Positions 1 to 64,000 of a stretch of 64,000 nucleotides of DNA are shown here, piece after piece. The translations under genes and the position numbers were made by a program. The notes under the pieces were generated by a model. That model did not search any database. It saw nothing but the letters and a program-made list of their open reading frames with translations, and was not told the origin of the DNA. Position 1 is the stretch's first letter; each line of letters begins with the position of its first letter. Source of the stretch: Diadema antillarum (lineage: Eukaryota); NCBI RefSeq assembly GCF_040938485.1, contig NW_027271737.1:930001-994000 (forward strand). The letters run 5' to 3'.

Positions 1-132
1 TCTAGCGTCCAAGTATGCGAGAGGGGTTGTTTCTGTCAGGAAGGCATGGTTCTGGCTGACGCCAATTCTACCGACTGTGTCACAAAGGAGAGCTGCGTGA
101 CGGACTGCGAGTACAATGGCAATGTTTACGAG
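1..132 (+). CDS. Exon (5' truncated): end of a TIL domain plus start of a VWC module
   Basis: Frame 1 gives SSVQVCERGCFCQEGMVLADANSTDCVTKESCVTDCEYNGNVYE (TIL CxxGCxCxxG..CV...C motif). Donor gag|gtatcc, phase 0. Confidence 0.88.
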
Positions 133-3100
133 GTATCCTTTGCTTTACTTTACCTCTGTTTGCTGCCAGTGTTGGAGACAATCTTGAAAGACCATCATAA
201 CTAACAAGATGGTTCTCTATTGATAATCAATTTCATTCATTAAAAAATATTCTTCACACATTTTTATTATTATTATTATTCTGGTTAATACAAATAGACA
301 AGGCTATAGATTCAAGGCAGTATGACACTGTCCGAGTCTTTTTCCATTTAATTGCAATACAACACTTTTTGATATGAAGGAGATCATCGTCTGGTACTTT
401 TGTAATATCCACAATTGTGTAGGTATAAAGGACAATGATTATGAATGTAACTCGGTTTTTTTTTTCTGTGCTTGTCCTACATACTTCTTACAGTGAGTAT
501 GGACATGTATTTTACAATATCTACAAAAGTAAATTGATCCCTGGCGAGATGTTTGCACATTCATGAACGTACAGCAGTAGCTGTTTTTGATATTTTTTTT
601 TATAATTATACATTATAATTTAGCTGAGTTGTGACTGCGTTAACTTATTTCAGGTCGATCGAAGCAGGGAGGTGATAGAATGTACGTTTAGCATCTTTGA
701 TCAATTCTCTTGAGTTTGTTGATGCAAAGTGACTATAGATCGTACTTCATGTATCTGTCACTAAGAAATGCAAAATGTCTGGATAAACGTGTCTCTATGA
801 CGAAAACTCCTTAAAGGCTCCTCAGGGAGGCTTGCAGCATTGAAATTGTTACGAAACCTTATTGCTGTTGACAATGTCACATAACCAATTTTCCAAAATA
901 TATACAGATGAAGATGATCAACAAGAAACCTAAACACATTATTTCCTCTCTTTATTGTCGCTTCTAGCTCGGTGAGACGTGGAAGGATTCTTGTTATGAC
1001 TGCATATGCGAGCCAGATAGAGAGGTGCAGTGCACACCCGTGTGTGACTTAACATGTGGCAGTGTAAGTACGACTACCTCTTTACTATACAAGGATTGGT
1101 TAGAAAGTATGTTCAAGAATGCAGTCAAACACACGCGCCGAAATGAGTTCCGTCCAAGCTTTTTATTTTCTTTCATTCTTTCTCTCTTTCTCTTTTGAGA
1201 AATATGCATGGGCGCATGAAAATGTGTGCAGAAGACCAGCATGATAGCACGCCGTCTTACCCTATTGCAGATTACCGATTGCTCGGTGTAGCAGCTTGAT
1301 AAATTGATAAAAAATCACTGGGACACCTTTAAACTGCCAATACAGAATTATGTTTGATGTGATCATGATGTGCAGTCATTACCATCTTTTTTTGCCACAT
1401 TTTCAGCGATCTTAAGTTCTTCCAACAGTAATAAAACAACAAACGAGTCTCGATTTTGTTCATGTTTTAGTGATTTTTCTCTTTATGAAGGCAGAAATAC
1501 ATGAGTCACATAACGCTTCAGCATGCGGGACATTTCAAAACTATTAAGCCTGTCTCACAGAAATTATTTCCAAGCCCTTTCCCTCCACCGAAAAAAAATT
1601 TGTATTATACCATATTTACTATGCAATTTCAGGTATTTGCCCAACCTAGCATTCTTACTCTGATCATTTTGTGATTTTTTTTTTTGCAACGGGGAGCTGA
1701 TCATCTCTATTTTCGAGGGGGGGGGGGGGTTATTTAGCCTAAGTTTTGAAGGTGTCACAAGTAACTTTCCCTCATTTACCACAGGGCGAAGAGCTGATAT
1801 ACCCCGACACCAACGAATGCTGTTATTGTGCTCCATGTAAGTATACGCGTATCTGCGCAAATTTATCTGGGGGTATGCATCTAAGCTTCTAATATTGAAA
1901 GGGGACAATGCAGTGTCATTGATACTTCTTATCATGTTTTTCCTATTCATCGTTCATACACATTTGTACAAACAATGTATTATGTACATGTGCATGTAAT
2001 GTTATTGATATTACGTGCCCGTGCAGAGCAGAAGGGTGGATACGATGGGTTAGATGATGTCTTGTTTGTTTGTTTTTTGTTTGTTTGCTTGCTACTTCAT
2101 CTCAAAAGGTATTGTGTATGCTATGACTAACAAAAACATCAAACAGGAGTTCTTTCCATTTTTGCATTCTAAGACACCGCCGTGATTGTTTAGGTAGGAT
2201 TAAGATATTCTTAATTAGTAATTTATTACTGAAAAGAGTTTAAAACCAACCAAAAAAAAAAATCGACCTAACTGGAATGAAGTACATTTTTCTTGTTGCG
2301 TATAAACGCGTTGTAAAACGAATGTCGCTGGTAGTCCTCATTTGATTCAACGCATCGAATTAGTTGATACGCTGGAACTGTTTGCCAATTTCGCACAATG
2401 TGCAATTTTTTTTTTTATTTGTGTCCTTTTACAGCTCCAACAACGGCTCTCCCAACGCCTCCTCCACCACCTCCTAGTAAGTGGAAAGTAAGTAAGGTAC
2501 CAACGTTTAATAAGAAGACTTCACGAAGGCATTATTTATAATCATTATGTCAATATGCCAGATGACAACGAATGAAGACTTCACTTTAAACACTAGTTTC
2601 GAAATCACCTATACTTTAACGTCATATTTTTACCAATAATTAGACGATACACATCACCAGGGGCCCGTTGCAAAAAAAAAAAAAAAGTTACAATTATGGT
2701 AACTTTGCCATCCAATAGTAACTTCCATGGAATTCTTGATTTTGATTGGTTGGTGAGTACTGTTGCCATGGTAGTTACCATTGGATGGCAAAGTTACCAT
2801 AATTGTAACTTTTATGCAACGGGCCCCAGGACTTGTCAGAATATGTAGTCCTATGCATTACGAAAGCATGTACAGATACTGTTCAACCTTTTTGCTTTCA
2901 GCGGATCACACATTTGGTTGACATGAAATCTGCATTAGCCATTAACGATCAAGCATTCGTTCATAGTCTTCACGGTACATTCTCCTCTTGCATCACAAAC
3001 TTTCTTTTATTTGGTCAGCAACTTCAACTGGACCTTTCGCATTTTTGTCCCCCCCCCCCCCCCCCCCCAGCGTGTGATATTACAGAGGAAGCCACCAGCT

Positions 3101-6100
3101 GCGAGACAACATCAGGATGCAGAACTCACGTCTGTCATTACATCAAGCAACAGAGCTTGTGTATTCCTAAAAGCCTCTCCGAGGATTCTCCGTGCTGCGA
3201 GTGCAAAAAGGGTGAAACCCTGCATAACGGCACCCGCTGCGTACCCATAATGGAATGTCCTTGCCTCGATGCCAGTGGCGAAAGACGTGAGGTAAGCACA
3301 GAATTATGAATGTTTGTAAACCGCGGAATACCTTTCCACGCGCACAGATACCAGCGAGCTTCGGATCTGCGACGCGCAAGATAAGCTAGAGACGACACTA
3401 TTAGGCTATAAAAGGTGTTCTGCACACGCGCAAGACAGCCGTTTTCATTGTTCAACCGTCGTCGAAGCGTTCGCGTCGGAGATTTTTAGCCTGCTTCTGT
3501 CGTAGTTGACCAGAGAGTGGATTATGACAAATAATCATTTAATTGTTTCTGTGTTTTATATTTCTACATGACGTCTGTACCAAACATATCTTTGACACTT
3601 GTAACTGAACATCTTGTTCCTATGAGATTTCAGCAAATGTGTTAAAATTAGCACAATATCATGTACAAATTTCTGGAGACATACTTCTATCAATCCTCAG
3701 AAAAATTTGAATGGTATCATAAAAAAGGAAAATATCATTACTATTTTTACTTTTATTTTGCTATTACAGCAATGATGATAATTGTGAATAGCGCTGAATT
3801 CATTGATACGTAGAACGGCAAAGTGATTTTTCCCAATGTCTTAACGCTTGTGTGGAACGTTCTTCGGAATTGTAGCTTCTTTATGAATTGGTATTATTTC
3901 ATTCACAGGCCCACGAGCGCTGGTCAAATCCACTCAAAGAGTGCGAAACATGTCGGTGCTCATCGAACAGCATCGTCTGTTATCCCACAGCAAACTGTAC
4001 GACGTCAACAACCACTCCGGGTATTGTTTTCTTCCCTCCCTTCCCCCCCCCCCCCTTTTTTTTTTTTCTCTTTTTCTTACCTATACTTATCACTTTGACA
4101 TCGTAAAACTAGATTATGCTGATGATAATCTTCATGATCTTTATTTTCCAATGAAAATTTGCCTCGGCGTAACTGGTAGCATTTTTTTTTGTCTTTAATT
4201 GCCTTTATATACACTGTACAATACTGTTTCAAAGGTACTGTTTACCATCGGGAGCAGTGGTTTTAAAAAAGATGCTCGAGATATCACAGTTGATGCATAT
4301 GTGTAGGTCAGTTGTATCACGAAACATCCAACCACATTGAAATTTTGCAATAAAGCCTAGAATATAAGGAGATATCACTTTTTCTATCAATAAACCATAA
4401 CTGTAGACGGTTTAGTCTACAGGCGTTTTTATTATAACTATCGTTCACATTTATCATATATAACAATACTTAACATTGATTATACTTACTCAAATATTTA
4501 CATTAGTTGTATCTATCCCTAGCTCAAATTTTAGAACTATTTTGAAGCAATAAGGCTGGGTTTTTGTTTCATCTGCATAATGATGGTTATGTTGTTTTTG
4601 TTTTCTTTCTCACAGTCATTACCACGGCCGCACCGACTACAACACCACTTCTGCCTCCAGGTATGTTTCATTTCTATCACAAAGTGATATCTGGAGAAGG
4701 TTAAAAAATCCATCGATTTTGTGATGGGGTACCCTGTCCCATAAAAGAAATACGTAAAAGAAATAAAGAAAAAAAGGTTCGCGCTCATTAAGACCAAAAT
4801 TGTGCCAAAAAAAAAAATGTGAATATCACATCGATATTTGTCTTTATCTGCCCCCACCCTCCTTTCCGAGACAACAAAGAGTACTTTGAGTACCGATACC
4901 ATATCCGTATACTGTACACTTACTTGTGTTATGTGAGTACAAACTCACTGGTATCGAAATTATCGGAGATTGCAATGTCGACCGATAGTGACAAGTGCTA
5001 GAATATGAACTCACGCGTATTATTTGATATCATTCGGGAAAAAACCCCACACACAATGCAGAAGACTGCTATTCGGTTCTTGGCCTGGAAAATCACGTGC
5101 ATGGTATCACCCTGAGTGCATCGACTAGTCAGACTCTGCGACCGGCGTCCATGGCTCGCCTCAACAACGCCTTCGCTGCCTGGGTGCCCACTTCAGACGA
5201 CACCAATGTCTGGTTGCAAGTCGATTTCTCCGTGCCCACTCGAGTGACCGGGATAGACACCCAGGGTTTCCACACCGAGTGGGTGAGCCGGTTCCACCTC
5301 GAATACTTCAGGGACGAGGATGGGGACGTCGGTACTGCCGTCCTGAACGCACACGGGAGGCCGATGGTACGTTGGTATTTTCTTCATTTTTTTTCTGAGA
5401 ATACTGCCAAGAAAAACCGTTCATAATCATGCGCAGCAACAGACTTAAGCCAGCTTTCCTCCATCCAATTACATGAAGCAATAAATGCAACAGCAAAGAA
5501 AAAGATTGTGTTGAAGATTAAAAAACAAAATAATGTCCTCAATATAATAATTCCCCCTTTCATTTGTTCTATGTGTGCGAAATGTAAGGATACAATAGGC
5601 ATACCAATGGAAATTTTTACTTTGTAGAATGATATTGCCTTTGTTCAGAAGGGGATATTCTTTGATTAAAGAAGAAACTATTAAACATAATTTAAACATA
5701 ATTAAACAAAAGTGTTAATATTCAAAATAGTTATTTATAGTTGTATATAAGCAGTAACTGCTTCTTCGTATGGGTGTAAGTACAAATCAGAGAAGAGACA
5801 GCTTTTAAATTTCTCTTTCATTTCAATTCCAATTACATTCTATTTCCAAAATCACATTTTTGTTGTTGATGCAAATTCAAGGAAAACAAAAACAATGTAT
5901 TACAACAATATGTAAACATTCCGGTATATAATATATACAAATGATGAATTCCATTCGGTCTCATGTTTTTTTTTTTTTCTGTAGAAATATTTTTGAGGTG
6001 TTCATGTTAATTTCAGAGGAATAACGATTTCAATAAATATGGACATTGGTGATACATAATGATAACGTCTCGAATTTCTGTCTTCAGCTCTTCAAGGCCA

Positions 6101-9100
6101 ACAGTGATGGGGACAGTATTGTCAGCAACGTCATTCCAGACATGCCTTACGTCGACGCCATAAGAATCTTGCCCGTCGTCGACGCGCAAACAAACTGGAT
6201 AGCCCTGAGGATAGAACTGCGTGGATGTCAAGGTGACTATTTATGTTAGGATTCTTTCTGTGTTTCTAACATGCTGCTCAGTAGGAGCTGCTCCAGTTCT
6301 TCGATCTGGGCCCCGTTGCAAGAAAGTTGCAATCAATTGCAAATAATTGCTAATTTTGAAACAACCATTCTGATTGGCTCAGGGTCTGCCCTATTAAGAA
6401 GACATGCATGCAACAATGATTTTGATTGGCCAGTGACAATCAGTTGCAAGTTGCGTTTAAACGCAAAGTTTCTAGCAACGGGGCCCTGGTCTTTATAACG
6501 GTATCTTACAATGAACGCGATTTGAATCAGTGAGTTGGATGGTATAGGTCCACACCGAAGAAAAAATGATCGTGACTGTTCTTTCTTGTAATTTGGCTAG
6601 GATTCTATTCATATTGTTCCAATGGCTCTTTTGCAAGTATACGCTAAATAGACTAGAGGTCGCAACCTAAGGTTAGGACTTTCAGACCCATTCTTTTTGT
6701 AAGTGGTGGAGTGAAAACGGGGTTCTTTGTATTCACTTTGCTTTCCACGGAATGTACGACCTCCTCAATGCAGTCCTGCCAAGAATGTCAAGAATCAGGA
6801 TTAAGATAATCACCGTCAAATGCAGGCCCAAGTGAAATTTTTTATATGAGTAGATGCAAACATTTGGATAATGAGGGCATATTTTCTTTCGCTGGAAATC
6901 ACATCTCACATCTCAATCACATCTCAATCCATTGTAAACTAAATATGAAAAAGAGGGGAAACATTTCATTCATTGTCTTGTTTACATCTGTGCAGAGGTT
7001 TCACATTACTAGCATTTATAAATATGTAACGTTTACCTTTGATAATGCAACTTTTTTCATACTTACTGTCATGACTGTAGCCCCTCTGTCAGACTGCAAT
7101 ACTTCTCTTTAAGGAACATCTCATTTCAATATTGCCATGGGAACTATTATCTGTTTGTTGTTTCTTGTGTTTGTGATGTAATGTATTTTGTTAGGCAGGT
7201 CACCACAAGCTCTGCTTTTGTATTCTTTTTTTGTTTTGTTTTTTTCATTTCACCTGCAGAAATCATCTCAGTGCCTACTACCACTGGTGAGACATTATTT
7301 GCATATTTTATGGCAGAACACACCCACAGATTAAGACACACAAAGTGTTTCCACACAAATTAGCGCGTGCAACGCTCGCACAAGAACACAAACTCACACA
7401 CAAACTCACACACAATGATTGCAAGAAAGCTGTATGGCGATATCTTCTGTTTTTCTGTTCTTCTAAGTGTGACCCATTTCGATATAGATCACTGAAGTAA
7501 CATTGAACGTCAATGATACAAGAATTAGTTAGGGAAATAGTTAATTACTTCATCTTTATCTTGTACCATGCCAGTTACATTTATCCACCTCTGAGAGATA
7601 GGAAAATAAAACTATCAGGAGGTGGAGAAATGAAGATATGTACAACGATTGTGATGGTCATATTTGAATGACCCCCTTTTGAGACCGATGTTTCCCCTAG
7701 TCATGAGCTGCAAAACAACAACAGCATACAAACAAACAACAAACAAACAAAACTCATATGTCTCGAATAGTTATACAACGCCAATTGGGCATTAACTAGT
7801 GAATCAATCTTGTCCTCCCATTGTGAAAAAGGACCTCCCTCCACTCCACAAGTTACCACCCGTCCTGCCACCACGCCTCCAGCAACAGAAGCAACAACTT
7901 TCCAAGGTAAAGACCCTACTCGTTGGCCGGCCCTTTAGTGTTAGAGCCAATCGACAAGATATTCTAACGTTGTACCGCCGAATAGTCACGAATTATCTTC
8001 CGAAGATTTTCCAGTGTTAGTAGATGTGCGCATTCCTTAATATTTGATATCGAATATGAGATGATAAGGAGTCAAAGATAAGGATTTTGAATACTTCGTG
8101 CAGTGGATAAGATTTGCTAGCAGTAGAAGTTCTTTGTGGTGTATAACTTCCTTTTTATCTCGGCACCGTGAAAGAGAAAATCTTGTAGTCCAGTGTGATA
8201 AGATGAGGATGTTTCCAGTCTCCCCGGATTTATTCTCGTTGGATAAAGCCATAGTGAAGCGCCATTAATATAAGAATGGGATATGAGATTCTCATAGTAT
8301 TTCCTTTCTAAAACTATACCAGTAAAGGTGAATAGAGATTATGCAGTTTTGTGCACGTTCATGCCGATTTGCGTTATCGCCTTTCCAGAAACTACCGAAC
8401 CTGCTAGGACAACCACAACTATTTCATCTACCACAACACGAGGTAAGAGAGCTTAGATATCATTGCGTTATAAAGTTTAAATTGTTTCTGATTCAATCCT
8501 TGCTAAACAAATTGCTCGAAAAACACACGATTCGATAACGCACACAGACACACACACAAACGAAAATAATATGGACTAATCAAAAAGGAAATGTCTTGCG
8601 AGATAATAGATTACTGATATGAAACAGTAAAGAGCGTACAATTCTACGAGACATTTAAAGTTTATCGCAATATGATGAAAATTGGTTTTGAATGTCTTAG
8701 ATATCCACAGAGGTCCTAATGAAAGGTGGATCCCACATTTTACTGGGACTTTGTTTTACTTCGTACTTGAATATTTTCTCCAAAAATTGATACATTTTGA
8801 ATTCCTCTTAGAAAAGCATATTTTTCATATGTCTTGAGAGGTTGGTCATTATCTCGCAAAACAAGTTGCAATCTGAATCTTCTATCTCAGAAATATACCT
8901 TCCCTTTAAAAGGCTATGTATCTGCCAAATCTCGCTCCATGACAGGTGTATGCGAGGAGCCAATGTTCGAGCTTGGTGTACTTGTGTCGACTAATGGCGA
9001 TCAAGAGAGCAATATCTTCCAAGTATCCGGCGTACCAGCAGCATACGATCCCGCGAATCCACCCGCTGTCAGCTCCCTGAACACCGCCTACTTTCAGTTC

Positions 9101-12100
9101 ACCAAACCCGTCACAGTGCGGCGAGTGCTTATTGGTCAGGCGGACGGGGGCGACGCGCCGGAGTCTCTCCTGATCCGATTGCTCAATCCCGCCACGAACT
9201 CTTTCTTCGTCGATGCCAATAACTCGCCCATCGCGGCAGAGCCCATAGCAGTGGTTGGAGGATCAATCGAACTTCCCGAAACTCTGTTTCCTGTCAGTTC
9301 GCTGACGTTGGCAGTCGTCCAGGCAAGCCGGACACCACTCAGCTTGACAGCCGACTTCCTTGGATGCGAAAAGGAAGGTTAGCTCTCTATCATGTTTATT
9401 AATGTGTGGCTCTCGGGATCTTGTTTTAAATCTCTCCATACGAGTACACTTGTCACGCCTCTGGTTCTGGTTTTAAACACCAAGTGACTTTATTGAAACG
9501 CAATTTCACTCTTCACTTATACAAGTGATGAAGTCGCAGAGCAGAATGAAGAGGACAACCTGCCTCCTCTATTGTTTCTATTTTAATAGTTGGGTTCTTG
9601 TTTTGGGGATCGGAATCACTGACTTCTTATAGATCTTAAAAGAGAGGGGGTGGCGTTGTTTATGGTCAAAATTGATGCTGATAGATAACCTTGACCATCT
9701 CCTTTAACTCTTTTTTTTTGCCACGTTCGCACGCCCGAATCAGTCGACGGCGTGCCAAGTATATTCTACTCAAACGCACAATCCTGCCCAAGCCGATTGA
9801 TAAATCGACAAAATCCACAGTACAATGAAAGAGTTTCTCGCGATTGTATTCCTGTTACATACACCTTGAATTTTTTAATGTGGTGACCGACCATCAAGCG
9901 GTGTTGTTCCCAACTTAATTCAGAGGTAAATTCTTAGTTTCAGTCAAGTTACATACTAGATTTCAAAGACATGTTTCCCCAAAACATGACTCTGACAATG
10001 CTGTCTCAGAAAGATAATGACGCACAGGGAGTTTTCACGATAGTTGTATATAAAAGAGTTAAACTTGATGATGTACGAGAAGTTATTGCGTTGATTTCTG
10101 TATTTCAGAGAGAGAGAGAGAGAGGTAGCAATTACAATTGAAAACACTCACTTTGGTGATTTCCTCTTTATTGTGTATAGTAACGACCGTCGAAACGACT
10201 ACTGTGACAAGGACATCTGCGACGACGTCCGAGACAGAACCAACGACGAGGACAGGGATCGTGGTCACAACGACCAAGACAACTACCGGTCCCGGCACTG
10301 TTACAAAAGTGACGACGTCATCGACCACAAGCATTGAAGGTGAGTATGCAAGAAGTTGCTCCTAGCGTACCGCGTGAAACGTACCAATTCTAGATTGACA
10401 TTGTAGTGCTTTGTGTACATGTTCAAGTCGCTGTGATTGATAATACCTTGTATCTGCCATTGAGCAATATCACTGCTTAATAACAATGAATTTCTCCGAG
10501 TGCATGTCGGACAAAATCGTGATGAAGTGTGTAAGTTAGACTGATGATTAATGTGATATCAGTTGTGGTCCTTGAGCAGAGAAAACAATACTCCGGAAAC
10601 CCAAAACAAATTGCAATGAACAAGGTAGCAGTTTCACATAGGAATGCACGAATAGAGGCTCATATATTTCAGAAATGCAGCACTGCAATTCCATTACAAT
10701 ACCGCTTGCTTTAACGAGGTCACCTGTGCACAATTTATGCATGCTTTCTTATTTTATTTTGTTCTGCTACCATGAGCCCCCTTTCAAGCATTCTTATTGT
10801 GAAGCTGCTATGTCATCATAATGATTTGTTATAACTTCGAAAGCTTTCCTATTTCGTACCAAATCACTATAAAATCTGAAACTCTGTACCAAGTATAACC
10901 AATTTATAGTTGTTCCAATGTTCAAGTCTGAGTTTCCCTTCAAGAATGGCTATGTGTGACTTATTTGCAGGGGAATGCAGAGACGACATGGATGATTTGA
11001 ATGTCGTGAGCTCGATCAATAACGTACCACGAGAGGAGGTGGATACCCTGACATTTAGTGGTATTCCTGAATCCTACGACAACACTCAGCCACTTGTGCC
11101 GTCCATCGCCAACTCCTTCACCGTCATATTCAACAGGCCGGTAATCGTCAACGTGCTGCCAGTCGCAGCTGACTCGGGAAGCGTGCCACAGTTCGACGTC
11201 ATCGTGCGGGAGGAAGACGGAACGCCATTCACTGACGTCAACGGAACGCCTCTGGCTTCGCAACAGATTCCGTTGGTGAACGGCGAGCTCAACCTGCCTG
11301 ACACGCTGCCACCTGTGACGGGGCTCCTCGTCATCGTCGTTGCGTCAGACCAGCCAACGTTTAACGTCAATGCCGGTTTCCTTGGCTGTATACCAGGTAA
11401 TATTATCGCCGTTCACACCCATTTTACGATAGCCCATCTCTGTAACATATGCATCCGACTGAGCCGTACGATACTGGAAATTGATTCGTTAGTGATTACT
11501 TTAACTTTACGCATGTTCATTTATTGTTTGTACTATTTCCTGCACCCATTCGTGAATACCATGAGAAAATCTAAGTTGATTTTGTGGGGGGGGGGGGGCG
11601 TGGTTTAAAGAACAGCAGAGAGAGTGTTTTTGTTTTTGTTTTTATCAGTTATCATTTTCTACAAGGATTAAGGTGCTTATTTGCACTGGCTTTAGATTTA
11701 CGATATATAATACGAATATACTGGCAATGTATCAAAGCAGATCGTACTAAAATATTATGTTCACTTCTGCTCATCAGTATAGTCCATGGGTCTGTTGCTT
11801 TAATTCGTCCACATAACAGAGCACACGACTCTTCCAACCGAACCTCGGCAGACAACCACCAGCCTTCCACCTACCACCCACATTCCTTCTTCGACGCCAA
11901 CGTTACCAATCGTCACCACGAAAATACCAGAAATTTCAACCGTGCGCACAACAGAATTGCCAACGTCAAGAGTTGCCACTACTCTCCCCACAACAGTGCC
12001 TGTACAAGAGACAACTGCTTTTGCCAGAACGACAACAGCGGCTCAACCTACAACAGTCTCGGCAACCACAACCGTACCACTTTCCACAACTTTGCCGAAA

Positions 12101-15100
12101 TCAACAGTCATCACGACTCTGCACCAGACCTCCAAACTTCCAGAGGTCACGACCTCCAAACTTCCTGAGATCACGACCTCCATACATCCAGAGGTCACGA
12201 CCACGAAACTTCCTGAGGTGACGACATCGGTCCCCGAAACAACAACACAGATACCCCATTCAACCGTCACTCTCCCGCTCAGTACGGCAACGATTCCCCG
12301 GGTATCTACATCTCACATTCTCGAGAAAACGACTCTCCCAGTATCCACAACTGAACTCCTTAAAACTACATCTCTGCCGGAATCCACCACCGCTCTACCC
12401 AAAACCACGAGTCTCCTAAAGTCTACAACCGCTATCCTCGAGACAACAAGTCCTGTGGAAACGACCAGCCTTTTCTCAACAAAAACTGTTCTTCCAACCG
12501 CACCAACCACCACTCCGACATTTAAGCCGGTGACAAGTGAACGAACGCCGGCTGTGACTTCTCAACTCGCCACAACTCTGTTGTCTTCAATTTTGACGAG
12601 AACGACATCCGCCCCTTCAGTAACTACAAGGCCAGCAGAACCTACTACAACGACAATTGCAGAAATTACAACAAAAGGTAAGGGAAAGAAATTGTGACGA
12701 AGATCACATGAACCGTGGCCAATTGTCACGCGAACATATTTTTTTTTCCATAAGTTTTGTCATTTTGATTAAAGAATTATTGATTTCCCTCGAATGGAAT
12801 AACGTATGAGTTATTGTGGTTCCATCAATATTCACGTTTAAAGGATTTGTAATTTGAAGTCCAATCCTACCATTGCCTGTTCCAAAAAATTGGTAGGGGA
12901 AGATAAAGTATAGGGAAAACGGTGACAGTTATCTAGAGATACAAAACGAGAAATGAAAAAGGTGTTTGCTGATGTTGCCGATTGTGATGCCGCAAATATG
13001 ACTATGACCGAATCGGTCAATAATACACTTTTTAGAGTCAAAATTCTTCCATATTTTCAAGAAACCAGGATGGAAGTAATTCTTGACAGACGTGATACAT
13101 TCGACCACTAAGACATGTTTGNNNNNNNNNNNNNNNNNNNNNNNNNNNNNNNNNNNNNNNNNNNNNNNNNNNNNNNNNNNNNNNNNNNNNNNNNNNNNNN
13201 NNNNNNNNNNNNNNNNNNNNNNNNNNNNNNNNNNNNNNNNNNNNNNNNNNNNNNNNAAAGTATTTTGACTCTAGAAAATGATAATATTTATGTCAGTTAT
13301 CAATTATTGTATCTCTGTATCTCTGTATTATAATTTTGTTCCATCTTCTTGTCGTTACTGTTATTTTGGACTTGCATTGTCCTTATGTTATTCTTTATCA
13401 GGATTGTTATTGTTATGATTATGATATGATTATTATTATTGTTTTACATTCTTTTCGATACATAAGGTTCTGTTTACCTTATTCTCTGTTGTCAAAAGAA
13501 GTGTAATTTAGATGTTTTGTCGAAAAATGAAATAAACTTTGAATTGAATTGAATTATTATAATCATTATCATTATTATAATCATTACCATTGTTGTCACT
13601 AATATCATTATCATTACTATTCTATTTCAGGTCAATGTGAGGATCCAATGACCAGTCTCGGAGTCGAAGTAAATATAGGTACAAGAAGGTCGAGCTTCGA
13701 TGTCAGCGAGGTACCTGAGACATATGACTCGACAGCGTCGTTTTCTTTCGCGAGTCCAAACGTCGTGGTCGTCGAGTTTTCTGAATTTGTCATCGTACGA
13801 CGAGTGGTCATAACATCCGCATCGGAGCCACAACAGTCGTTGTCGGCCGTCCGTTTCCTTGTGAGGGATACGACTTTCAATCCATTCGTTGATGCCGACA
13901 ATAACCAAGTTGCTGTAGAGCCGATATCCCTTGAGGGTGATCGACTGGAACTTCCATCCAGTTTACCAGCGCTAAGAGACCTCGTGTTGATTGTTGCTCA
14001 GGCTGACGAGTCCGCATTGTCCTTGAATGCGGAATTCTTCGGATGTATAGAAGAAGGTAAAATTGTCTTATTATACAGAGAAATCAATTCTTTCGGTTCA
14101 TACTTTCTCTAAAAGAAACTGACAATGTTCTCTGTTGAAACAATGCAAGGGAAAATGAGTATTATGCTACTCTTATATGCAGAAATGCTTCAAAAGACAT
14201 CGCACAATTCATACGATGCAGTTGTGTGTGTGTGTGTGTGTGTGTGTGTTCGTCAGGAAGAAAGTGCGATTTTTCCAAAATCATCCCACATGATGATCTG
14301 CTTGCAAAACTAGTCTTTCAAGCATTAATTAGATATCACAGAAAAGGTCAAATTATACAACTGCTATGTAAGTCATGTTGTTAAAATTTTTACACGCTTA
14401 AGGTACTACAAATGATGAAAAGTAAAAAAAAAAGTCTCAGTTTTGCAGTTTGAAGGCTTTGAACCTCATCCTACGAGAATCATCCTATTCGAAAATCGGA
14501 ATGACCAAAGTGTAGGAGCGTACTCCTATAATGAAAGTTGATCTGATTTGCAAACTGATATCATAGCGTGGAACCACTCACAGTCTATTGCAACTGACTA
14601 ATTGCCAATCCAACTAAATTAACAACTTTAGCTTGATTAACATACGTGGAAACAGGAACCAACTCTCTCCCGTTGGAGTTTCGGATATAGTCAGAAATAA
14701 TTGTGTCCGCCGTAAGCTTTTATTTTGGTTTTATTCTTCACATTTTCCGAACATCAGTAACTGTCGTCGAAACCACGACTGCAGTGAGGACCCCTGTTCC
14801 TACCACAACGCAAGCACCTGAGACAACTAAGACAGAGTTGTTGACCACTACGAAGACCATCACCACATCGGGCACTACCCGCACCGTGGAGACAACAACA
14901 GTACCTACTGTTCCAGGTTGATACAGCCTTACCATCTTTCAATATCCACATCTTTTTTTCCTGAATGTTTTTAGCAGACATCCCAGCCATTCTAAATTTG
15001 GAGAAAAGAGTCAAAATTTTGACCATTTCTAGGTCTTGTTTCATACCATTTTCCTTTTTCTTCTTGGTCATTTCACTACACACTCTTATGGTAACTGGGT

Positions 15101-18100
15101 TCTCTCTTTCCTACCATAAAAGCAACCCTGTTTTTCAGTCAGAAACGTTGGGAGGTCTGTGTTAGGCTATTATAGGCTACATTAGGCTATGTCGACAGGA
15201 TAAGTACTATACCCGTGATGTCAAAGTCGCATGACGAATGAAGTTGTGGCTTCACTCGCTTTCGCAATAACTAATTTCATTCCTGCTTTCATAACGTCTC
15301 TCTAGTGTTTCCATTTTCTCTGCTTCGCATAGATGCATACAAAGTCAGTGCATCTAGTCAATATGGCACTGAACGACGCTTCGGACAAAATATTAATCTT
15401 TTCTCCTTTCATTCTAATATTCATTTGTGATGTTAGCTACTACTACTGCAGCGCCATCGAGTGAAATTTACACCGAGAGGACCACCATAGTGACAACGCC
15501 AATCACGGGTAAATTTCATCTTAGTTTCGTGACGACCAACTGCGTGTTGGCGTCATGATTCCGTTTTATGAAATGAATCCTATTATGAAAAGCTGACTTC
15601 TTCATAGTTAACTACTTACTTGGTTGCTCAATCATTTATCAATTAACTTGCCGAAGCATTTAAGAAGGAAACTCTCTCCACTTTGACGTGCTTTGCTTGA
15701 GTGAAACAGAACGCATTATTTCATAACATGTTACAATAACATGTATCACGCTTGTCAACATTAGTTGAATTTATGAGTATATTTGTTTGTGTATACATGA
15801 CACATACACTTCTCGAATGCTTCATAATGTCTGGACTTCATAGCTTTCTTCATTAACGATGAACCAATCTAAACCAGTTTTTTTGTCCATTTCTTCCTAG
15901 AATGTGAAATCGATGGCACTGTTCTTCAGGTACGTAAGATCCCGTCGATCCAAATATATCGCATGCCCACAATGCGAGTCAGAAACACGTGTTACGCGTA
16001 ATTATATCACATGAGGCTACACTTAAAATCTTAAAATAAATCATAAGAATCTGTATGTATCAATAAAGACATGCACAGGGACGGAGCGGGAGGAAATACT
16101 CCGAGGTATGGTCATAAATATATCACTTTCTGGAAATGGAGACATCAGCTCATAAAATCACGGATATGCATTATTTTCCCCGTGATCTTCATACAGCAAA
16201 ACGTGACAAAAATCAAGTATGCGTAATCATTGTATTGCCGCCATACTGTGAATGCACCGTCCCCTCTTTCGTATCTCGTTCGATCGTGTCTGAAACGTTT
16301 CTCATCGGCTACTCATGCAGACGAACGAGTCGCTGCAGGATCCTAATGACAACTGCACAGTTTTCCGATGCTTGGACAATGGGTTATTCAGCAGGACAGA
16401 CTATGTATGTGAGATGCCGTGTAAGGTAAGTTTGTTTGTTTGTTTGTTCATTTAAAAAAGTAAATCATATAAAAATTAAACAATGTTGAACATGACATAA
16501 TTGAAACAACAATCAAGGTTGAAGTATCAGAACACAATGCAAACATTGGACATTTGACAATGATGATGGTAGCATGTGTCAACCTACGGTTGATAGTTGC
16601 ATCTTTAATGTACTGACCAGTCTGAAAATGCCATGACAGCATACGATCAAATCATGAGGTCATGGCACTGTAGCCTAACTGGAGGTCTTGCTGTTTTTAG
16701 ATGTGTTTAAAGCTTACATGTTTGTGAGTCACTGAACAAGGATGCGTGTGATAGTTTAGCTTTAGCTTTAACTTTAGCTTTTCTCTCTTCTCTCATCAGA
16801 CGACCTACCCTCCGGGATGCTGTGACGGATGTTGTAAGCGCGCCACAATCCATATTTCTTTATATCTCATTATTACGTGATTATTAATCTTACACATAAA
16901 CTTAAATAGGCCATAATTTGTAAACTGGTTGACCCATGCACGTCTGGCGTTCAATGTAACACATTCTCGCACACAGTCATTTCTATGCCAATGACTTCGG
17001 AAATTCCTATCATACGCGAATGATATGTGTATATAAGCTTGTGTTAGGGTAATCCAAAAGCCTCCACCCAGAATCGTATTTTCGCTCATACTCTTTATAC
17101 TGATGGTAACAACGTATTACCAGGGAACAGAAACTGGATATGATGATAATAACAGTAATGATCGTATAATCATAATTATATTTGACATCTTCAAGCTATA
17201 CATATATATATAATATATGCTGCATATAACGTATCCTGTACGAAGAGACAAAGGTGAATGAACCTCTGTATGTAATTGATATTAAAAAAAATCACCCAGG
17301 ATGTAGAAAAATTTGAACGAATACATATATATTTATATATTAATATGTATATATATATATATATATATATATGTACATGTACATGTGTATACACTTTATA
17401 ACATGTTGTTTTTTGATTTTCAAAATGCCGTTTTTTCTCTTTTTCTTGTGTCATGCATCGGCTTTTACAGCAAGTAGTAAGTACTTTTTTGTATTGCTTT
17501 ACGAGTTATTCTTAATTACGTGATTCCTCCCATCACCCCATTATACATGTCCATTATAACTCCCATATTTACTGTTTAACATATCAGGACAAGTGAACAG
17601 GGTGGATTTAGAATGGTCATGAAGAATTAAAAAAAAAAAAACGGAAGGAACACTGCAATTTCTGGCAACTCATAGGAAATTCTTAAAGTGAAAGGACAAG
17701 TCAACCTTCAGAGACAAGTGGGTTGAGTGAATGCAGCAATATTAGTAGAACACATCAGTGAAAGTTTGGGGAAAATCCGACAATCCGTTCAGAAGCTATG
17801 AATTTTTGGAGTTTCTGCTCAGTCACGACAGGATGAGAAGACTACTATGGCGCGTGATGTCACATGCGTACATCGATATAAAGAAAGTATAAAGAAAATT
17901 CAACATATTCTCATTTTTCTCTCATAACAAAAGAACACTCAGCTTCTCTCTTTCAGAAGGCAGAGGGAATGACATTACATTACGGAGACATAATATGCAC
18001 TTTATTCAAAAAGTAAAGTTGTGTGAAATTCTCTTTTTATTTTCCTTATATCGTTGTACGCATGTGACATCATACACTGTAGTAGTCTTCTCATCCAGCA

Positions 18101-18379
18101 GTGATTGCGCAGATACTTTAAAAATTCAAAACTTTTTAACAGATTGTCGGATTTTTCCCAAACTTTCACTGATGTGTTCCACTAATATTGTTGCATTCAC
18201 TAAATCCACATGTATATGAATGTGACTTATCCTTTAAGTAGATGGTGAAAAGAAGAGACACAGGTAAATTTCCTCCTGTATCTAGTGAAAGTAACCAGAG
18301 TTATGAAGCTGCAGTGTCCAGTTGAAAATGATGCGAACCTTGACCCCGCTGTTCAATGAGTAGGGAGTGAGACGTTAGC

Positions 18380-18423
<44 letters not shown>

Positions 18424-20831
18424 TAGATTAATTCATAAACAATATATGATTATTCTAGAAAATTTCAGGAAGATTACAATAACTTCCTTATTTACAAATA
18501 CAAGATGGGCATAATCAATATAATTCTGGTGGGGAAGAAATTAAAGAAATATTTTTAAGAATAAGACGTAGAGTAATTTGTGGTAAGTATAGGGAATTTC
18601 AATATAAGTCACTACAAGGTTACCTTACGTACTCCCTTATATATTTGGATTTGCAGCTAAAGTCATGTTCTTTTTGTTAAAAAAAAAGAGGAGGAGACGT
18701 ATCCACATATATTTCTGTTTTGTAAACAAGTTCAAAGAACTTGGCAAGAAATGATAGATTTGATTTGAGGGAGATAGAAATTATTGACTAGAATTTGATT
18801 TGTATGGGAATTCAAGGAAACTCTCTAAAATCAAAATGTGCGATACCATTATTTTAATTATAAAATAAATCATATATTTTTCCGCATCAAAAGGAGTGCT
18901 TCCTTGAGCGAATGAAATTCTAATGATTATAAATTATAAAGATCAGGAAAAGGAATTGGTTATTAAAATTTCTAAAATAAGGTTACATTTATTGAATGGG
19001 AAAGAGTTATATATTTAGGGAATGTAAGTGTAGTATTTTAATTTCATTGAACCTTTTTTATCATTGTGTTAGGCAGTTTGTAAGATGTAATATTGTTTGG
19101 GTTTTTGTTGTTGTTTACTTTTTTTCTACCTTCCTACACACCCATAACTAATGCTTCCCTGGTAGTATCAGAACTGTCATTTTGGGATTTATATATTTGA
19201 ATGACTCACTGAGTGAGAATGTGAGCGCGTTCACTGTACATGGGGTTGGTTGAGGATGGGTGCCTTTTTCCCTTCTGTATGATGTGTTTGTTCCTTTCCC
19301 TTTAGTTTTTCTTTATCCATTTTTTGCATACAAAATTCTTTGTGTTCCATTCGTAACATTGATAATGTAGAATTTATGTTGTCATAATGATATTTGTATC
19401 ATTTTGTAATTAACTAATTTGTAAGAAAGAAAGGAAGAAAAATAAAAGATTGTCAAAGAAAAAAATATATATAATAACATTCTGTTTCCGACTTTTTGGA
19501 CAGCATGAGAATAAGTCTTCACGTCTCTCTCTGTTTTTGTTTGTTTTTTTTATCAGCTACGACAGTCAAAGGTCCATCAATAGATGGTGAGTGTATTTCT
19601 TTAACGCGCAACAAATACAGAGTGAATTGTTGGGCTAAACGCACTTGGAATGTGTTTTACTACAAACACTGTGATCAACTTTTTTTTTTTAATCTGCGCT
19701 ATAACAATTTCGTTCATACTATCCACAATCCGCCATTGTATTATGCTGTATAATCCGTTTTCCCAGCATTATTACAACGTTTCTTCCTGCAGGGCTTATG
19801 ATCAGGCAAATTTTCAAGTGAATTTACTTTTGTAATTCGCTTTTGTTGATCAAATGACAGGATCAAATCTGTACAATGCATCTGTTGCTGTGGTCGTATC
19901 AACCTACACTGTGCATGTACTTTCGAGCGTGAGATACGCGTTGCCTGGCTTTATAGTTTATAGTGTTGCGCGTGCTAACTATACAGTGTGTAAGTCGACT
20001 TTAGTTCATTAATGTGTTTGTCTGGTGATTCTAAGACATTGCTGTATAACGATTTGCACAGGTTTATCAAAACGCAATACTTTATAAACCAATTAAAGCA
20101 ATTGCTTCGATATCGTTAAATGTGAACTTTACATGGAATTGTAATGATGTGGCTTCATTTACACTTCAGGACATTGATATTCCTAAACTACGTTGTATTC
20201 TTTATAATCAAATATAAGAATTATATTTTCTGGCTCTTTCTTCTTTCAGGGTGCACTTACGGAGGCGTGACATATCAGGTAAGCCTCACTGATGATGTGG
20301 ACATCGTTTGTTTGATTTACTGTTTTGAATTGATAAATTTACGTTTTTAAAGTTGCGTTAGCATCCCCTTGTGCCTATGAAAGTAAACTGACATTTATCA
20401 CGTTTTATCAGTAAATCATTATAAGATAATGAGACAAATTGCAGAAATCACAATTTCCAAGTCACTGTTTGAGCCCAAACTTAGGAATTATCTAGGAGAA
20501 GAATTTGCTCTTTTAGGAAAATAATATAAAGACCAAAGATTGACTAGATTGACCAAATATCACCTTTTTTGAGTCCTCATGTAAAAACTGGGTATGCGGG
20601 GGTTTTTTTTATTAGTTTTGTGATGCATGGTTAGGATATCAATTATAATGTGTACGTGTGTGTATGTGCTGCGTCAGGTTGGCTCAACGATCTATAACAT
20701 CCGAAAGCAAGTTCCCTGTTACGTCGTGATCTGCGGAAAATCAGGAAGGCCAGAATGGGTGCCCGAAGTTTACAACTGCTCAGAGCAATGTGATGTGAGT
20801 ACCAATGTAAAAACATCCCCGGGTACAGGAT

Positions 20832-20862
<31 letters not shown>

Positions 20863-23603
20863 CACATCATTCGTTCATAATGATGTGTTACAGTAAGTAC
20901 GTTGTAATCACAATGTACAATGAAACCTGTTCATAGCGGCCACCCGAGTGAGACGAAAAGTGTGCCCTCTATGACAGGTTCTTTCACGTGGCTTGTCTCT
21001 CGGAGGGAATTTCTTTAGTGGCCGTATACCTGCAGTTGACCGCTGTAGAAAGGTGGTCGCGAAGGCAGGTTTGACTGTATTCCTATCAAAATAAAAGATA
21101 GAGAGAGGAGGTTAACAGATAGAAACATATTTATATTCAGACTACAACAGGCATTTAGTTGTCTATAGGCAGACTATTATCGCCCATCCGGCTGTGACGG
21201 TTTAATGACTTCTACCTACTTTCCCGCACATGTCCTTGCCTGTTATTCTCGTTACCTTAACGAGTTAACCTTAACTACTCGCTTGTGGTGCTAATATTTG
21301 AATAATCTACAAACGATACTGCCTATTACGTAGGGGATACCAGAAGCAAGTCATCGCGAATTGTTTGCTATTTTCTCTGATGTCCTCTTTTGCTGGCTTC
21401 ACGTTTTGAATTCAATGCGTCTCTTCTGAAATTTAGAGAAGTTCTATGCTTTCCAACGATTCCCCTCTTTCTGTGATACCATCATCTACTCGTATTGTAA
21501 ACCAAGCAACGTGTAGTCATTGATTCTTATTGCAAACAATGCAATCACCGGGATATTATTGTACGTGTTAAACAATAATAATGATATTCATTATAAAGAT
21601 CATGAGGATAATGATGCCAATAAAAAAAAAAATATGATAACTGTTTTTTTTTTTTTACCTACGACTTTTGGCCATAAAGAATTAATGAAGATAATGGATA
21701 TGAAAGCAAAATTCAAGATGATGGGACCATTGATAAGTACTCCAAACCACAAAATGAAAAAAAAAAATTATGCGTCATAAGCGTTATATTAGATGGTTCC
21801 TGAATGGAGCATGATGAAGTCACTTGCATCAATCACATGGGGATAGTGTTTCAAATATCAAAAGTAGCATTAAGCTATGATACACTTCATGCTTTCTTAT
21901 GTTCAATGTGTAGGACGACGTTTCTTACCCGAGTGGCTGCTGTGACGAATGCAGTGAGTACCGTTCAAACCCCATCCTCCTCCTTCCCCTCTTCCTGTGG
22001 AGTGTGCAAAAGCAGTAATTGTCAATTGTAATCAGAAAGCAGAGTACATCAAGTAAATATATTGTACACACGATGAGAGAGATGTGACATCAAATAAAGC
22101 TGAAGTTGATTGTGTCATGTTTTAGCCTTTACCCCGGGCTAATCAAACTTTGGCTAAATATTCAAGGAACAGTAACAACAGCAATTGATAATGCTGAAGC
22201 GTAACGTATATCTAAGTAAGGAAGTGTTGTATATTTCAGACAAGGGCTCCGTCACCCAATTGTGGTTGCTATTAGGAGAAATTACACTGTATATCACGGG
22301 CAAGATTATTTCAAGGACATAGAGAATGCCCAGTACGTCGGTGCATCAACTCTTTGTTTCGTTAAAGCTTTGTGCATATCTGTCAGATCTGCTTGTTTCG
22401 AAACTGTGAATGAAGGCGACATCGACATCGGGTTCTTTTTTTTTGTTGTTGTTGTTATGATTTTTTTTTTTTTAATCCGACAGAAACCCAGGAAACTACA
22501 ACCGTAAGCACGACCACTGGTGTAGCAACAACACAGAGTAGCGAAGGTAAGACTATATTATCACGATTATATTTGATTAGCACCTTTTAGACGACACATA
22601 CCGTCATGATAGCTAAGTAAATGAAAGGTAAAGATAAGTTGTGAACAGTATCCGCAAGATTCAAAAGTCAAGCAAAAGTACAGAATATGAAAATGTAGCC
22701 ATAAGCGTGTCGCTTTCATATTGTGCAACTTCAGATCTGTGATGCTACTGCTACGACGCGCCTATTAGACCATGAGATGCCTTAGACAGCTGTTGTCAAA
22801 AGAATTGTAAAGGGGAATTCCCATGCAGTTAAAAGTTAGTTTTGAATACTTTACAAGTTTCTTAGTAGGACAATTAATATTTGATTAAATTCGGATAAAA
22901 AAGTAAGAAAGCTATGTCAGTTTCGCTGACAAATACATTTTGTTCAATATCACTCTCTGTGTAAGTCGTTTCCTCGCTACAAATGGTGTTGGGTTTTTTT
23001 TTCAAGTGTGTAGCCGTAATTCGAGTATGAATTTCCCTTTGCCATTGAGACTTTTCTACTTAACTAATTGTTCTAACCGACAAGATAACGAGTCATTTTA
23101 ATCTCAGACCGAGAGGATACCAAATTTGTCAAGTCTTCGGATGCACTACATTGAATTCGACAGCGATTGTTCATGTTCATGTTTTTATAAGAACTGAGAG
23201 CGAAACGCACAACAAGCTTATGCTTTCGGTACATTTCTTTCATGTACCGTTTTGTGTGTCTTTCTTTTTATCACATACAATAGAGGCTATGCTTTCTAGA
23301 AAATAGAATAGGAAGAAATAGTTTATTATCATTCAAGAAAAGATGGAGTCAATGAATAAGGACACTTTTCTACCTCTGCCATGTGGAGATGACTTTCTAA
23401 CCGATTTATAAATGTGTGTATATCTCTTCATATTATCCACATATTACAGAAAAAACAACATCGGGACTGCCAGGTAAATTTCATAGCTTTCATTTTCTTG
23501 TTCTTGCCCTAAGACTTCATATCCTTCTTAATGTGTCGTAATATGAAAAGAATCGCTGCTTTACCACTAATAAGGATCGTTCGCCAGAACTTTTTTTTCT
23601 CTC

Positions 23604-23634
<31 letters not shown>

Positions 23635-26600
23635 ACCTGTGCATTGTGGTTGCTTATACCCCGTTTACAGTGCGGGGCTGGACCGAGTCGGGCCGGGCGA
23701 GCACGGCCTCAATTATCACGGTACTCGGCCGCGCAATTCTGTTTGATTTACAGTGGAGGGCTCAGCCCGGGCTTTTAATAAAACTTTTAATATTTGTCAT
23801 AGTGGCGCTCTGCTTGTACACAAACGATTATTTGGTACCGCATTATGCCCAGTTTCCTTTTACAGAGAGAAAAGGCCAGACTGCTTCCAGACCTTGGCCA
23901 AATGCGCGGCCATATGTTGAACCGCATTTGGCCATTTTTAAGGGTTTCCAGCGAAAGGAAGGCCAGGCTGAGCCCGATCTTTTCACTCACTGTAAACGGG
24001 GCCTAGGTTAATATGCTGGAGAGGCGTGTTACTTACTGCACATTATCTCATTGATAATTAAACAGAATTCACCACGACCAAGACACGAACAGAAGCAACA
24101 ACCAGACCGGGAACCGAAAGAGCAACAACTGTCATTGAACAAACTACTGCAACTCCTGAATCAACAACTACAACTCAGACAACTGTTACATCAACCACTA
24201 GTGCAAGGCAGGAATCTACAACGCCAGGTACTTTTTTACTTGCGTTTTTCTAGGACTCCTGTCCCCAGATTCGAAACCGGAAGGATTTCATTTATTACTA
24301 GAGGACAGTTGGACAATTTTTCGCGTTAACGTAACCTGATCTTCCTCTACATTCTGCCTAAATGTATTCAGGAAGCAAGTCAGTTTCCTACACTGAACAA
24401 ATGACTGAATACAAATGGTACTATCTCTGAATAAGTTGCACGTGTCATGTTTGCTGAACAAATGTACGCTTCATACTCGTCGTCATCGAGGTTATACCTA
24501 TCTACATTCAACTTTCCAACTTTACCAGGTGCTTGTAGGGAACCACTGGATGGTGTGGATCTTTATACTAATTTGCAAGTTTTACTGGATAACGAACGTG
24601 TTACTGTTCACGCTAATAGCGAATCACCTAAAAAGACAGATTTTGACAATCACAATAGGTGATACGCTGATACCGTATCACCTATAGCGTACACATTCTG
24701 CAACGTGCGTTTCTCACCTTGGATTTCCGATTCATTTTTGTTTCATTAATCAGCAACGGGCATGGAAACAACAGTAGTTACAACCGTTGTAACTACAACA
24801 GTACCTACCACCACGTCGAAACCCACAACAGTCACTGAAGCTACCACCACAGCTGTTACCACAACAACTCCGATGGGTACTACTAGGATGGAGGAGACCA
24901 CAACTCTTTCTACTACTACTACTCCTGCTCAGACTACAGCAATGGGTAAAGCCTTGTTCTTTTTTTTTTCTCTCTCTCTCTGGCAAATGAACTTTCTTTA
25001 TAAATTAATATCGTAAGTTAACACTTCCCTTCTATCCCAATTTAAGGCATGGAATTTAGTTGAGAATAATGTTCTAAATTGACTACTGGTGGCACTTTAA
25101 GACTTAGGAGATTGTCATCGCTACAATACAATACATTGTTATGTATCCCCAAAACAACATTTGCACCAACAATTCTAAAGTGGTAGTAGTGGAGACAACT
25201 GCTACTCAGTCGACCATCACATATACCACTTGAGCAACTGAGCAACCAACAACAGCACCAGGTAATTTCCATTCCATTCTAATATGATTCATGTCCCATT
25301 AAACATCAACGGTAGTGGAACGCTATGGTATGGCCAAAATATTTTACCCAATAACTGAGACGAACGATTGACCATTCTTTTCAGAATGCTACGAGCCACA
25401 AGAGCCATTGCAAGAAGTCACTACCTTGACATACGAAGCCAGTTTCAGTCAGCCTACTACTATCAGAGGAATAAAACTACCTGCCAGCAGCTTCCCTACA
25501 ATGACTACAGTAGTATTCAGGATCAAACGCGCCGAAGGAGATGAATGGATTATTGTTCCTGCACAGAGCACAGAATCAGGATCTGGTGACTTCTCCGGTT
25601 CAGGATCGGGAGAGTCAGAGAATCAGGTAAATCCTAAATAGACAAGTATTCCCTTGTTCTACACAAAACATACATTACCACTTCTTGTATTAATACGTTA
25701 TAAATGAAATGGGCGGTATTTCGCCTGTATCTTCTATTAACCCTTTATGTGCTTTGAGTGTTGATTTCCACGTACAACACTAAAGCATTGTTTACGATAT
25801 CCAACAACAGTGGATGATGATAGAGAAAGGCTTCACAATATCATCTATCTTCAATCTTCAGTGTACCAGTCCTACATGTAAAATTTCTACAGTTCATCTA
25901 CTCTGATTCCTCATACTAATACTTTTTATCTTTCTTAGAAAAGCATAATTATGTGACCCCTTTATTGTAGTCGTATTTCAAACATATTTGATTTTCCAGA
26001 TTGACATTTGCATTTTCTGAAAGTTGTTTGGTCCAGATATCAAATAGAAAAGTTGTACTAATGCACTGATTAATTTCGTTGTATTCTTCATAGGGAGAAG
26101 TGACGTTTTCTTTGAGTGACTCTGCTCCAACTAACCTCTGGCTTCCATCCGAATTGGGGCCTGTGCGAGCTATCGAAGCAAGCTTTGGAGATGCACTTAA
26201 TCTGGGAAATGAAATCGATGTCTACGGCTGTCAGGGTAGGTGCACTTAAACCGACTTATTCACAAACAGCACTCTTGTGTGGAAAAGTTCTTTTCAGTTC
26301 AAACCGAAAAATCTCGTTCACGAATAGAATTCAATCAGTTCTATCTAACGTGTCTGTCGTGATCCCCTTAGATGTTCTTATTACGCAGAAAAGGTATATG
26401 CTAAGATTTATTTCTAATCATTTGATTCTTTCTCCATTTATAGATTATAAGACACATTGTATTCCCTCCGTGCTCTATGAACTGTATAATCAGTGAACTT
26501 ACAGCATTATAAGTTGTTAGCTATTCCAATATCAATTCCCTTAAAACTGAGAGCATTTTCAGTTGTTAGCTATGGCCAGATCAATTTCATTAAAAAGGTT

Positions 26601-29600
26601 CCTATGGATTTATTTTCCCCTTTGTTTGTATATTACCGCAGGACCCACTCTGGCTCCAACCACGAGAGGTACCTCTCCCCCAGGTAATACATTCCATTTT
26701 TATAAAAATATTAGGTTTCCTCGGTTTGGTCAAATACCTTGAAACATTAAATAAGTAAAAAAAAAAAAATATCTCTTTTAAAGCTCAAGACCACAGCGAA
26801 GCGCCAAACGCTGCAATCTCATTTTTTCCTCCCTCAACATCTAAAGCGATGACACTGTTTTTTTTTTTTTAAATACACTTGAAATCATCATTTTAGTCAA
26901 GAAAAGAAGGAAAATTGTCTTTTAAGATATATTTCATACTTCAACTCTGTCTAATACGACTGTATTCGATCCAAAAGTAGAATGTTCTCATTTGTTTCTT
27001 TCTCTCAACATTTACAGAAACGACAACTCTGGGTCAGTCAGGTAGGTCTAAGTCTCCATTGTATTTCTAACCTTTTTGAATTAACATGTAGTAAAAAAAG
27101 AAAATCAGATATCACTAAATGATAATTGCTTTAAGATCAAACTGGTTTCGACTATTCTTCGCTATAAGTCTTCTCTTTAAAAACAAAAGTCTCTCAACTG
27201 TCAAAAACACTGAGTGAAAGATACATGTGTGTCGTTTTCTCCTTTTTTACAGAAGTTACAACAACAAGGACGCGAACGCGAGCGACGACTACTGCTCCAG
27301 GAACCGAGCAAACAACAGCAGTAGTAGAGGAAACTACTGCCACTCCTGAAGCAACAACTACAACTCAGACAACTGTTACATCGACCACAACAGCACGACA
27401 GGAATCTACAACGCCAGGTAACTTCTCACTTCCATTTTTCCAAGACTCGTGTCCGAAGACGTAAAACCTGAATTATGTCATGTAAAACTAGAAGGCGGTC
27501 ACTCAACTCTTTCGTGTTAGCGTAACCTCTTCCTTCATCTTCATTCTGCTTGATGGTATCCAGCAACCAAGTTTGCTTAACTAAACGAATGACTAAAATG
27601 CATATGTTAATATCTCTTTCAATGACTTTAACGTGTTACTGTTCACTTAACAATATTGTACCCTACAAATTCGTCGTCACGCCCGTCTACATCCAAGACA
27701 TTTCTTTTACTTACCAGCTGCTTGCAGAAAACCACTGGATGGCGTGGATCTTGATACTAAATTGGAAGTTTTACTTGACAACAATAAAACCAACCTTTGG
27801 AGCGAACCTACTTCAGAGAGGACAGTGAAGGTCACTGTCAAATCAGTCGATGACACCTCAGACCTGACGATTAAGATATCAGCTGTCAGCATAAGCACAA
27901 CCAATGGTTCACCTCCCGATAGCGTTACAATTGGTGTCCTCTCGTCCAGCGATGGACCTGTTGAACGCGAATTTACAGCTCAACCCGGAGACGATCAGAC
28001 TCAAGGAATGTACGAGCTTCGAAACTTGACTGGTTTGAATGAAGTTTATTTCGAAATCACTCTTCCTGACGACTACAACGTGGCAGATTCGGAATTGACG
28101 GTGACATTCAGAGGATGTATTGAAACAGGTAATTTCATTTCTTTATGCGCTGAAGAAGTCCTCATTCATCTCTTTTGTTCTTGTATATGATCTATACATT
28201 TCTCCCACTAAATTTAACCACTACCTGCTGATATTGCAACAGCATATCAACTTTGGAATTTTGTGTGATCACAAAAAGATGATTGGCAGGTTATTGATTT
28301 GGTAAATTTATGTCTATACATTTTTCACCCATTACTCCTGCACTTTAATTCTTTTTTCTAATTAATCAGTCCTCATCCATCTCTTTTGATCGTGTAATGA
28401 TCCATTCATATATAACCGGTAACTGCTGATATTCCAACAACACATCAACTTCAGAATTTTAAGTAATCACAAAGAAAAAAAAAAGATAATTGGCATGTTA
28501 TTGCTTTGGTAGGTTTATGTCCATATATTTCTTGCTGATTATTCTGGTACTTTATGACAGTGCACTCAACTTATCAGCAACAATTTCACACTACACTACA
28601 CTACGATTCATTATTGTTTCATTAATCAGCAACGGGCATGGAAACAACAGTAGTTACAACCGTTGTAACTACAACTGTACCTACCACCACGTCGAAACCC
28701 ACAACAGTCACTGAAGCTACCACCACAGCTGTTACCACAACAACTCCGATGGGTACTACTAGGATGGAGGAGACCACAACTCTTTCTACTACTACTACTC
28801 CTGCTCAGACTACAGCAATGGGTAAAGCCTTGTTCTTTTCTCTCTCTCCCTCTCTCTCTCTCTCTGGCAAATGAACTTTCTTTATAAATTAATATCGTAA
28901 GTTAACACTTCCCTTCTATCCCAATTTAAGGCATGGAATTTAGTTGAGAATAATGTTCTAAATTGACTACTGGTGGCATTTTAAGACTTGGGAGATTGTC
29001 ATCGCTACAATACAATACATTGTTATGTATTCCAAAACAACATTTGCACCAACAACTAAAGTGGTAGTAGTGGAGACAACTGCTACTCAGTCGACCATCA
29101 CATATACCACTTGAGCAACTGAGCAACCAACAACAGCACCAGGTAATTTCCATTCCATTCTAATACCATTCATGTCCCATTAGTATAATCATCAACGGTA
29201 GTGGAACGCTATGGTATGGCCAAAATATTTTACCCAATAACTGAGACGAACGATTGACCATTCTTTTCAGAATGCTACGAGCCACAAGAGCCATTGCAAG
29301 AAGTCACTGCCTTGACATACGAAGCCAGCTTCAGTCAGCCTACTACTATCAGAGGAATCAAACTACCTGCCAGCAGCTTCCCTACAATGACTACAGTAGT
29401 ATTCAGGATCAAACGCGCCGAAGGAGATGAATGGATTATTGTTCCTGCACAGAGCACAGAATCAGGATCTGGTGACTTCTCCGGTTCAGGATCGGGAGAG
29501 TCAGAGAGTCAGGTAAATCCTAAATAGACAAGTATTCCCTTGTTCTACACAGAACATACATTACCACTTCTTGTATTAATACGTTATAAAAGGAAAATGG

Positions 29601-32600
29601 GCGGTATTTCGCCTGTATCTTCTATTAACCCTTTATGTGCTTTGAGTGTTGATTTGCACGTACAACCCTAAAGCACTGTATCGATATCCAACGACCACGA
29701 ATGATAGAGAAATGCTTAACACTATCCTTTATCTTCAGTGTACCAGTCCTAGCTGTCAAATCTCTACTTATCATCTTCTCTGATTCATCGTACTAAAACT
29801 TGTTATCTTTCTTGGAAAAACATTATTATGTCACCCCTTTATTGCAGTCGTATTTCAAACATATTTGATTTTCCGGATTTGCATTTGCATTTTCTGAACA
29901 TTGTTTGGTCCAGACATCAAATTGGAAAGTTGTACTAATGCATTGATTAATTTCTTTGTATTCTTCATAGGGCGAAGTGACGTTTTCTTTGAGTGACTCT
30001 GCTCCAACGAACCTCTGGCTTCCATCCGAATTGGGGCCTGTGCGAGCTATCGAAGCAACCTTTGGAGAAGCACTTAATCTGGGAAATGAAATCGAGGTCT
30101 ACGGCTGTCAGGGTAGGTGCACTTTAAGCGACTTATTCAAAAACAACACTCTTATGTGGACAAGTTCTTGTGAGTTCAAACGGAAAATTCTCGTTCACGA
30201 TTAAAATTCAAACAGTTCTATCTAACGTGTCTCTCGTAATCCTTAAAAGTTCTAGTTACGCAGAAAAGGAATATACTATGATTTATTTCTAATCATTTGA
30301 TTCTTTATCCATGTATAGATTATAAGACACATTGCATTCACTCCGTGCGCTATGAGCGGTATAATAAGTGAACTTACAGCATTTTAAGTTGTTAGTTATG
30401 GCCAGATCAATTTCATTAAAAAGTTTCCTATGGATTTATTTTCCCCTTTGTTTGTATATTACCGCAGAACCCACTCCGGCTCCAACCACGAGAGGTACCT
30501 CTCCCCCAGGTAATACATTGTATTTTTATAGAAATATTAGGTTTTCTCGGTTTGGTCAAATACCATGAAACATTGAATAAGTAAAAAAAATAATAATATT
30601 TCTTTTAAAGCTCAATACCACAGCGAAGCGCCAAACGCTGCAATCTCATTTTTTTTCCTCAACATCTAAAGCGATGACACTGTTTTTTTTTTTTCAAAAT
30701 ACACTTGAAATCATCATCTAAGTCAAGGAAAGAAGGAAAATTGTCTTTGAAGATATAATTATTTCATATTTCACCACTGTCTAATACGACTGTATTCGAT
30801 CCAGAAGGAGAATGTTCTCATTTGTTTCTTTCTCTCAACATTTACAGAAACGACAACTCTGGGTCAGTCAGGTAGGTCTACGTCTCCATTGTATTTCTAA
30901 CCTTTTTGAATTAACATGTACCAAAAAAAGAAAATCAGATATCACTAAATGATAATTGCTTTAAGATCAAACTGGTTTCGACTATTCTTCGCCATAAGTC
31001 TTCTCTTTAAAAACAAAAGTCTCCCAACTGTCAAAAACACTGAGTGAAAGATACATGTGTGTCGTTTTCTCCTTTTTCACAGAAGTGACAACAAGGACGC
31101 GAACGCGAGCGACAACGACTACTGCTCCAGGAACCGAGCAAACAACAGCAGTAGTAGAGGAAACTACTGCCACTCCTGAAGCAACAACTACAACTCAGAC
31201 AACTGTTACATCGACCACAACAGCACGACAGGAATCTACAACGCCAGGTAACTTCTCACTTCCATTTTTCCAAGACTCGTGTCCGAAGACGTAAAACCTG
31301 AATTATGTCATGTAAAACTAGAAGGCGGTCACTCAACTCTTTCGTGTTAGCGTAACCTCTTCCTTCATCTTCATTCTGCTTGATGGTATCCAGCAACCAA
31401 GTTTGCTTAACTAAACGAATGACTAAAATGCATATGTTAATATCTCTTTCAATGACTTTAACGTGTTACTGTTCACTTAACAATATTGTACCCTACAAAT
31501 TCGTCGTCACGCCCGTCTACATCCAAGACATTTCTTTTATTTACCAGCTGCTTGCAGAAAACCACTGGATGGCGTGGATCTTGATACTAAATTGGAAGTT
31601 TTACTTGACAACAATAAAACCAACCTTTGGAGCGAACCTACTTCAGAGAGGACAGTGAAGGTCACTGTCAAATCAGTCGATGACACCTCAGACCTGACGA
31701 TTAAGATATCAGCTGTCAGCATAAGCACAACCAATGGTTCACCTCCCGATAGCGTTACAATTGGTGTCCTCTCGTCCAGCGATGGACCTGTTGAACGCGA
31801 ATTTACAGCTCAACCCGGAGACGATCAGACTCAAGGAATGTACGAGCTTCGAAACTTGACTGGTTTGAATGAAGTTTATTTCGAAATCACTCTTCCTGAC
31901 GACTACAACGTGGCAGATTCGGAATTGACGGTGACATTCAGAGGATGTATTGAAACAGGTAATTTCATTTCTTTATGCGCTGAAGAAGTCCTCATTCATC
32001 TCTTTTGTTCTTGTATATGATCTATACATTTCTCCCACTAAATTTAACCACTACCTGCTGATATTGCAACAGCATATCAACTTTGGAATTTTGTGTGATC
32101 ACAAAAAGATGATTGGCAGGTTATTGATTTGGTAAATTTATGTCTATACATTTTTCACCCATTACTCCTGCACTTTAATTCTTTTTTCTAATTAATCAGT
32201 CCTCATCCATCTCTTTTGATCGTGTAATGATCCATTCATATATAACCGGTAACTGCTGATATTCCAACAACACATCAACTTCAGAATTTTAAGTCATCAC
32301 AAAGAAAAAAAAAGATAATTGGCATGTTATTGCTTTGGTAGGTTTATGTCCATATATTTCTTGCTGATTATTCTGGTACTTTATAACAGTGCACTCAACT
32401 TATCAGCAACAATTTCACACTACACTACACTACGATTCATTATTGTTTCATTAATCAGCAACGGGCATGGAAACAACAGTAGTTACAACCGTTGTAACTA
32501 CAACTGTACCTACCACCACGTCGAAACCCACAACAGTCACTGAAGCTACCACCACAGCTGTTACCACAACAACTCCGATGGGTACTACTAGGATGGAGGA

Positions 32601-32663
32601 GACCACAACTCTTTCTACTACTACTACTCCTGCTCAGACTACAGCAATGGGTAAAGCCTTGTT

Positions 32664-32698
<35 letters not shown>

Positions 32699-35600
32699 CA
32701 AATGAACTTTCTTTATAAATTAATATCGTAAGTTAACACTTCCCTTCTATCCCAATTTAAGGCATGGAATTTAGTTGAGAATAATGTTCTAAATTGACTA
32801 CTGGTGGCATTTTAAGACTTAGGAGATTGTCATCGCTACAATACAATACATTGTTATGTATTCCAAAACAACATTTGCACCAACAACTAAAGTGGTAGTA
32901 GTGGAGACAACTGCTACTCAGACGACCATCACATATACCACTTGAGCAACTGAGCAACCAACAACAGCACCAGGTAATTTCCATTCCATTCTAATACGAT
33001 TCATGTCCCATTAGTATAAACATCAACGGTAGTGGAACGCTATGGTATGGCCAAAATATTTTACCAAATAACTGAGACGAACGATTGACCATTCTTTTCA
33101 GAATGCTACGAGCCACAAGAGCCATTGCAAGAAGTCACTGCCTTGACATACGAAGCCAGCTTCAGTCAGCCTACTACTATCAGAGGAATCAAACTACCTG
33201 CCAGCAGCTTCCCTACAATGACTACAGTAGTATTCAGGATCAAACGCGCCGAAGGAGATGAATGGATTATTGTTCCTGCACAGAGCACAGAATCAGGATC
33301 TGGTGACTTCTCCGGTTCAGGATCGGGAGAGTCAGAGAGTCAGGTAAATCCTAAATAGACAAGTATTCCCTTGTTCTACACAGAACATACATTACCACTT
33401 CTTGTATTAATACGTTATAAAAGGAAAATGGGCGGTATTTCGCCTGTATCTTCTATTAACCCTTTATGTGCTTTGAGTGTTGATTTGCACGTACAACCCT
33501 CAAGCACTGTATCGATATCCAACGACCATGAATGATAGAGAAATGCTTAACAATATCCTTTATCTTCAGTGTACCAGTCCTAGCTGTCAAATCTCTACTT
33601 ATCATCTTCTCTGATTCATCGTACTAAAACTTGTTATCTTTCTTGGAAAAACATTATTATGTCACCCCTTTATTGCAGTCGTATTTCAAACATATTTGAT
33701 TTTCCGAATTTGCATTTGCATTTTCTGAACATTGTTTGGTCCAGACATCAAATTGGAAAGTTGTACTAATGCATTGATTAATTTCTTTGTATTCTTCATA
33801 GGGCGAAGTGACGTTTTCTTTGAGTGACTCTGCTCCAACGAACCTCTGGCTTCCATCCGAATTGGGGCCTGTGCGAGCTATCGAAGCAACCTTTGGAGAA
33901 GCACTTAATCTAGGAAATGAAATCGAGGTCTACGGCTGTCAGGGTAGGTGCACTTTAAGCGACTTATTCAAAAACAACACTCTTATGTGGACAAGTTCTT
34001 GTGAGTTCAAACGGAAAATTCTCGTTCACGATTAAAATTCAAACAGTTCTATCTAACGTGTCTCTCGTAATCCTTAAAAGTTCTAGTTACGCAGAAAAGG
34101 AATATACTATGATTTATTTCTAATCATTTGATTCTTTATCCATGTATAGATTATAAGACACATTGCATTCACTCCGTGCGCTATGAGCGGTATAATAAGT
34201 GAACTTACAGCATTTTAAGTTGTTAGTTATGGCCAGATCAATTTCATTAAAAAGGTTCCTATGGATTTATTTTCCCCTTTGTTTGTATATTACCGCAGGA
34301 CCCACTCCGGCTCCAACCACGAGAGGTACCTCTCCCCCAGGTAATACATTGTATTTTTATAGAAATATTAGGTTTTCTCGGTTTGGTCAAATACCATGAA
34401 ACATTGAATAAGTAAAAAAAATAATAATATTTCTTTTAAAGCTCAATACCACAGCGAAGCGCCAAACGCTGCAATCTCATTTTTTTTCCTCAACATCTAA
34501 AGCGATGACACTGTTTTTTTTTTTCAAAATACACTTGAAATCATCATCTAAGTCAAGGAAAGAAGGAAAATTGTCTTTGAAGATATAATTATTTCATATT
34601 TCACCACTGTCTAATACGACTGTATTCGATCCAGAAGGAGAATGTTCTCATTTGTTTCTTTCTCTCAACATTTACAGAAACGACAACTCTGGGTCAGTCA
34701 GGTAGGTCTACGTCTCCATTGTATTTCTAACCTTTTTGAATTAACATGTACCAAAAAAAGAAAATCAGATATCACTAAATGATAATTGCTTTAAGATCAA
34801 ACTGGTTTCGACTATTCTTCGCCATAAGTCTTCTCTTTAAAAACAAAAGTCTCCCAACTGTCAAAAACACTGAGTGAAAGATACATGTGTGTCGTTTTCT
34901 CCTTTTTCACAGAAGTGACAACAAGGACGCGAACGCGAGCGACAACGACTACTGCTCCAGGAACCGAGCAAACAACAGCAGTAGTAGAGGAAACTACTGC
35001 CACTCCTGAAGCAACAACTACAACTCAGACAACTGTTACATCGACCACAACAGCACGACAGGAATCTACAACGCCAGGTAACTTCTCACTTCCATTTTTC
35101 CAAGACTCGTGTCCGAAGACGTAAAACCTGAATTATGTCATGTAAAACTAGAAGGCGGTCACTCAACTCTTTCGTGTTAGCGTAACCTCTTCCTTCATCT
35201 TCATTCTGCTTGATGGTATCCAGCAACCAAGTTTGCTTAACTAAACGAATGACTAAAATGCATATGTTAATATCTCTTTCAATGACTTTAACGTGTTACT
35301 GTTCACTTAACAATATTGTACCCTACAAATTCGTCGTCACGCCCGTCTACATCCAAGACATTTCTTTTATTTACCAGCTGCTTGCAGAAAACCACTGGAT
35401 GGCGTGGATCTTGATACTAAATTGGAAGTTTTACTTGACAACAATAAAACCAACCTTTGGAGCGAACCTACTTCAGAGAGGACAGTGAAGGTCACTGTCA
35501 AATCAGTCGATGACACCTCAGACCTGACGATTAAGATATCAGCTGTCAGCATAAGCACAACCAATGGTTCACCTCCCGATAGCGTTACAATTGGTGTCCT

Positions 35601-36493
35601 CTCGTCCAGCGATGGACCTGTTGAACGCGAATTTACAGCTCAACCCGGAGACGATCAGACTCAAGGAATGTACGAGCTTCGAAACTTGACTGGTTTGAAT
35701 GAAGTTTATTTCGAAATCACTCTTCCTGACGACTACAACGTGGCAGATTCGGAATTGACGGTGACATTCAGAGGATGTATTGAAACAGGTAATTTCATTT
35801 CTTTATGCGCTGAAGAAGTCCTCATTCATCTCTTTTGTTCTTGTATATGATCTATACATTTCTCCCACTAAATTTAACCACTACCTGCTGATATTGCAAC
35901 AGCATATCAACTTTGGAATTTTGTGTGATCACAAAAAGATGATTGGCAGGTTATTGATTTGGTAAATTTATGTCTATACATTTTTCACCCATTACTCCTG
36001 CACTTTAATTCTTTTTTCTAATTAATCAGTCCTCATCCATCTCTTTTGATCGTGTAATGATCCATTCATATATAACCGGTAACTGCTGATATTCCAACAA
36101 CACATCAACTTCAGAATTTTAAGTCATCACAAAGAAAAAAAAAGATAATTGGCATGTTATTGCTTTGGTAGGTTTATGTCCATATATTTCTTGCTGATTA
36201 TTCTGGTACTTTATAACAGTGCACTCAACTTATCAGCAACAATTTCACACTACACTACACTACGATTCATTATTGTTTCATTAATCAGCAACGGGCATGG
36301 AAACAACAGTAGTTACAACCGTTGTAACTACAACTGTACCTACCACCACGTCGAAACCCACAACAGTCACTGAAGCTACCACCACAGCTGTTACCACAAC
36401 AACTCCGATGGGTACTACTAGGATGGAGGAGACCACAACTCTTTCTACTACTACTACTCCTGCTCAGACTACAGCAATGGGTAAAGCCTTGTT

Positions 36494-36528
<35 letters not shown>

Positions 36529-39500
36529 CAAATGAACTTTCTTTATAAATTAATATCGTAAGTTAACACTTCCCTTCTATCCCAATTTAAGGCATGGAAT
36601 TTAGTTGAGAATAATGTTCTAAATTGACTACTGGTGGCATTTTAAGACTTAGGAGATTGTCATCGCTACAATACAATACATTGTTATGTATTCCAAAACA
36701 ACATTTGCACCAACAACTAAAGTGGTAGTAGTGGAGACAACTGCTACTCAGACGACCATCACATATACCACTTGAGCAACTGAGCAACCAACAACAGCAC
36801 CAGGTAATTTCCATTCCATTCTAATACGATTCATGTCCCATTAGTATAAACATCAACGGTAGTGGAACGCTATGGTATGGCCAAAATATTTTACCAAATA
36901 ACTGAGACGAACGATTGACCATTCTTTTCAGAATGCTACGAGCCACAAGAGCCATTGCAAGAAGTCACTGCCTTGACATACGAAGCCAGCTTCAGTCAGC
37001 CTACTACTATCAGAGGAATCAAACTACCTGCCAGCAGCTTCCCTACAATGACTACAGTAGTATTCAGGATCAAACGCGCCGAAGGAGATGAATGGATTAT
37101 TGTTCCTGCACAGAGCACAGAATCAGGATCTGGTGACTTCTCCGGTTCAGGATCGGGAGAGTCAGAGAGTCAGGTAAATCCTAAATAGACAAGTATTCCC
37201 TTGTTCTACACAGAACATACATTACCACTTCTTGTATTAATACGTTATAAAAGGAAAATGGGCGGTATTTCGCCTGTATCTTCTATTAACCCTTTATGTG
37301 CTTTGAGTGTTGATTTGCACGTACAACCCTCAAGCACTGTATCGATATCCAACGACCATGAATGATAGAGAAATGCTTAACAATATCCTTTATCTTCAGT
37401 GTACCAGTCCTAGCTGTCAAATCTCTACTTATCATCTTCTCTGATTCATCGTACTAAAACTTGTTATCTTTCTTGGAAAAACATTATTATGTCACCCCTT
37501 TATTGCAGTCGTATTTCAAACATATTTGATTTTCCGAATTTGCATTTGCATTTTCTGAACATTGTTTGGTCCAGACATCAAATTGGAAAGTTGTACTAAT
37601 GCATTGATTAATTTCTTTGTATTCTTCATAGGGCGAAGTGACGTTTTCTTTGAGTGACTCTGCTCCAACGAACCTCTGGCTTCCATCCGAATTGGGGCCT
37701 GTGCGAGCTATCGAAGCAACCTTTGGAGAAGCACTTAATCTAGGAAATGAAATCGAGGTCTACGGCTGTCAGGGTAGGTGCACTTTAAGCGACTTATTCA
37801 AAAACAACACTCTTATGTGGACAAGTTCTTGTGAGTTCAAACGGAAAATTCTCGTTCACGATTAAAATTCAAACAGTTCTATCTAACGTGTCTCTCGTAA
37901 TCCTTAAAAGTTCTAGTTACGCAGAAAAGGAATATACTATGATTTATTTCTAATCATTTGATTCTTTATCCATGTATAGATTATAAGACACATTGCATTC
38001 ACTCCGTGCGCTATGAGCGGTATAATAAGTGAACTTACAGCATTTTAAGTTGTTAGTTATGGCCAGATCAATTTCATTAAAAAGGTTCCTATGGATTTAT
38101 TTTCCCCTTTGTTTGTATATTACCGCAGGACCCACTCCGGCTCCAACCACGAGAGGTACCTCTCCCCCAGGTAATACATTACATTTTTATAAAAATATTA
38201 GGTTTTCTCGGTTTGGTCAAATACCATGAAACATTGAATAAGTAAAAAAAATAATAATATTTCTTTTAAAGCTCAATACCACAGCGAAGCGCCAAACGCT
38301 GCAATCTCATTTTTTTTCCTCAACATCTAAAGCGATGACACTGTTTTTTTTTTTTCAAAATACACTTGAAATCATCATCTAAGTCAAGGAAAGAAGGAAA
38401 ATTGTCTTTGAAGATATAATTATTTCATATTTCACCACTGTCTAATACGACTGTATTCGATCCAGAAGGAGAATGTTCTCATTTGTTTCTTTCTCTCAAC
38501 ATTTACAGAAACGACAACTCTGGGTCAGTCAGGTAGGTCTACGTCTCCATTGTATTTCTAACCTTTTTGAATTAACATGTACCAAAAAAAGAAAATCAGA
38601 TATCACTAAATGATAATTGCTTTAAGATCAAACTGGTTTCGACTATTCTTCGCCATAAGTCTTCTCTTTAAAAACAAAAGTCTCTCAACTGTCAAAAACA
38701 CTGAGTGAAAGATACATGTGTGTCGTTTTCTCCTTTTTCACAGAAGTGACAACAAGGACGCGAACGCGAGCGACAACGACTACTGCTCCAGGAACCGAGC
38801 AAACAACAGCAGTAGTAGAGGAAACTACTGCCACTCCTGAAGCAACAACTACAACTCAGACAACTGTTACATCGACCACAACAGCACGACAGGAATCTAC
38901 AACGCCAGGTAACTTCTCACTTCCATTTTTCCAAGACTCGTGTCCGAAGACGTAAAACCTGAATTATGTCATGTAAAACTAGAAGGCGGTCACTCAACTC
39001 TTTCGTGTTAGCGTAACCTCTTCCTTCATCTTCATTCTGCTTGATGGTATCCAGCAACCAAGTTTGCTTAACTAAACGAATGACTAAAATGCATATGTTA
39101 ATATCTCTTTCAATGACTTTAACGTGTTACTGTTCACTTAATATTGTACCCTACAAATTCGTCGTCACGCCCGTCTACATCCAAGACATTTCTTTTATTT
39201 ACCAGCTGCTTGCAGAAAACCACTGGATGGCGTGGATCTTGATACTAAATTGGAAGTTTTACTTGACAACAATAAAACCAACCTTTGGAGCGAACCTACT
39301 TCAGAGAGGACAGTGAAGGTCACTGTCAAATCAGTCGATGACACCTCAGACCTGACGATTAAGATATCAGCTGTCAGCATAAGCACAACCAATGGTTCAC
39401 CTCCCGATAGCGTTACAATTGGTGTCCTCTCGTCCAGCGATGGACCTGTTGAACGCGAATTTACAGCTCAACCCGGAGACGATCAGACTCAAGGAATGTA

Positions 39501-40321
39501 CGAGCTTCGAAACTTGACAGGTTTGAATGAAGTTTATTTCGAAATCACTCTTCCTGACGACTACAACGTGGCAGATTCGGAATTGACGGTGACATTCAGA
39601 GGATGTATTGAAACAGGTAATTTCATTTCTTTATGCGCTGAAGAAGTCCTCATTCATCTCTTTTGTTCTTGTATATGATCTATACATTTCTCCCACTAAA
39701 TTTAACCACTACCTGCTGATATTGCAACAGCATATCAACTTTGGAATTTTGTGTGATCACAAAAAGATGATTGGCAGGTTATTGATTTGGTAAATTTATG
39801 TCTATACATTTTTCACCCATTACTCCTGCACTTTAATTCTTTTTTCTAATTAATCAGTCCTCATCCATCTCTTTTGATCGTGTAATGATCCATTCATATA
39901 TAACCGGTAACTGCTGATATTCCAACAACACATCAACTTCAGAATTTTAAGTAATCACAAAGAAAAAAAAAGATAATTGGCATGTTATTGCTTTGGTAGG
40001 TTTATGTCCATATATTTCTTGCTGATTATTCTGATACTTTATAACAGTGCACTCAACTTATCAGCAACAATTTCACACTACACTACACTACGATTCATTA
40101 TTGTTTCATTAATCAGCAACGGGCATGGAAACAACAGTAGTTACAACCGTTGTAACTACAACTGTACCTACCACCACGTCGAAACCCACAACAGTCACTG
40201 AAGCTACCACCACAGCTGTTACCACAACAACTCCGATGGGTACTACTAGGATGGAGGAGACCACAACTCTTTCTACTACTACTACTCCTGGTCAGACTAC
40301 AGCAATGGGTAAAGCCTTGTT

Positions 40322-40356
<35 letters not shown>

Positions 40357-43300
40357 CAAATGAACTTTCTTTATAAATTAATATCGTAAGTTAACACTTC
40401 CCTTCTATCCCAATTTAAGGCATGGAATTTAGTTGAGAATAATGTTCTAAATTGACTACTGGTGGCATTTTAAGACTTAGGAGATTGTCATCGCTACAAT
40501 ACAATACATTGTTATGTATTCCAAAACAACATTTGCACCAACAACTAAAGTGGTAGTAGTGGAGACAACTGCTACTCAGTCGACCATCACATATACCACT
40601 TGAGCAACTGAGCAACCAACAACAGCACCAGGTAATTTCCATTCCATTCTAATACGATTCATGTCCCATTAGTATAAACATCAACGGTAGTGGAACGCTA
40701 CGGTATGGCCAAAATATTTTACCCAATAACTGAGACGAACGATTGACCATTCTTTTCAGAATGCTACGAGCCACAAGAGCCATTGCAAGAAGTCACTGCC
40801 TTGACATACGAAGCCAGCTTCAGTCAGCCTACTACTATCAGAGGAATCAAACTACCATCGGGAGAGTCAGAGAGTCAGGTAAATCCTAAATAGACAAGTA
40901 TTCCCTTGTTCTACACAGAACATACATTACCACTTCTTGTATTAATACGTTATAAAAGGAAAATGGGCGGTATTTCGCCTGTATCTTCTATTAACCCTTT
41001 ATGTGCTTTGAGTGTTGATTTGCACGTACAACCCTAAAGCACTGTATCGATATCCAACGACCATAAATGATAGAGAAATGCTTAAAAACATCCTTTATCT
41101 TCAGTGTACCAGTCCTAGCTGTCAAATCTCTACTTATCATCTTCTCTGATTCATCGTACTAAAACTTGTTATCTTTCTTGGAAAAACATTATTATGTCAC
41201 CCCTTTATTGCAGTCGTATTTCAAACATATTTGATTTTCCGGATTTGCATTTGCATTTTCTGAACATTGTTTGGTCCAGACATCAAATTGGAAAGTTGTA
41301 CTAATGCATTGATTAATTTCTTTGTATTCTTCATAGGGCGAAGTGACGTTTTCTTTGAGTGACTCTGCTCCAACGAACCTCTGGCTTCCATCCGAATTGG
41401 GGCCTGTGCGAGCTATCGAAGCAACCTTTGGAGAAGCACTTAATCTAGGAAATGAAATCGAGGTCTACGGCTGTCAGGGTAGGTGCACTTTAAGCGACTT
41501 ATTAAAAAACAACACTCTTATGTGGACAAGTTCTTGTGAGTTCAAACGGAAAATTCTCGTTCACGATTAAAATTCAAACAGTTCTATCTAACGTGTCTCT
41601 CGTAATCCTTAAAAGTTCTAGTTACGCAGAAAAGGAATATACTATGATTTATTTCTAATCATTTGATTCTTTATCCATGTATAGATTATAAGACACATTG
41701 CATTCACTCCGTGCGCTATGAGCGGTATAATAAGTGAACTTACAGCATTTTAAGTTGTTAGTTATGGCCAGATCAATTTCATTAAAAAGGTTCCTATGGA
41801 TTTATTTTCCCCTTTGTTTGTATATTACCGCAGGACCCACTCCGGCTCCAACCACGAGAGGTACCTCTCCCCCAGGTAATACATTACATTTTTATAAAAA
41901 TATTAGGTTTTCTCGGTTTGGTCAAATACCATGAAACATTGAATAAGTAAAAAAAATAATAATATTTCTTTTAAAGCTCAATACCACAATGAAGCGCCAA
42001 ACGCTGCAATCTCATTTTTTTTCCTCAACATCTAAAGCGATGACACTGTTTTTTTTTTTTCAAAATACACTTGAAATCATCATCTAAGTCAAGGAAAGAA
42101 GGAAAATTGTCTTTGAAGATATAATTATTTCATATTTCACCACTGTCTAATACGACTGTATTCGATCCAGAAGGAGAATGTTCTCATTTGTTTCTTTCTC
42201 TCAACATTTACAGAAACGACAACTCTGGGTCAGTCAGGTAGGTCTACGTCTCCATTGTATTTCTAACCTTTTTGAATTAACATGTACCAAAAAAAGAAAA
42301 TCAGATATCACTAAATGATAATTGCTTTAAGATCAAACTGGTTTCGACTATTCTTCGCCATAAGTCTTCTCTTTAAAAACAAAAGTCTCTCAACTGTCAA
42401 AAACACTGAGTGAAAGATACATGTGTGTCGTTTTCTCCTTTTTCACAGAAGTGACAACAAGGACGCGAACGCGAGCGACAACGACTACTGCTCCAGGAAC
42501 CGAGCAAACAACAGCAGTAGTAGAGGAAACTACTGCCACTCCTGAAGCAACAACTACAACTCAGACAACTGTTACATCGACCACAACAGCACGACAGGAA
42601 TCTACAACGCCAGGTAACTTCTCACTTCCATTTTTCCAAGACTCGTGTCCGAAGACGTAAAACCTGAATTATGTCATGTAAAACTAGAAGGCGGTCACTC
42701 AACTCTTTCGTGTTAGCGTAACCTCTTCCTTCATCTTCATTCTGCTTGATGGTATCCAGCAACCAAGTTTGCTTAACTAAACGAATGACTAAAATGCATA
42801 TGTTAATATCTCTTTCAATGACTTTAACGTGTTACTGTTCACTTAACAATATTGTACCCTACAAATTCGTCGTCACGCCCGTCTACATCCAAGACATTTC
42901 TTTTATTTACCAGCTGCTTGCAGAAAACCACTGGATGGCGTGGATCTTGATACTAAATTGGAAGTTTTACTTGACAACAATAAAACCAACCTTTGGAGCG
43001 AACCTACTTCAGAGAGGACAGTGAAGGTCACTGTCAAATCAGTCGATGACACCTCAGACCTGACGATTAAGATATCAGCTGTCAGCATAAGCACAACCAA
43101 TGGTTCACCTCCCGATAGCGTTACAATTGGTGTCCTCTCGTCCAGCGATGGACCTGTTGAACGCGAATTTACAGCTCAACCCGGAGACGATCAGACTCAA
43201 GGAATGTACGAGCTTCGAAACTTGACTGGTTTGAATGAAGTTTATTTCGAAATCACTCTTCCTGACGACTACAACGTGGCAGATTCGGAATTGACGGTGA

Positions 43301-46300
43301 CATTCAGAGGATGTATTGAAACAGGTAATTTCATTTCTTTATGCGCTGAAGAAGTCCTCATTCATCTCTTTTGTTCTTGTATATGATCTATACATTTCTC
43401 CCACTAAATTTAACCACTACCTGCTGATATTGCAACAGCATATCAACTTTGGAATTTTGTGTGATCACAAAAAGATGATTGGCAGGTTATTGATTTGGTA
43501 AATTTATGTCTATACATTTTTCACCCATTACTCCTGCACTTTAATTCTTTTTTCTAATTAATCAGTCCTCATCCATCTCTTTTGATCGTGTAATGATCCA
43601 TTCATATATAACCGGTAACTGCTGATATTCCAACAACACATCAACTTCAGAATTTTAAGTAATCACAAAGAAAAAAAAAAAGATAATTGGCATGTTATTG
43701 CTTTGGTAGGTTTATGTCCATATATTTCTTGCTGATTATTCTGGTACTTTATAACAGTGCACTCAACTTATCAGCAACAATTTCACACTACACTACACTA
43801 CGATTCATTTTTGTTTCATTAATCAGCAACGGGCATGGAAACAACAGTAGTTACAACCGTTGTAACTACAACTGTACCTACCACCACGTCGAAACCCACA
43901 ACAGTCACTGAAGCTACAACCACAGCTGTTACCACAACAACTCCAATGGGTACTACTAGGACGGAGGAGACCACAAGTGTTACTACTGCTACTCCTGCTA
44001 AGACCACAGCAATGGGTAAAGCCTTGTTGTTTATTTTTTCTCTTTGGTTGGCAATGAACTTTCTTTATAAATTCATCGTGTAACAGTCACCCTTCTATCC
44101 CAATTTAAGGCATGGAATTTAGTTGAGAATAATGTTCTAAATTGACTACTGGTGGCATTTTAAGACTTAGGAGATTGTCATCGCTACAATACAATACATT
44201 GTTATGTATTCCAAAACAACATTTGCACCAACAACTAAAGTGGTAGTAGTGGAGACAACTGCTACTCAGTCGACCATCACATATACCACTTGAGCAACTG
44301 AGCAACCAACAACAGCACCAGGTATCCCATTCTAATACGATTCATGCCATTAGTATTAACATCAACGGTAGTGGAACGCTATGGTATGGCCAAAATATTT
44401 TACCCAATAACTGAGACGAACGATTGACCATTCTTTTCAGAATGCTACGAGCCACAAGAGCCATTGCAAGAAGTCACTGCCTTGACATACGAAGCCAGCT
44501 TCAGTCAGCCTACTACTATCAGAGGAATCAAACTACCTGCCAGCAGCTTCCCTACAATGACTACAGTAGTATTCAGGATCAAACGCGCCGAAGGAGATGA
44601 ATGGATTATTGTTCCTGCACAGAGCACAGAATCAGGATCTGGTGACTTCTCCGGTTCAGGATCGGGAGAGTCAGAGAGTCAGGTAAATCCTAAATAGACA
44701 AGTATTCCCTTGTTCTACACAGAACATACATTACCACTTCTTGTATTAATACGTTATAAAAGGAAAATGGGCGGTATTTCGCCTGTATCTTCTATTAACC
44801 CTTTATGTGCTTTGAGTGTTGATTTGCACGTACAACCCTAAAGCACTGTATCGATATCCAACGACCATGAATGATAGAGAAATGCTTAACAATATCCTTT
44901 ATCTTCAGTGTACCAGTCCTAGCTGTCAAATCTCTACTTATCATCTTCTCTGATTCATCGTACTAAAACTTGTTATCTTTCTTGAAAAACCTTATTTTTT
45001 TTATCATCATCAAACAGATTTGATTTTCCGGATTTACATCTGGAATTTCTGAACATTGTTTGGTCAAGACATCAAATTGGAAAGTTGTACTAATGCATTG
45101 ATTAATTTCTTTGTATTCTTCATAGGGCGAAGTGACGTTTTCTTTGAGTGACTCTGCTCCAACGAACCTCTGGCTTCCATCCGAATTGGGGCCTGTGCGA
45201 GCTATCGAAGCAACCTTTGGAGAAGCACTTAATCTAGGAAATGAAATCGAGGTCTACGGCTGTCAGGGTAGGTGCACTTTAAGCGACTTATTAAAAAACA
45301 ACACTCTTATGTGGACAAGTTCTTGTGAGTTCAAACGGAAAATTCTCGTTCACGATTAAAATTCAAACAGTTCTATCTAACGTGTCTCTCGTAATCCTTA
45401 AAAGTTCTAGTTACGCAGAAAAGGAATATACTATGATTTATTTCTAATCATTTGATTCTTTATCCATGTATAGATTATAAGACACATTGCATTCACTCCG
45501 TGCGCTATGAGCGGTATAATAAGTGAACTTACAGCATTTTAAGTTGTTAGTTATGGCCAGATCAATTTCATTAAAAAGGTTCCTATGGATTTATTTTCCC
45601 CTTTGTTTGTATATTACCGCAGGACCCACTCCGGCTCCAACCACGAGAGGTACCTCTCCCCCAGGTAATACATTACATTTTTATAAAAATATTAGGTTTT
45701 CTCGGTTTGGTCAAATACCATGAAACATTGAATAAGTAAAAAAAATAATAATATTTCTTTTAAAGCTCAATACCACAATGAAGCGCCAAACGCTGCAATC
45801 TCATTTTTTTTCCTCAACATCTAAAGCGATGACACTGTTTTTTTTTTTTCAAAATACAATAAATCATCATCTAAGTCATGGAAAGCGCTATATACGTAAT
45901 TTGTCTTTCAAGACCATAGATTATTTGATATTTCAGCTCTGTCTAATACGACTATAATTGATCCATAACGACAATGTTCTCATGTTATTGTTTTTTTATC
46001 TCAACATTTACAGAAACGACAACTCTGGGTCAGTCAGGTAGGTCTACGTCTCCATTGTATTTCTAACCTTTTTGAATTAACATGTACCAAAAAAAGAAAA
46101 TCAGATATCACTAAATGATAATTGCTTTAAGATCAAACTGGTTTCGACTATTCTTCGCCATAAGTCTTCTCTTTAAAAACAAAAGTCTCTCAACTGTCAA
46201 AAACACTGAGTGAAAGATACATGTGTGTCGTTTTCTCCTTTTTCACAGAAGTGACAACAAGGACGCGAACGCGAGCGACAACGACTACTGCTCCAGGAAC

Positions 46301-49300
46301 CGAGCAAACAACAGCAGTAGTAGAGGAAACTACTGCCACTCCTGAAGCAACAACTACAACTCAGACAACTGTTACATCGACCACAACAGCACGACAGGAA
46401 TCTACAACGCCAGGTAACTTCTCACTTCCATTTTTCCAAGACTCGTGTCCGAAGACGTAAAACCTGAATTATGTCATGTAAAACTAGAAGGCGGTCACTC
46501 AACTCTTTCGTGTTAGCGTAACCTCTTCCTTCATCTTCATTCTGCTTGATGGTATCCAGCAACCAAGTTTGCTTAACTAAACGAATGACTAAAATGCATA
46601 TGTTAATATCTCTTTCAATGACTTTAACGTGTTACTGTTCACTTAACAATATTGTACCCTACAAATTCGTCGTCACGCCCGTCTACATCCAAGACATTTC
46701 TTTTATTTACCAGCTGCTTGCAGAAAACCACTGGATGGCGTGGATCTTGATACTAAATTGGAAGTTTTACTTGACAACAATAAAACCAACCTTTGGAGCG
46801 AACCTACTTCAGAGAGGACAGTGAAGGTCACTGTCAAATCAGTCGATGACACCTCAGACCTGACGATTAAGATATCAGCTGTCAGCATAAGCACAACCAA
46901 TGGTTCACCTCCCGATAGCGTTACAATTGGTGTCCTCTCGTCCAGCGATGGACCTGTTGAACGCGAATTTACAGCTCAACCCGGAGACGATCAGACTCAA
47001 GGAATGTACGAGCTTCGAAACTTGACTGGTTTGAATGAAGTTTATTTCGAAATCACTCTTCCTGACGACTACAACGTGGCAGATTCGGAATTGACGGTGA
47101 CATTCAGAGGATGTATTGAAACAGGTAATTTCATTTCTTTATGCGCTGAAGAAGTCCTCATTCATCTCTTTTGTTCTTGTATATGATCTATACATTTCTC
47201 CCACTAAATTTAACCACTACCTGCTGATATTGCAACAGCATATCAACTTTGGAATTTTGTGTGATCACAAAAAGATGATTGGCAGGTTATTGATTTGGTA
47301 AATTTATGTCTATACATTTTTCACCCATTACTCCTGCACTTTAATTCTTTTTTCTAATTAATCAGTCCTCATCCATCTCTTTTGATCGTGTAATGATCCA
47401 TTCATATATAACCGGTAACTGCTGATATTCCAACAACACATCAACTTCAGAATTTTAAGTAATCACAAAGAAAAAAAAAGATAATTGGCATGTTATTGCT
47501 TTGGTAGGTTTATGTCCATATATTTCTTGCTGATTATTCTGGTACTTTATAACAGTGCACTCAACTTATCAGCAACAATTTCACACTACACTACACTACG
47601 ATTCATTTTTGTTTCATTAATCAGCAACGGGCATGGAAACAACAGTAGTTACAACCGTTGTAACTACAACTGTCCCTACCACCACGTCGAAACCCACAAC
47701 AGTCACTGAAGCTACAACCACAGCTGTTACCACAACAACTCCAATGGGTACTACTAAAACGGAGGAGACCACAAGTGTTACTACTGCTACCCCTGCTAAG
47801 ACCACAACAATGGGTAAAGCCTTGTTGTTTATTTTTTCTCTTTGGTTCAATGGGCTTTCTTTAGAAATTCATCGTGTAAAGTCACCCTAACCACCCTATC
47901 CCATTCCTAGTCATGCCAGTGTATTAATGAGAAAACCTTATTTTTTTTATCATCATCAAAAGAGACTGTTTTTCAATTACATCTGGAATTTCCGAACATC
48001 AAGATATGTAAAACAATAAATCATCATCTAAGTCATGGAAAGCGCTATATACGTAATTTGTCTTTCAAGACCATAGATTATTTGATATTTCAGCTCTGTC
48101 TAATACGAATATAATTGATCCATAACGACAATGTTCTCATGTTATTGTTTTTTTATCTCAACATTTACAGAAACGACAACTCTGGGTCAGTCAGGTAGGT
48201 CTAAGTCTCCATTATTATAATTGCAATTTTTGAATTAACAATTACACACACACAAATGAGTTATCACGAAAAAATTATTGCTTTAGTATCAAACTGGTTT
48301 CGACTCTTCTTCGCTCTAACTCTTCTCTTAAATAAAAAAAAACAACTTTCTCTCAACTCTCATAATCACTTAGTGATAGATACATGCGTATCGTGTTTTT
48401 TTTTTTTTTTTTTTTTACAGAAGTCACAACAAGGTCGCGAACGCGAGCGACAACTACTACTGCTCCAGGAACCGAGCAAACAACAGCTGTGGTAGAGGAA
48501 ACTACTGCAACTCCTGAAGCAACAACTACAACTCAGACAACTGTTACATCGACCACAACAGTAGGACAGGAATCTACAACGCCAGGTAACTTATCACTTT
48601 CATTTTTGCAGAACTCGTGTTCGAAGACTTAAAACCTGAATTATGTCATGTAAAACTAGAAGGCGGTCACTCAACTCTTTCATGTTAGCATAACCTCTTC
48701 CTTCATCTACATTCTGCTTTATGGTATCCAGCAACCCAGTTTGCTTAACTAAACGAATGACTAAAATGCATATGTTAATATCTCTCTCAATGACTTTAAC
48801 GTGTTACTGTTCACTTAACAATATTGTACCCTACAAATTCGTCGTCACGCCCATCTACATCCAAGACATTTCTTTTATTTACCAGCTGCTTGCAGAAAAC
48901 CACTGGATGGCGTGGATCTTGATACTAAATTGGAAGTTTTACTTGACAACAATAAAACCAACCTTTGGAGCGAACCTACTTCAGAGAGGACAGTGAAGGT
49001 CACTGTCAAATCAGTCGATGACACCTCAGACCTGACGATTAAGATATCAGCTGTCAGCATAAGCACAACCAATGGTTCACCTCCCGATAGCGTTACAATT
49101 GGTGTCCTCTCGTCCAGCGATGGACCTGTTGAACGCGAATTTACAGCTCAACCCGGAGACGATCAGACTCAAGGAATGTACGAGCTTCGAAACTTGACTG
49201 GTTTGAATGAAGTTTATTTCGAAATCACTCTTCCTGACGACTACAACGTGGCAGATTCGGAATTGACGGTGACATTCAGAGGATGTATTGAAACAGGTAA

Positions 49301-52300
49301 TTTCATTTCTTTATGCGCTGAAGAAGTCCTCATTCATCTCTTTTGTTCTTGTATATGATCTATACATTTCTCCCACTAAATTTAACCACTACCTGCTGAT
49401 ATTGCAACAGCATATCAACTTTGGAATTTTGTGTGATCACAAAAAGATGATTGGCAGGTTATTGATTTGGTAAATTTATGTTTATACATTTTTCACCCAT
49501 TACTCCTGCACTTTAATTCTTTTTTCTAATTAATCAGTCCTCATCCATCTCTTTTGATCGTGTAATGATCCATTCATATATAACCGGTAACTGCTGATAT
49601 TCCAACAACACATCAACTTCAGAATTTTAAGTAATCACAAAGAAAAAAAAAGATAATTGGCATGTTATTGCTTTGGTAGGTTTATGTCCATATATTTCTT
49701 GCTGATTATTCTGGTACTTTATAACAGTGCACTCAACTTATCAGCAACAATTTCACACTACACTACACTACGATTCATTTTTGTTTCATTAATCAGCAAC
49801 GGGCATGGAAACAACAGTAGTTACAACCGTTGTAACTACAACTGTACCTACCACCACGTCGAAACCCACAACAGTCACTGAAGCTACAACCACAGCTGTT
49901 ACCACAACAACTCCAATGGGTACTACTAAAACGGAGGAGACCACAAGTGTTACTACTGCTACCCCTGCTAAGACCACAACAATGGGTAAAGCCTTGTTGT
50001 TTATTTTTTCTCTTTGGTTCAATGGGCTTTCTTTAGAAATTCATCGTGTAAAGTCACCCTAACCACCCTATCCCATTCCTAGTCATGCCAGTGTATTAAT
50101 GAGAAAACCTTATTTTTTTTATCATCATCAAAAGAGACTGTTTTTCAATTACATCTGGAATTTCCGAACATCAAGATATGTAAAACAATAAATCATCATC
50201 TAAGTCATGGAAAGCGCTATATACGTAATTTGTCTTTCAAGACCATAGATTATTTGATATTTCAGCTCTGTCTAATACGAATATAATTGATCCATAACGA
50301 CAATGTTCTCATGTTATTGTTTTTTTATCTCAACATTTACAGAAACGACAACTCTGGGTCAGTCAGGTAGGTCTAAGTCTCCATTATTATAATTGCAATT
50401 TTTGAATTAACAATTACACACACACAAATGAGTTATCACGAAAAAATTATTGCTTTAGTATCAAACTGGTTTCGACTCTTCTTCGCTCTAACTCTTCTCT
50501 TAAATAAAAAAAAACAACTTTCTCTCAACTCTCATAATCACTTAGTGATAGATACATGCGTATCGTGTTTTTTTTTTTTTTTTTTTTTTTACAGAAGTCA
50601 CAACAAGGTCGCGAACGCGAGCGACAACTACTACTGCTCCAGGAACCGAGCAAACAACAGCTGTGGTAGAGGAAACTACTGCAACTCCTGAAGCAACAAC
50701 TACAACTCAGACAACTGTTACATCGACCACAACAGTAGGACAGGAATCTACAACGCCAGGTAACTTATCACTTTCATTTTTGCAGAACTCGTGTTCGAAG
50801 ACTTAAAACCTGAATTATGTCATGTAAAACTAGAAGGCGGTCACTCAACTCTTTCATGTTAGCATAACCTCTTCCTTCATCTACATTCTGCTTTATGGTA
50901 TCCAGCAACCCAGTTTGCTTAACTAAACGAATGACTAAAATGCATATGTTAATATCTCTCTCAATGACTTTAACGTGTTACTGTTCACTTAACAATATTG
51001 TACCCTACAAATTCGTCGTCACGCCCATCTACATCCAAGACATTTCTTTTATTTACCAGCTGCTTGCAGAAAACCACTGGATGGCGTGGATCTTGATACT
51101 AAATTGGAAGTTTTACTTGACAACAATAAAACCAACCTTTGGAGCGAACCTACTTCAGAGAGGACAGTGAAGGTCACTGTCAAATCAGTCGATGACACCT
51201 CAGACCTGACGATTAAGATATCAGCTGTCAGCATAAGCACAACCAATGGTTCACCTCCCGATAGCGTTACAATTGGTGTCCTCTCGTCCAGCGATGGACC
51301 TGTTGAACGCGAATTTACAGCTCAACCCGGAGACGATCAGACTCAAGGAATGTACGAGCTTCGAAACTTGACTGGTTTGAATGAAGTTTATTTCGAAATC
51401 ACTCTTCCTGACGACTACAACGTGGCAGATTCGGAATTGACGGTGACATTCAGAGGATGTATTGAAACAGGTAATTTCATTTCTTTATGCGCTGAAGAAG
51501 TCCTCATTCATCTCTTTTGTTCTTGTATATGATCTATACATTTCTCCCACTAAATTTAACCACTACCTGCTGATATTGCAACAGCATATCAACTTTGGAA
51601 TTTTGTGTGATCACAAAAAGATGATTGGCAGGTTATTGATTTGGTAAATTTATGTCTATACATTTTTCACCCATTACTCCTGCACTTTAATTCTTTTTTC
51701 TAATTAATCAGTCCTCATCCATCTCTTTTGATCGTGTAATGATCCATTCATATATAACCGGTAACTGCTGATATTCCAACAACACATCAACTTCAGAATT
51801 TTAAGTAATCACAAAGAAAAAAAAAGATAATTGGCATGTTATTGCTTTGGTAGGTTTATGTCCATATATTTCTTGCTGATTATTCTGGTACTTTATAACA
51901 GTGCACTCAACTTATCAGCAACAATTTCACACTACACTACACTACGATTCATTTTTGTTTCATTAATCAGCAACGGGCATGGAAACAACAGTAGTTACAA
52001 CCGTTGTAACTACAACTGTACCTACCACCACGTCGAAACCCACAACAGTCACTGAAGCTACAACCACAGCTGTTACCACAACAACTCCAATGGGTACTAC
52101 TAAAACGGAGGAGACCACAAGTGTTACTACTGCTACCCCTGCTAAGACCACAACAATGGGTAAAGCCTTGTTGTTTATTTTTTCTCTTTGGTTCAATGGG
52201 CTTTCTTTAGAAATTCATCGTGTAAAGTCACCCTAACCACCCTATCCCATTCCTAGTCATGCCAGTGTATTAATGAGAAAACCTTATTTTTTTTTATCAT

Positions 52301-55300
52301 CATCAAAAGAGACTGTTTTTCAATTACATCTGGAATTTCCGAACATCAAGATATGTAAAACAATAAATCATCATCTAAGTCATGGAAAGCGCTATATACG
52401 TAATTTGTCTTTCAAGACCATAGATTATTTGATATTTCAGCTCTGTCTAATACGAATATAATTGATCCATAACGACAATGTTCTCATGTTATTGTTTTTT
52501 TATCTCAACATTTACAGAAACGACAACTCTGGGTCAGTCAGGTAGGTCTAAGTCTCCATTATTATAATTGCAATTTTTGAATTAACAATTACACACACAC
52601 AAATGAGTTATCACGAAAAAATTATTGCTTTAGTATCAAACTGGTTTCGACTCTTCTTCGCTCTAACTCTTCTCTTAAATAAAAAAAAACAACTTTCTCT
52701 CAACTCTCATAATCACTTAGTGATAGATACATGCGTATCGTGTTTTTTTTTTTTTTTTTTTTTTTACAGAAGTCACAACAAGGTCGCGAACGCGAGCGAC
52801 AACTACTACTGCTCCAGGAACCGAGCAAACAACAGCTGTGGTAGAGGAAACTACTGCAACTCCTGAAGCAACAACTACAACTCAGACAACTGTTACATCG
52901 ACCACAACAGTAGGACAGGAATCTACAACGCCAGGTAACTTATCACTTTCATTTTTGCAGAACTCGTGTTCGAAGACTTAAAACCTGAATTATGTCATGT
53001 AAAACTAGAAGGCGGTCACTCAACTCTTTCATGTTAGCATAACCTCTTCCTTCATCTACATTCTGCTTTATGGTATCCAGCAACCCAGTTTGCTTAACTA
53101 AACGAATGACTAAAATGCATATGTTAATATCTCTCTCAATGACTTTAACGTGTTACTGTTCACTTAACAATATTGTACCCTACAAATTCGTCGTCACGCC
53201 CATCTACATCCAAGACATTTCTTTTATTTACCAGCTGCTTGCAGAAAACCACTGGATGGCGTGGATCTTGATACTAAATTGGAAGTTTTACTTGACAACA
53301 ATAAAACCAACCTTTGGAGCGAACCTACTTCAGAGAGGACAGTGAAGGTCACTGTCAAATCAGTCGATGACACCTCAGACCTGACGATTAAGATATCAGC
53401 TGTCAGCATAAGCACAACCAATGGTTCACCTCCCGATAGCGTTACAATTGGTGTCCTCTCGTCCAGCGATGGACCTGTTGAACGCGAATTTACAGCTCAA
53501 CCCGGAGACGATCAGACTCAAGGAATGTACGAGCTTCGAAACTTGACTGGTTTGAATGAAGTTTATTTCGAAATCACTCTTCCTGACGACTACAACGTGG
53601 CAGATTCGGAATTGACGGTGACATTCAGAGGATGTATTGAAACAGGTAATTTCATTTCTTTATGCGCTGAAGAAGTCCTCATTCATCTCTTTTGTTCTTG
53701 TATATGATCTATACATTTCTCCCACTAAATTTAACCACTACCTGCTGATATTGCAACAGCATATCAACTTTGGAATTTTGTGTGATCACAAAAAGATGAT
53801 TGGCAGGTTATTGATTTGGTAAATTTATGTTTATACATTTTTCACCCATTACTCCTGCACTTTAATTCTTTTTTCTAATTAATCAGTCCTCATCCATCTC
53901 TTTTGATCGTGTAATGATCCATTCATATATAACCGGTAACTGCTGATATTCCAACAACACATCAACTTCAGAATTTTAAGTAATCACAAAGAAAAAAAAA
54001 GATAATTGGCATGTTATTGCTTTGGTAGGTTTATGTCCATATATTTCTTGCTGATTATTCTGGTACTTTATAACAGTGCACTCAACTTATCAGCAACAAT
54101 TTCACACTACACTACACTACGATTCATTTTTGTTTCATTAATCAGCAACGGGCATGGAAACAACAGTAGTTACAACCGTTGTAACTACAACTGTACCTAC
54201 CACCACGTCGAAACCCACAACAGTCACTGAAGCTACAACCACAGCTGTTACCACAACAACTCCAATGGGTACTACTAAAACGGAGGAGACCACAAGTGTT
54301 ACTACTGCTACCCCTGCTAAGACCACAACAATGGGTAAAGCCTTGTTGTTTATTTTTTCTCTTTGGTTCAATGGGCTTTCTTTAGAAATTCATCGTGTAA
54401 AGTCACCCTAACCACCCTATCCCATTCCTAGTCATGCCAGTGTATTAATGAGAAAACCTTATTTTTTTTATCATCATCAAAAGAGACTGTTTTTCAATTA
54501 CATCTGGAATTTCCGAACATCAAGATATGTAAAACAATAAATCATCATCTAAGTCATGGAAAGCGCTATATACGTAATTTGTCTTTCAAGACCATAGATT
54601 ATTTGATATTTCAGCTCTGTCTAATACGAATATAATTGATCCATAACGACAATGTTCTCATGTTATTGTTTTTTTATCTCAACATTTACAGAAACGACAA
54701 CTCTGGGTCAGTCAGGTAGGTCTAAGTCTCCATTATTATAATTGCAATTTTTGAATTAACAATTACACACACACAAATGAGTTATCACGAAAAAATTATT
54801 GCTTTAGTATCAAACTGGTTTCGACTCTTCTTCGCTCTAACTCTTCTCTTAAATAAAAAAAAACAACTTTCTCTCAACTCTCATAATCACTTAGTGATAG
54901 ATACATGCGTATCGTGTTTTTTTTTTTTTTTTTTTTTTTACAGAAGTCACAACAAGGTCGCGAACGCGAGCGACAACTACTACTGCTCCAGGAACCGAGC
55001 AAACAACAGCTGTGGTAGAGGAAACTACTGCAACTCCTGAAGCAACAACTACAACTCAGACAACTGTTACATCGACCACAACAGTAGGACAGGAATCTAC
55101 AACGCCAGGTAACTTATCACTTTCATTTTTGCAGAACTCGTGTTCGAAGACTTAAAACCTGAATTATGTCATGTAAAACTAGAAGGCGGTCACTCAACTC
55201 TTTCATGTTAGCATAACCTCTTCCTTCATCTACATTCTGCTTTATGGTATCCAGCAACCCAGTTTGCTTAACTAAACGAATGACTAAAATGCATATGTTA

Positions 55301-56524
55301 ATATCTCTCTCAATGACTTTAACGTGTTACTGTTCACTTAACAATATTGTACCCTACAAATTCGTCGTCACGCCCATCTACATCCAAGACATTTCTTTTA
55401 TTTACCAGCTGCTTGCAGAAAACCACTGGATGGCGTGGATCTTGATACTAAATTGGAAGTTTTACTTGACAACAATAAAACCAACCTTTGGAGCGAACCT
55501 ACTTCAGAGAGGACAGTGAAGGTCACTGTCAAATCAGTCGATGACACCTCAGACCTGACGATTAAGATATCAGCTGTCAGCATAAGCACAACCAATGGTT
55601 CACCTCCCGATAGCGTTACAATTGGTGTCCTCTCGTCCAGCGATGGACCTGTTGAACGCGAATTTACAGCTCAACCCGGAGACGATCAGACTCAAGGAAT
55701 GTACGAGCTTCGAAACTTGACTGGTTTGAATGAAGTTTATTTCGAAATCACTCTTCCTGACGACTACAACGTGGCAGATTCGGAATTGACGGTGACATTC
55801 AGAGGATGTATTGAAACAGGTAATTTCATTTCTTTATGCGCTGAAGAAGTCCTCATTCATCTCTTTTGTTCTTGTATATGATCTATACATTTCTCCCACT
55901 AAATTTAACCACTACCTGCTGATATTGCAACAGCATATCAACTTTGGAATTTTGTGTGATCACAAAAAGATGATTGGCAGGTTATTGATTTGGTAAATTT
56001 ATGTCTATACATTTTTCACCCATTACTCCTGCACTTTAATTCTTTTTTCTAATTAATCAGTCCTCATCCATCTCTTTTGATCGTGTAATGATCCATTCAT
56101 ATATAACCGGTAACTGCTGATATTCCAACAACACATCAACTTCAGAATTTTAAGTAATCACAAAGAAAAAAAAAGATAATTGGCATGTTATTGCTTTGGT
56201 AGGTTTATGTCCATATATTTCTTGCTGATTATTCTGGTACTTTATAACAGTGCACTCAACTTATCAGCAACAATTTCACACTACACTACACTACGATTCA
56301 TTATTGTTTCATTAATCAGCAACGGGCATGGAAACAACAGTAGTTACAACCGTTGTAACTACAACTGTACCTACCACCACGTCGAAACCCACAACAGTCA
56401 CTGAAGCTACCACCACAGCTGTTACCACAACAACTCCGATGGGTACTACTAGGATGGAGGAGACCACAACTCTTTCTACTACTACTACTCCTGCTCAGAC
56501 TACAGCAACGGGTAAAGCCTTGTT

Positions 56525-56555
<31 letters not shown>

Positions 56556-59500
56556 GGCAAATGAACTTTCTTTATAAATTAATATCGTAAGTTAACACTT
56601 CCCTTCTATCCCAATTTAAGGCATGGAATTTAGTTGAGAATAATGTTCTAAATTGACTACTGGTGGCATTTTAAGACTTAGGAGATTGTCATCGCTACAA
56701 TACAATACATTGTTATGTATTCCAAAACAACATTTGCACCAACAACTAAAGTGGTAGTAGTGGAGACAACTGCTACTCAGTCGACCATCACATATACCAC
56801 TTGAGCAACTGAGCAACCAACAACAGCACCAGGTAATTTCCATTCCATTCTAATACGATTCATGTCCCATTAGTATAAACATCAACGGTAGTGGAACGCT
56901 ATGGTATGGCCAAAATATTTTACCAAATAACTGAGACGAACGATTGACCATTCTTTTCAGAATGCTACGAGCCACAAGAGCCATTGCAAGAAGTCACTGC
57001 CTTGACATACGAAGCCAGCTTCAGTCAGCCTACTACTATCAGAGGAATCAAACTACCTGCCAGCAGCTTCCCTACAATGACTACAGTAGTATTCAGGATC
57101 AGGCGCGCCGAAGGAGATGAATGGATTATCGTTCCTGCACAGAGCACAGAATCAGGATCTGGTGACTTCTCCGGTTCAGGATCGGGAGAGTCAGAGAGTC
57201 AGGTAAATCCTAAATAGACAAGTATTCCCTTGTTCTACACAGAACATACATTACCACTTCTTGTATTAATACGTTATAAAAGGAAAATGGGCGGTATTTC
57301 GCCTGTATCTTCTATTAACCCTTTATGTGCTTTGAGTGTTGATTTGCACGTACAACCCTAAAGCACTGTATCGATATCCAACGACCATAAATGATAGAGA
57401 AATGCTTAACAATATCCTTTATCTTCAGTGTACCAGTCCTAGCTGTCAAATCTCTACTTATCATCTTCTCTGATTCCTCGTACTAAAACTTGTTATCTTT
57501 CTTGGAAAAACATTATTATGTCACCCCTTTATTGCAGTCGTATTTCAAACATATTTGATTTTCCGGATTTGCATTTGCATTTTTGAACATTGTTTGGTCC
57601 AGACATCAAATAGGAAAGTTGTACTAATGCATTGATTAATTTCTTTGTATTCTTCATAGGGCGAAGTGACGTTTTCTTTGAGTGACTCTGCTCCAACGAA
57701 CCTCTGGCTTCCATCCGAATTGGGGCCTGTGCGAGCTATCGAAGCAACCTTTGGAGAAGCACTTAATCTAGGAAATGAAATCGAGGTCTACGGCTGTCAG
57801 GGTAGGTGCACTTTAAGCGACTTATTCAAAAACAACACTCTTATGTGGACAAGTTCTTGTGAGTTCAAACGGAAAATTCTCGTTCACGATTAAAATTCAA
57901 ACAGTTCTATCTAACGTGTCTCTCGTAATCCTTAAAAGTTCTAGTTACGCAGAAAAGGAATATACTATGATTTATTTCTAATCATTTGATTCTTTATCCA
58001 TGTATAGATTATAAGACACATTGCATTCACTCCGTGCGCTATGAGCGGTATAATCAGTGAACTTACAGCATTTTAAGTTGTTAGTTATGGCCAGATCAAT
58101 TTCATTAAAAAGGTTCCTATGGATTTATTTTCCCCTTTGTTTGTATATTACCGCAGGACCCACTCCGGCTCCAACCACGAGAGGTACCTCTCCCCCAGGT
58201 AATACATTACATTTTTATAGAAATATTAGGTTTTCTCGGTTTGGTCAAATACCATGAAACATTGAATAAGTATAAAAAATAATAATATTTCTTTTAAAGC
58301 TCAATACCACAGCGAAGCGCCAACGCTGCAATCTCATTTTTTTCCTCAACATCTAAAGCGATGTCACTGTTTTTTTTTTCAAAATACACTTGAAATCATC
58401 ATCTAAGTCAAGGAAAGAAGGAAAATTGTCTTTGAAGATATAATTATTTCATATTTCACCTCCGTCTAATACGACTGTATTCGATCCAGAAGGAGAATGT
58501 TCTCATTTGTTTCTTTCTCTCAACATTTACAGAAACGACAACTCTGGGTCAGTCAGGTAGGTCTACGTCTTCATTGTATTTCTAACCTTTTTGAATTAAC
58601 ATGTACCAAAAAAAGAAAATCAGATATCACTAAATGATAATTGCTTTAAGATCAAACTGGTTTCGACTATTCTTCGCCATAAGTCTTCTCTTTAAAAACA
58701 AATGTATCTCAACTGTCAAAAACACTGAGTGAAAGATACATGTGTGTCGTTTTCTCCTTTTTCACAGAAGTGACAACAAGGACGCGAACGCGAGCGACAA
58801 CGACTACTGCTCCAGGAACCGAGCAAACAACAGCAGTAGTAGAGGAAACTACTGCCACTCCTGAAGCAACAACTACAACTCAGACAACTGTTACATCGAC
58901 CACAACAGCACGACAGGAATCTACAACGCCAGGTAACTTCTCACTTCCATTTTTCCAAGACTCGTGTCCGAAGACGTAAAACCTGAATTATGTCATGTAA
59001 AACTAGAAGGCGGTCACTCAACTCTTTCGTGTTAGCGTAACCTCTTCCTTCATCTTCATTCTGCTTGATGGTATCCAGCAACCAAGTTTGCTTAACTAAA
59101 CGAATGACTAAAATGCATACGTTAATATCTCTTTCAATGACTTTAACGTGTTACTGTTCACTTAACAATATTGTACCCTACAAATTCGTCGTCACGCCCG
59201 TCTACATCCAAGACATTTCTTTTATTTACCAGCTGCTTGCAGAAAACCACTGGATGGCGTGGATCTCGATACTAAATTGGAAGTTTTACTTGACAACAAT
59301 AAAACCAACCTTTGGAGCGAACCTACTTCAGAGAGGACAGTGAAGGTCACTGTCAAATCAGTCGATGACACCTCAGACCTGACGATTAAGATATCAGCTG
59401 TCAGCATAAGCACAACCAATGGTTCACCTCCCGATAGCGTTACAATTGGTGTCCTCTCGTCCAGCGATGGACCTGTTGAACGCGAATTTACAGCTCAACC

Positions 59501-60348
59501 CGGAGACGATCAGACTCAAGGAATGTACGAGCTTCGAAACTTGACTGGTTTGAATGAAGTTTATTTCGAAATCACTCTTCCTGACGACTACAACGTGGCA
59601 GATTCGGAATTGACGGTGACATTCAGAGGATGTATTGAAACAGGTAATTTCATTTCTTTATGCGCTGAAGAAGTCCTCATTCATCTCTTTTGTTCTTGTA
59701 TATGATCTATACATTTCTCCCACTAAATTTAACCACTACCTGCTGATATTGCAACAGCATATCAACTTTGGAATTTTGTGTGATCACAAAAAGATGATTG
59801 GCAGGTTATTGATTTGGTAAATTTATGTCTATACATTTTTCACCCATTACTCCTGCACTTTAATTCTTTTTTCTAATTAATCAGTCCTCATCCATCTCTT
59901 TTGATCGTGTAATGATCCATTCATATATAACCGGTAACTGCTGATATTCCAACAACACATCAACTTCAGAATTTTAAGTAATCACAAAGAAAAAAAAAGA
60001 TAATTGGCATGTTATTGCTTTGGTAGGTTTATGTCCATATATTTCTTGCTGATTATTCTGGTACTTTATAACAGTGCACTCAACTTATCAGCAACAATTT
60101 CACACTACACTACACTACGATTCATTATTGTTTCATTAATCAGCAACGGGCATGGAAACAACAGTAGTTACAACCGTTGTAACTACAACTGTACCTACCA
60201 CCACGTCGAAACCCACAACAGTCACTGAAGCTACCACCACAGCTGTTACCACAACAACTCCGATGGGTACTACTAGGATGGAGGAGACCACAACTCTTTC
60301 TACTACTACTACTCCTGCTCAGACTACAACAATGGGTAAAGCCTTGTT

Positions 60349-60379
<31 letters not shown>

Positions 60380-63300
60380 GGCAAATGAACTTTCTTTATA
60401 AATTAATATCGTAAGTTAACACTTCCCTTCTATCCCAATTTAAGGCATGGAATTTAGTTGAGAATAATGTTCTAAATTGACTACTGGTGGCATTTTAAGA
60501 CTTAGGAGATTGTCATCGCTACAATACAATACATTGTTATGTATTCCAAAACAACATTTGCACCAACAACTAAAGTGGTAGTAGTGGAGACAACTGCTAC
60601 TCAGTCGACCATCACATATACCACTTGAGCAACTGAGCAACCAACAACAGCACCAGGTAATTTCCATTCCATTCTAATACGATTCATGTCCCATTAGTAT
60701 AAACATCAACGGTAGTGGAACGCTATGGTATGGCCAAAATATTTTACCAAATAACTGAGACGAACGATTGACCATTCTTTTCAGAATGCTACGAGCCACA
60801 AGAGCCATTGCAAGAAGTCACTGCCTTGACATACGAAGCCAGCTTCAGTCAGCCTACTACTATCAGAGGAATCAAACTACCTGCCAGCAGCTTCCCTACA
60901 ATGACTACAGTAGTATTCAGGATCAAACGCGCCGAAGGAGATGAATGGATTATTGTTCCTGCACAGAGCACAGAATCAGGATCTGGTGACTTCTCCGGTT
61001 CAGGATCGGGAGAGTCAGAGAGTCAGGTAAATCCTAAATAGACAAGTATTCCCTTGTTCTACACAGAACATACATTACCACTTCTTGTATTAATACGTTA
61101 TAAAAGGAAAATGGGCGGTATTTCGCCTGTATCTTCTATTAACCCTTTATGTGCTTTGAGTGTTGATTTGCACGTACAACCCTAAAGCACTGTATCGATA
61201 TCCAACGACCATAAATGATAGAGAAATGCTTAACAATATCCTTTATCTTCAGTGTACCAGTCCTAGCTGTCAAATCTCTACTTATCATCTTCTCTGATTC
61301 ATAGTACTAAAACTTGTTATCTTTCTTGGAAAAACATTATTATGTCACCCCTTTATTGCAGTCGTATTTCAAACATATTTGATTTTCCGGATTTGCATTT
61401 GCATTTTCTGAACATTGTTTGGTCCAGACATCAAATTGGAAAGTTGTACTAATGCATTGATTAATTTCTTTGTATTCTTCATAGGGCGAAGTGACGTTTT
61501 CTTTGAGTGACTCTGCTCCAACGAACCTCTGGCTTCCATCCGAATTGGGGCCTGTGCGAGCTATCGAAGCAATCTTTGGAGAAGCACTTAATCTAGGAAA
61601 TGAAATCGAGGTCTACGGCTGTCAGGGTAGGTGCACTTTAAGCGACTTATTCAAAAACAACACTCTTATGTGGACAAGTTCTTGTGAGTTCAAACGGAAA
61701 ATTCTCGTTCACGATTAAAATTCAAACAGTTCTATCTAACGTGTCTCTCGTAATCCTTAAAAGTTCTAGTTACGCAGAAAAGGAATATACTATGATTTAT
61801 TTCTAATCATTTGATTCTTTATCCATGTATAGATTATAAGACACATTGCATTCACTCCGTGCGCTATGAGCGGTATAATAAGTGAACTTACAGCATTTTA
61901 AGTTGTTAGTTATGGCCAGATCAATTTCATTAAAAAGGTTCCTATGGATTTATTTTCCCCTTTGTTTGTATATTACCGCAGGACCCACTCCGGCTCCAAC
62001 CACGAGAGGTACCTCTCCCCCAGGTAATACATTGTATTTTTATAGAAATATTAGGTTTTCTCGGTTTGGTCAAATACCATGAAACATTGAATAAGTAAAA
62101 AAAATAATAATATTTCTTTTAAAGCTCAATACCACAGCGAAGCGCCAAACGCTGCAATCTCATTTTTTTCCTCAACATCTAAAGCGATGACACTGTTTTT
62201 TTTTTTTCAAAATACACTTGAAATCATCATCTAAGTCAAGGAAAGAAGGAAAATTGTCTTTGAAGATATAATTATTTCATATTTCACCTCTGTCTAATAC
62301 GACTGTATTCGATCCAGAAGGAGAATGTTCTCATTTGTTTCTTTCTCTCAACATTTACAGAAACGACAACTCTGGGTCAGTCAGGTAGGTCTACCTCTCC
62401 ATTGTATTTCTAACCTTTTTCAATTAACATGTACCAAAAAAAGAAAATCAGATATCACTAAATGATAATTGCTTTAAGATCAAACTGGTTTCAACTATTC
62501 TTCGCCATAAGTCTTCTCTTTAAAAACAAATGTCTCTCAACTGTCAAAAACACTGAGTGAAAGATACATGTGTGTCGTTTTCTCCTTTTTCACAGAAGTG
62601 ACAACAAGGACGCGAACGCGAGCGACAACGACTACTGCTCCAGGAACCGAGCAAACAACAGCAGTAGTAGAGGAAACTACTGCCACTCCTGAAGCAACAA
62701 CTACAACTCAGACATCTGTTACATCGACCACAACAGCACGACAGGAATCTACAACGCCAGGTAACTTCTCACTTCCATTTTTCCAAGACTCGTGTCCGAA
62801 GACGTAAAACCTGAATTATGTCATGTAAAACTAGAAGGCGGTCACTCAACTCTTTCGTGTTAGCGTAACCTCTTCCTTCATCTTCATTCTGCTTGATGGT
62901 ATCCAGCAACCAAGTTTGCCTAACTAAACGAATGACTAAAATGCATATGTTAATATCTCTTTCAATGACTTTAACGTGTTACTGTTCACTTAACAATATT
63001 GTACCCTACAAATTCGTCGTCACGCCCGTCTACATCCAAGACATTTCTTTTATTTACCAGCTGCTTGCAGAAAACCACTGGATGGCGTGGATCTTGATAC
63101 TAAATTGGAAGTTTTACTTGACAACAATAAAACCAACCTTTGGAGCGAACCTACTTCAGAGAGGACAGTGAAGGTCACTGTCAAATCAGTCGATGACACC
63201 TCAGACCTGACGATTAAGATATCAGCTGTCAGCATAAGCACAACCAATGGTTCACCTCCCGATAGCGTTACAATTGGTGTCCTCTCGTCCAGCGATGGAC

Positions 63301-64000
63301 CTGTTGAACGCGAATTTACAGCTCAACCCGGAGACGATCAGACTCAAGGAATGTACGAGCTTCGAAACTTGACTGGTTTGAATGAAGTTTATTTCGAAAT
63401 CACTCTTCCTGACGACTACAACGTGGCAGATTCGGAATTGACGGTGACATTCAGAGGATGTATTGAAACAGGTAATTTCATTTCTTTATGCGCTGAAGAA
63501 GTCCTCATTCATCTCTTTTGTTCTTGTATTATGATCTATACATTTCTCCCACTAAATTTAACCACTACCTGCTGATATTGCAACAGCATATCAACTTTGG
63601 AATTTTGTGTGATCACAAAAAGATGATTGGCAGGTTATTGATTTGGTAAATTTATGTTTATACATTTTTCACCCATTACTCCTGCACTTTAATTCTTTTT
63701 TCTAATTAATCAGTCCTCATCCATCTCTTTTGATCGTGTAATGATCCATTCATATATAACCGGTAACTGCTGATATTCCAACAACACATCAACTTCAGAA
63801 TTTTAAGTAATCACAAAGAAAAAAAAAAAGATAATTGGCATGTTATTGCTTTGGTAGGTTTATGTCCATATATTTCTTGCTGATTATTCTGGTACTTTAT
63901 AACAGTGCACTCAACTTATCAGCAACAATTTCACACTACACTACACTACGATTCATTTTTGTTTCATTAATCAGCAACGGGCATGGAAACAACAGTAGTT
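1..64000 (+). CDS. Partial giant multi-exon gene: mucin/SCO-spondin-like secreted protein (TIL, VWC, F5/8C and discoidin-like domains, PTS repeats); both ends lie outside the window
   Basis: Continuous chain of GT-AG exons with matching phases from 1 to 64000. Summed in-frame exon length is about 17.2 kb (~5,750 aa), excluding the TGA cassette and the broken exon at 24529. Confidence 0.88.
968..1063 (+). CDS. Exon: VWC module 1, middle
   Basis: ttctag|ctc...agt|gtaagt; LGETWKDSCYDCICEPDREVQCTPVCDLTCGS; phase 0-0. Confidence 0.88.
1785..1836 (+). CDS. Exon: VWC module 1, end
   Basis: ccacag|ggc...cat|gtaagt; GEELIYPDTNECCYCAP; phase 0-1. Confidence 0.82.
2435..2476 (+). CDS. 42-nt Pro/Thr linker exon
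   Basis: tttacag|ct...cta|gtaagt; (S)PTTALPTPPPPPP; phase 1-1. Confidence 0.78.
2661..2826. mobile_element. MITE, PIF/Harbinger-like, long palindromic arms
   Basis: TIR gggcccgttgca / tgcaacgggccc; 3-bp TSD CAG (2658-2660, 2827-2829); internal arms of ~60 bp are inverted copies. Confidence 0.82.
3071..3291 (+). CDS. Exon: TIL-like domain plus start of a VWC/TILa-like module
   Basis: poly-C tract cccag|cg...gag|gtaagc; CDITEEATSCETTSGCRTHVCHYIKQQSLCIPKSLSEDSPCCECKKGETLHNGTRCVPIMECPCLDASGERRE; phase 1-0. Confidence 0.87.
3909..4020 (+). CDS. Exon: truncated VWC/TILa-like module
   Basis: ttcacag|gcc...cgg|gtattg; AHERWSNPLKECETCRCSSNSIVCYPTANCTTSTTTP; phase 0-1. Confidence 0.86.
4616..4660 (+). 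CDS. 45-nt PTS exon
   Basis: ttctcacag|tc...cag|gtatgt; VITTAAPTTTPLLPP; phase 1-1. Confidence 0.8.
5062..5366 (+). CDS. Exon: F5/8 type C (discoidin) domain, N-terminal part
   Basis: EDCYSVLGLE...ARLNNAFAAWVP...WLQVDFSVPTRVTGIDTQG...WVSRFHLEY (typical FA58C motifs); tgcag|aa...atg|gtacgt; phase 1-0. Confidence 0.9.
6088..6232 (+). CDS. Exon: F5/8 type C domain, C-terminal part
   Basis: LFKANSDGDSIVSNV...AIRILP...WIALRIELRGCQ; cttcag|ctc...aag|gtgact; phase 0-1. Confidence 0.9.
6309..6485. mobile_element. MITE, PIF/Harbinger-like, related to the 2661 element
   Basis: TIR ggccccgttgc / gcaacggggcc; TSD CTG (6306-6308, 6486-6488); shares the internal gattttgattgg motif with 2661-2826. Confidence 0.8.
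7260..7286 (+). CDS. 27-nt micro-exon
   Basis: Long pyrimidine tract cacctgcag|aa...ctg|gtgaga; EIISVPTTT; phase 1-1. Confidence 0.72.
7832..7906 (+). CDS. 75-nt PTS exon
   Basis: GPPSTPQVTTRPATTPPATEATTFQ; donor aag|gtaaag; weak A-rich acceptor gaaaaag; phase 1-1. Confidence 0.75.
8389..8442 (+). CDS. 54-nt PTS exon
   Basis: ctttccag|aa...gag|gtaaga; ETTEPARTTTTISSTTTR; phase 1-1. Confidence 0.8.
8946..9377 (+). CDS. Single-exon degenerate discoidin-like domain #1
   Basis: 432 nt, phase 1-1; GVCEEPMFELG...VTVRRVLIG...LSLTADFLGCEKE; flanking Cys and x-x-G-C end as in FA58C. Confidence 0.85.
10181..10339 (+). CDS. 159-nt PTS exon
   Basis: gtgtatag|ta...aag|gtgagt; VTTVETTTVTRTS...SSTTSIE; phase 1-1. 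Confidence 0.85.
10971..11396 (+). CDS. Single-exon degenerate discoidin-like domain #2
   Basis: 426 nt, phase 1-1; GECRDDMDDLN...FNVNAGFLGCIP; atttgcag / gtaata. Confidence 0.85.
11820..12677 (+). CDS. Large mucin PTS exon (286 codons)
   Basis: ataacag|ag...aag|gtaagg; open Thr/Ser/Pro-rich frame matching ORF 11942-12697; phase 1-1. Confidence 0.86.
12128..12223 (+). repeat. 4 x 24-nt coding repeat (TSKLPEVT-like)
   Basis: acctccaaacttccagaggtcacg and three variants. Confidence 0.8.
13122..13256. other. Assembly gap (135 N) in an intron
   Basis: Run of N. Confidence 0.99.
13631..14056 (+). CDS. Single-exon degenerate discoidin-like domain #3
   Basis: 426 nt, phase 1-1; GQCEDPMTSLG...VIVRRVVI...LSLNAEFFGCIEE; clearly alignable to 8946-9377. 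Confidence 0.85.
14758..14916 (+). CDS. 159-nt PTS exon, paralogous to 10181-10339
   Basis: catcag|ta...cag|gttgat; VTVVETTTAVRTP...TVP; same length and phase. Confidence 0.83.
15437..15508 (+). CDS. 72-nt PTS exon
   Basis: gatgttag|ct...cgg|gtaaat; ATTTAAPSSEIYTERTTIVTTPIT. Confidence 0.78.
15901..15929 (+). CDS. 29-nt micro-exon: VWC module 2, start
   Basis: ttcctag|aa...cag|gtacgt; ECEIDGTVLQ; phase 1-0. Confidence 0.8.
16321..16425 (+). CDS. Exon: VWC module 2, middle
   Basis: catgcag|acg...aag|gtaagt; TNESLQDPNDNCTVFRCLDNGLFSRTDYVCEMPCK; phase 0-0. Confidence 0.82.
16800..16833 (+). CDS. 34-nt micro-exon: VWC module 2, end
   Basis: tctcatcag|acg...gtt|gtaagc; TTYPPGCCDGC; phase 0-1. 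Confidence 0.8.
17693..18233. mobile_element. Non-autonomous DNA transposon (TTAA target, AG...CT ends; Kolobok-like)
   Basis: Long imperfect inverted arms (aggacaagtca...gaacacatcagtgaaagtttgg...gatgagaagactact vs agtagtcttctcatc...caaactttcactgatgtgttc...tgacttatcct). Right flank is TTAA (18234-18237); left flank is TGAA. Confidence 0.75.
18382..18418. repeat. (TG)n microsatellite
   Basis: Direct reading. Confidence 0.95.
18420..19460 (+). mobile_element. Degenerate 3' end of an L1/Tx1-like LINE (ORF2 C-terminal Zn knuckle plus 3' UTR)
   Basis: Interrupted frames read KYREFQYK (18585-18608) and CSFC..EEETYPHIFLFCKQVQRTWQEM (CCHC-type motif after RT); later TIILIIK*IIYF; A-rich end near 19440-19465. 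Boundaries approximate. Confidence 0.65.
19557..19586 (+). CDS. 30-nt linker micro-exon
   Basis: ttttatcag|ct...atg|gtgagt; STTVKGPSID; phase 1-1. Confidence 0.75.
20250..20278 (+). CDS. 29-nt micro-exon: VWC module 3, start
   Basis: ttctttcag|gg...cag|gtaagc; GCTYGGVTYQ; phase 1-0; same length as 15901-15929. Confidence 0.82.
20678..20794 (+). CDS. Exon: VWC module 3, middle
   Basis: gcgtcag|gtt...gat|gtgagt; VGSTIYNIRKQVPCYVVICGKSGRPEWVPEVYNCSEQCD; phase 0-0. Confidence 0.82.
20918..21077. mobile_element. Tc1/mariner-superfamily (pogo/Tigger-like) MITE remnant
   Basis: TA flanks (20916-17, 21078-79); imperfect TIR caatgaaacctg...gcggccacc vs reverse complement cagtcaaacctg...gcgaccacc. 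Confidence 0.6.
21914..21953 (+). CDS. 40-nt micro-exon: VWC module 3, end
   Basis: tgtgtag|gac...gca|gtgagt; DDVSYPSGCCDEC, homologous to TTYPPGCCDGC; phase 0-1. Confidence 0.82.
22484..22546 (+). CDS. 63-nt PTS exon
   Basis: atccgacag|aa...aag|gtaaga; KTQETTTVSTTTGVATTQSSE. Confidence 0.8.
23450..23473 (+). CDS. 24-nt micro-exon; diverged homolog of array exon H
   Basis: atattacag|aa...cag|gtaaat; EKTTSGLP (array copy: ETTTLGQS). Confidence 0.72.
23659..24001. mobile_element. MITE with 14-bp TIR (Harbinger-like termini)
   Basis: ccccgtttacagtg (23659-72) / cactgtaaacgggg (23988-24001); GC-rich interior; TSD not clean. Confidence 0.62.
24066..24227 (+). CDS. 162-nt PTS exon; diverged copy of array exon A
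   Basis: EFTTTKTRTEATTRPGTE...ARQESTTP; aacag / gtactt; phase 1-1. Confidence 0.8.
24529..24658 (+). pseudogene. Truncated pseudo-exon of discoidin-like exon B
   Basis: GACREPLDGVDLYTNLQVLLDN aligns to AACRKPLDGVDLDTKLEVLLDN, then homology stops. TGA at 24660; the only nearby donor (24659) is phase 2 and out of frame. Confidence 0.75.
24754..24945 (+). CDS. Array exon C (192-nt PTS), U0 copy
   Basis: aatcag|ca...tgg|gtaaag; ATGMETTVVTT...AQTTAM. Confidence 0.87.
25181..25261 (+). other. Array exon D: 81-nt PTS-coding cassette with an in-frame TGA (U0 copy)
   Basis: ctaaag|tg...cag|gtaatt; VVVETTATQSTITYTT*ATEQPTTAP; TGA at 25231-25233. Confidence 0.7.
25385..25626 (+). CDS. Array exon E: N-half of split discoidin-like domain with Ser-Gly insert (U0)
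   Basis: ECYEPQEPLQE...EASFSQPTTIRGIKLP...ESGSGDFSGSGSGESENQ; phase 1-0. Confidence 0.86.
26094..26235 (+). CDS. Array exon F: C-half of split discoidin-like domain (U0)
   Basis: GEVTFSL...NEIDVYGCQ; catag / gtaggt; phase 0-1. Confidence 0.86.
26642..26683 (+). CDS. Array exon G (42 nt), U0
   Basis: accgcag|ga...cag|gtaata; GPTLAPTTRGTSPP. Confidence 0.8.
27018..27041 (+). CDS. Array exon H (24-nt micro-exon), U0
   Basis: tttacag|aa...cag|gtaggt; ETTTLGQS. Confidence 0.75.
27253..27417 (+). CDS. Array exon A (165-nt PTS), U0
   Basis: tttacag|aa...cag|gtaact; EVTTTRTRTRA...RQESTTP. Confidence 0.87.
27718..28128 (+). CDS. Array exon B: single-exon degenerate discoidin-like domain (137 codons), copy 1
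   Basis: ttaccag|ct...cag|gtaatt; AACRKPLDGVDL...ELTVTFRGCIET; phase 1-1. Confidence 0.88.
27718..31547 (+). repeat. Long unit L1 (3830 bp)
   Basis: B 27718-28128, C 28630-28821, D(TGA) 29062-29142, E 29271-29512, F 29971-30112, G 30468-30509, H 30848-30871, A 31083-31247. Confidence 0.95.
31548..35377 (+). repeat. Long unit L2 (3830 bp)
   Basis: B 31548-31958, C 32459-32650, D 32893-32973, E 33102-33343, F 33802-33943, G 34299-34340, H 34678-34701, A 34913-35077. Confidence 0.95.
35378..39205 (+). repeat. Long unit L3 (3828 bp)
   Basis: B 35378-35788, C 36289-36480, D 36723-36803, E 36932-37173, F 37632-37773, G 38129-38170, H 38509-38532, A 38744-38908. Confidence 0.95.
39206..42913 (+). 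repeat. Long unit L4 with a 123-nt in-frame deletion in exon E (3708 bp)
   Basis: B 39206-39616, C 40117-40308, D 40551-40631, E(del) 40760-40878, F 41337-41478, G 41834-41875, H 42214-42237, A 42449-42613. Confidence 0.95.
42914..46713 (+). repeat. Long unit L5, mosaic of long- and short-type sequence (3800 bp)
   Basis: B 42914-43324, C(189 nt) 43827-44015, D 44241-44321, E 44441-44682, F 45126-45267, G 45623-45664, H 46014-46037, A 46249-46413. Confidence 0.93.
46714..48885 (+). repeat. Short unit S1 (2172 bp)
   Basis: B 46714-47124, C' 47625-47813, H 48171-48194, A' 48421-48585; no D/E/F/G. Confidence 0.95.
48886..51059 (+). repeat. Short unit S2 (2174 bp)
   Basis: B 48886-49296, C' 49797-49985, H 50343-50366, A' 50595-50759. 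Confidence 0.95.
51060..53234 (+). repeat. Short unit S3 (2175 bp)
   Basis: B 51060-51470, C' 51971-52159, H 52518-52541, A' 52770-52934. Confidence 0.95.
53235..55408 (+). repeat. Short unit S4 (2174 bp)
   Basis: B 53235-53645, C' 54146-54334, H 54692-54715, A' 54944-55108. Confidence 0.95.
55409..59232 (+). repeat. Long unit L6 (3824 bp)
   Basis: B 55409-55819, C 56320-56511, D 56752-56832, E 56961-57202, F 57660-57801, G 58157-58198, H 58533-58556, A 58768-58932. Confidence 0.95.
59233..63060 (+). repeat. Long unit L7 (3828 bp)
   Basis: B 59233-59643, C 60144-60335, D 60576-60656, E 60785-61026, F 61485-61626, G 61982-62023, H 62361-62384, A 62596-62760. Confidence 0.95.
63061..64000 (+). 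repeat. Partial 12th unit (array continues past the window)
   Basis: B 63061-63471; exon C begins at 63975. Confidence 0.93.

What the first reader, a model, noticed from the sequence alone, without database searches (positions are those of the whole stretch)
23450..64000. Intragenic tandem array of whole exon-intron cassettes with two unit types
Seen: 12 copies of exon B at spacings 3830, 3830, 3828, 3708, 3800, 2172, 2174, 2175, 2174, 3824 and 3828 bp, with introns nearly identical between copies. The long unit has 8 exons (406 aa without exon D); the short unit has 4 exons (263 aa). All units begin and end in phase 1. Established: vertebrate mucin VNTRs usually sit inside one large exon. 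Here the repeat unit is a multi-exon module mixing folded domains and PTS. Inference: ongoing unequal crossing-over tunes protein length and domain mix, so haplotypes likely differ in L/S order and count.
Basis: partly seen in the sequence, partly recalled or inferred. Interest (0 to 1): 0.85.

Follow-up and report, generated by a model that had tools for sequence, protein, structure and literature searches.

The report
Mucin gene of repeated exon cassettes
A sea-urchin gene for a giant mucin-like (sugar-coated) protein holds at least twelve near-identical head-to-tail copies of a whole block of exons and introns, in a long and a short version; the array is real in the sequence, but it is a new example of a known way for such genes to grow, not a new mechanism.

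Summary
The long unit encodes 406 aa and the short unit 263 aa. Every copy keeps AG/GT splice sites and an open frame, and unit boundaries are in phase 1.

The array lies in a large + strand gene with TIL-like exons, a Pfam-significant F5/8 type C domain, diverged discoidin-like exons and Thr-rich spacers. The repeated domain has no sequence family, but its model aligns best to discoidin domains.

Long- and short-type flanks differ by 5-25%. A 927-bp block (domain exon plus next intron) is identical in both types, and both type switches fall inside it. Diadema antillarum and D. setosum carry short-unit arrays. Marine-metagenome contigs from a closer relative carry both types. Copies are alike within a lineage and 17-28% diverged between lineages, which indicates concerted evolution.

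Not shown: transcription, true copy number and haplotype variation.

Precedents are DMBT1, LPA KIV-2, SmPoMuc and spider Flag silk, so this is a new member of a known kind. The scan had already noted this stretch (s1-208901, s1-208785, s1-208824) and cassette-built mucins on other DNA of this genome (s1-217780, s1-215040).

The parts
1..4010 (+). Upstream Cys-rich exons of the same gene (about 1-140, 968-1080, 3060-3290, 3880-4010). They are TIL/VWC-like. The gene starts outside the window.
   Evidence: Open frames with Cys patterns. The Pfam TIL match has E 2.7e-4 and 21.5 bits, below the 24.5-bit cut-off.
5062..6232 (+). Canonical F5/8 type C (discoidin) domain in two exons: 5062-5366 (phase 1-0) and 6088-6232 (phase 0-1).
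   Evidence: Pfam PF00754 at E 2.3e-8, 34.7 bits against a 28.2-bit cut-off.
8942..14076 (+). Three single-exon diverged discoidin-like domains (8942-9379, 10967-11413, 13630-14076), interleaved with PTS exons including the large one at 11804-12694. An N gap lies at 13122-13256.
   Evidence: The domains are 32-40% identical pairwise, E 1e-16 to 1e-28. No Pfam hit.
24062..26999 (+). Degenerate founder unit: diverged exon B' (24062-24230), a truncated remnant of exon C (about 24522-24589, frame then closes), then D0 24754-24945, E0 25181-25261, F0 25385-25626, G0 26094-26235 and H0 26642-26683. Places 26846-26882 lie in its last intron and were not sent to any search tool.
   Evidence: The same truncated-C edge occurs in the D. 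antillarum locus.
27018..30847 (+). Reference long (L) unit 1. Exons: A 27018-27041, B 27253-27417 (PTS), C 27718-28128 (discoidin-like domain), D 28630-28821 (PTS), E 29062-29142 (in-frame TGA; possible 27-nt mini-exon 29116-29142), F 29271-29512 and G 29971-30112 (second domain with an acidic Ser-Gly loop), H 30468-30509 (PTS).
30848..46013 (+). L units 2-5, starting at 30848, 34678, 38509 and 42214. Unit 4 has an in-frame 123-nt deletion in exon F (40760-40878). Unit 5 has a short-type D exon (43827-44015, 189 nt) and a short-type start of the next intron, followed by long-type E-H.
46014..54691 (+). Four short (S) units, exons A-B-C-D only, starting at 46014, 48171, 50343 and 52518. In the register that starts at exon C they differ by 0-2 mismatches, and two of them are identical.
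54692..64000 (+). L units 10 (54692) and 11 (58533), and unit 12 (62361), which the window end cuts inside exon D.
27686..28612 (+). Example of the 927-bp block (exon C plus most of the C-D intron). It has no L/S-diagnostic site in any of the 12 units. Both type switches (after the 5th and 9th copies) fall inside this block.
   Evidence: the block has 2 variable columns in 411 nt of exon C and 7 in the 501-nt intron, none of them separating L from S units. The A-B intron has 69 variable columns in 211 nt.

Best explanation
The region is the central part of one very large + strand gene for a secreted, heavily O-glycosylated, mucin-like 'beads-on-a-string' protein of a diadematid sea urchin. Upstream are Cys-rich TIL-like modules, a canonical discoidin domain, three diverged discoidin-like domains and Thr-rich spacers. 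The centre was then built by tandem duplication of a frame-neutral (phase 1-1) genomic cassette. The short cassette is linker A, PTS B, discoidin-like domain C and PTS D. The long cassette adds a second, two-exon discoidin-derived domain (F+G, with an acidic Ser-Gly loop), a short PTS exon H and a probably skipped or shortened exon E. Shown: the anatomy, frame compatibility, near identity of copies including introns, the mosaic pattern, and related arrays in other lineages. Inferred: the array is kept homogeneous and changes in length and L/S composition by unequal homologous recombination and gene conversion. Exchanges concentrate in the 927-bp block that is identical in all units. Each exchange adds or removes whole cassettes without breaking the frame. 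Inferred by analogy: the protein displays many copies of a fast-evolving discoidin-like binding domain on glycosylated stalks, for agglutination, mucus barrier or adhesion.
For: Periodicity and unit map. All 12 copies of A, B and C, 12 of D and 8 of F, G and H (9 with the founder unit) keep AG/GT, open frames and matching phases. No unit carries a start or signal-peptide exon, and exon A is a 24-nt internal linker. Gene context: Pfam F5_F8_type_C above cut-off plus TIL-like and PTS exons on the same strand. This matches the invertebrate hemolectin/mucin-like layout with F5_F8 domains and PTS (PMC4948705). Coding constraint across lineages: window versus Diadema exon C dN/dS is 0.41-0.43 (p 0.002 for <1) and exon B 0.17-0.20 (p 0.004). 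Exons B and C have no indels, while introns are 72-84% identical with many indels. Within the array, the one diverged long unit has 1 mismatch in 507 nt of exons E-H against 71 in 1519 nt of introns (Fisher 3e-8). Concerted evolution: exon C is identical in protein in all 12 window copies but 75-79% identical to the Diadema copies, which are themselves uniform within species. Mosaic and hybrid units. Independent assemblies of D. antillarum and D. setosum show tandem arrays of the short cassette (period about 2338 bp; at least 5 and 6 intact units), with the same truncated-C 5' edge in D. antillarum. Two metagenome contigs about 90-95% identical to the window carry an S-type and an L-type piece. 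Domain C fold: AlphaFold2 pLDDT 73, pTM 0.68, eight strands. The best structural alignments are neuropilin b1, factor VIII C2 and factor V C2, Z 8.0-8.6, 111-115 of 136 residues, end to end. Language-model neighbours are F5/8 type C clusters. F+G shares the two-exon phase pattern, the E-C-Y start and the G-C-Q-G end with the gene's canonical discoidin domain.
Against: No spliced, RNA-derived protein was found in the protein collections. Hits were ab initio models or unspliced metagenome ORFs. Copies are so recent that open frames within the array are weak evidence for selection on their own. The exon/intron contrast in unit 5 could also come from patchy gene conversion. All 9 copies of the 81-nt exon E carry an in-frame TGA. 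If that long form were spliced in, the protein would end in the founder unit. Two short units are 100% identical, a pattern that assemblers can miscount. Domain C has no sequence link to discoidin domains: no Pfam hit, hhalign probability 11% to the upstream domains, Foldseek TM below 0.5. VIA Z near 8 is at the edge of what unrelated beta-sandwiches reach. The flanks of the Diadema loci do not align to the window's flanks, so orthology versus paralogy is open.
Confidence: 0.75

Rival explanations
1. The array exists, but the assembly miscounts or misorders it. Collapse or expansion of near-identical units would make the 12 copies and the L5-S4-L3 order unreliable.
For: Short units differ by 0-2 mismatches and two are identical over 2174 bp. 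No read depth or spanning reads could be examined.
Against: Most units carry private variants: the 123-nt deletion in unit 4, the hybrid unit 5, and singletons in units 1, 4, 10 and 11. The short block is only 8.7 kb, flanked by distinguishable long units, within the reach of single long reads. Two other species' assemblies independently show arrays of the same cassette.
Confidence: 0.15
2. The region is a cluster of separate small genes, one or two cassettes each, as the public gene models for Diadema (548 and 558 aa 'uncharacterized proteins') imply.
For: NCBI-derived models P0001 and P0003 cut the Diadema arrays into separate proteins.
Against: Those models start at a Met inside the intron before exon B and end by reading into the intron after exon D. 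This is typical of ab initio splitting of a repeat. In the window no unit has a signal-peptide exon. All unit boundaries are internal AG/GT exons in matching phase 1. Only 211 nt separate exon A from exon B.
Confidence: 0.04
3. The array is largely untranslated or decaying. The stop in exon E ends the protein in the founder unit, or the locus is a young pseudogene, and the downstream units look intact only because they were copied recently.
For: The in-frame TGA is present in all 9 copies of the 81-nt exon E. Distal units of the D. antillarum array are visibly decayed, with frameshifts and stops. There is no expression evidence.
Against: The long-form acceptor of E sits in an A-rich context, and its in-frame AG is not kept in the relative L004. 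Skipping E, or using the 27-nt mini-exon, keeps the frame. Exons B, C and D show dN/dS below 1 and no frame-breaking indels across about 25% neutral divergence. Exons F, G and H are unchanged in the unit whose introns diverged 4-8%.
Confidence: 0.08

Closest known systems
DMBT1 / salivary agglutinin (gp340), human
   Same: An intragenic tandem array in which a folded binding domain (SRCR) on its own exon alternates with Ser/Thr/Pro-rich spacer exons. It has two repeat-unit sizes in one gene: CNV1, a 4-SRCR unit, and CNV2, a single-SRCR unit with 0-11 copies per diploid genome. Copy number changes by recombination at up to 0.7-2.7% per generation, and the protein is a secreted mucin-like agglutinin (PMC4851238).
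   Different: The domain is SRCR, not discoidin-like. DMBT1 is a vertebrate gene with CUB and ZP domains and no VWD/TIL context. Copy-number polymorphism is demonstrated there and untested here.
SmPoMuc polymorphic mucins of Schistosoma mansoni (also spider Flag silk and Coccidioides SOWgp)
   Same: The mucin repeat is encoded by tandem genomic units of exon plus flanking introns (about 1 kb, up to about 20 units). [quoted passage not shown]
   Different: The unit there is a single 27-bp exon with no folded domain. Here the unit has 4 or 8 exons with one or two folded domains.
LPA kringle IV-2 and nebulin/titin super-repeats
   Same: Multi-exon, frame-neutral cassettes repeated in tandem inside one gene with near-identical introns. 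Copy number varies between haplotypes by unequal recombination.
   Different: These are not mucins, have no PTS spacers, and use kringle or nebulin/Ig modules.
Invertebrate hemolectin-type / gel-forming-mucin-related proteins with F5_F8_type_C domains
   Same: VWD-C8-TIL units are followed by F5/8 type C domains with PTS nearby (PMC4948705). The window shows TIL-like exons, a canonical F5/8 type C domain and PTS in that order.
   Different: No VWD or C8 domain lies within the window, so membership is unproven. A long array of orphan discoidin-like domains is not described in that paper.
Vertebrate MUC2/MUC5AC/MUC5B central regions
   Same: Small folded domains interrupt the PTS, and MUC5B has higher-order 'super-repeats'.
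   Different: In vertebrates the whole region lies in one giant exon, and the repeats are VNTRs without introns.
Sea-urchin Nectin (six tandem discoidin domains) and VWD/FA58C adhesive proteins of temporary adhesion
   Same: Secreted echinoderm proteins with tandem FA58C domains, used for adhesion or cohesion (PMC10057474).
   Different: Nectin domains are recognisable FA58C domains, 47-55% identical to each other, with no PTS spacers. No sequence relation to domain C was found.

Membership tests
Intragenic exon-intron cassette array under concerted evolution (DMBT1, LPA KIV-2, SmPoMuc, Flag silk type) | Head-to-tail genomic repeats, each containing whole exons with their introns | tested here: met
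   12 or more units of 3.7-3.83 kb or 2.17 kb, each with 8 or 4 exons flanked by AG/GT.
Intragenic exon-intron cassette array under concerted evolution (DMBT1, LPA KIV-2, SmPoMuc, Flag silk type) | Units are frame-neutral, so gain or loss of units keeps the reading frame | tested here: met
   all exons are phase 1-1 except the F/G pair (1-0, 0-1). Units are 1218 nt and 789 nt of coding sequence, both multiples of 3.
Intragenic exon-intron cassette array under concerted evolution (DMBT1, LPA KIV-2, SmPoMuc, Flag silk type) | Copies are more alike within a genome than between related genomes, introns included | tested here: met
   (within the array: 0-30 mismatches per unit). (against the Diadema loci: introns 72-84%, exon C 83% nt and 75-79% aa). 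Orthology versus paralogy of the Diadema loci is unresolved.
Intragenic exon-intron cassette array under concerted evolution (DMBT1, LPA KIV-2, SmPoMuc, Flag silk type) | All units are transcribed and spliced into one mRNA | not testable with these tools
Protein collections hold only ab initio models or unspliced ORFs.
Intragenic exon-intron cassette array under concerted evolution (DMBT1, LPA KIV-2, SmPoMuc, Flag silk type) | Copy number or unit order is polymorphic between haplotypes | not tested
   No reads or second haplotype were available. The only comparison is between lineages: S-only arrays in two Diadema species, L+S here.
Mucin-like protein (PTS domain protein; gel-forming-mucin/hemolectin relative) | Long Pro/Thr/Ser-rich regions | tested here: met
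   Thr-rich exons B, D, H and A in every unit, and the 297-aa PTS frame at 11804-12694. Judged by composition, directly from the translations.
Mucin-like protein (PTS domain protein; gel-forming-mucin/hemolectin relative) | VWD-C8-TIL units, signal peptide and C-terminal CK or further VWD domains | tested here: inconclusive
   Only a sub-threshold TIL match (21.5 bits against 24.5) and Cys-rich exons at 1-4010. The gene's 5' and 3' ends lie outside the window.
F5/8 type C (discoidin) domain, PF00754, for the repeated domain C | Match to the family's sequence profile | tested here: not met
   No Pfam hit at E up to 1. hhalign probability to the gene's own diverged discoidin-like domains is 11%. 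No PDB sequence hit.
F5/8 type C (discoidin) domain, PF00754, for the repeated domain C | Eight-stranded beta-sandwich with the discoidin topology, termini tied by a Cys pair | tested here: inconclusive
   The AF2 model has pLDDT 73 and 8 strands. VIA Z is 8.0-8.6 to neuropilin b1, FVIII C2 and FV C2, end to end. Foldseek TM is at most 0.49. Cys lies at positions 2 and 133 of 136. The result favours a discoidin-like fold but is not decisive.
Vertebrate-type mucin VNTR (repeats inside one large exon) | Repeat units are contiguous coding sequence without introns | tested here: not met
   Each unit contains 3-7 introns with stops in all frames.

The most novel reading that the evidence does not exclude
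The array is a germline hypervariable locus of an innate-immune or adhesive agglutinin. In this reading the 927-bp invariant block acts as a recombination hotspot that reshuffles long and short cassettes between haplotypes at a high rate, as at DMBT1. Conversion then spreads new variants of a fast-evolving orphan discoidin-like binding domain through all copies at once. Individuals would differ in bead number, in the ratio of the two domain types, and possibly in Ser-Gly glycosaminoglycan sites. The 26 non-synonymous to 5 synonymous changes in domain C between two Diadema species, against a conserved PTS, would reflect ligand-driven selection.
Probability: 0.12. Interest if true: 0.65.

Novelty: new member of a known kind. 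Interest (0 to 1): 0.4.

Why it matters
The locus shows cleanly how an invertebrate mucin-like gene lengthens: by copying whole frame-neutral exon-intron cassettes that carry folded domains, not by a VNTR inside one exon. It also preserves the footprints of the process: two unit types, a shared homogenised block where the types switch, a hybrid unit, and decayed units in a sister lineage. Arrays like this are broken into several 'uncharacterized proteins' by automatic annotation (seen here for two Diadema genomes), so recognising them corrects gene models and protein-size estimates. The repeated domain is an orphan at sequence level and evolves faster than its PTS spacers, which is the reverse of the usual mucin pattern. 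That makes it a candidate ligand-binding module worth testing in Diadema, whose mass die-offs (my own knowledge, not checked here) make mucosal and surface defence proteins of practical interest. None of this changes the general picture already set by DMBT1, LPA, SmPoMuc and silk genes.

Tried and rejected
1. Tandem Repeats Finder returned nothing because its longest period is 500 bp. I replaced it with k-mer offsets and blastn.

There is therefore no depth, junction or spanning-read evidence. Local scripts still read the window file as a whole.

3. Pfam gave nothing on any cassette exon.

4. A full HMMER search of 1.84 billion representatives with domain C found only two clusters, both from relatives. 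The family cannot be placed by sequence.

5. The word-index searches with P0001, domain C and exon F returned only ab initio models and unspliced metagenome ORFs. I had hoped for RNA-derived spliced fragments and found none.

6. tblastn of the window's upstream exons and of exons E-H against the Diadema loci found nothing. The long cassette could not be shown in Diadema within 10 kb of the arrays, and the flanks could not establish orthology.

7. Profile-profile comparison of domain C with the upstream discoidin-like domains gave 11% probability.

8. I could not fold the F+G domain. It is spliced from two exons, so it has no reference, and I did not type it in.

9. I considered and rejected a transposon or satellite origin. 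There are no long ORFs on the minus strand beyond mirror images of the PTS, and the exons are conserved across lineages.

10. The direction of the L/S change (insertion of E-H or its deletion) could not be decided. The short D-A intron shares its first 47 nt with the Diadema D-A intron and about its first 85 nt with the hybrid long unit's D-E intron. It shares its last 153-206 nt with both the long unit and Diadema.
Full report
**Observation**

The periodicity is unmistakable. Successive occurrences of 20-mers are spaced 3830, 2174, 3828, 3831, 3824, 2175, 3705, 2172, 3800 and 3708 bp apart, thousands of times each. A single 3830-bp unit aligns head to tail from 24141 to the window end at 94-99% identity. 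Tandem Repeats Finder was blind to it only because its period limit is 500 bp.

I mapped eight candidate exons in the unit 27018-30847 and projected them onto all copies:
- A, 24 nt
- B, 165 nt, Thr-rich
- D, 192 or 189 nt, Thr-rich
- F, 242 nt, and G, 142 nt, which together form a second Cys-bounded domain
- H, 42 nt

The long unit codes for 406 residues without E and the short unit (A-B-C-D) for 263. Every copy has AG and GT at its ends and an open frame. All exons are phase 1-1 except F (1-0) and G (0-1). The order is five long units, four short units, two long units and a twelfth unit cut by the window end. A degenerate founder unit precedes them: a diverged B', a truncated C remnant, then D-H at about 93-99% identity. 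Within the window the array encodes roughly 4,300 residues.

**Gene context**

On the same strand upstream lie several features:
- Cys-rich TIL/VWC-like exons. The TIL match is below Pfam's cut-off.
- A canonical F5/8 type C domain split into two exons, 5062-5366 and 6088-6232 (Pfam E 2.3e-8, above the cut-off).
- Three single-exon domains that are 32-40% identical to each other and carry the same Cys...G-C frame.
- Thr-rich exons, including a 297-residue one.

This order (TIL, F5/8 type C, PTS) matches the hemolectin-type, gel-forming-mucin-related proteins described for invertebrates (PMC4948705). No VWD domain lies in the window, so I do not file the gene in that family. No unit contains a start or signal-peptide exon, and the 24-nt exon A makes sense only as an internal linker. 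The array is therefore intragenic.

**The repeated domains**

Domain C has no Pfam match. In a full HMMER pass over 1.84 billion representative proteins it hit only two clusters, both from relatives.

An AlphaFold2 model built on a shallow alignment has pLDDT 73 and pTM 0.68 with eight strands. Foldseek matches are weak (TM at most 0.49) but are dominated by CBM32, discoidin and galactose-binding-like folds. The second-look aligner ranks neuropilin b1, factor VIII C2, factor V C2, lactadherin C2 and CASPR2 discoidin domains first. These score Z 8.0-8.6 with 111-115 of 136 residues aligned end to end at about 3 A. Language-model neighbours are F5/8 type C clusters. Profile comparison with the gene's own upstream domains finds only the C-terminal F-x-G-C-I-E motif, at 11% probability. 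I read domain C as a strongly derived discoidin-like domain, with moderate confidence.

F+G could not be folded because it has no reference. It shares the two-exon 1-0/0-1 structure, the E-C-Y start, the G-C-Q-G end and a remnant of the discoidin V-x-G-I motif with the canonical domain. It also carries an acidic Ser-Gly run at the exon junction.

**Exon E**

All nine copies of the 81-nt form carry an in-frame TGA. In a metagenome contig from a close relative (L004) that codon is TCA, but the in-frame AG of the long form is not kept. The same base change sits at position -3 of an alternative acceptor. That acceptor would give a 27-nt, frame-keeping mini-exon at 29116-29142, with cAG in the relative and gAG here. 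Skipping E altogether also keeps the frame. Only RNA data can decide among the three.

**Footprints of recombination**

Aligning the A-to-D part of all units shows two haplotype classes. The sites that separate long-type from short-type flanks are dense in the A-B intron (69 variable columns in 211). They are moderate in B, the B-C intron and D (5-8%). They are absent from 27686-28612, which is exon C plus most of the C-D intron (927 bp). Both switches of unit type fall inside this block, which agrees with the scan's note s1-208901.

In the register that starts at exon C:
- The four short units differ by 0-2 mismatches, and two are identical.
- Long units differ by 4-30 mismatches.
- The fifth long unit differs from the others by 78-90.

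That fifth unit borders the short block. It has a short-type D exon and a short-type start of the next intron, followed by long-type E-H. Against another long unit it has 1 mismatch in 507 nt of exons E-H but 71 in 1519 nt of introns (Fisher 3e-8). Unit 4 has a 123-nt in-frame deletion in exon F without microhomology. Long units, but not short ones or the hybrid, have a (CT)8 microsatellite right after exon D.

**Other lineages**

The best protein hits are 'uncharacterized proteins' of Diadema antillarum and D. setosum. Their loci (L001, L003) hold tandem arrays of the short cassette with a period of about 2338 bp. There are at least 5 intact units in D. antillarum, followed by units decayed by frameshifts and stops, and at least 6 intact units in D. 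setosum. The public models cut the arrays into pieces that begin at a Met in the intron before B and end by reading into the intron after D. They are no evidence for separate genes.

Window versus Diadema:
- Introns are 72-84% identical with many indels.
- Exons B and C have no indels.
- dN/dS is 0.17-0.20 for B and 0.41-0.43 for C, both significantly below 1.
- Exon C is 75-79% identical in protein, yet uniform within each genome.

Between the two Diadema species exon C shows 26 non-synonymous and 5 synonymous differences. That gives dN/dS 1.6, not significantly above 1. Exon B shows 0 and 3. The folded domain therefore evolves faster than the spacer.

The short unit's D-A intron is homologous at both ends to the Diadema D-A intron. 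The long unit shares only its last 140 nt. The D. antillarum array begins with the same truncated-C remnant as the window's founder unit, but the flanks further out do not align. I cannot say whether these are orthologues in a different genus or species, or paralogues.

Two Tara metagenome contigs that are 90-95% identical to the window carry a short-type piece (L002) and a long-type piece with D, E and F (L004). Both unit types therefore predate that split.

**What could not be done**

I have no transcript junctions, depth or spanning reads. I worked beside those places afterwards. No letters of them went to any collection, pattern, paper or findings search, and the Rfam scan (no hits) covered 1-26800 only. 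Some runs of the same organism hold 14-25% of the sampled words, close to the exon fraction of the stretch. That is only a hint that they are RNA.

**Comparison with what is known**

The design has direct precedents.
- DMBT1 has SRCR-domain exons alternating with Ser/Thr/Pro-rich spacer exons. It has two repeat-unit sizes and a recombination-driven copy-number mutation rate of up to 0.7-2.7% per generation (PMC4851238).
- SmPoMuc mucins have tandem exon-plus-intron repeats with two repeat types in one gene. [quoted passage not shown] The same paper cites spider Flag silk and SOWgp (PMC2576457).
- LPA KIV-2 and nebulin are further examples from general knowledge.
- Other notes of this scan report cassette-built mucins elsewhere in this genome.

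The contrast with vertebrate mucin VNTRs in one exon is correct, but it does not make this a new kind of system.

**Verdict**

The finding is a new member of a known kind, and I score interest at 0.4. Its most interesting features are the shared invariant block where the unit types switch, the orphan fast-evolving discoidin-like domain, and the turnover of the array between diadematid lineages.

Noticed in passing
window 29440-29512 (and every copy of exon F): Exon F ends in an acidic Ser-Gly run (E-S-G-S-G-D-F-S-G-S-G-S-G-E-S-E-S-Q) just before the F/G splice junction. This resembles glycosaminoglycan attachment sites. The scan also noted it as s1-208785. The 123-nt deletion in unit 4 removes most of it.
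   Followed up: no
L001 20526-23208 (Diadema antillarum, GCA_040938485.1): The distal units of the D. antillarum array are decayed. Exon A is 25 nt, B has a frameshift and a stop, C is 436 nt with several stops, and D has stops. The five units before them are intact.
   Followed up: partly
L001 10001-13806 and L003 10001-14942: Public gene models (548 and 558 aa 'uncharacterized proteins') split the Diadema arrays into separate genes. They start at a Met inside an intron and end by reading into an intron with an A-rich tail. They are probably annotation artefacts of the repeat.
   Followed up: partly
exon C of L001 versus L003: Between D. antillarum and D. setosum the folded domain has 26 non-synonymous against 5 synonymous differences (dN/dS 1.6, not significant). 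The neighbouring PTS exon B has 0 against 3. This reverses the usual mucin pattern of conserved domains and fast-evolving PTS.
   Followed up: partly
window 8942-9379, 10967-11413, 13630-14076; L003 16622-17005: These single-exon Cys...G-C domains are 32-40% identical to each other in the window, and a 23%-identical one follows the D. setosum array. They have no Pfam match and are probably older diverged discoidin-like beads of the same gene family (scan note s1-208784).
   Followed up: partly
window 28850-28865 and the same place in other long units: A (CT)8 microsatellite lies directly after exon D in long units. It is absent from short units and from the hybrid fifth long unit, and it sits where long and short units stop aligning.
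   Followed up: no
L004 1-400 (Tara metagenome scaffold): In this relative's contig exon B is followed directly by C-D intron sequence and then by D, E and F, so exon C is missing. This recalls the window's founder unit with its truncated C. It could be the orthologous array edge or a metagenome mis-join.
   Followed up: partly
window 13122-13256: A run of 135 N lies in the intron before the third single-exon domain. It was left as it is.
   Followed up: no
window 15000-24000: This is a 9-kb stretch with only one short Thr-rich candidate exon (about 22440-22540), AT-rich simple sequence and a CCN-rich tract near 23600. It is presumably a large intron with repeats. No Rfam family was found in 1-26800.
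   Followed up: partly

What the first reader, a model, noticed from the sequence alone, without database searches (positions are those of the whole stretch)
25181..60656. Stop-codon cassette exon repeated in every long unit: possible length switch or poison exon
Seen: eight copies (25181, 29062, 32893, 36723, 40551, 44241, 56752, 60576) of an 81-nt phase 1-1 segment reading VVVETTATQ(S/T)TITYTT*ATEQPTTAP. TGA is at the same offset in all, including the diverged edge unit. Its start resembles the true exons at 10181/14758 (VTxVETT). The donor is intact (gtaatt in 7, gtatcc in 1), but the acceptor is weak (aactaaag, no pyrimidine tract). Short units have deleted it. Hypotheses: (a) a dead exon that is always skipped and copied passively; (b) regulated inclusion giving a ladder of truncated isoforms or NMD, acting once per unit; (c) the GAG formed by TGA-G acts as an acceptor, giving an in-frame 27-nt exon ATEQPTTAP; (d) readthrough or Sec, unlikely because UGA-G is not a leaky context. 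I saw no canonical AATAAA in the D-E intron.
Basis: partly seen in the sequence, partly recalled or inferred. Interest (0 to 1): 0.85.

Follow-up and report, generated by a model that had tools for sequence, protein, structure and literature searches.

The report
Dead stop-codon exon in mucin repeat
Each long repeat unit of a giant sea-urchin mucin-like gene carries a decayed 81-base exon with a stop codon that assembled transcripts skip, so it looks like an ordinary dead exon copied along with the repeat rather than a switch.

Summary
Eight copies of an 81-nt, phase 1-1 segment with TGA at the same offset sit once in each ~3.83-kb long unit of a tandem array. The host is a mucin-like gene of a sea urchin related to Diadema, built from TIL, a true F5/8-C domain, discoidin-like domains and Thr-rich exons.

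The segment is best read as a dead relic exon.
1. In RNA-like runs of the same organism, one assembled contig joins the upstream Thr-rich exon K directly to exon E and runs on through F, G, H and I. D appears only at intron-level depth, in unspliced contigs. No D-E or 27-nt joint was found.
2. The D acceptor is the weakest in the unit.
3. D is no better conserved than its flanking introns.
4. A marine-metagenome contig about 91% identical has TCA (Ser) at the stop position, and Ser aligns there in an older paralogous exon. So TGA is derived. That contig has lost the in-frame AG acceptor instead, a second, independent lesion.
5. Short units share their K-H intron with two Diadema species. The D-E-F-G block was therefore probably inserted, not deleted from short units.

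Rare NMD-coupled inclusion cannot be excluded, because only contigs, not raw reads, were available. Interest is low.

The parts
25181..25261 (+). D copy 1 (edge unit), 81 nt, TGA at 25231-25233; acceptor caattctaaag
29062..29142 (+). D copy 2, TGA at 29112-29114
32893..32973 (+). D copy 3 (Thr variant), TGA at 32943-32945. This is the copy on which RNA contigs were laid; it is skipped in the spliced contig
36723..36803 (+). D copy 4 (Thr variant)
40551..40631 (+). D copy 5; the E exon that follows it has an in-frame 123-nt deletion
44241..44321 (+). D copy 6; donor gtatcc after a 7-nt deletion in the intron
56752..56832 (+). D copy 7
60576..60656 (+). D copy 8
32459..32650 (+). Its donor ATGG|gtaaag is spliced to exon E in RNA
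33102..33343 (+). Exon E: first half of a Cys..Cys discoidin-like domain; strong acceptor ttcttttcag. It is joined directly to K in X2 record 4
29971..30112 (+). Exon F: second half of the E+F domain, phase 0-1
30468..30509 (+). Exon G: 42-nt Pro/Thr exon, phase 1-1
30848..30871 (+). Exon H: 24-nt exon, phase 1-1; first exon of the short units
31083..31247 (+). Exon I: Thr-rich, 165 nt, phase 1-1
31548..31958 (+). Exon J: single-exon Cys..Cys discoidin-like domain, 411 nt
48018..56751 (+). Four short units (H-I-J-K only, ~2.17 kb each) that lack D-E-F-G

Best explanation
D is the decayed remnant of a Thr-rich (PTS) linker exon. It came into the array as part of a D-E-F-G block that sits in the K-H intron of some units. 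It has a derived nonsense mutation, TCA(Ser) to TGA. Its 3' splice site is poor: no pyrimidine tract and A at -3. The spliceosome therefore pairs the K donor with the strong E acceptor across a ~450-nt intron, and D stays intronic. All eight copies share the same TGA because the whole 3.83-kb unit, introns included, was recently amplified or homogenised by unequal crossing-over or gene conversion. The stop was not maintained copy by copy. Shown here: the copies, the K-E junction, the weak acceptor, the lack of special conservation, and a Ser codon plus a different lesion in a related copy. Inferred: the order of events and that D is selectively neutral.
For: 1. X2 record 4 (668 nt, no mismatches) is K 32456-32649, then directly E 33101-33341, then F, G, H, I, with GT..AG joints. 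In the bin containing D the depth is 0 / 0.71 / 3.16 (X2 / X3 / X4). K has 25 / 3.5 / 15.6 and E has 7.5 / 3.0 / 16.9. D is covered only by colinear, unspliced contigs (X4 record 18, X3 record 12). No D-to-E joint and no joint into 32947 is listed.
2; the D acceptor has 9/17 pyrimidines, a longest pyrimidine run of 4, and A at -3. The exons confirmed by RNA have 11-15/17 pyrimidines and C or T at -3.
3. D is closed in all three frames, while E to K are open in every long unit.
4; the edge unit has 0/81 differences in D, but the flanking introns are nearly as invariant there. About 1.7 changes would be expected, so P(0) is about 0.2.
5; metagenome contig L003, about 91% identical, has TCA at the stop position. 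Its two other differences in D are synonymous. Its AG acceptor is shifted by one base (ctaAGg), giving an 82-nt out-of-frame segment.
6; in the paralogous exon at 10181, Ser (TCC) aligns with the stop.
7; two Diadema loci hold only short units and share the short-unit K-H intron.
Against: The RNA evidence comes from assembled contigs, which drop rare isoforms, and transcripts that include D would be removed by NMD. Low-level or tissue-specific inclusion is therefore not excluded. The tissue and stage of the runs are unknown and their kind is marked '?'; they behave as RNA. The K-E joint is visible in the pieces table but not in the joints table, probably because of the masked TC repeat next to K. 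It is unknown whether L003 is an orthologue from another species or a diverged unit of the same species. Its AG shift rests on one metagenome contig. The two synonymous and zero missense differences in D fit past coding constraint, so the exon may have died recently.
Confidence: 0.8

Rival explanations
1. Per-unit poison exon: D is included at a low or regulated rate. Each inclusion introduces a premature stop that sends the mRNA to NMD or yields a ladder of truncated proteins, tuning the output of the giant gene.
For: AG and GT are present in all eight copies. The segment is phase 1-1 and 81 nt, like the real cassettes. NMD would hide included forms from contig assemblies (limits stated).
Against: No K-D or D-E joint appears in three RNA-like runs, and D depth equals intron depth. 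The acceptor is the weakest in the unit. D is not conserved above its introns. The related copy has a sense codon and no in-frame AG, unlike known poison exons, which are conserved together with their flanks.
Confidence: 0.07
2. 27-nt micro-exon: the AG formed by TGA-G serves as an acceptor, giving an in-frame exon ATEQPTTAP.
For: The arithmetic is right: 27 nt, phase 1-1, and the donor is intact.
Against: No joint ends at 32947 in any run. The spliced contig goes from K straight to E. That AG has G at -3 and no pyrimidine tract.
Confidence: 0.02
3. The TGA is decoded, by selenocysteine insertion or readthrough, and D is a normal coding exon.
For: Apart from the single TGA the frame is open.
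Against: D is not in the spliced transcript. Rfam finds no SECIS or any other family in the window, although the 3' UTR lies outside it. The related copy and the paralogous exon have Ser, not Cys or Sec, at this position.
Confidence: 0.01
4. Assembly artefact: polishing of a near-identical repeat spread one unit's TGA to all units, and some real units carry a sense codon and use D.
For: Units are 99% identical. A copy with TCA exists in a metagenome. RNA shows further unit types that are not in the window.
Against: An independent run's contig carries TGA (X3 record 12). The units keep private variants nearby, such as S/T in D and the donor deletion at 44241, which argues against blanket homogenisation. 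No D-E spliced contig exists in any case.
Confidence: 0.05

Closest known systems
Pseudo-exons and decayed ('dead') exons inside introns of multi-exon genes (general knowledge, not tested against a database)
   Same: An exon-like segment with AG and GT, homologous to real exons of the same gene. It carries a disabling lesion and is left out of the mature mRNA.
   Different: Here the relic is multiplied eightfold because it sits inside a tandemly amplified 3.8-kb unit. A related copy shows a different lesion: the acceptor is lost instead of a stop being gained.
NMD-coupled poison exons, for example the ultraconserved cassettes of SR-protein genes (own knowledge)
   Same: A cassette with an in-frame stop between two constitutive exons.
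   Different: Known poison exons are detectably included, regulated, and conserved together with their flanking introns. None of these three was found here.
Tandem exon-cassette arrays in giant extracellular or structural genes, such as mucin PTS/CysD arrays, the titin PEVK region, nebulin repeats and LPA kringle IV-2 (own knowledge)
   Same: Symmetric phase 1-1 cassettes, copy-number-variable multi-exon units, and concerted evolution that keeps introns as alike as exons.
   Different: The repeated module here pairs lineage-restricted discoidin-like domains with Thr-rich linkers. The J domain has only two 50%-identity clusters among 1.84 billion representatives.
Echinoderm mucus and adhesive glycoproteins with discoidin (F5/8-C), TIL/VWD-type and Thr-rich regions (papers listed, not read in depth)
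   Same: The domain vocabulary of the host gene: TIL-like, a true F5/8-C domain and PTS exons.
   Different: Membership was not tested. No named orthologue was found; the Diadema relatives are annotated 'uncharacterized protein'.

Membership tests
Decayed relic exon (pseudo-exon) | Homology to bona fide exons of the same gene | tested here: met
   D starts VVVVETTAT... like the exons at 10181 (VTTVETTTVT...) and 14758 (VTVVETTTAV...). It has the same phase 1-1 and Thr-rich make-up.
Decayed relic exon (pseudo-exon) | A disabling lesion | tested here: met
   TGA at codon 17 in all eight copies, and stops in all three frames. The stop aligns with Ser in L003 and in the exon at 10181.
Decayed relic exon (pseudo-exon) | Absent from mature mRNA | tested here: met
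   X2 record 4 joins K directly to E. D has only intron-level depth in three RNA-like runs. This is contig-level evidence only.
Decayed relic exon (pseudo-exon) | Evolves like the surrounding intron | tested here: met
   D has 0/81 differences in the edge unit against about 2% change events in the flanks (P about 0.2). Identity to L003 is 96% in D and 91-100% in the flanks. A related copy has lost the in-frame AG.
NMD-coupled poison exon | Usable splice sites on both sides | tested here: inconclusive
   AG and GT are present in all copies. The acceptor has no pyrimidine tract and A at -3.
NMD-coupled poison exon | Detectable inclusion (K-D and D-E junctions) | tested here: not met
   No such joints in X2, X3 or X4. 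Contigs can miss rare forms.
NMD-coupled poison exon | Conservation of the exon and its flanks above the neutral level | tested here: not met
NMD-coupled poison exon | Included form rises when NMD is blocked | not testable with these tools
   This needs an experiment.
Selenoprotein UGA recoding | A SECIS element in the transcript | tested here: inconclusive
   Rfam finds nothing in the 64-kb window, but the 3' UTR is not in the window.
Selenoprotein UGA recoding | The UGA lies in the mature mRNA; homologues have Cys or Sec at that site | tested here: not met
   D is skipped. Homologous positions hold Ser.
Discoidin (F5/8 type C) / galactose-binding-like fold, for repeat domain J | Beta-sandwich matching discoidin or CBM32 structures; terminal Cys pair | tested here: inconclusive
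   AF2 model with pLDDT 78.5 and pTM 0.71. Foldseek hits include CASPR2 discoidin, factor V C2, neuropilin-2 b1 (TMq 0.56) and CBM32, at E 3e-3 to 1e-2. There is no Pfam hit for J. A true F5_F8_type_C domain lies at 5058-5390.

The most novel reading that the evidence does not exclude
The eight stop-bearing cassettes are latent poison exons. Rare or condition-dependent inclusion at any one of the eight sites would send the giant mRNA to NMD or produce a ladder of truncated mucin-like proteins, so repeat copy number itself would set the chance of shut-off.
Probability: 0.05. Interest if true: 0.6.

Novelty: new member of a known kind. Interest (0 to 1): 0.2.

Why it matters
Practically, gene predictors and readers should not place this segment in the coding sequence, and should not read the eightfold repeat of the stop as eightfold evidence of function. 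As a case study it shows exon death inside a fast-evolving tandem array. One nonsense mutation is carried to every long unit by unit amplification. A related copy was disabled differently, by loss of its acceptor. The array also mixes an old short unit with a younger long unit. Nothing here calls for a new mechanism.

Tried and rejected
1. Pfam scans of exons E, F and J gave nothing useful.

2. The search for relatives of exon E, limited to 44-140 aa, gave a single hit, P0003. That hit led to the informative contig L003.

3. Searches with P0001 and with J added only Diadema and TARA contigs that hold short units or J alone, and no further D copy.

4. L001 (D. antillarum) and L004 (D. setosum) have no D, E, F or G by blastn or tblastn within about 24 kb each. 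Whether long units exist elsewhere in those genomes could not be checked.

5. A 30-nt loose end next to 32916 in run X4 matches nothing in the window or in the loci. By depth arithmetic it probably belongs to the depth-2.24 contig that runs colinearly over the D donor. I read it as an unspliced variant unit, not as inclusion of D.

6. Searches of earlier findings by sequence and by words returned nothing.

7. The literature search for repeated stop-bearing pseudo-exons in mucin arrays found nothing specific.

8. A spliced K-E-F query was not sent to any search tool, because it has no reference and would have had to be typed.

9. The first sequencing-run run failed as busy and was repeated unchanged.

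10. The N run at 13122-13256 was left untouched.
Full report
**1. What is in the sequence**

The window holds the 5' part of a very large gene on the + strand. Its first exons are Cys-rich, with a TIL-like match at 1-150 (E 1.3e-4, below Pfam's cut-off). A genuine F5/8 type C (discoidin) domain lies at 5058-5390 (E 1.6e-8). Next come three diverged single-exon Cys..Cys domains, near 8948-9373, 10973-11380 and 13636-14061. They are separated by Thr-rich (PTS) exons, including those at about 10181 and 14758 and a 297-codon one at 11804-12694.

From about 24.1 kb to the end of the window the sequence is a tandem array. There are eight long units of about 3.83 kb; the core units are 99.1-99.7% identical, introns included. 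Four short units of about 2.17 kb lie at 48018-56751.

**2. Exon model of a long unit**

I read the exons from the sequence. Exons E to K were then confirmed by spliced contigs.

| Exon | Coordinates | Length and phase | Content |
|---|---|---|---|
| D | 29062-29142 | 81 nt, phase 1-1 | Thr-rich, contains the TGA |
| E | 29271-29512 | 242 nt, phase 1-0 | first half of a Cys..Cys domain |
| F | 29971-30112 | 142 nt, phase 0-1 | second half of that domain |
| G | 30468-30509 | 42 nt | Pro/Thr |
| H | 30848-30871 | 24 nt | short linker |
| I | 31083-31247 | 165 nt | PTS |
| J | 31548-31958 | 411 nt | second Cys..Cys domain |

Short units hold only H-I-J-K.

**3. The observation**

All eight D copies are at the stated coordinates. 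Each has TGA at offset +50..52 and one S/T polymorphism. Seven have a gtaatt donor and one has gtatcc. The acceptor is (c)aactaaag, or caattctaaag in the edge unit. All three frames of D are closed, whereas E to K are open in every unit. A contig from an independent run (X3 record 12, 32933-33223) differs from the window only at 33066, so the TGA is real. The eight copies are one event copied eight times, not eight independent observations.

**4. Transcript evidence**

Both read tools could be used once. Runs X2-X4 (organism A, 22-41 Mb of contigs) behave as RNA, because their contigs carry GT..AG joints at every predicted intron.

- X2 record 4 (668 nt, no mismatch) is K (32456-32649) followed directly by E (33101-33341), then F (33800-33942), G, H and I. 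D is skipped.
- X4 record 16 joins J to K.
- In the bin that contains D, depth is 0 / 0.71 / 3.16 in X2 / X3 / X4. K has 25 / 3.5 / 15.6 and E has 7.5 / 3.0 / 16.9. The D value equals that of the neighbouring intron bins.
- D is covered only by colinear, unspliced contigs (X4 record 18; X3 record 12).
- No D-to-E joint and no joint into the proposed 27-nt acceptor is listed.
- A loose end at 32916 in X4 most likely belongs to a depth-2.2 contig that runs colinearly over the D donor. I take it for an unspliced variant unit.

The limits are these. Contigs show what is present, not what is absent. NMD would deplete forms that include D. The tissues of the runs are unknown. The K-E joint appears in the pieces table but not in the joints table, probably because of the masked TC repeat beside K.

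**5. Splice signals**

The D acceptor has 9 of 17 pyrimidines at -20..-4, a longest pyrimidine run of 4, and A at -3. The seven exons confirmed by RNA have 11-15 of 17 and C or T at -3. The E acceptor is ttcttttcag. The K donor and the E acceptor define an ordinary intron of about 450 nt with D inside it.

**6. Conservation**

The diverged edge unit has 0/81 differences in D. The 150-200 nt on either side are almost as invariant, with about 2% change events. About 1.7 changes would be expected in D, so P(0) is about 0.2. Nothing marks D as constrained beyond its introns.

**7. Related sequences**

The J domain is extremely lineage-restricted. It has two clusters among 1.84 billion representatives.

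- P0001 comes from Diadema antillarum, assembly GCA_040938485.1. The species was identified through PMC13511894.
- P0004 comes from D. setosum.
- Both loci (L001, L004) are about 79% identical to the window and hold only short units. They have no D, E, F or G within about 24 kb.
- The short-unit K-H intron of the window aligns with the Diadema introns at 82-85%. The alignment includes about 56 nt that the long units lack.

The short unit is therefore old, and the D-E-F-G block is more likely an insertion than something 'deleted from short units'.

A marine-metagenome contig, L003 (TARA scaffold_41803), is about 91% identical and carries I, K, D and E but no J. In its D the stop position reads TCA (Ser). 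The two other differences are synonymous (GTA>GTG, GAG>GAA). Its acceptor reads ctaAGg, so the only AG gives an 82-nt, out-of-frame segment with a stop. In the paralogous exon at 10181, Ser (TCC) aligns with the stop (TTSETE-PTT against TT*ATEQPTT).

So TGA is derived from a Ser codon, and two related copies of D are disabled in two different ways. I cannot tell whether L003 is an orthologue in another species or a diverged unit of the same species. RNA of organism A also shows a K type (..PAQSTAM) that is not in the window, so further unit types exist beyond it.

**8. Mechanism**

D is a relic linker exon that the spliceosome ignores because of its poor 3' splice site. Its nonsense codon has no consequence, and it was multiplied passively with the unit. 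The steps shown are the copies, the skipping, the weak acceptor, the lack of extra conservation and the derived state of the stop. The steps inferred are neutrality, the order of events (splicing loss versus stop), and the block insertion.

**9. Rivals**

- A regulated poison exon remains possible at a low level, about 7%.
- The 27-nt micro-exon and Sec/readthrough have no support. Rfam finds no SECIS in the window, although the 3' UTR lies outside it.
- Homogenisation by the assembler is unlikely, because the units keep private variants and an independent contig confirms the TGA.

**10. Host-gene context**

An AlphaFold model of J, built from a 7-sequence alignment, has pLDDT 78.5 and pTM 0.71. 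It is a beta-sandwich whose Foldseek matches include discoidin domains (CASPR2, factor V C2, neuropilin-2 b1 with TMq 0.56) and CBM32 modules, at E about 3e-3 to 1e-2. This is consistent with a diverged discoidin-like domain but does not prove it.

**11. Verdict**

This is a real feature with an ordinary explanation: a dead exon carried along by repeat amplification. It is a new instance of a known kind, and interest is low at about 0.2. The earlier scan notes s1-208784 and s1-208901 cover the same stretch and agree on the discoidin-like domains and the long/short units.

Noticed in passing
window 40857 (unit starting 40551): The E exon of this unit has an in-frame 123-nt (41-codon) deletion that removes the core of the E+F domain (..GIKLP|SGESESQ). 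It is either a degenerate unit or a repeat-assembly slip.
   Followed up: partly
window 24107-24660: The leftmost, partial unit keeps only the first third of exon J (about 74% identical) and runs into a stop (..CREPLDGVDLYTNLQVLLDNERVTVHANSESPKKTDFDNHNR*). This is a second likely dead exon at the array edge.
   Followed up: partly
window 49950-50260 and L001, L004, L002: The short-unit K-H intron is shared with Diadema antillarum and D. setosum at 82-85% and with a TARA contig at 96.5%. The shared part includes sequence absent from long units, so the short unit looks ancestral and the long unit derived.
   Followed up: yes
L003:1-420: In the metagenome relative the unit goes from exon I straight to exon K. 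The whole J domain exon is missing, so this is another unit variant.
   Followed up: partly
window 32624 / 34677 (RNA joints): RNA contigs of organism A join a K variant ending ..PAQSTAM (Diadema-like, not present in the window) to exon H. The expressed array therefore holds further unit types outside this window.
   Followed up: no
window 31550-31957: The J domain has only two 50%-identity clusters among 1.84 billion representative proteins. Both come from diadematid urchins or marine metagenomes, so this is a very young or very fast-evolving domain family.
   Followed up: partly
window 5058-5390 and 6037-6246: A canonical F5/8 type C (discoidin) domain split over two exons lies upstream of the diverged domains. 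TIL-like and other Cys-rich exons lie at 1-200, 968-1066 and 3079-3306.
   Followed up: partly
window 12127-12225: A 24-nt tandem repeat (4 copies, 8 codons each) lies inside the 297-codon PTS exon. A (C)30 run lies at 23605-23634. TC microsatellites follow every K exon, at the point where long and short units diverge.
   Followed up: no
   Followed up: no

What the first reader, a model, noticed from the sequence alone, without database searches (positions are those of the whole stretch)
25385..61626. Split discoidin-like domain with a Ser-Gly GAG-attachment-like insert: mucin-proteoglycan hybrid
Seen: exons E+F have the same 1-0-1 phase pattern as the canonical FA58C exons, with similar second-exon length (142 vs 145 nt). 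They align to it (EASFSQPTTIRGI vs QVDFSVPTRVTGI; IEVYGCQ vs IELRGCQ). At the intron position sits ESGSGDFSGSGSGESE(S/N)Q, with five SG dipeptides flanked by acidic residues, intact in 7 copies. Established: acidic-flanked SG repeats are xylosyltransferase sites, as in serglycin and the syndecan-1 FSGSG motif. Inference: each long unit could carry GAG chains, so the L:S ratio would set GAG density.
Basis: partly seen in the sequence, partly recalled or inferred. Interest (0 to 1): 0.7.

Follow-up and report, generated by a model that had tools for sequence, protein, structure and literature searches.

The report
Sea-urchin mucin bead with Ser-Gly loop
A giant mucus-type gene of the sea urchin Diadema antillarum repeats a small discoidin-fold domain whose exposed loop carries a conserved acidic Ser-Gly cluster that looks like a sugar-chain (glycosaminoglycan) attachment site, but no attachment has been shown.

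Summary
Seven intact E+F exon pairs lie at 25385-61626 on the + strand. Each has AG/GT borders, phases 1-0-1 and a 142-nt second exon. Each encodes a 128-residue Cys-to-Cys domain. Its last 18 exon-E codons read ESGSGDFSGSGSGESE(S/N)Q.

The window is Diadema antillarum. It is the downstream part of a VWD-C8-TIL gel-forming-mucin-like gene.

A public-run contig joins exons D-E-F-G-H across GT..AG introns. So E and F are spliced together and the Ser-Gly stretch is in mRNA.

An AlphaFold2 model (pLDDT 80) is a beta sandwich. Its best matches are F5/8-type-C/discoidin and CBM32-like domains (Z 8-9.5). The Ser-Gly stretch is a low-confidence loop between two confident strands. Pfam and profile comparison do not detect FA58C, so the domain is discoidin-like by fold and gene structure, not by sequence.

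All 16 aligned copies keep 4-6 SG dipeptides, 3-5 acidic residues and at most one basic residue (0 in 15 copies). This includes D. setosum copies and one copy only 48% identical. The motif fits published xylosyltransferase preferences, but glycosaminoglycan attachment is untested.

The scan has already described a 'discoidin-bead' mucin, also first read as a mucin-proteoglycan, on another piece of this genome (s1-215040).

Verdict: a real, conserved feature and a plausible, unproven proteoglycan site.

The parts
25385..26235 (+). E/F pair 1 (E 25385-25626, F 26094-26235). Ser-Gly loop codons 25573-25626, the ...ESENQ variant.
29271..30112 (+). E/F pair 2, the reference copy (E 29271-29512, F 29971-30112). 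Loop codons 29459-29512. GT..AG intron 29513-29970.
   Evidence: The spliced contig of run X6 covers 29270-29510 joined to 29969-30113.
33102..33943 (+). E/F pair 3 (E 33102-33343, F 33802-33943)
36932..37773 (+). E/F pair 4 (E 36932-37173, F 37632-37773)
40760..41478 (+). Variant pair. Exon E is shortened to 119 nt (40760-40878) by a 123-nt in-frame deletion that removes 41 codons, including most of the Ser-Gly loop. F (41337-41478) is intact.
44441..45267 (+). E/F pair 5 (E 44441-44682, F 45126-45267)
56961..57801 (+). E/F pair 6 (E 56961-57202, F 57660-57801)
60785..61626 (+). E/F pair 7 (E 60785-61026, F 61485-61626)
27253..30871 (+). One complete long unit of 406 codons. Exons: A 27253-27417 (Thr-rich), B 27718-28128 (single-exon Cys-to-Cys domain), D 28630-28821 (Thr-rich), E, F, G 30468-30509, H 30848-30871. 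All are phase 1-1 except E and F.
   Evidence: Joints B-D, D-E, E-F, F-G, G-H and H-A in run X6.
46254..54948 (+). Four short units (A-B-D-H, about 2.17 kb each) that lack E, F and G and so lack the Ser-Gly loop.
   Evidence: An X6 contig joins a D variant to H (28795 to 30847).
5062..6232 (+). Canonical FA58C domain of the same gene in two exons (5062-5366 and 6088-6232), with phases 1-0-1.
   Evidence: Pfam PF00754 E 1.7e-8; exon borders
1..2470 (+). TIL/VWC exons that form the C-terminal end of the annotated upstream model P0015. That model has three VWD-C8-TIL units and 15 further E/F domains.

Best explanation
E+F encode a minimal discoidin-fold 'bead' of about 110 structured residues. 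It is most likely a shortened derivative of the two-exon FA58C domain found in the same gene. The bead is repeated many times between Thr-rich O-glycosylated linkers in a giant secreted VWD-C8-TIL mucin of Diadema.

At the hairpin that holds the conserved phase-0 intron, exon E ends in 18 extra codons. These form a flexible, acidic loop with five Ser-Gly dipeptides, three of them in Gly-Ser-Gly context.

Shown: the exons, their splicing, the fold class, the low model confidence of the loop, and its conservation.

Inferred: in the Golgi, xylosyltransferase starts chondroitin- or heparan-sulfate chains on one or more of these serines. Each long unit would then add a small cluster of polyanionic chains to the mucin, raising its charge, hydration and swelling. 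Units without E/F would add none.
For: Exons and splicing:
- Seven intact pairs have correct splice borders.
- One 668-nt contig of run X6 joins D-E-F-G-H with no mismatch in E, across GT..AG gaps.
- NCBI models of D. antillarum (P0002, 100% identical) and D. setosum use the same E-F junction.

Fold:
- AlphaFold2 on 16 copies gives pLDDT 80 and pTM 0.73, with eight strands. Residues 65-77 are below pLDDT 50 between confident strands.
- The Foldseek list is led by, and mostly made of, factor VIII/V C2, neuropilin b1, retinoschisin and bacterial F5/8-type-C domains.
- The best 19 VIA-align rows are all galactose-binding-like domains: Z 9.5-8.2, 96-107 residues aligned, rmsd about 3 A.
- Cys2 and Cys127 are invariant.
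- E/F has the same 1-0-1 phases as the canonical FA58C, and the intron lies within about 4 residues of the equivalent place once the 18 residues are removed.

Loop conservation:
- G66, S67, G68, G72-G76 and S78 are invariant in 16 copies.
- Every copy has 4-6 SG, 3-5 Asp/Glu and at most one Lys/Arg. This includes the copy that shares only 49 of 112 positions elsewhere.
- 14 of the 15 upstream copies in P0015 match the strict pattern SGSG-[D/E]-x-SGSGSG; the divergent 15th has a variant cluster.
- The five SG are encoded with four different Ser codons, so this is not a simple microsatellite.
- Such a window occurs once in 577,437 residues of 117 other giant VWD proteins.

Fit to known acceptor preferences:
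- Ser-Gly with acidic neighbours. Gly at -1 and +1 is needed by XT1, acidic residues raise activity and basic residues lower it (PMC13038410).
- Repeated Ser-Gly plus an acidic cluster favour heparan sulfate (PMC4598785).
- The SULF2 chondroitin-sulfate sequon contains DFSG, and adding three SG repeats lengthened the attached chain (PMC13405426).
- All mapped human urinary CS sites lie in disordered or low-complexity stretches (PMC10424144).
Against: - There is no biochemical evidence of any kind.
- The literature read here says no sequence predicts glycosaminoglycan attachment, and an acidic cluster or Ser-Gly alone was insufficient in SULF1.
- The acidic flank here (one Glu/Asp before, and Glu/Asp-Ser-Glu/Asp after) is weaker than the five-acid cluster of the SULF2 sequon.
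- The loop sits inside a folded domain, whereas mapped sites are usually in long disordered regions.
- Sequence methods do not confirm FA58C homology.
- The model rests on 16 closely related sequences.
- I could not read coordinates, so I do not know which face of the sandwich carries the loop.
- The tissue of expression is unknown.
- Run X6 is not on record as RNA. Its cDNA nature is inferred from the spliced contigs.
Confidence: 0.45

Rival explanations
1. The loop is functional but carries no glycosaminoglycan. It could be a flexible, negatively charged spacer, a calcium- or cation-binding site used in mucin packing, or a site of serine phosphorylation or short O-glycans.
For: The loop is conserved yet disordered and acidic. 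Ser-x-Glu (FAM20C-type) triplets occur in the D. antillarum copies (S75-G-E77). No sequence rule predicts glycosaminoglycan addition.
Against: Position 77 is Asp in 10 of the 16 aligned copies, so a Ser-x-Glu site is not conserved. Gly-Ser-Gly and the count of SG dipeptides are conserved. A plain spacer would not need invariant alternating Ser and Gly with four different Ser codons.
Confidence: 0.33
2. The Ser-Gly stretch is a neutral low-complexity insertion, from exon-end extension or slippage, that is tolerated in a surface loop and spread by duplication and gene conversion of the repeat units.
For: Units in the window are 98-100% identical, so the seven copies are not independent. One unit has lost most of the loop by an in-frame deletion and still keeps its frame.
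Against: The loop is kept in the older, diverged upstream array (copies 73-83% identical to the window copy) and in the 48% copy. It is kept in both Diadema species, with its SG count and its acidic, non-basic make-up preserved. Mean column identity in the loop (0.89) is not lower than in the folded part (0.84).
Confidence: 0.1
3. E/F is not derived from FA58C. It is another member of the wide galactose-binding-like beta-sandwich class (for example CBM-like), and the shared exon phases are a coincidence of phase 1-1 exon shuffling.
For: The top VIA-align hit is a CBM62, tied with F5/8-type-C domains. Foldseek E-values are only 0.007-0.05 with TM 0.4-0.5. There is no Pfam hit, and hhalign probability is 5% or less.
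Against: The internal phase-0 intron is the only one of its kind in the unit and falls at the matching hairpin. The one local match that hhalign finds is the FSxPTxxxGI strand of the gene's own FA58C. Both domains start E-(D)-C-Y and end GCQ at phase-1 borders.
Confidence: 0.12

Closest known systems
F5/8 type C (discoidin, FA58C) domains in VWD proteins: hemolectin/hemocytin, SCO-spondin, lophotrochozoan mucin-like proteins
   Same: A beta-sandwich fold with a Cys next to each end, placed inside a VWD-C8-TIL protein. Such combinations are documented (PMC4948705) and are seen among the hits. The same gene holds a canonical FA58C with the same exon phases.
   Different: E/F is about 35 residues shorter at the N-terminal side and is not detected by Pfam. 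It is repeated at least 23 times between mucin linkers and carries an 18-residue Ser-Gly loop absent from the canonical domain.
Ser-Gly glycosaminoglycan attachment clusters of syndecan-1, glypicans and serglycin
   Same: Repeated Ser-Gly with acidic neighbours and a hydrophobic residue beside them (D-F-S-G-S-G). The features are those reviewed in PMC4598785. The syndecan and glypican sequences themselves are from my own knowledge.
   Different: Those sites lie in long unstructured ectodomain stretches of small core proteins and are experimentally proven. Here the cluster is a loop of a folded domain in a gel-forming mucin and is untested.
SULF2 chondroitin-sulfate sequon EDQDDKDGGDFSGWGG
   Same: It contains D-F-S-G preceded by acidic residues. 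It works in human, hamster and fly cells (PMC13405426).
   Different: The sequon needs a seven-residue cluster with five acidic residues upstream. The Diadema loop has only one or two acidic residues before the first serines, and the rest follow them.
Mucin-like proteoglycans such as lubricin/PRG4 and the Ser-Gly repeat region of aggrecan (own knowledge, not checked here)
   Same: One core protein combines dense mucin-type O-glycosylated stretches with glycosaminoglycan sites.
   Different: Those are not VWD-type gel-forming mucins, and their sites are not built into a repeated folded domain.

Membership tests
F5/8 type C (discoidin) domain, Pfam PF00754 | Significant match to the family profile | tested here: not met
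   No PF00754 hit for exon E, exon F or the spliced model P0002. hhalign against the gene's own FA58C gives P 0.008-0.012 and probability 5% or less. A profile search of PDB sequences finds only artificial Gly-Ser linkers.
F5/8 type C (discoidin) domain, Pfam PF00754 | Eight-stranded distorted jelly-roll beta sandwich of the galactose-binding-like class | tested here: met
   The AlphaFold2 model has pLDDT 80. Foldseek top hits are FVIII/FV C2, neuropilin b1 and retinoschisin. VIA-align gives Z 9.5-8.2 with 96-107 residues aligned to discoidin, CBM32 and related domains.
F5/8 type C (discoidin) domain, Pfam PF00754 | A Cys at each end of the domain, which in FA58C form the disulfide that ties the N and C termini together | tested here: inconclusive
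   Cys2 and Cys127 are invariant in 16 copies and lie next to the two ends. The bond itself cannot be verified without coordinates or experiment.
F5/8 type C (discoidin) domain, Pfam PF00754 | Long ligand-binding 'spike' loops at one end of the sandwich | tested here: inconclusive
   E/F lacks about 34 N-terminal residues of the canonical domain. Nearly all of its non-loop residues align to the core of targets about 150 residues long. This suggests the spikes are shortened, but no coordinates were available to check.
Proteoglycan core protein (xylose-linked glycosaminoglycan) | Ser-Gly acceptor with Gly at -1/+1 and nearby acidic, non-basic residues | tested here: met
   S67, S73 and S75 are in Gly-Ser-Gly. 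Each copy has 4-6 SG, 3-5 Asp/Glu and 0-1 Lys/Arg. The criteria are from PMC13038410 and PMC4598785.
Proteoglycan core protein (xylose-linked glycosaminoglycan) | Acceptor lies in an exposed, flexible stretch of a secreted protein | tested here: met
   Residues 65-77 are below pLDDT 50 between confident strands. The upstream model has a signal-peptide-like start (my reading of the N-terminal residues printed, no predictor run) and VWD-C8-TIL units.
Proteoglycan core protein (xylose-linked glycosaminoglycan) | A glycosaminoglycan chain is actually attached | not testable with these tools
   This needs glycoproteomics or expression in xylosyltransferase-proficient and -deficient cells.
Gel-forming mucin (VWD type) | N-terminal VWD-C8-TIL units plus long Pro/Thr/Ser-rich stretches | tested here: met
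   The D. setosum orthologue P0001 has three VWD, three C8 and four TIL matches. The D. antillarum model P0015 on the window's contig ends inside window 1-2470.
Gel-forming mucin (VWD type) | C-terminal VWC/CTCK dimerisation end, and one continuous transcript | not tested
   The array runs off the window at 64000. Continuity from the annotated model into the window's array rests on a phase-compatible donor and acceptor, not on RNA.

The most novel reading that the evidence does not exclude
Diadema makes a gel-forming mucin that is also a true proteoglycan. Each of at least 23 discoidin beads would carry a cluster of up to three to five chondroitin- or heparan-sulfate chains on a purpose-built loop. 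The polymer would combine the network chemistry of VWD mucins with an aggrecan-like bottle-brush, and gain or loss of long repeat units would tune the chain density.
Probability: 0.35. Interest if true: 0.65.

Novelty: new variant of a known kind. Interest (0 to 1): 0.45.

Why it matters
Gel-forming mucins and proteoglycans are usually treated as separate classes of hydrated extracellular polymers. In the literature searches run here I found no VWD-type gel-forming mucin described with glycosaminoglycan sites built into a repeated folded domain. If the loop is xylosylated, this gene would show a modular way to combine the two: one exon-end extension in a discoidin bead, multiplied by unit duplication. 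It would also be a natural test case for the still unsolved question of what makes a Ser-Gly a glycosaminoglycan site inside a folded domain. If the loop is not xylosylated, it is an ordinary acidic loop in a lineage-specific mucin domain. In both cases the public annotation of this locus is badly fragmented (many 122- to 238-residue 'uncharacterized proteins').

Tried and rejected
- Pfam on exons E and F and on the spliced model found no discoidin hit, only sub-threshold noise.
- A profile search of PDB sequences with the 16-copy alignment returned only engineered Gly-Ser linkers, driven by the loop.
- An exhaustive HMMER search of 1.84 billion representatives with exon E found only Diadema proteins and one bacterial FN3-repeat protein (P0003, 14 weak stretches on residues 32-66). 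Its Pfam content shows it is unrelated, so I treated it as spurious.
- A profile search for short relatives (70-224 residues) also found only Diadema.
- A search with the VWD region of the orthologue found no closer echinoderm relative carrying E/F or the Ser-Gly motif.
- hhalign of E/F against the single-exon domains of the same gene (B, 8915-9376, 10970-11390, 13630-14058) and against two D. setosum domains gave nothing significant.
- I could not find which face of the sandwich carries the loop, because the tools do not give model coordinates.
- The syndecan cloning paper held no searchable text for the motif.
- Runs X1 and X2 (echinoderm metagenome) gave single unspliced contigs over the E/intron border and within the E-F intron, which say nothing on splicing.
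- The N run at 13122-13256 was left untouched.
Full report
WHAT IS THERE

From about 24 kb to its end, the window holds a kilobase-scale tandem array on the + strand. Long units are about 3.83 kb and short units about 2.17 kb. Most units are 98-100% identical.

I mapped the exons of one long unit from splice signals and reading frames:
- A 27253-27417
- B 27718-28128
- D 28630-28821
- E 29271-29512
- F 29971-30112
- G 30468-30509
- H 30848-30871

All exons are phase 1-1 except E (1-0) and F (0-1). The unit encodes 406 residues, in this order:
- a Thr-rich linker
- a 137-residue Cys-to-Cys domain (B)
- a second Thr-rich linker
- the 128-residue E+F domain
- a short Pro/Thr tail

BLAST mapping of these exons gives the following layout:
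- seven intact E/F pairs
- one unit with a damaged E
- four contiguous short units (46254-54948) that are A-B-D-H only
- a last unit that runs off the window

The degenerate pattern for ESGSGDFSGSG occurs seven times on the + strand, against none in 100 shuffles. All seven E/F pairs have AG/GT borders and open frames. Six encode ...SGESESQ and the first encodes ...SGESENQ.

The canonical FA58C of the same gene is at 5062-5366 and 6088-6232 (305 and 145 nt, phases 1-0-1). Its first exon reaches Pfam PF00754 at 1.7e-8.

The Ser-Gly stretch is the last 18 codons of exon E, directly before the phase-0 donor CAG|GTAAAT.

The eighth unit (E at 40760-40878) has a 123-nt in-frame deletion that removes 41 codons, including most of the stretch.

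ORGANISM AND GENE

An exhaustive HMMER search with exon E found:
- a 222-residue NCBI model of Diadema antillarum that is 100% identical
- a 5918-residue 'uncharacterized protein' of Diadema setosum

The D. setosum protein has three VWD, three C8 and four TIL matches plus VWC. These are followed by 15 E/F domains between Thr-rich linkers.

A 6208-residue model on the window's own contig (P0015) has the same build, also with 15 E/F domains. Its last residues are the TIL/VWC exons at window 1-2470.

That model ends by reading into an intron (...SKWKV). The sequence there offers a phase-1 donor, CCTCCTA|GTAAGT. A phase-compatible acceptor follows at about 3068. The gene therefore probably continues through the FA58C and into the window's array. 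That is inference, not RNA evidence.

The nearest relatives of the VWD region outside Diadema are about 23-34% identical:
- IgGFc-binding protein
- SCO-spondin
- hemocytin
- mucin-2/5AC-like proteins

Many of them carry PF00754. FA58C domains inside VWD mucin-like proteins are already described (PMC4948705).

SPLICING

I laid four public runs on 27200-31500. Run X6 holds a 668-nt contig with these pieces:
- 28627-28820
- 29270-29510
- 29969-30113
- then pieces at 30469-30506, 30845-30868 and 31080 onward

The gaps are GT..AG, and there are no mismatches in exon E. Other X6 contigs join B to D.

One further X6 contig joins a D variant to H, skipping 2051 bases. That is the short-unit form.

X6 is not on record as RNA. 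Five consecutive intron-sized GT..AG skips in one contig are what cDNA gives.

So E and F are spliced together and the Ser-Gly codons are retained. NCBI's models use the same junction.

FOLD

Pfam does not recognise E/F. A profile search of PDB sequences finds only artificial linkers.

I aligned the window copy with the 15 D. setosum copies (A1) and ran AlphaFold2. The result was mean pLDDT 80 and pTM 0.73. The model has eight strands, and residues 65-77 fall below pLDDT 50 between the confident strands 61-63 and 83-88.

Foldseek against the PDB gave no hit at E 0.001 or better. Its list is led by, and mostly made of, discoidin domains at E 0.007-0.05 and TM 0.4-0.53:
- factor VIII and V C2
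- neuropilin b1/b2
- retinoschisin
- bacterial F5/8-type-C domains

The Foldseek-independent VIA-align search gave Z 9.5-8.2, with 96-107 residues aligned at about 3 A. Its hits were CBM62, F5/8-type-C, neuropilin, DDR1/2, muskelin, CASPR2 and discoidin I.

Z of 7-8 can be a common arrangement. Here, however, the best 19 rows all belong to one fold class and cover the whole domain.

Cys2 and Cys127 are invariant and lie next to the two ends, as in FA58C.

hhalign against the gene's own FA58C is weak (P about 0.01). On its own it picks the FSxPTxxxGI strand. In global mode it shows a gap of about 34 residues at the N-terminal side of E/F.

After the 18 loop residues are removed, the phase-0 intron lies about 33 residues after that strand, against 37 in the canonical domain.

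My reading is that E/F is a shortened FA58C derivative whose intron-bearing hairpin was lengthened. This is supported by fold and gene structure and is not established by sequence statistics.

THE LOOP

Conservation across the 16 aligned copies:
- G66, S67, G68, G72, S73, G74, S75, G76 and S78 are invariant.
- Each copy has 4-6 SG, 3-5 Asp/Glu and 0-1 Lys/Arg.
- The most diverged copy shares 49 of 112 positions elsewhere and keeps five SG and four acidic residues.
- Mean column identity is 0.89 in the loop against 0.84 in the rest.

Of the 15 upstream D. antillarum copies, 14 match the strict pattern SGSG-[D/E]-x-SGSGSG. The divergent 15th has a variant cluster, DGSGEISGSGSGSGDS.

The five SG use the Ser codons TCA, TCT, TCC and TCG. 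The stretch is therefore not a young microsatellite.

A comparable 20-residue window (at least 4 SG, at least 3 acidic, no basic residue) occurs once in 577,437 residues of 117 other giant VWD proteins.

For a segment modelled as disordered, this points to selection on composition and on the Gly-Ser-Gly pattern.

DOES IT CARRY GLYCOSAMINOGLYCAN?

The motif fits what the papers I read state:
- Chains start on Ser of Ser-Gly (PMC4598785).
- Human XT1 tolerates poorly any change of Gly at -1 and +1. Acidic residues raise its activity and basic residues lower it (PMC13038410).
- Repeated Ser-Gly and an acidic cluster favour heparan sulfate.
- The SULF2 chondroitin-sulfate sequon contains DFSG. Adding three SG repeats lengthened the attached chain (PMC13405426).
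- All mapped human urinary CS sites lie in disordered or low-complexity stretches (PMC10424144).
- Sea urchins make chondroitin-sulfate matrix (PMC11632948).

Against this:
- The same papers say no consensus predicts attachment.
- An acidic cluster or Ser-Gly alone was not enough in SULF1.
- The acidic flank here is modest.

For the phosphorylation alternative (FAM20C, Ser-x-Glu), position 77 is Asp in 10 of 16 copies. That motif is therefore not what is conserved.

I put xylosylation at roughly 0.4-0.45. A functional but glycosaminoglycan-free acidic loop is at about 0.33, and a neutral insertion at about 0.1.

DISTRIBUTION AND NOVELTY

No E/F domain or Ser-Gly loop was found outside Diadema. 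This holds for three searches:
- the exhaustive representative search
- the short-protein profile search
- the giant VWD proteins fetched

The searches have limits. The exhaustive search used exon E alone, and the word-based searches have length windows.

All Diadema models are named 'uncharacterized protein'. I found no paper on such a domain.

The scan itself has already described a 'giant sea-urchin mucin with discoidin beads', also first read as a mucin-proteoglycan, on another piece of this genome (s1-215040). That agrees with the present reading but is not independent evidence.

VERDICT

Three points are supported by computation and one public run:
- the split discoidin-like reading
- the surface-loop reading
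- the splicing

The proteoglycan reading is plausible and conserved in sequence, but it is untested. I class the finding as a new variant of known kinds, with moderate interest.

OPERATORS' RULES

The N run at 13122-13256 was not touched. Read laying was given 4301 letters.

Noticed in passing
window 2440-3110: The annotated upstream model (P0015, as P0001 in D. setosum) ends ...PPPPPPSKWKV by reading into an intron. A phase-1 donor CCTCCTA|GTAAGT and a phase-compatible acceptor after a long C run at about 3068 suggest the gene continues into the window. The array itself is annotated as many 122- to 238-residue fragment proteins.
   Followed up: partly
window 40760-40878: The exon E of this unit has a 123-nt in-frame deletion (equivalent to 37029-37151 of the neighbouring unit). 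It removes three predicted strands and most of the Ser-Gly loop. It may be a real allele, a decaying unit or an assembly slip.
   Followed up: partly
window 28962-29111: An open Thr-rich stretch (TTFAPTTKVVVVETTATQSTITYTT) lies between exons D and E and resembles the linker before E in the upstream array. The X6 contig skips it, so it may be a decayed or alternative exon.
   Followed up: no
window 24107-24700: The first array unit has a diverged exon A (83% identity). In place of exon B it has only a truncated B-like stretch (ACREPLDGVDLYTNLQVLLDNE...) that soon ends in a stop.
   Followed up: no
window 8915-9376, 10970-11390, 13630-14058 and exon B 27718-28128: These single-exon Cys-to-Cys domains of about 140 residues have no Pfam hit and no significant profile similarity to E/F or to each other's neighbours in my tests. 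Another finding of the scan (s1-208784) reads them as diverged discoidin-like domains. I did not fold them.
   Followed up: partly
window 11804-12694: One large Thr/Pro/Ser-rich mucin exon of about 297 codons holds a 24-nt tandem repeat at 12127-12225 (4 copies). It is unlike the short cassette exons of the array.
   Followed up: no
protein P0016 (second D. antillarum contig of 1,098,286 nt): A second, 96% identical model with 11 E/F domains lies on another contig, which also holds further 222-residue fragment models. It may be the other haplotype or a recent paralogue.
   Followed up: no
window 27200-31500, run X3 (organism A): Contigs 90-99% alike cover nearly the whole unit, introns included, at high depth. 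They probably come from DNA of a close relative or a different individual. One contig 'goes back' 3244 bases (31269 to 28026), as expected for a tandem array.
   Followed up: no
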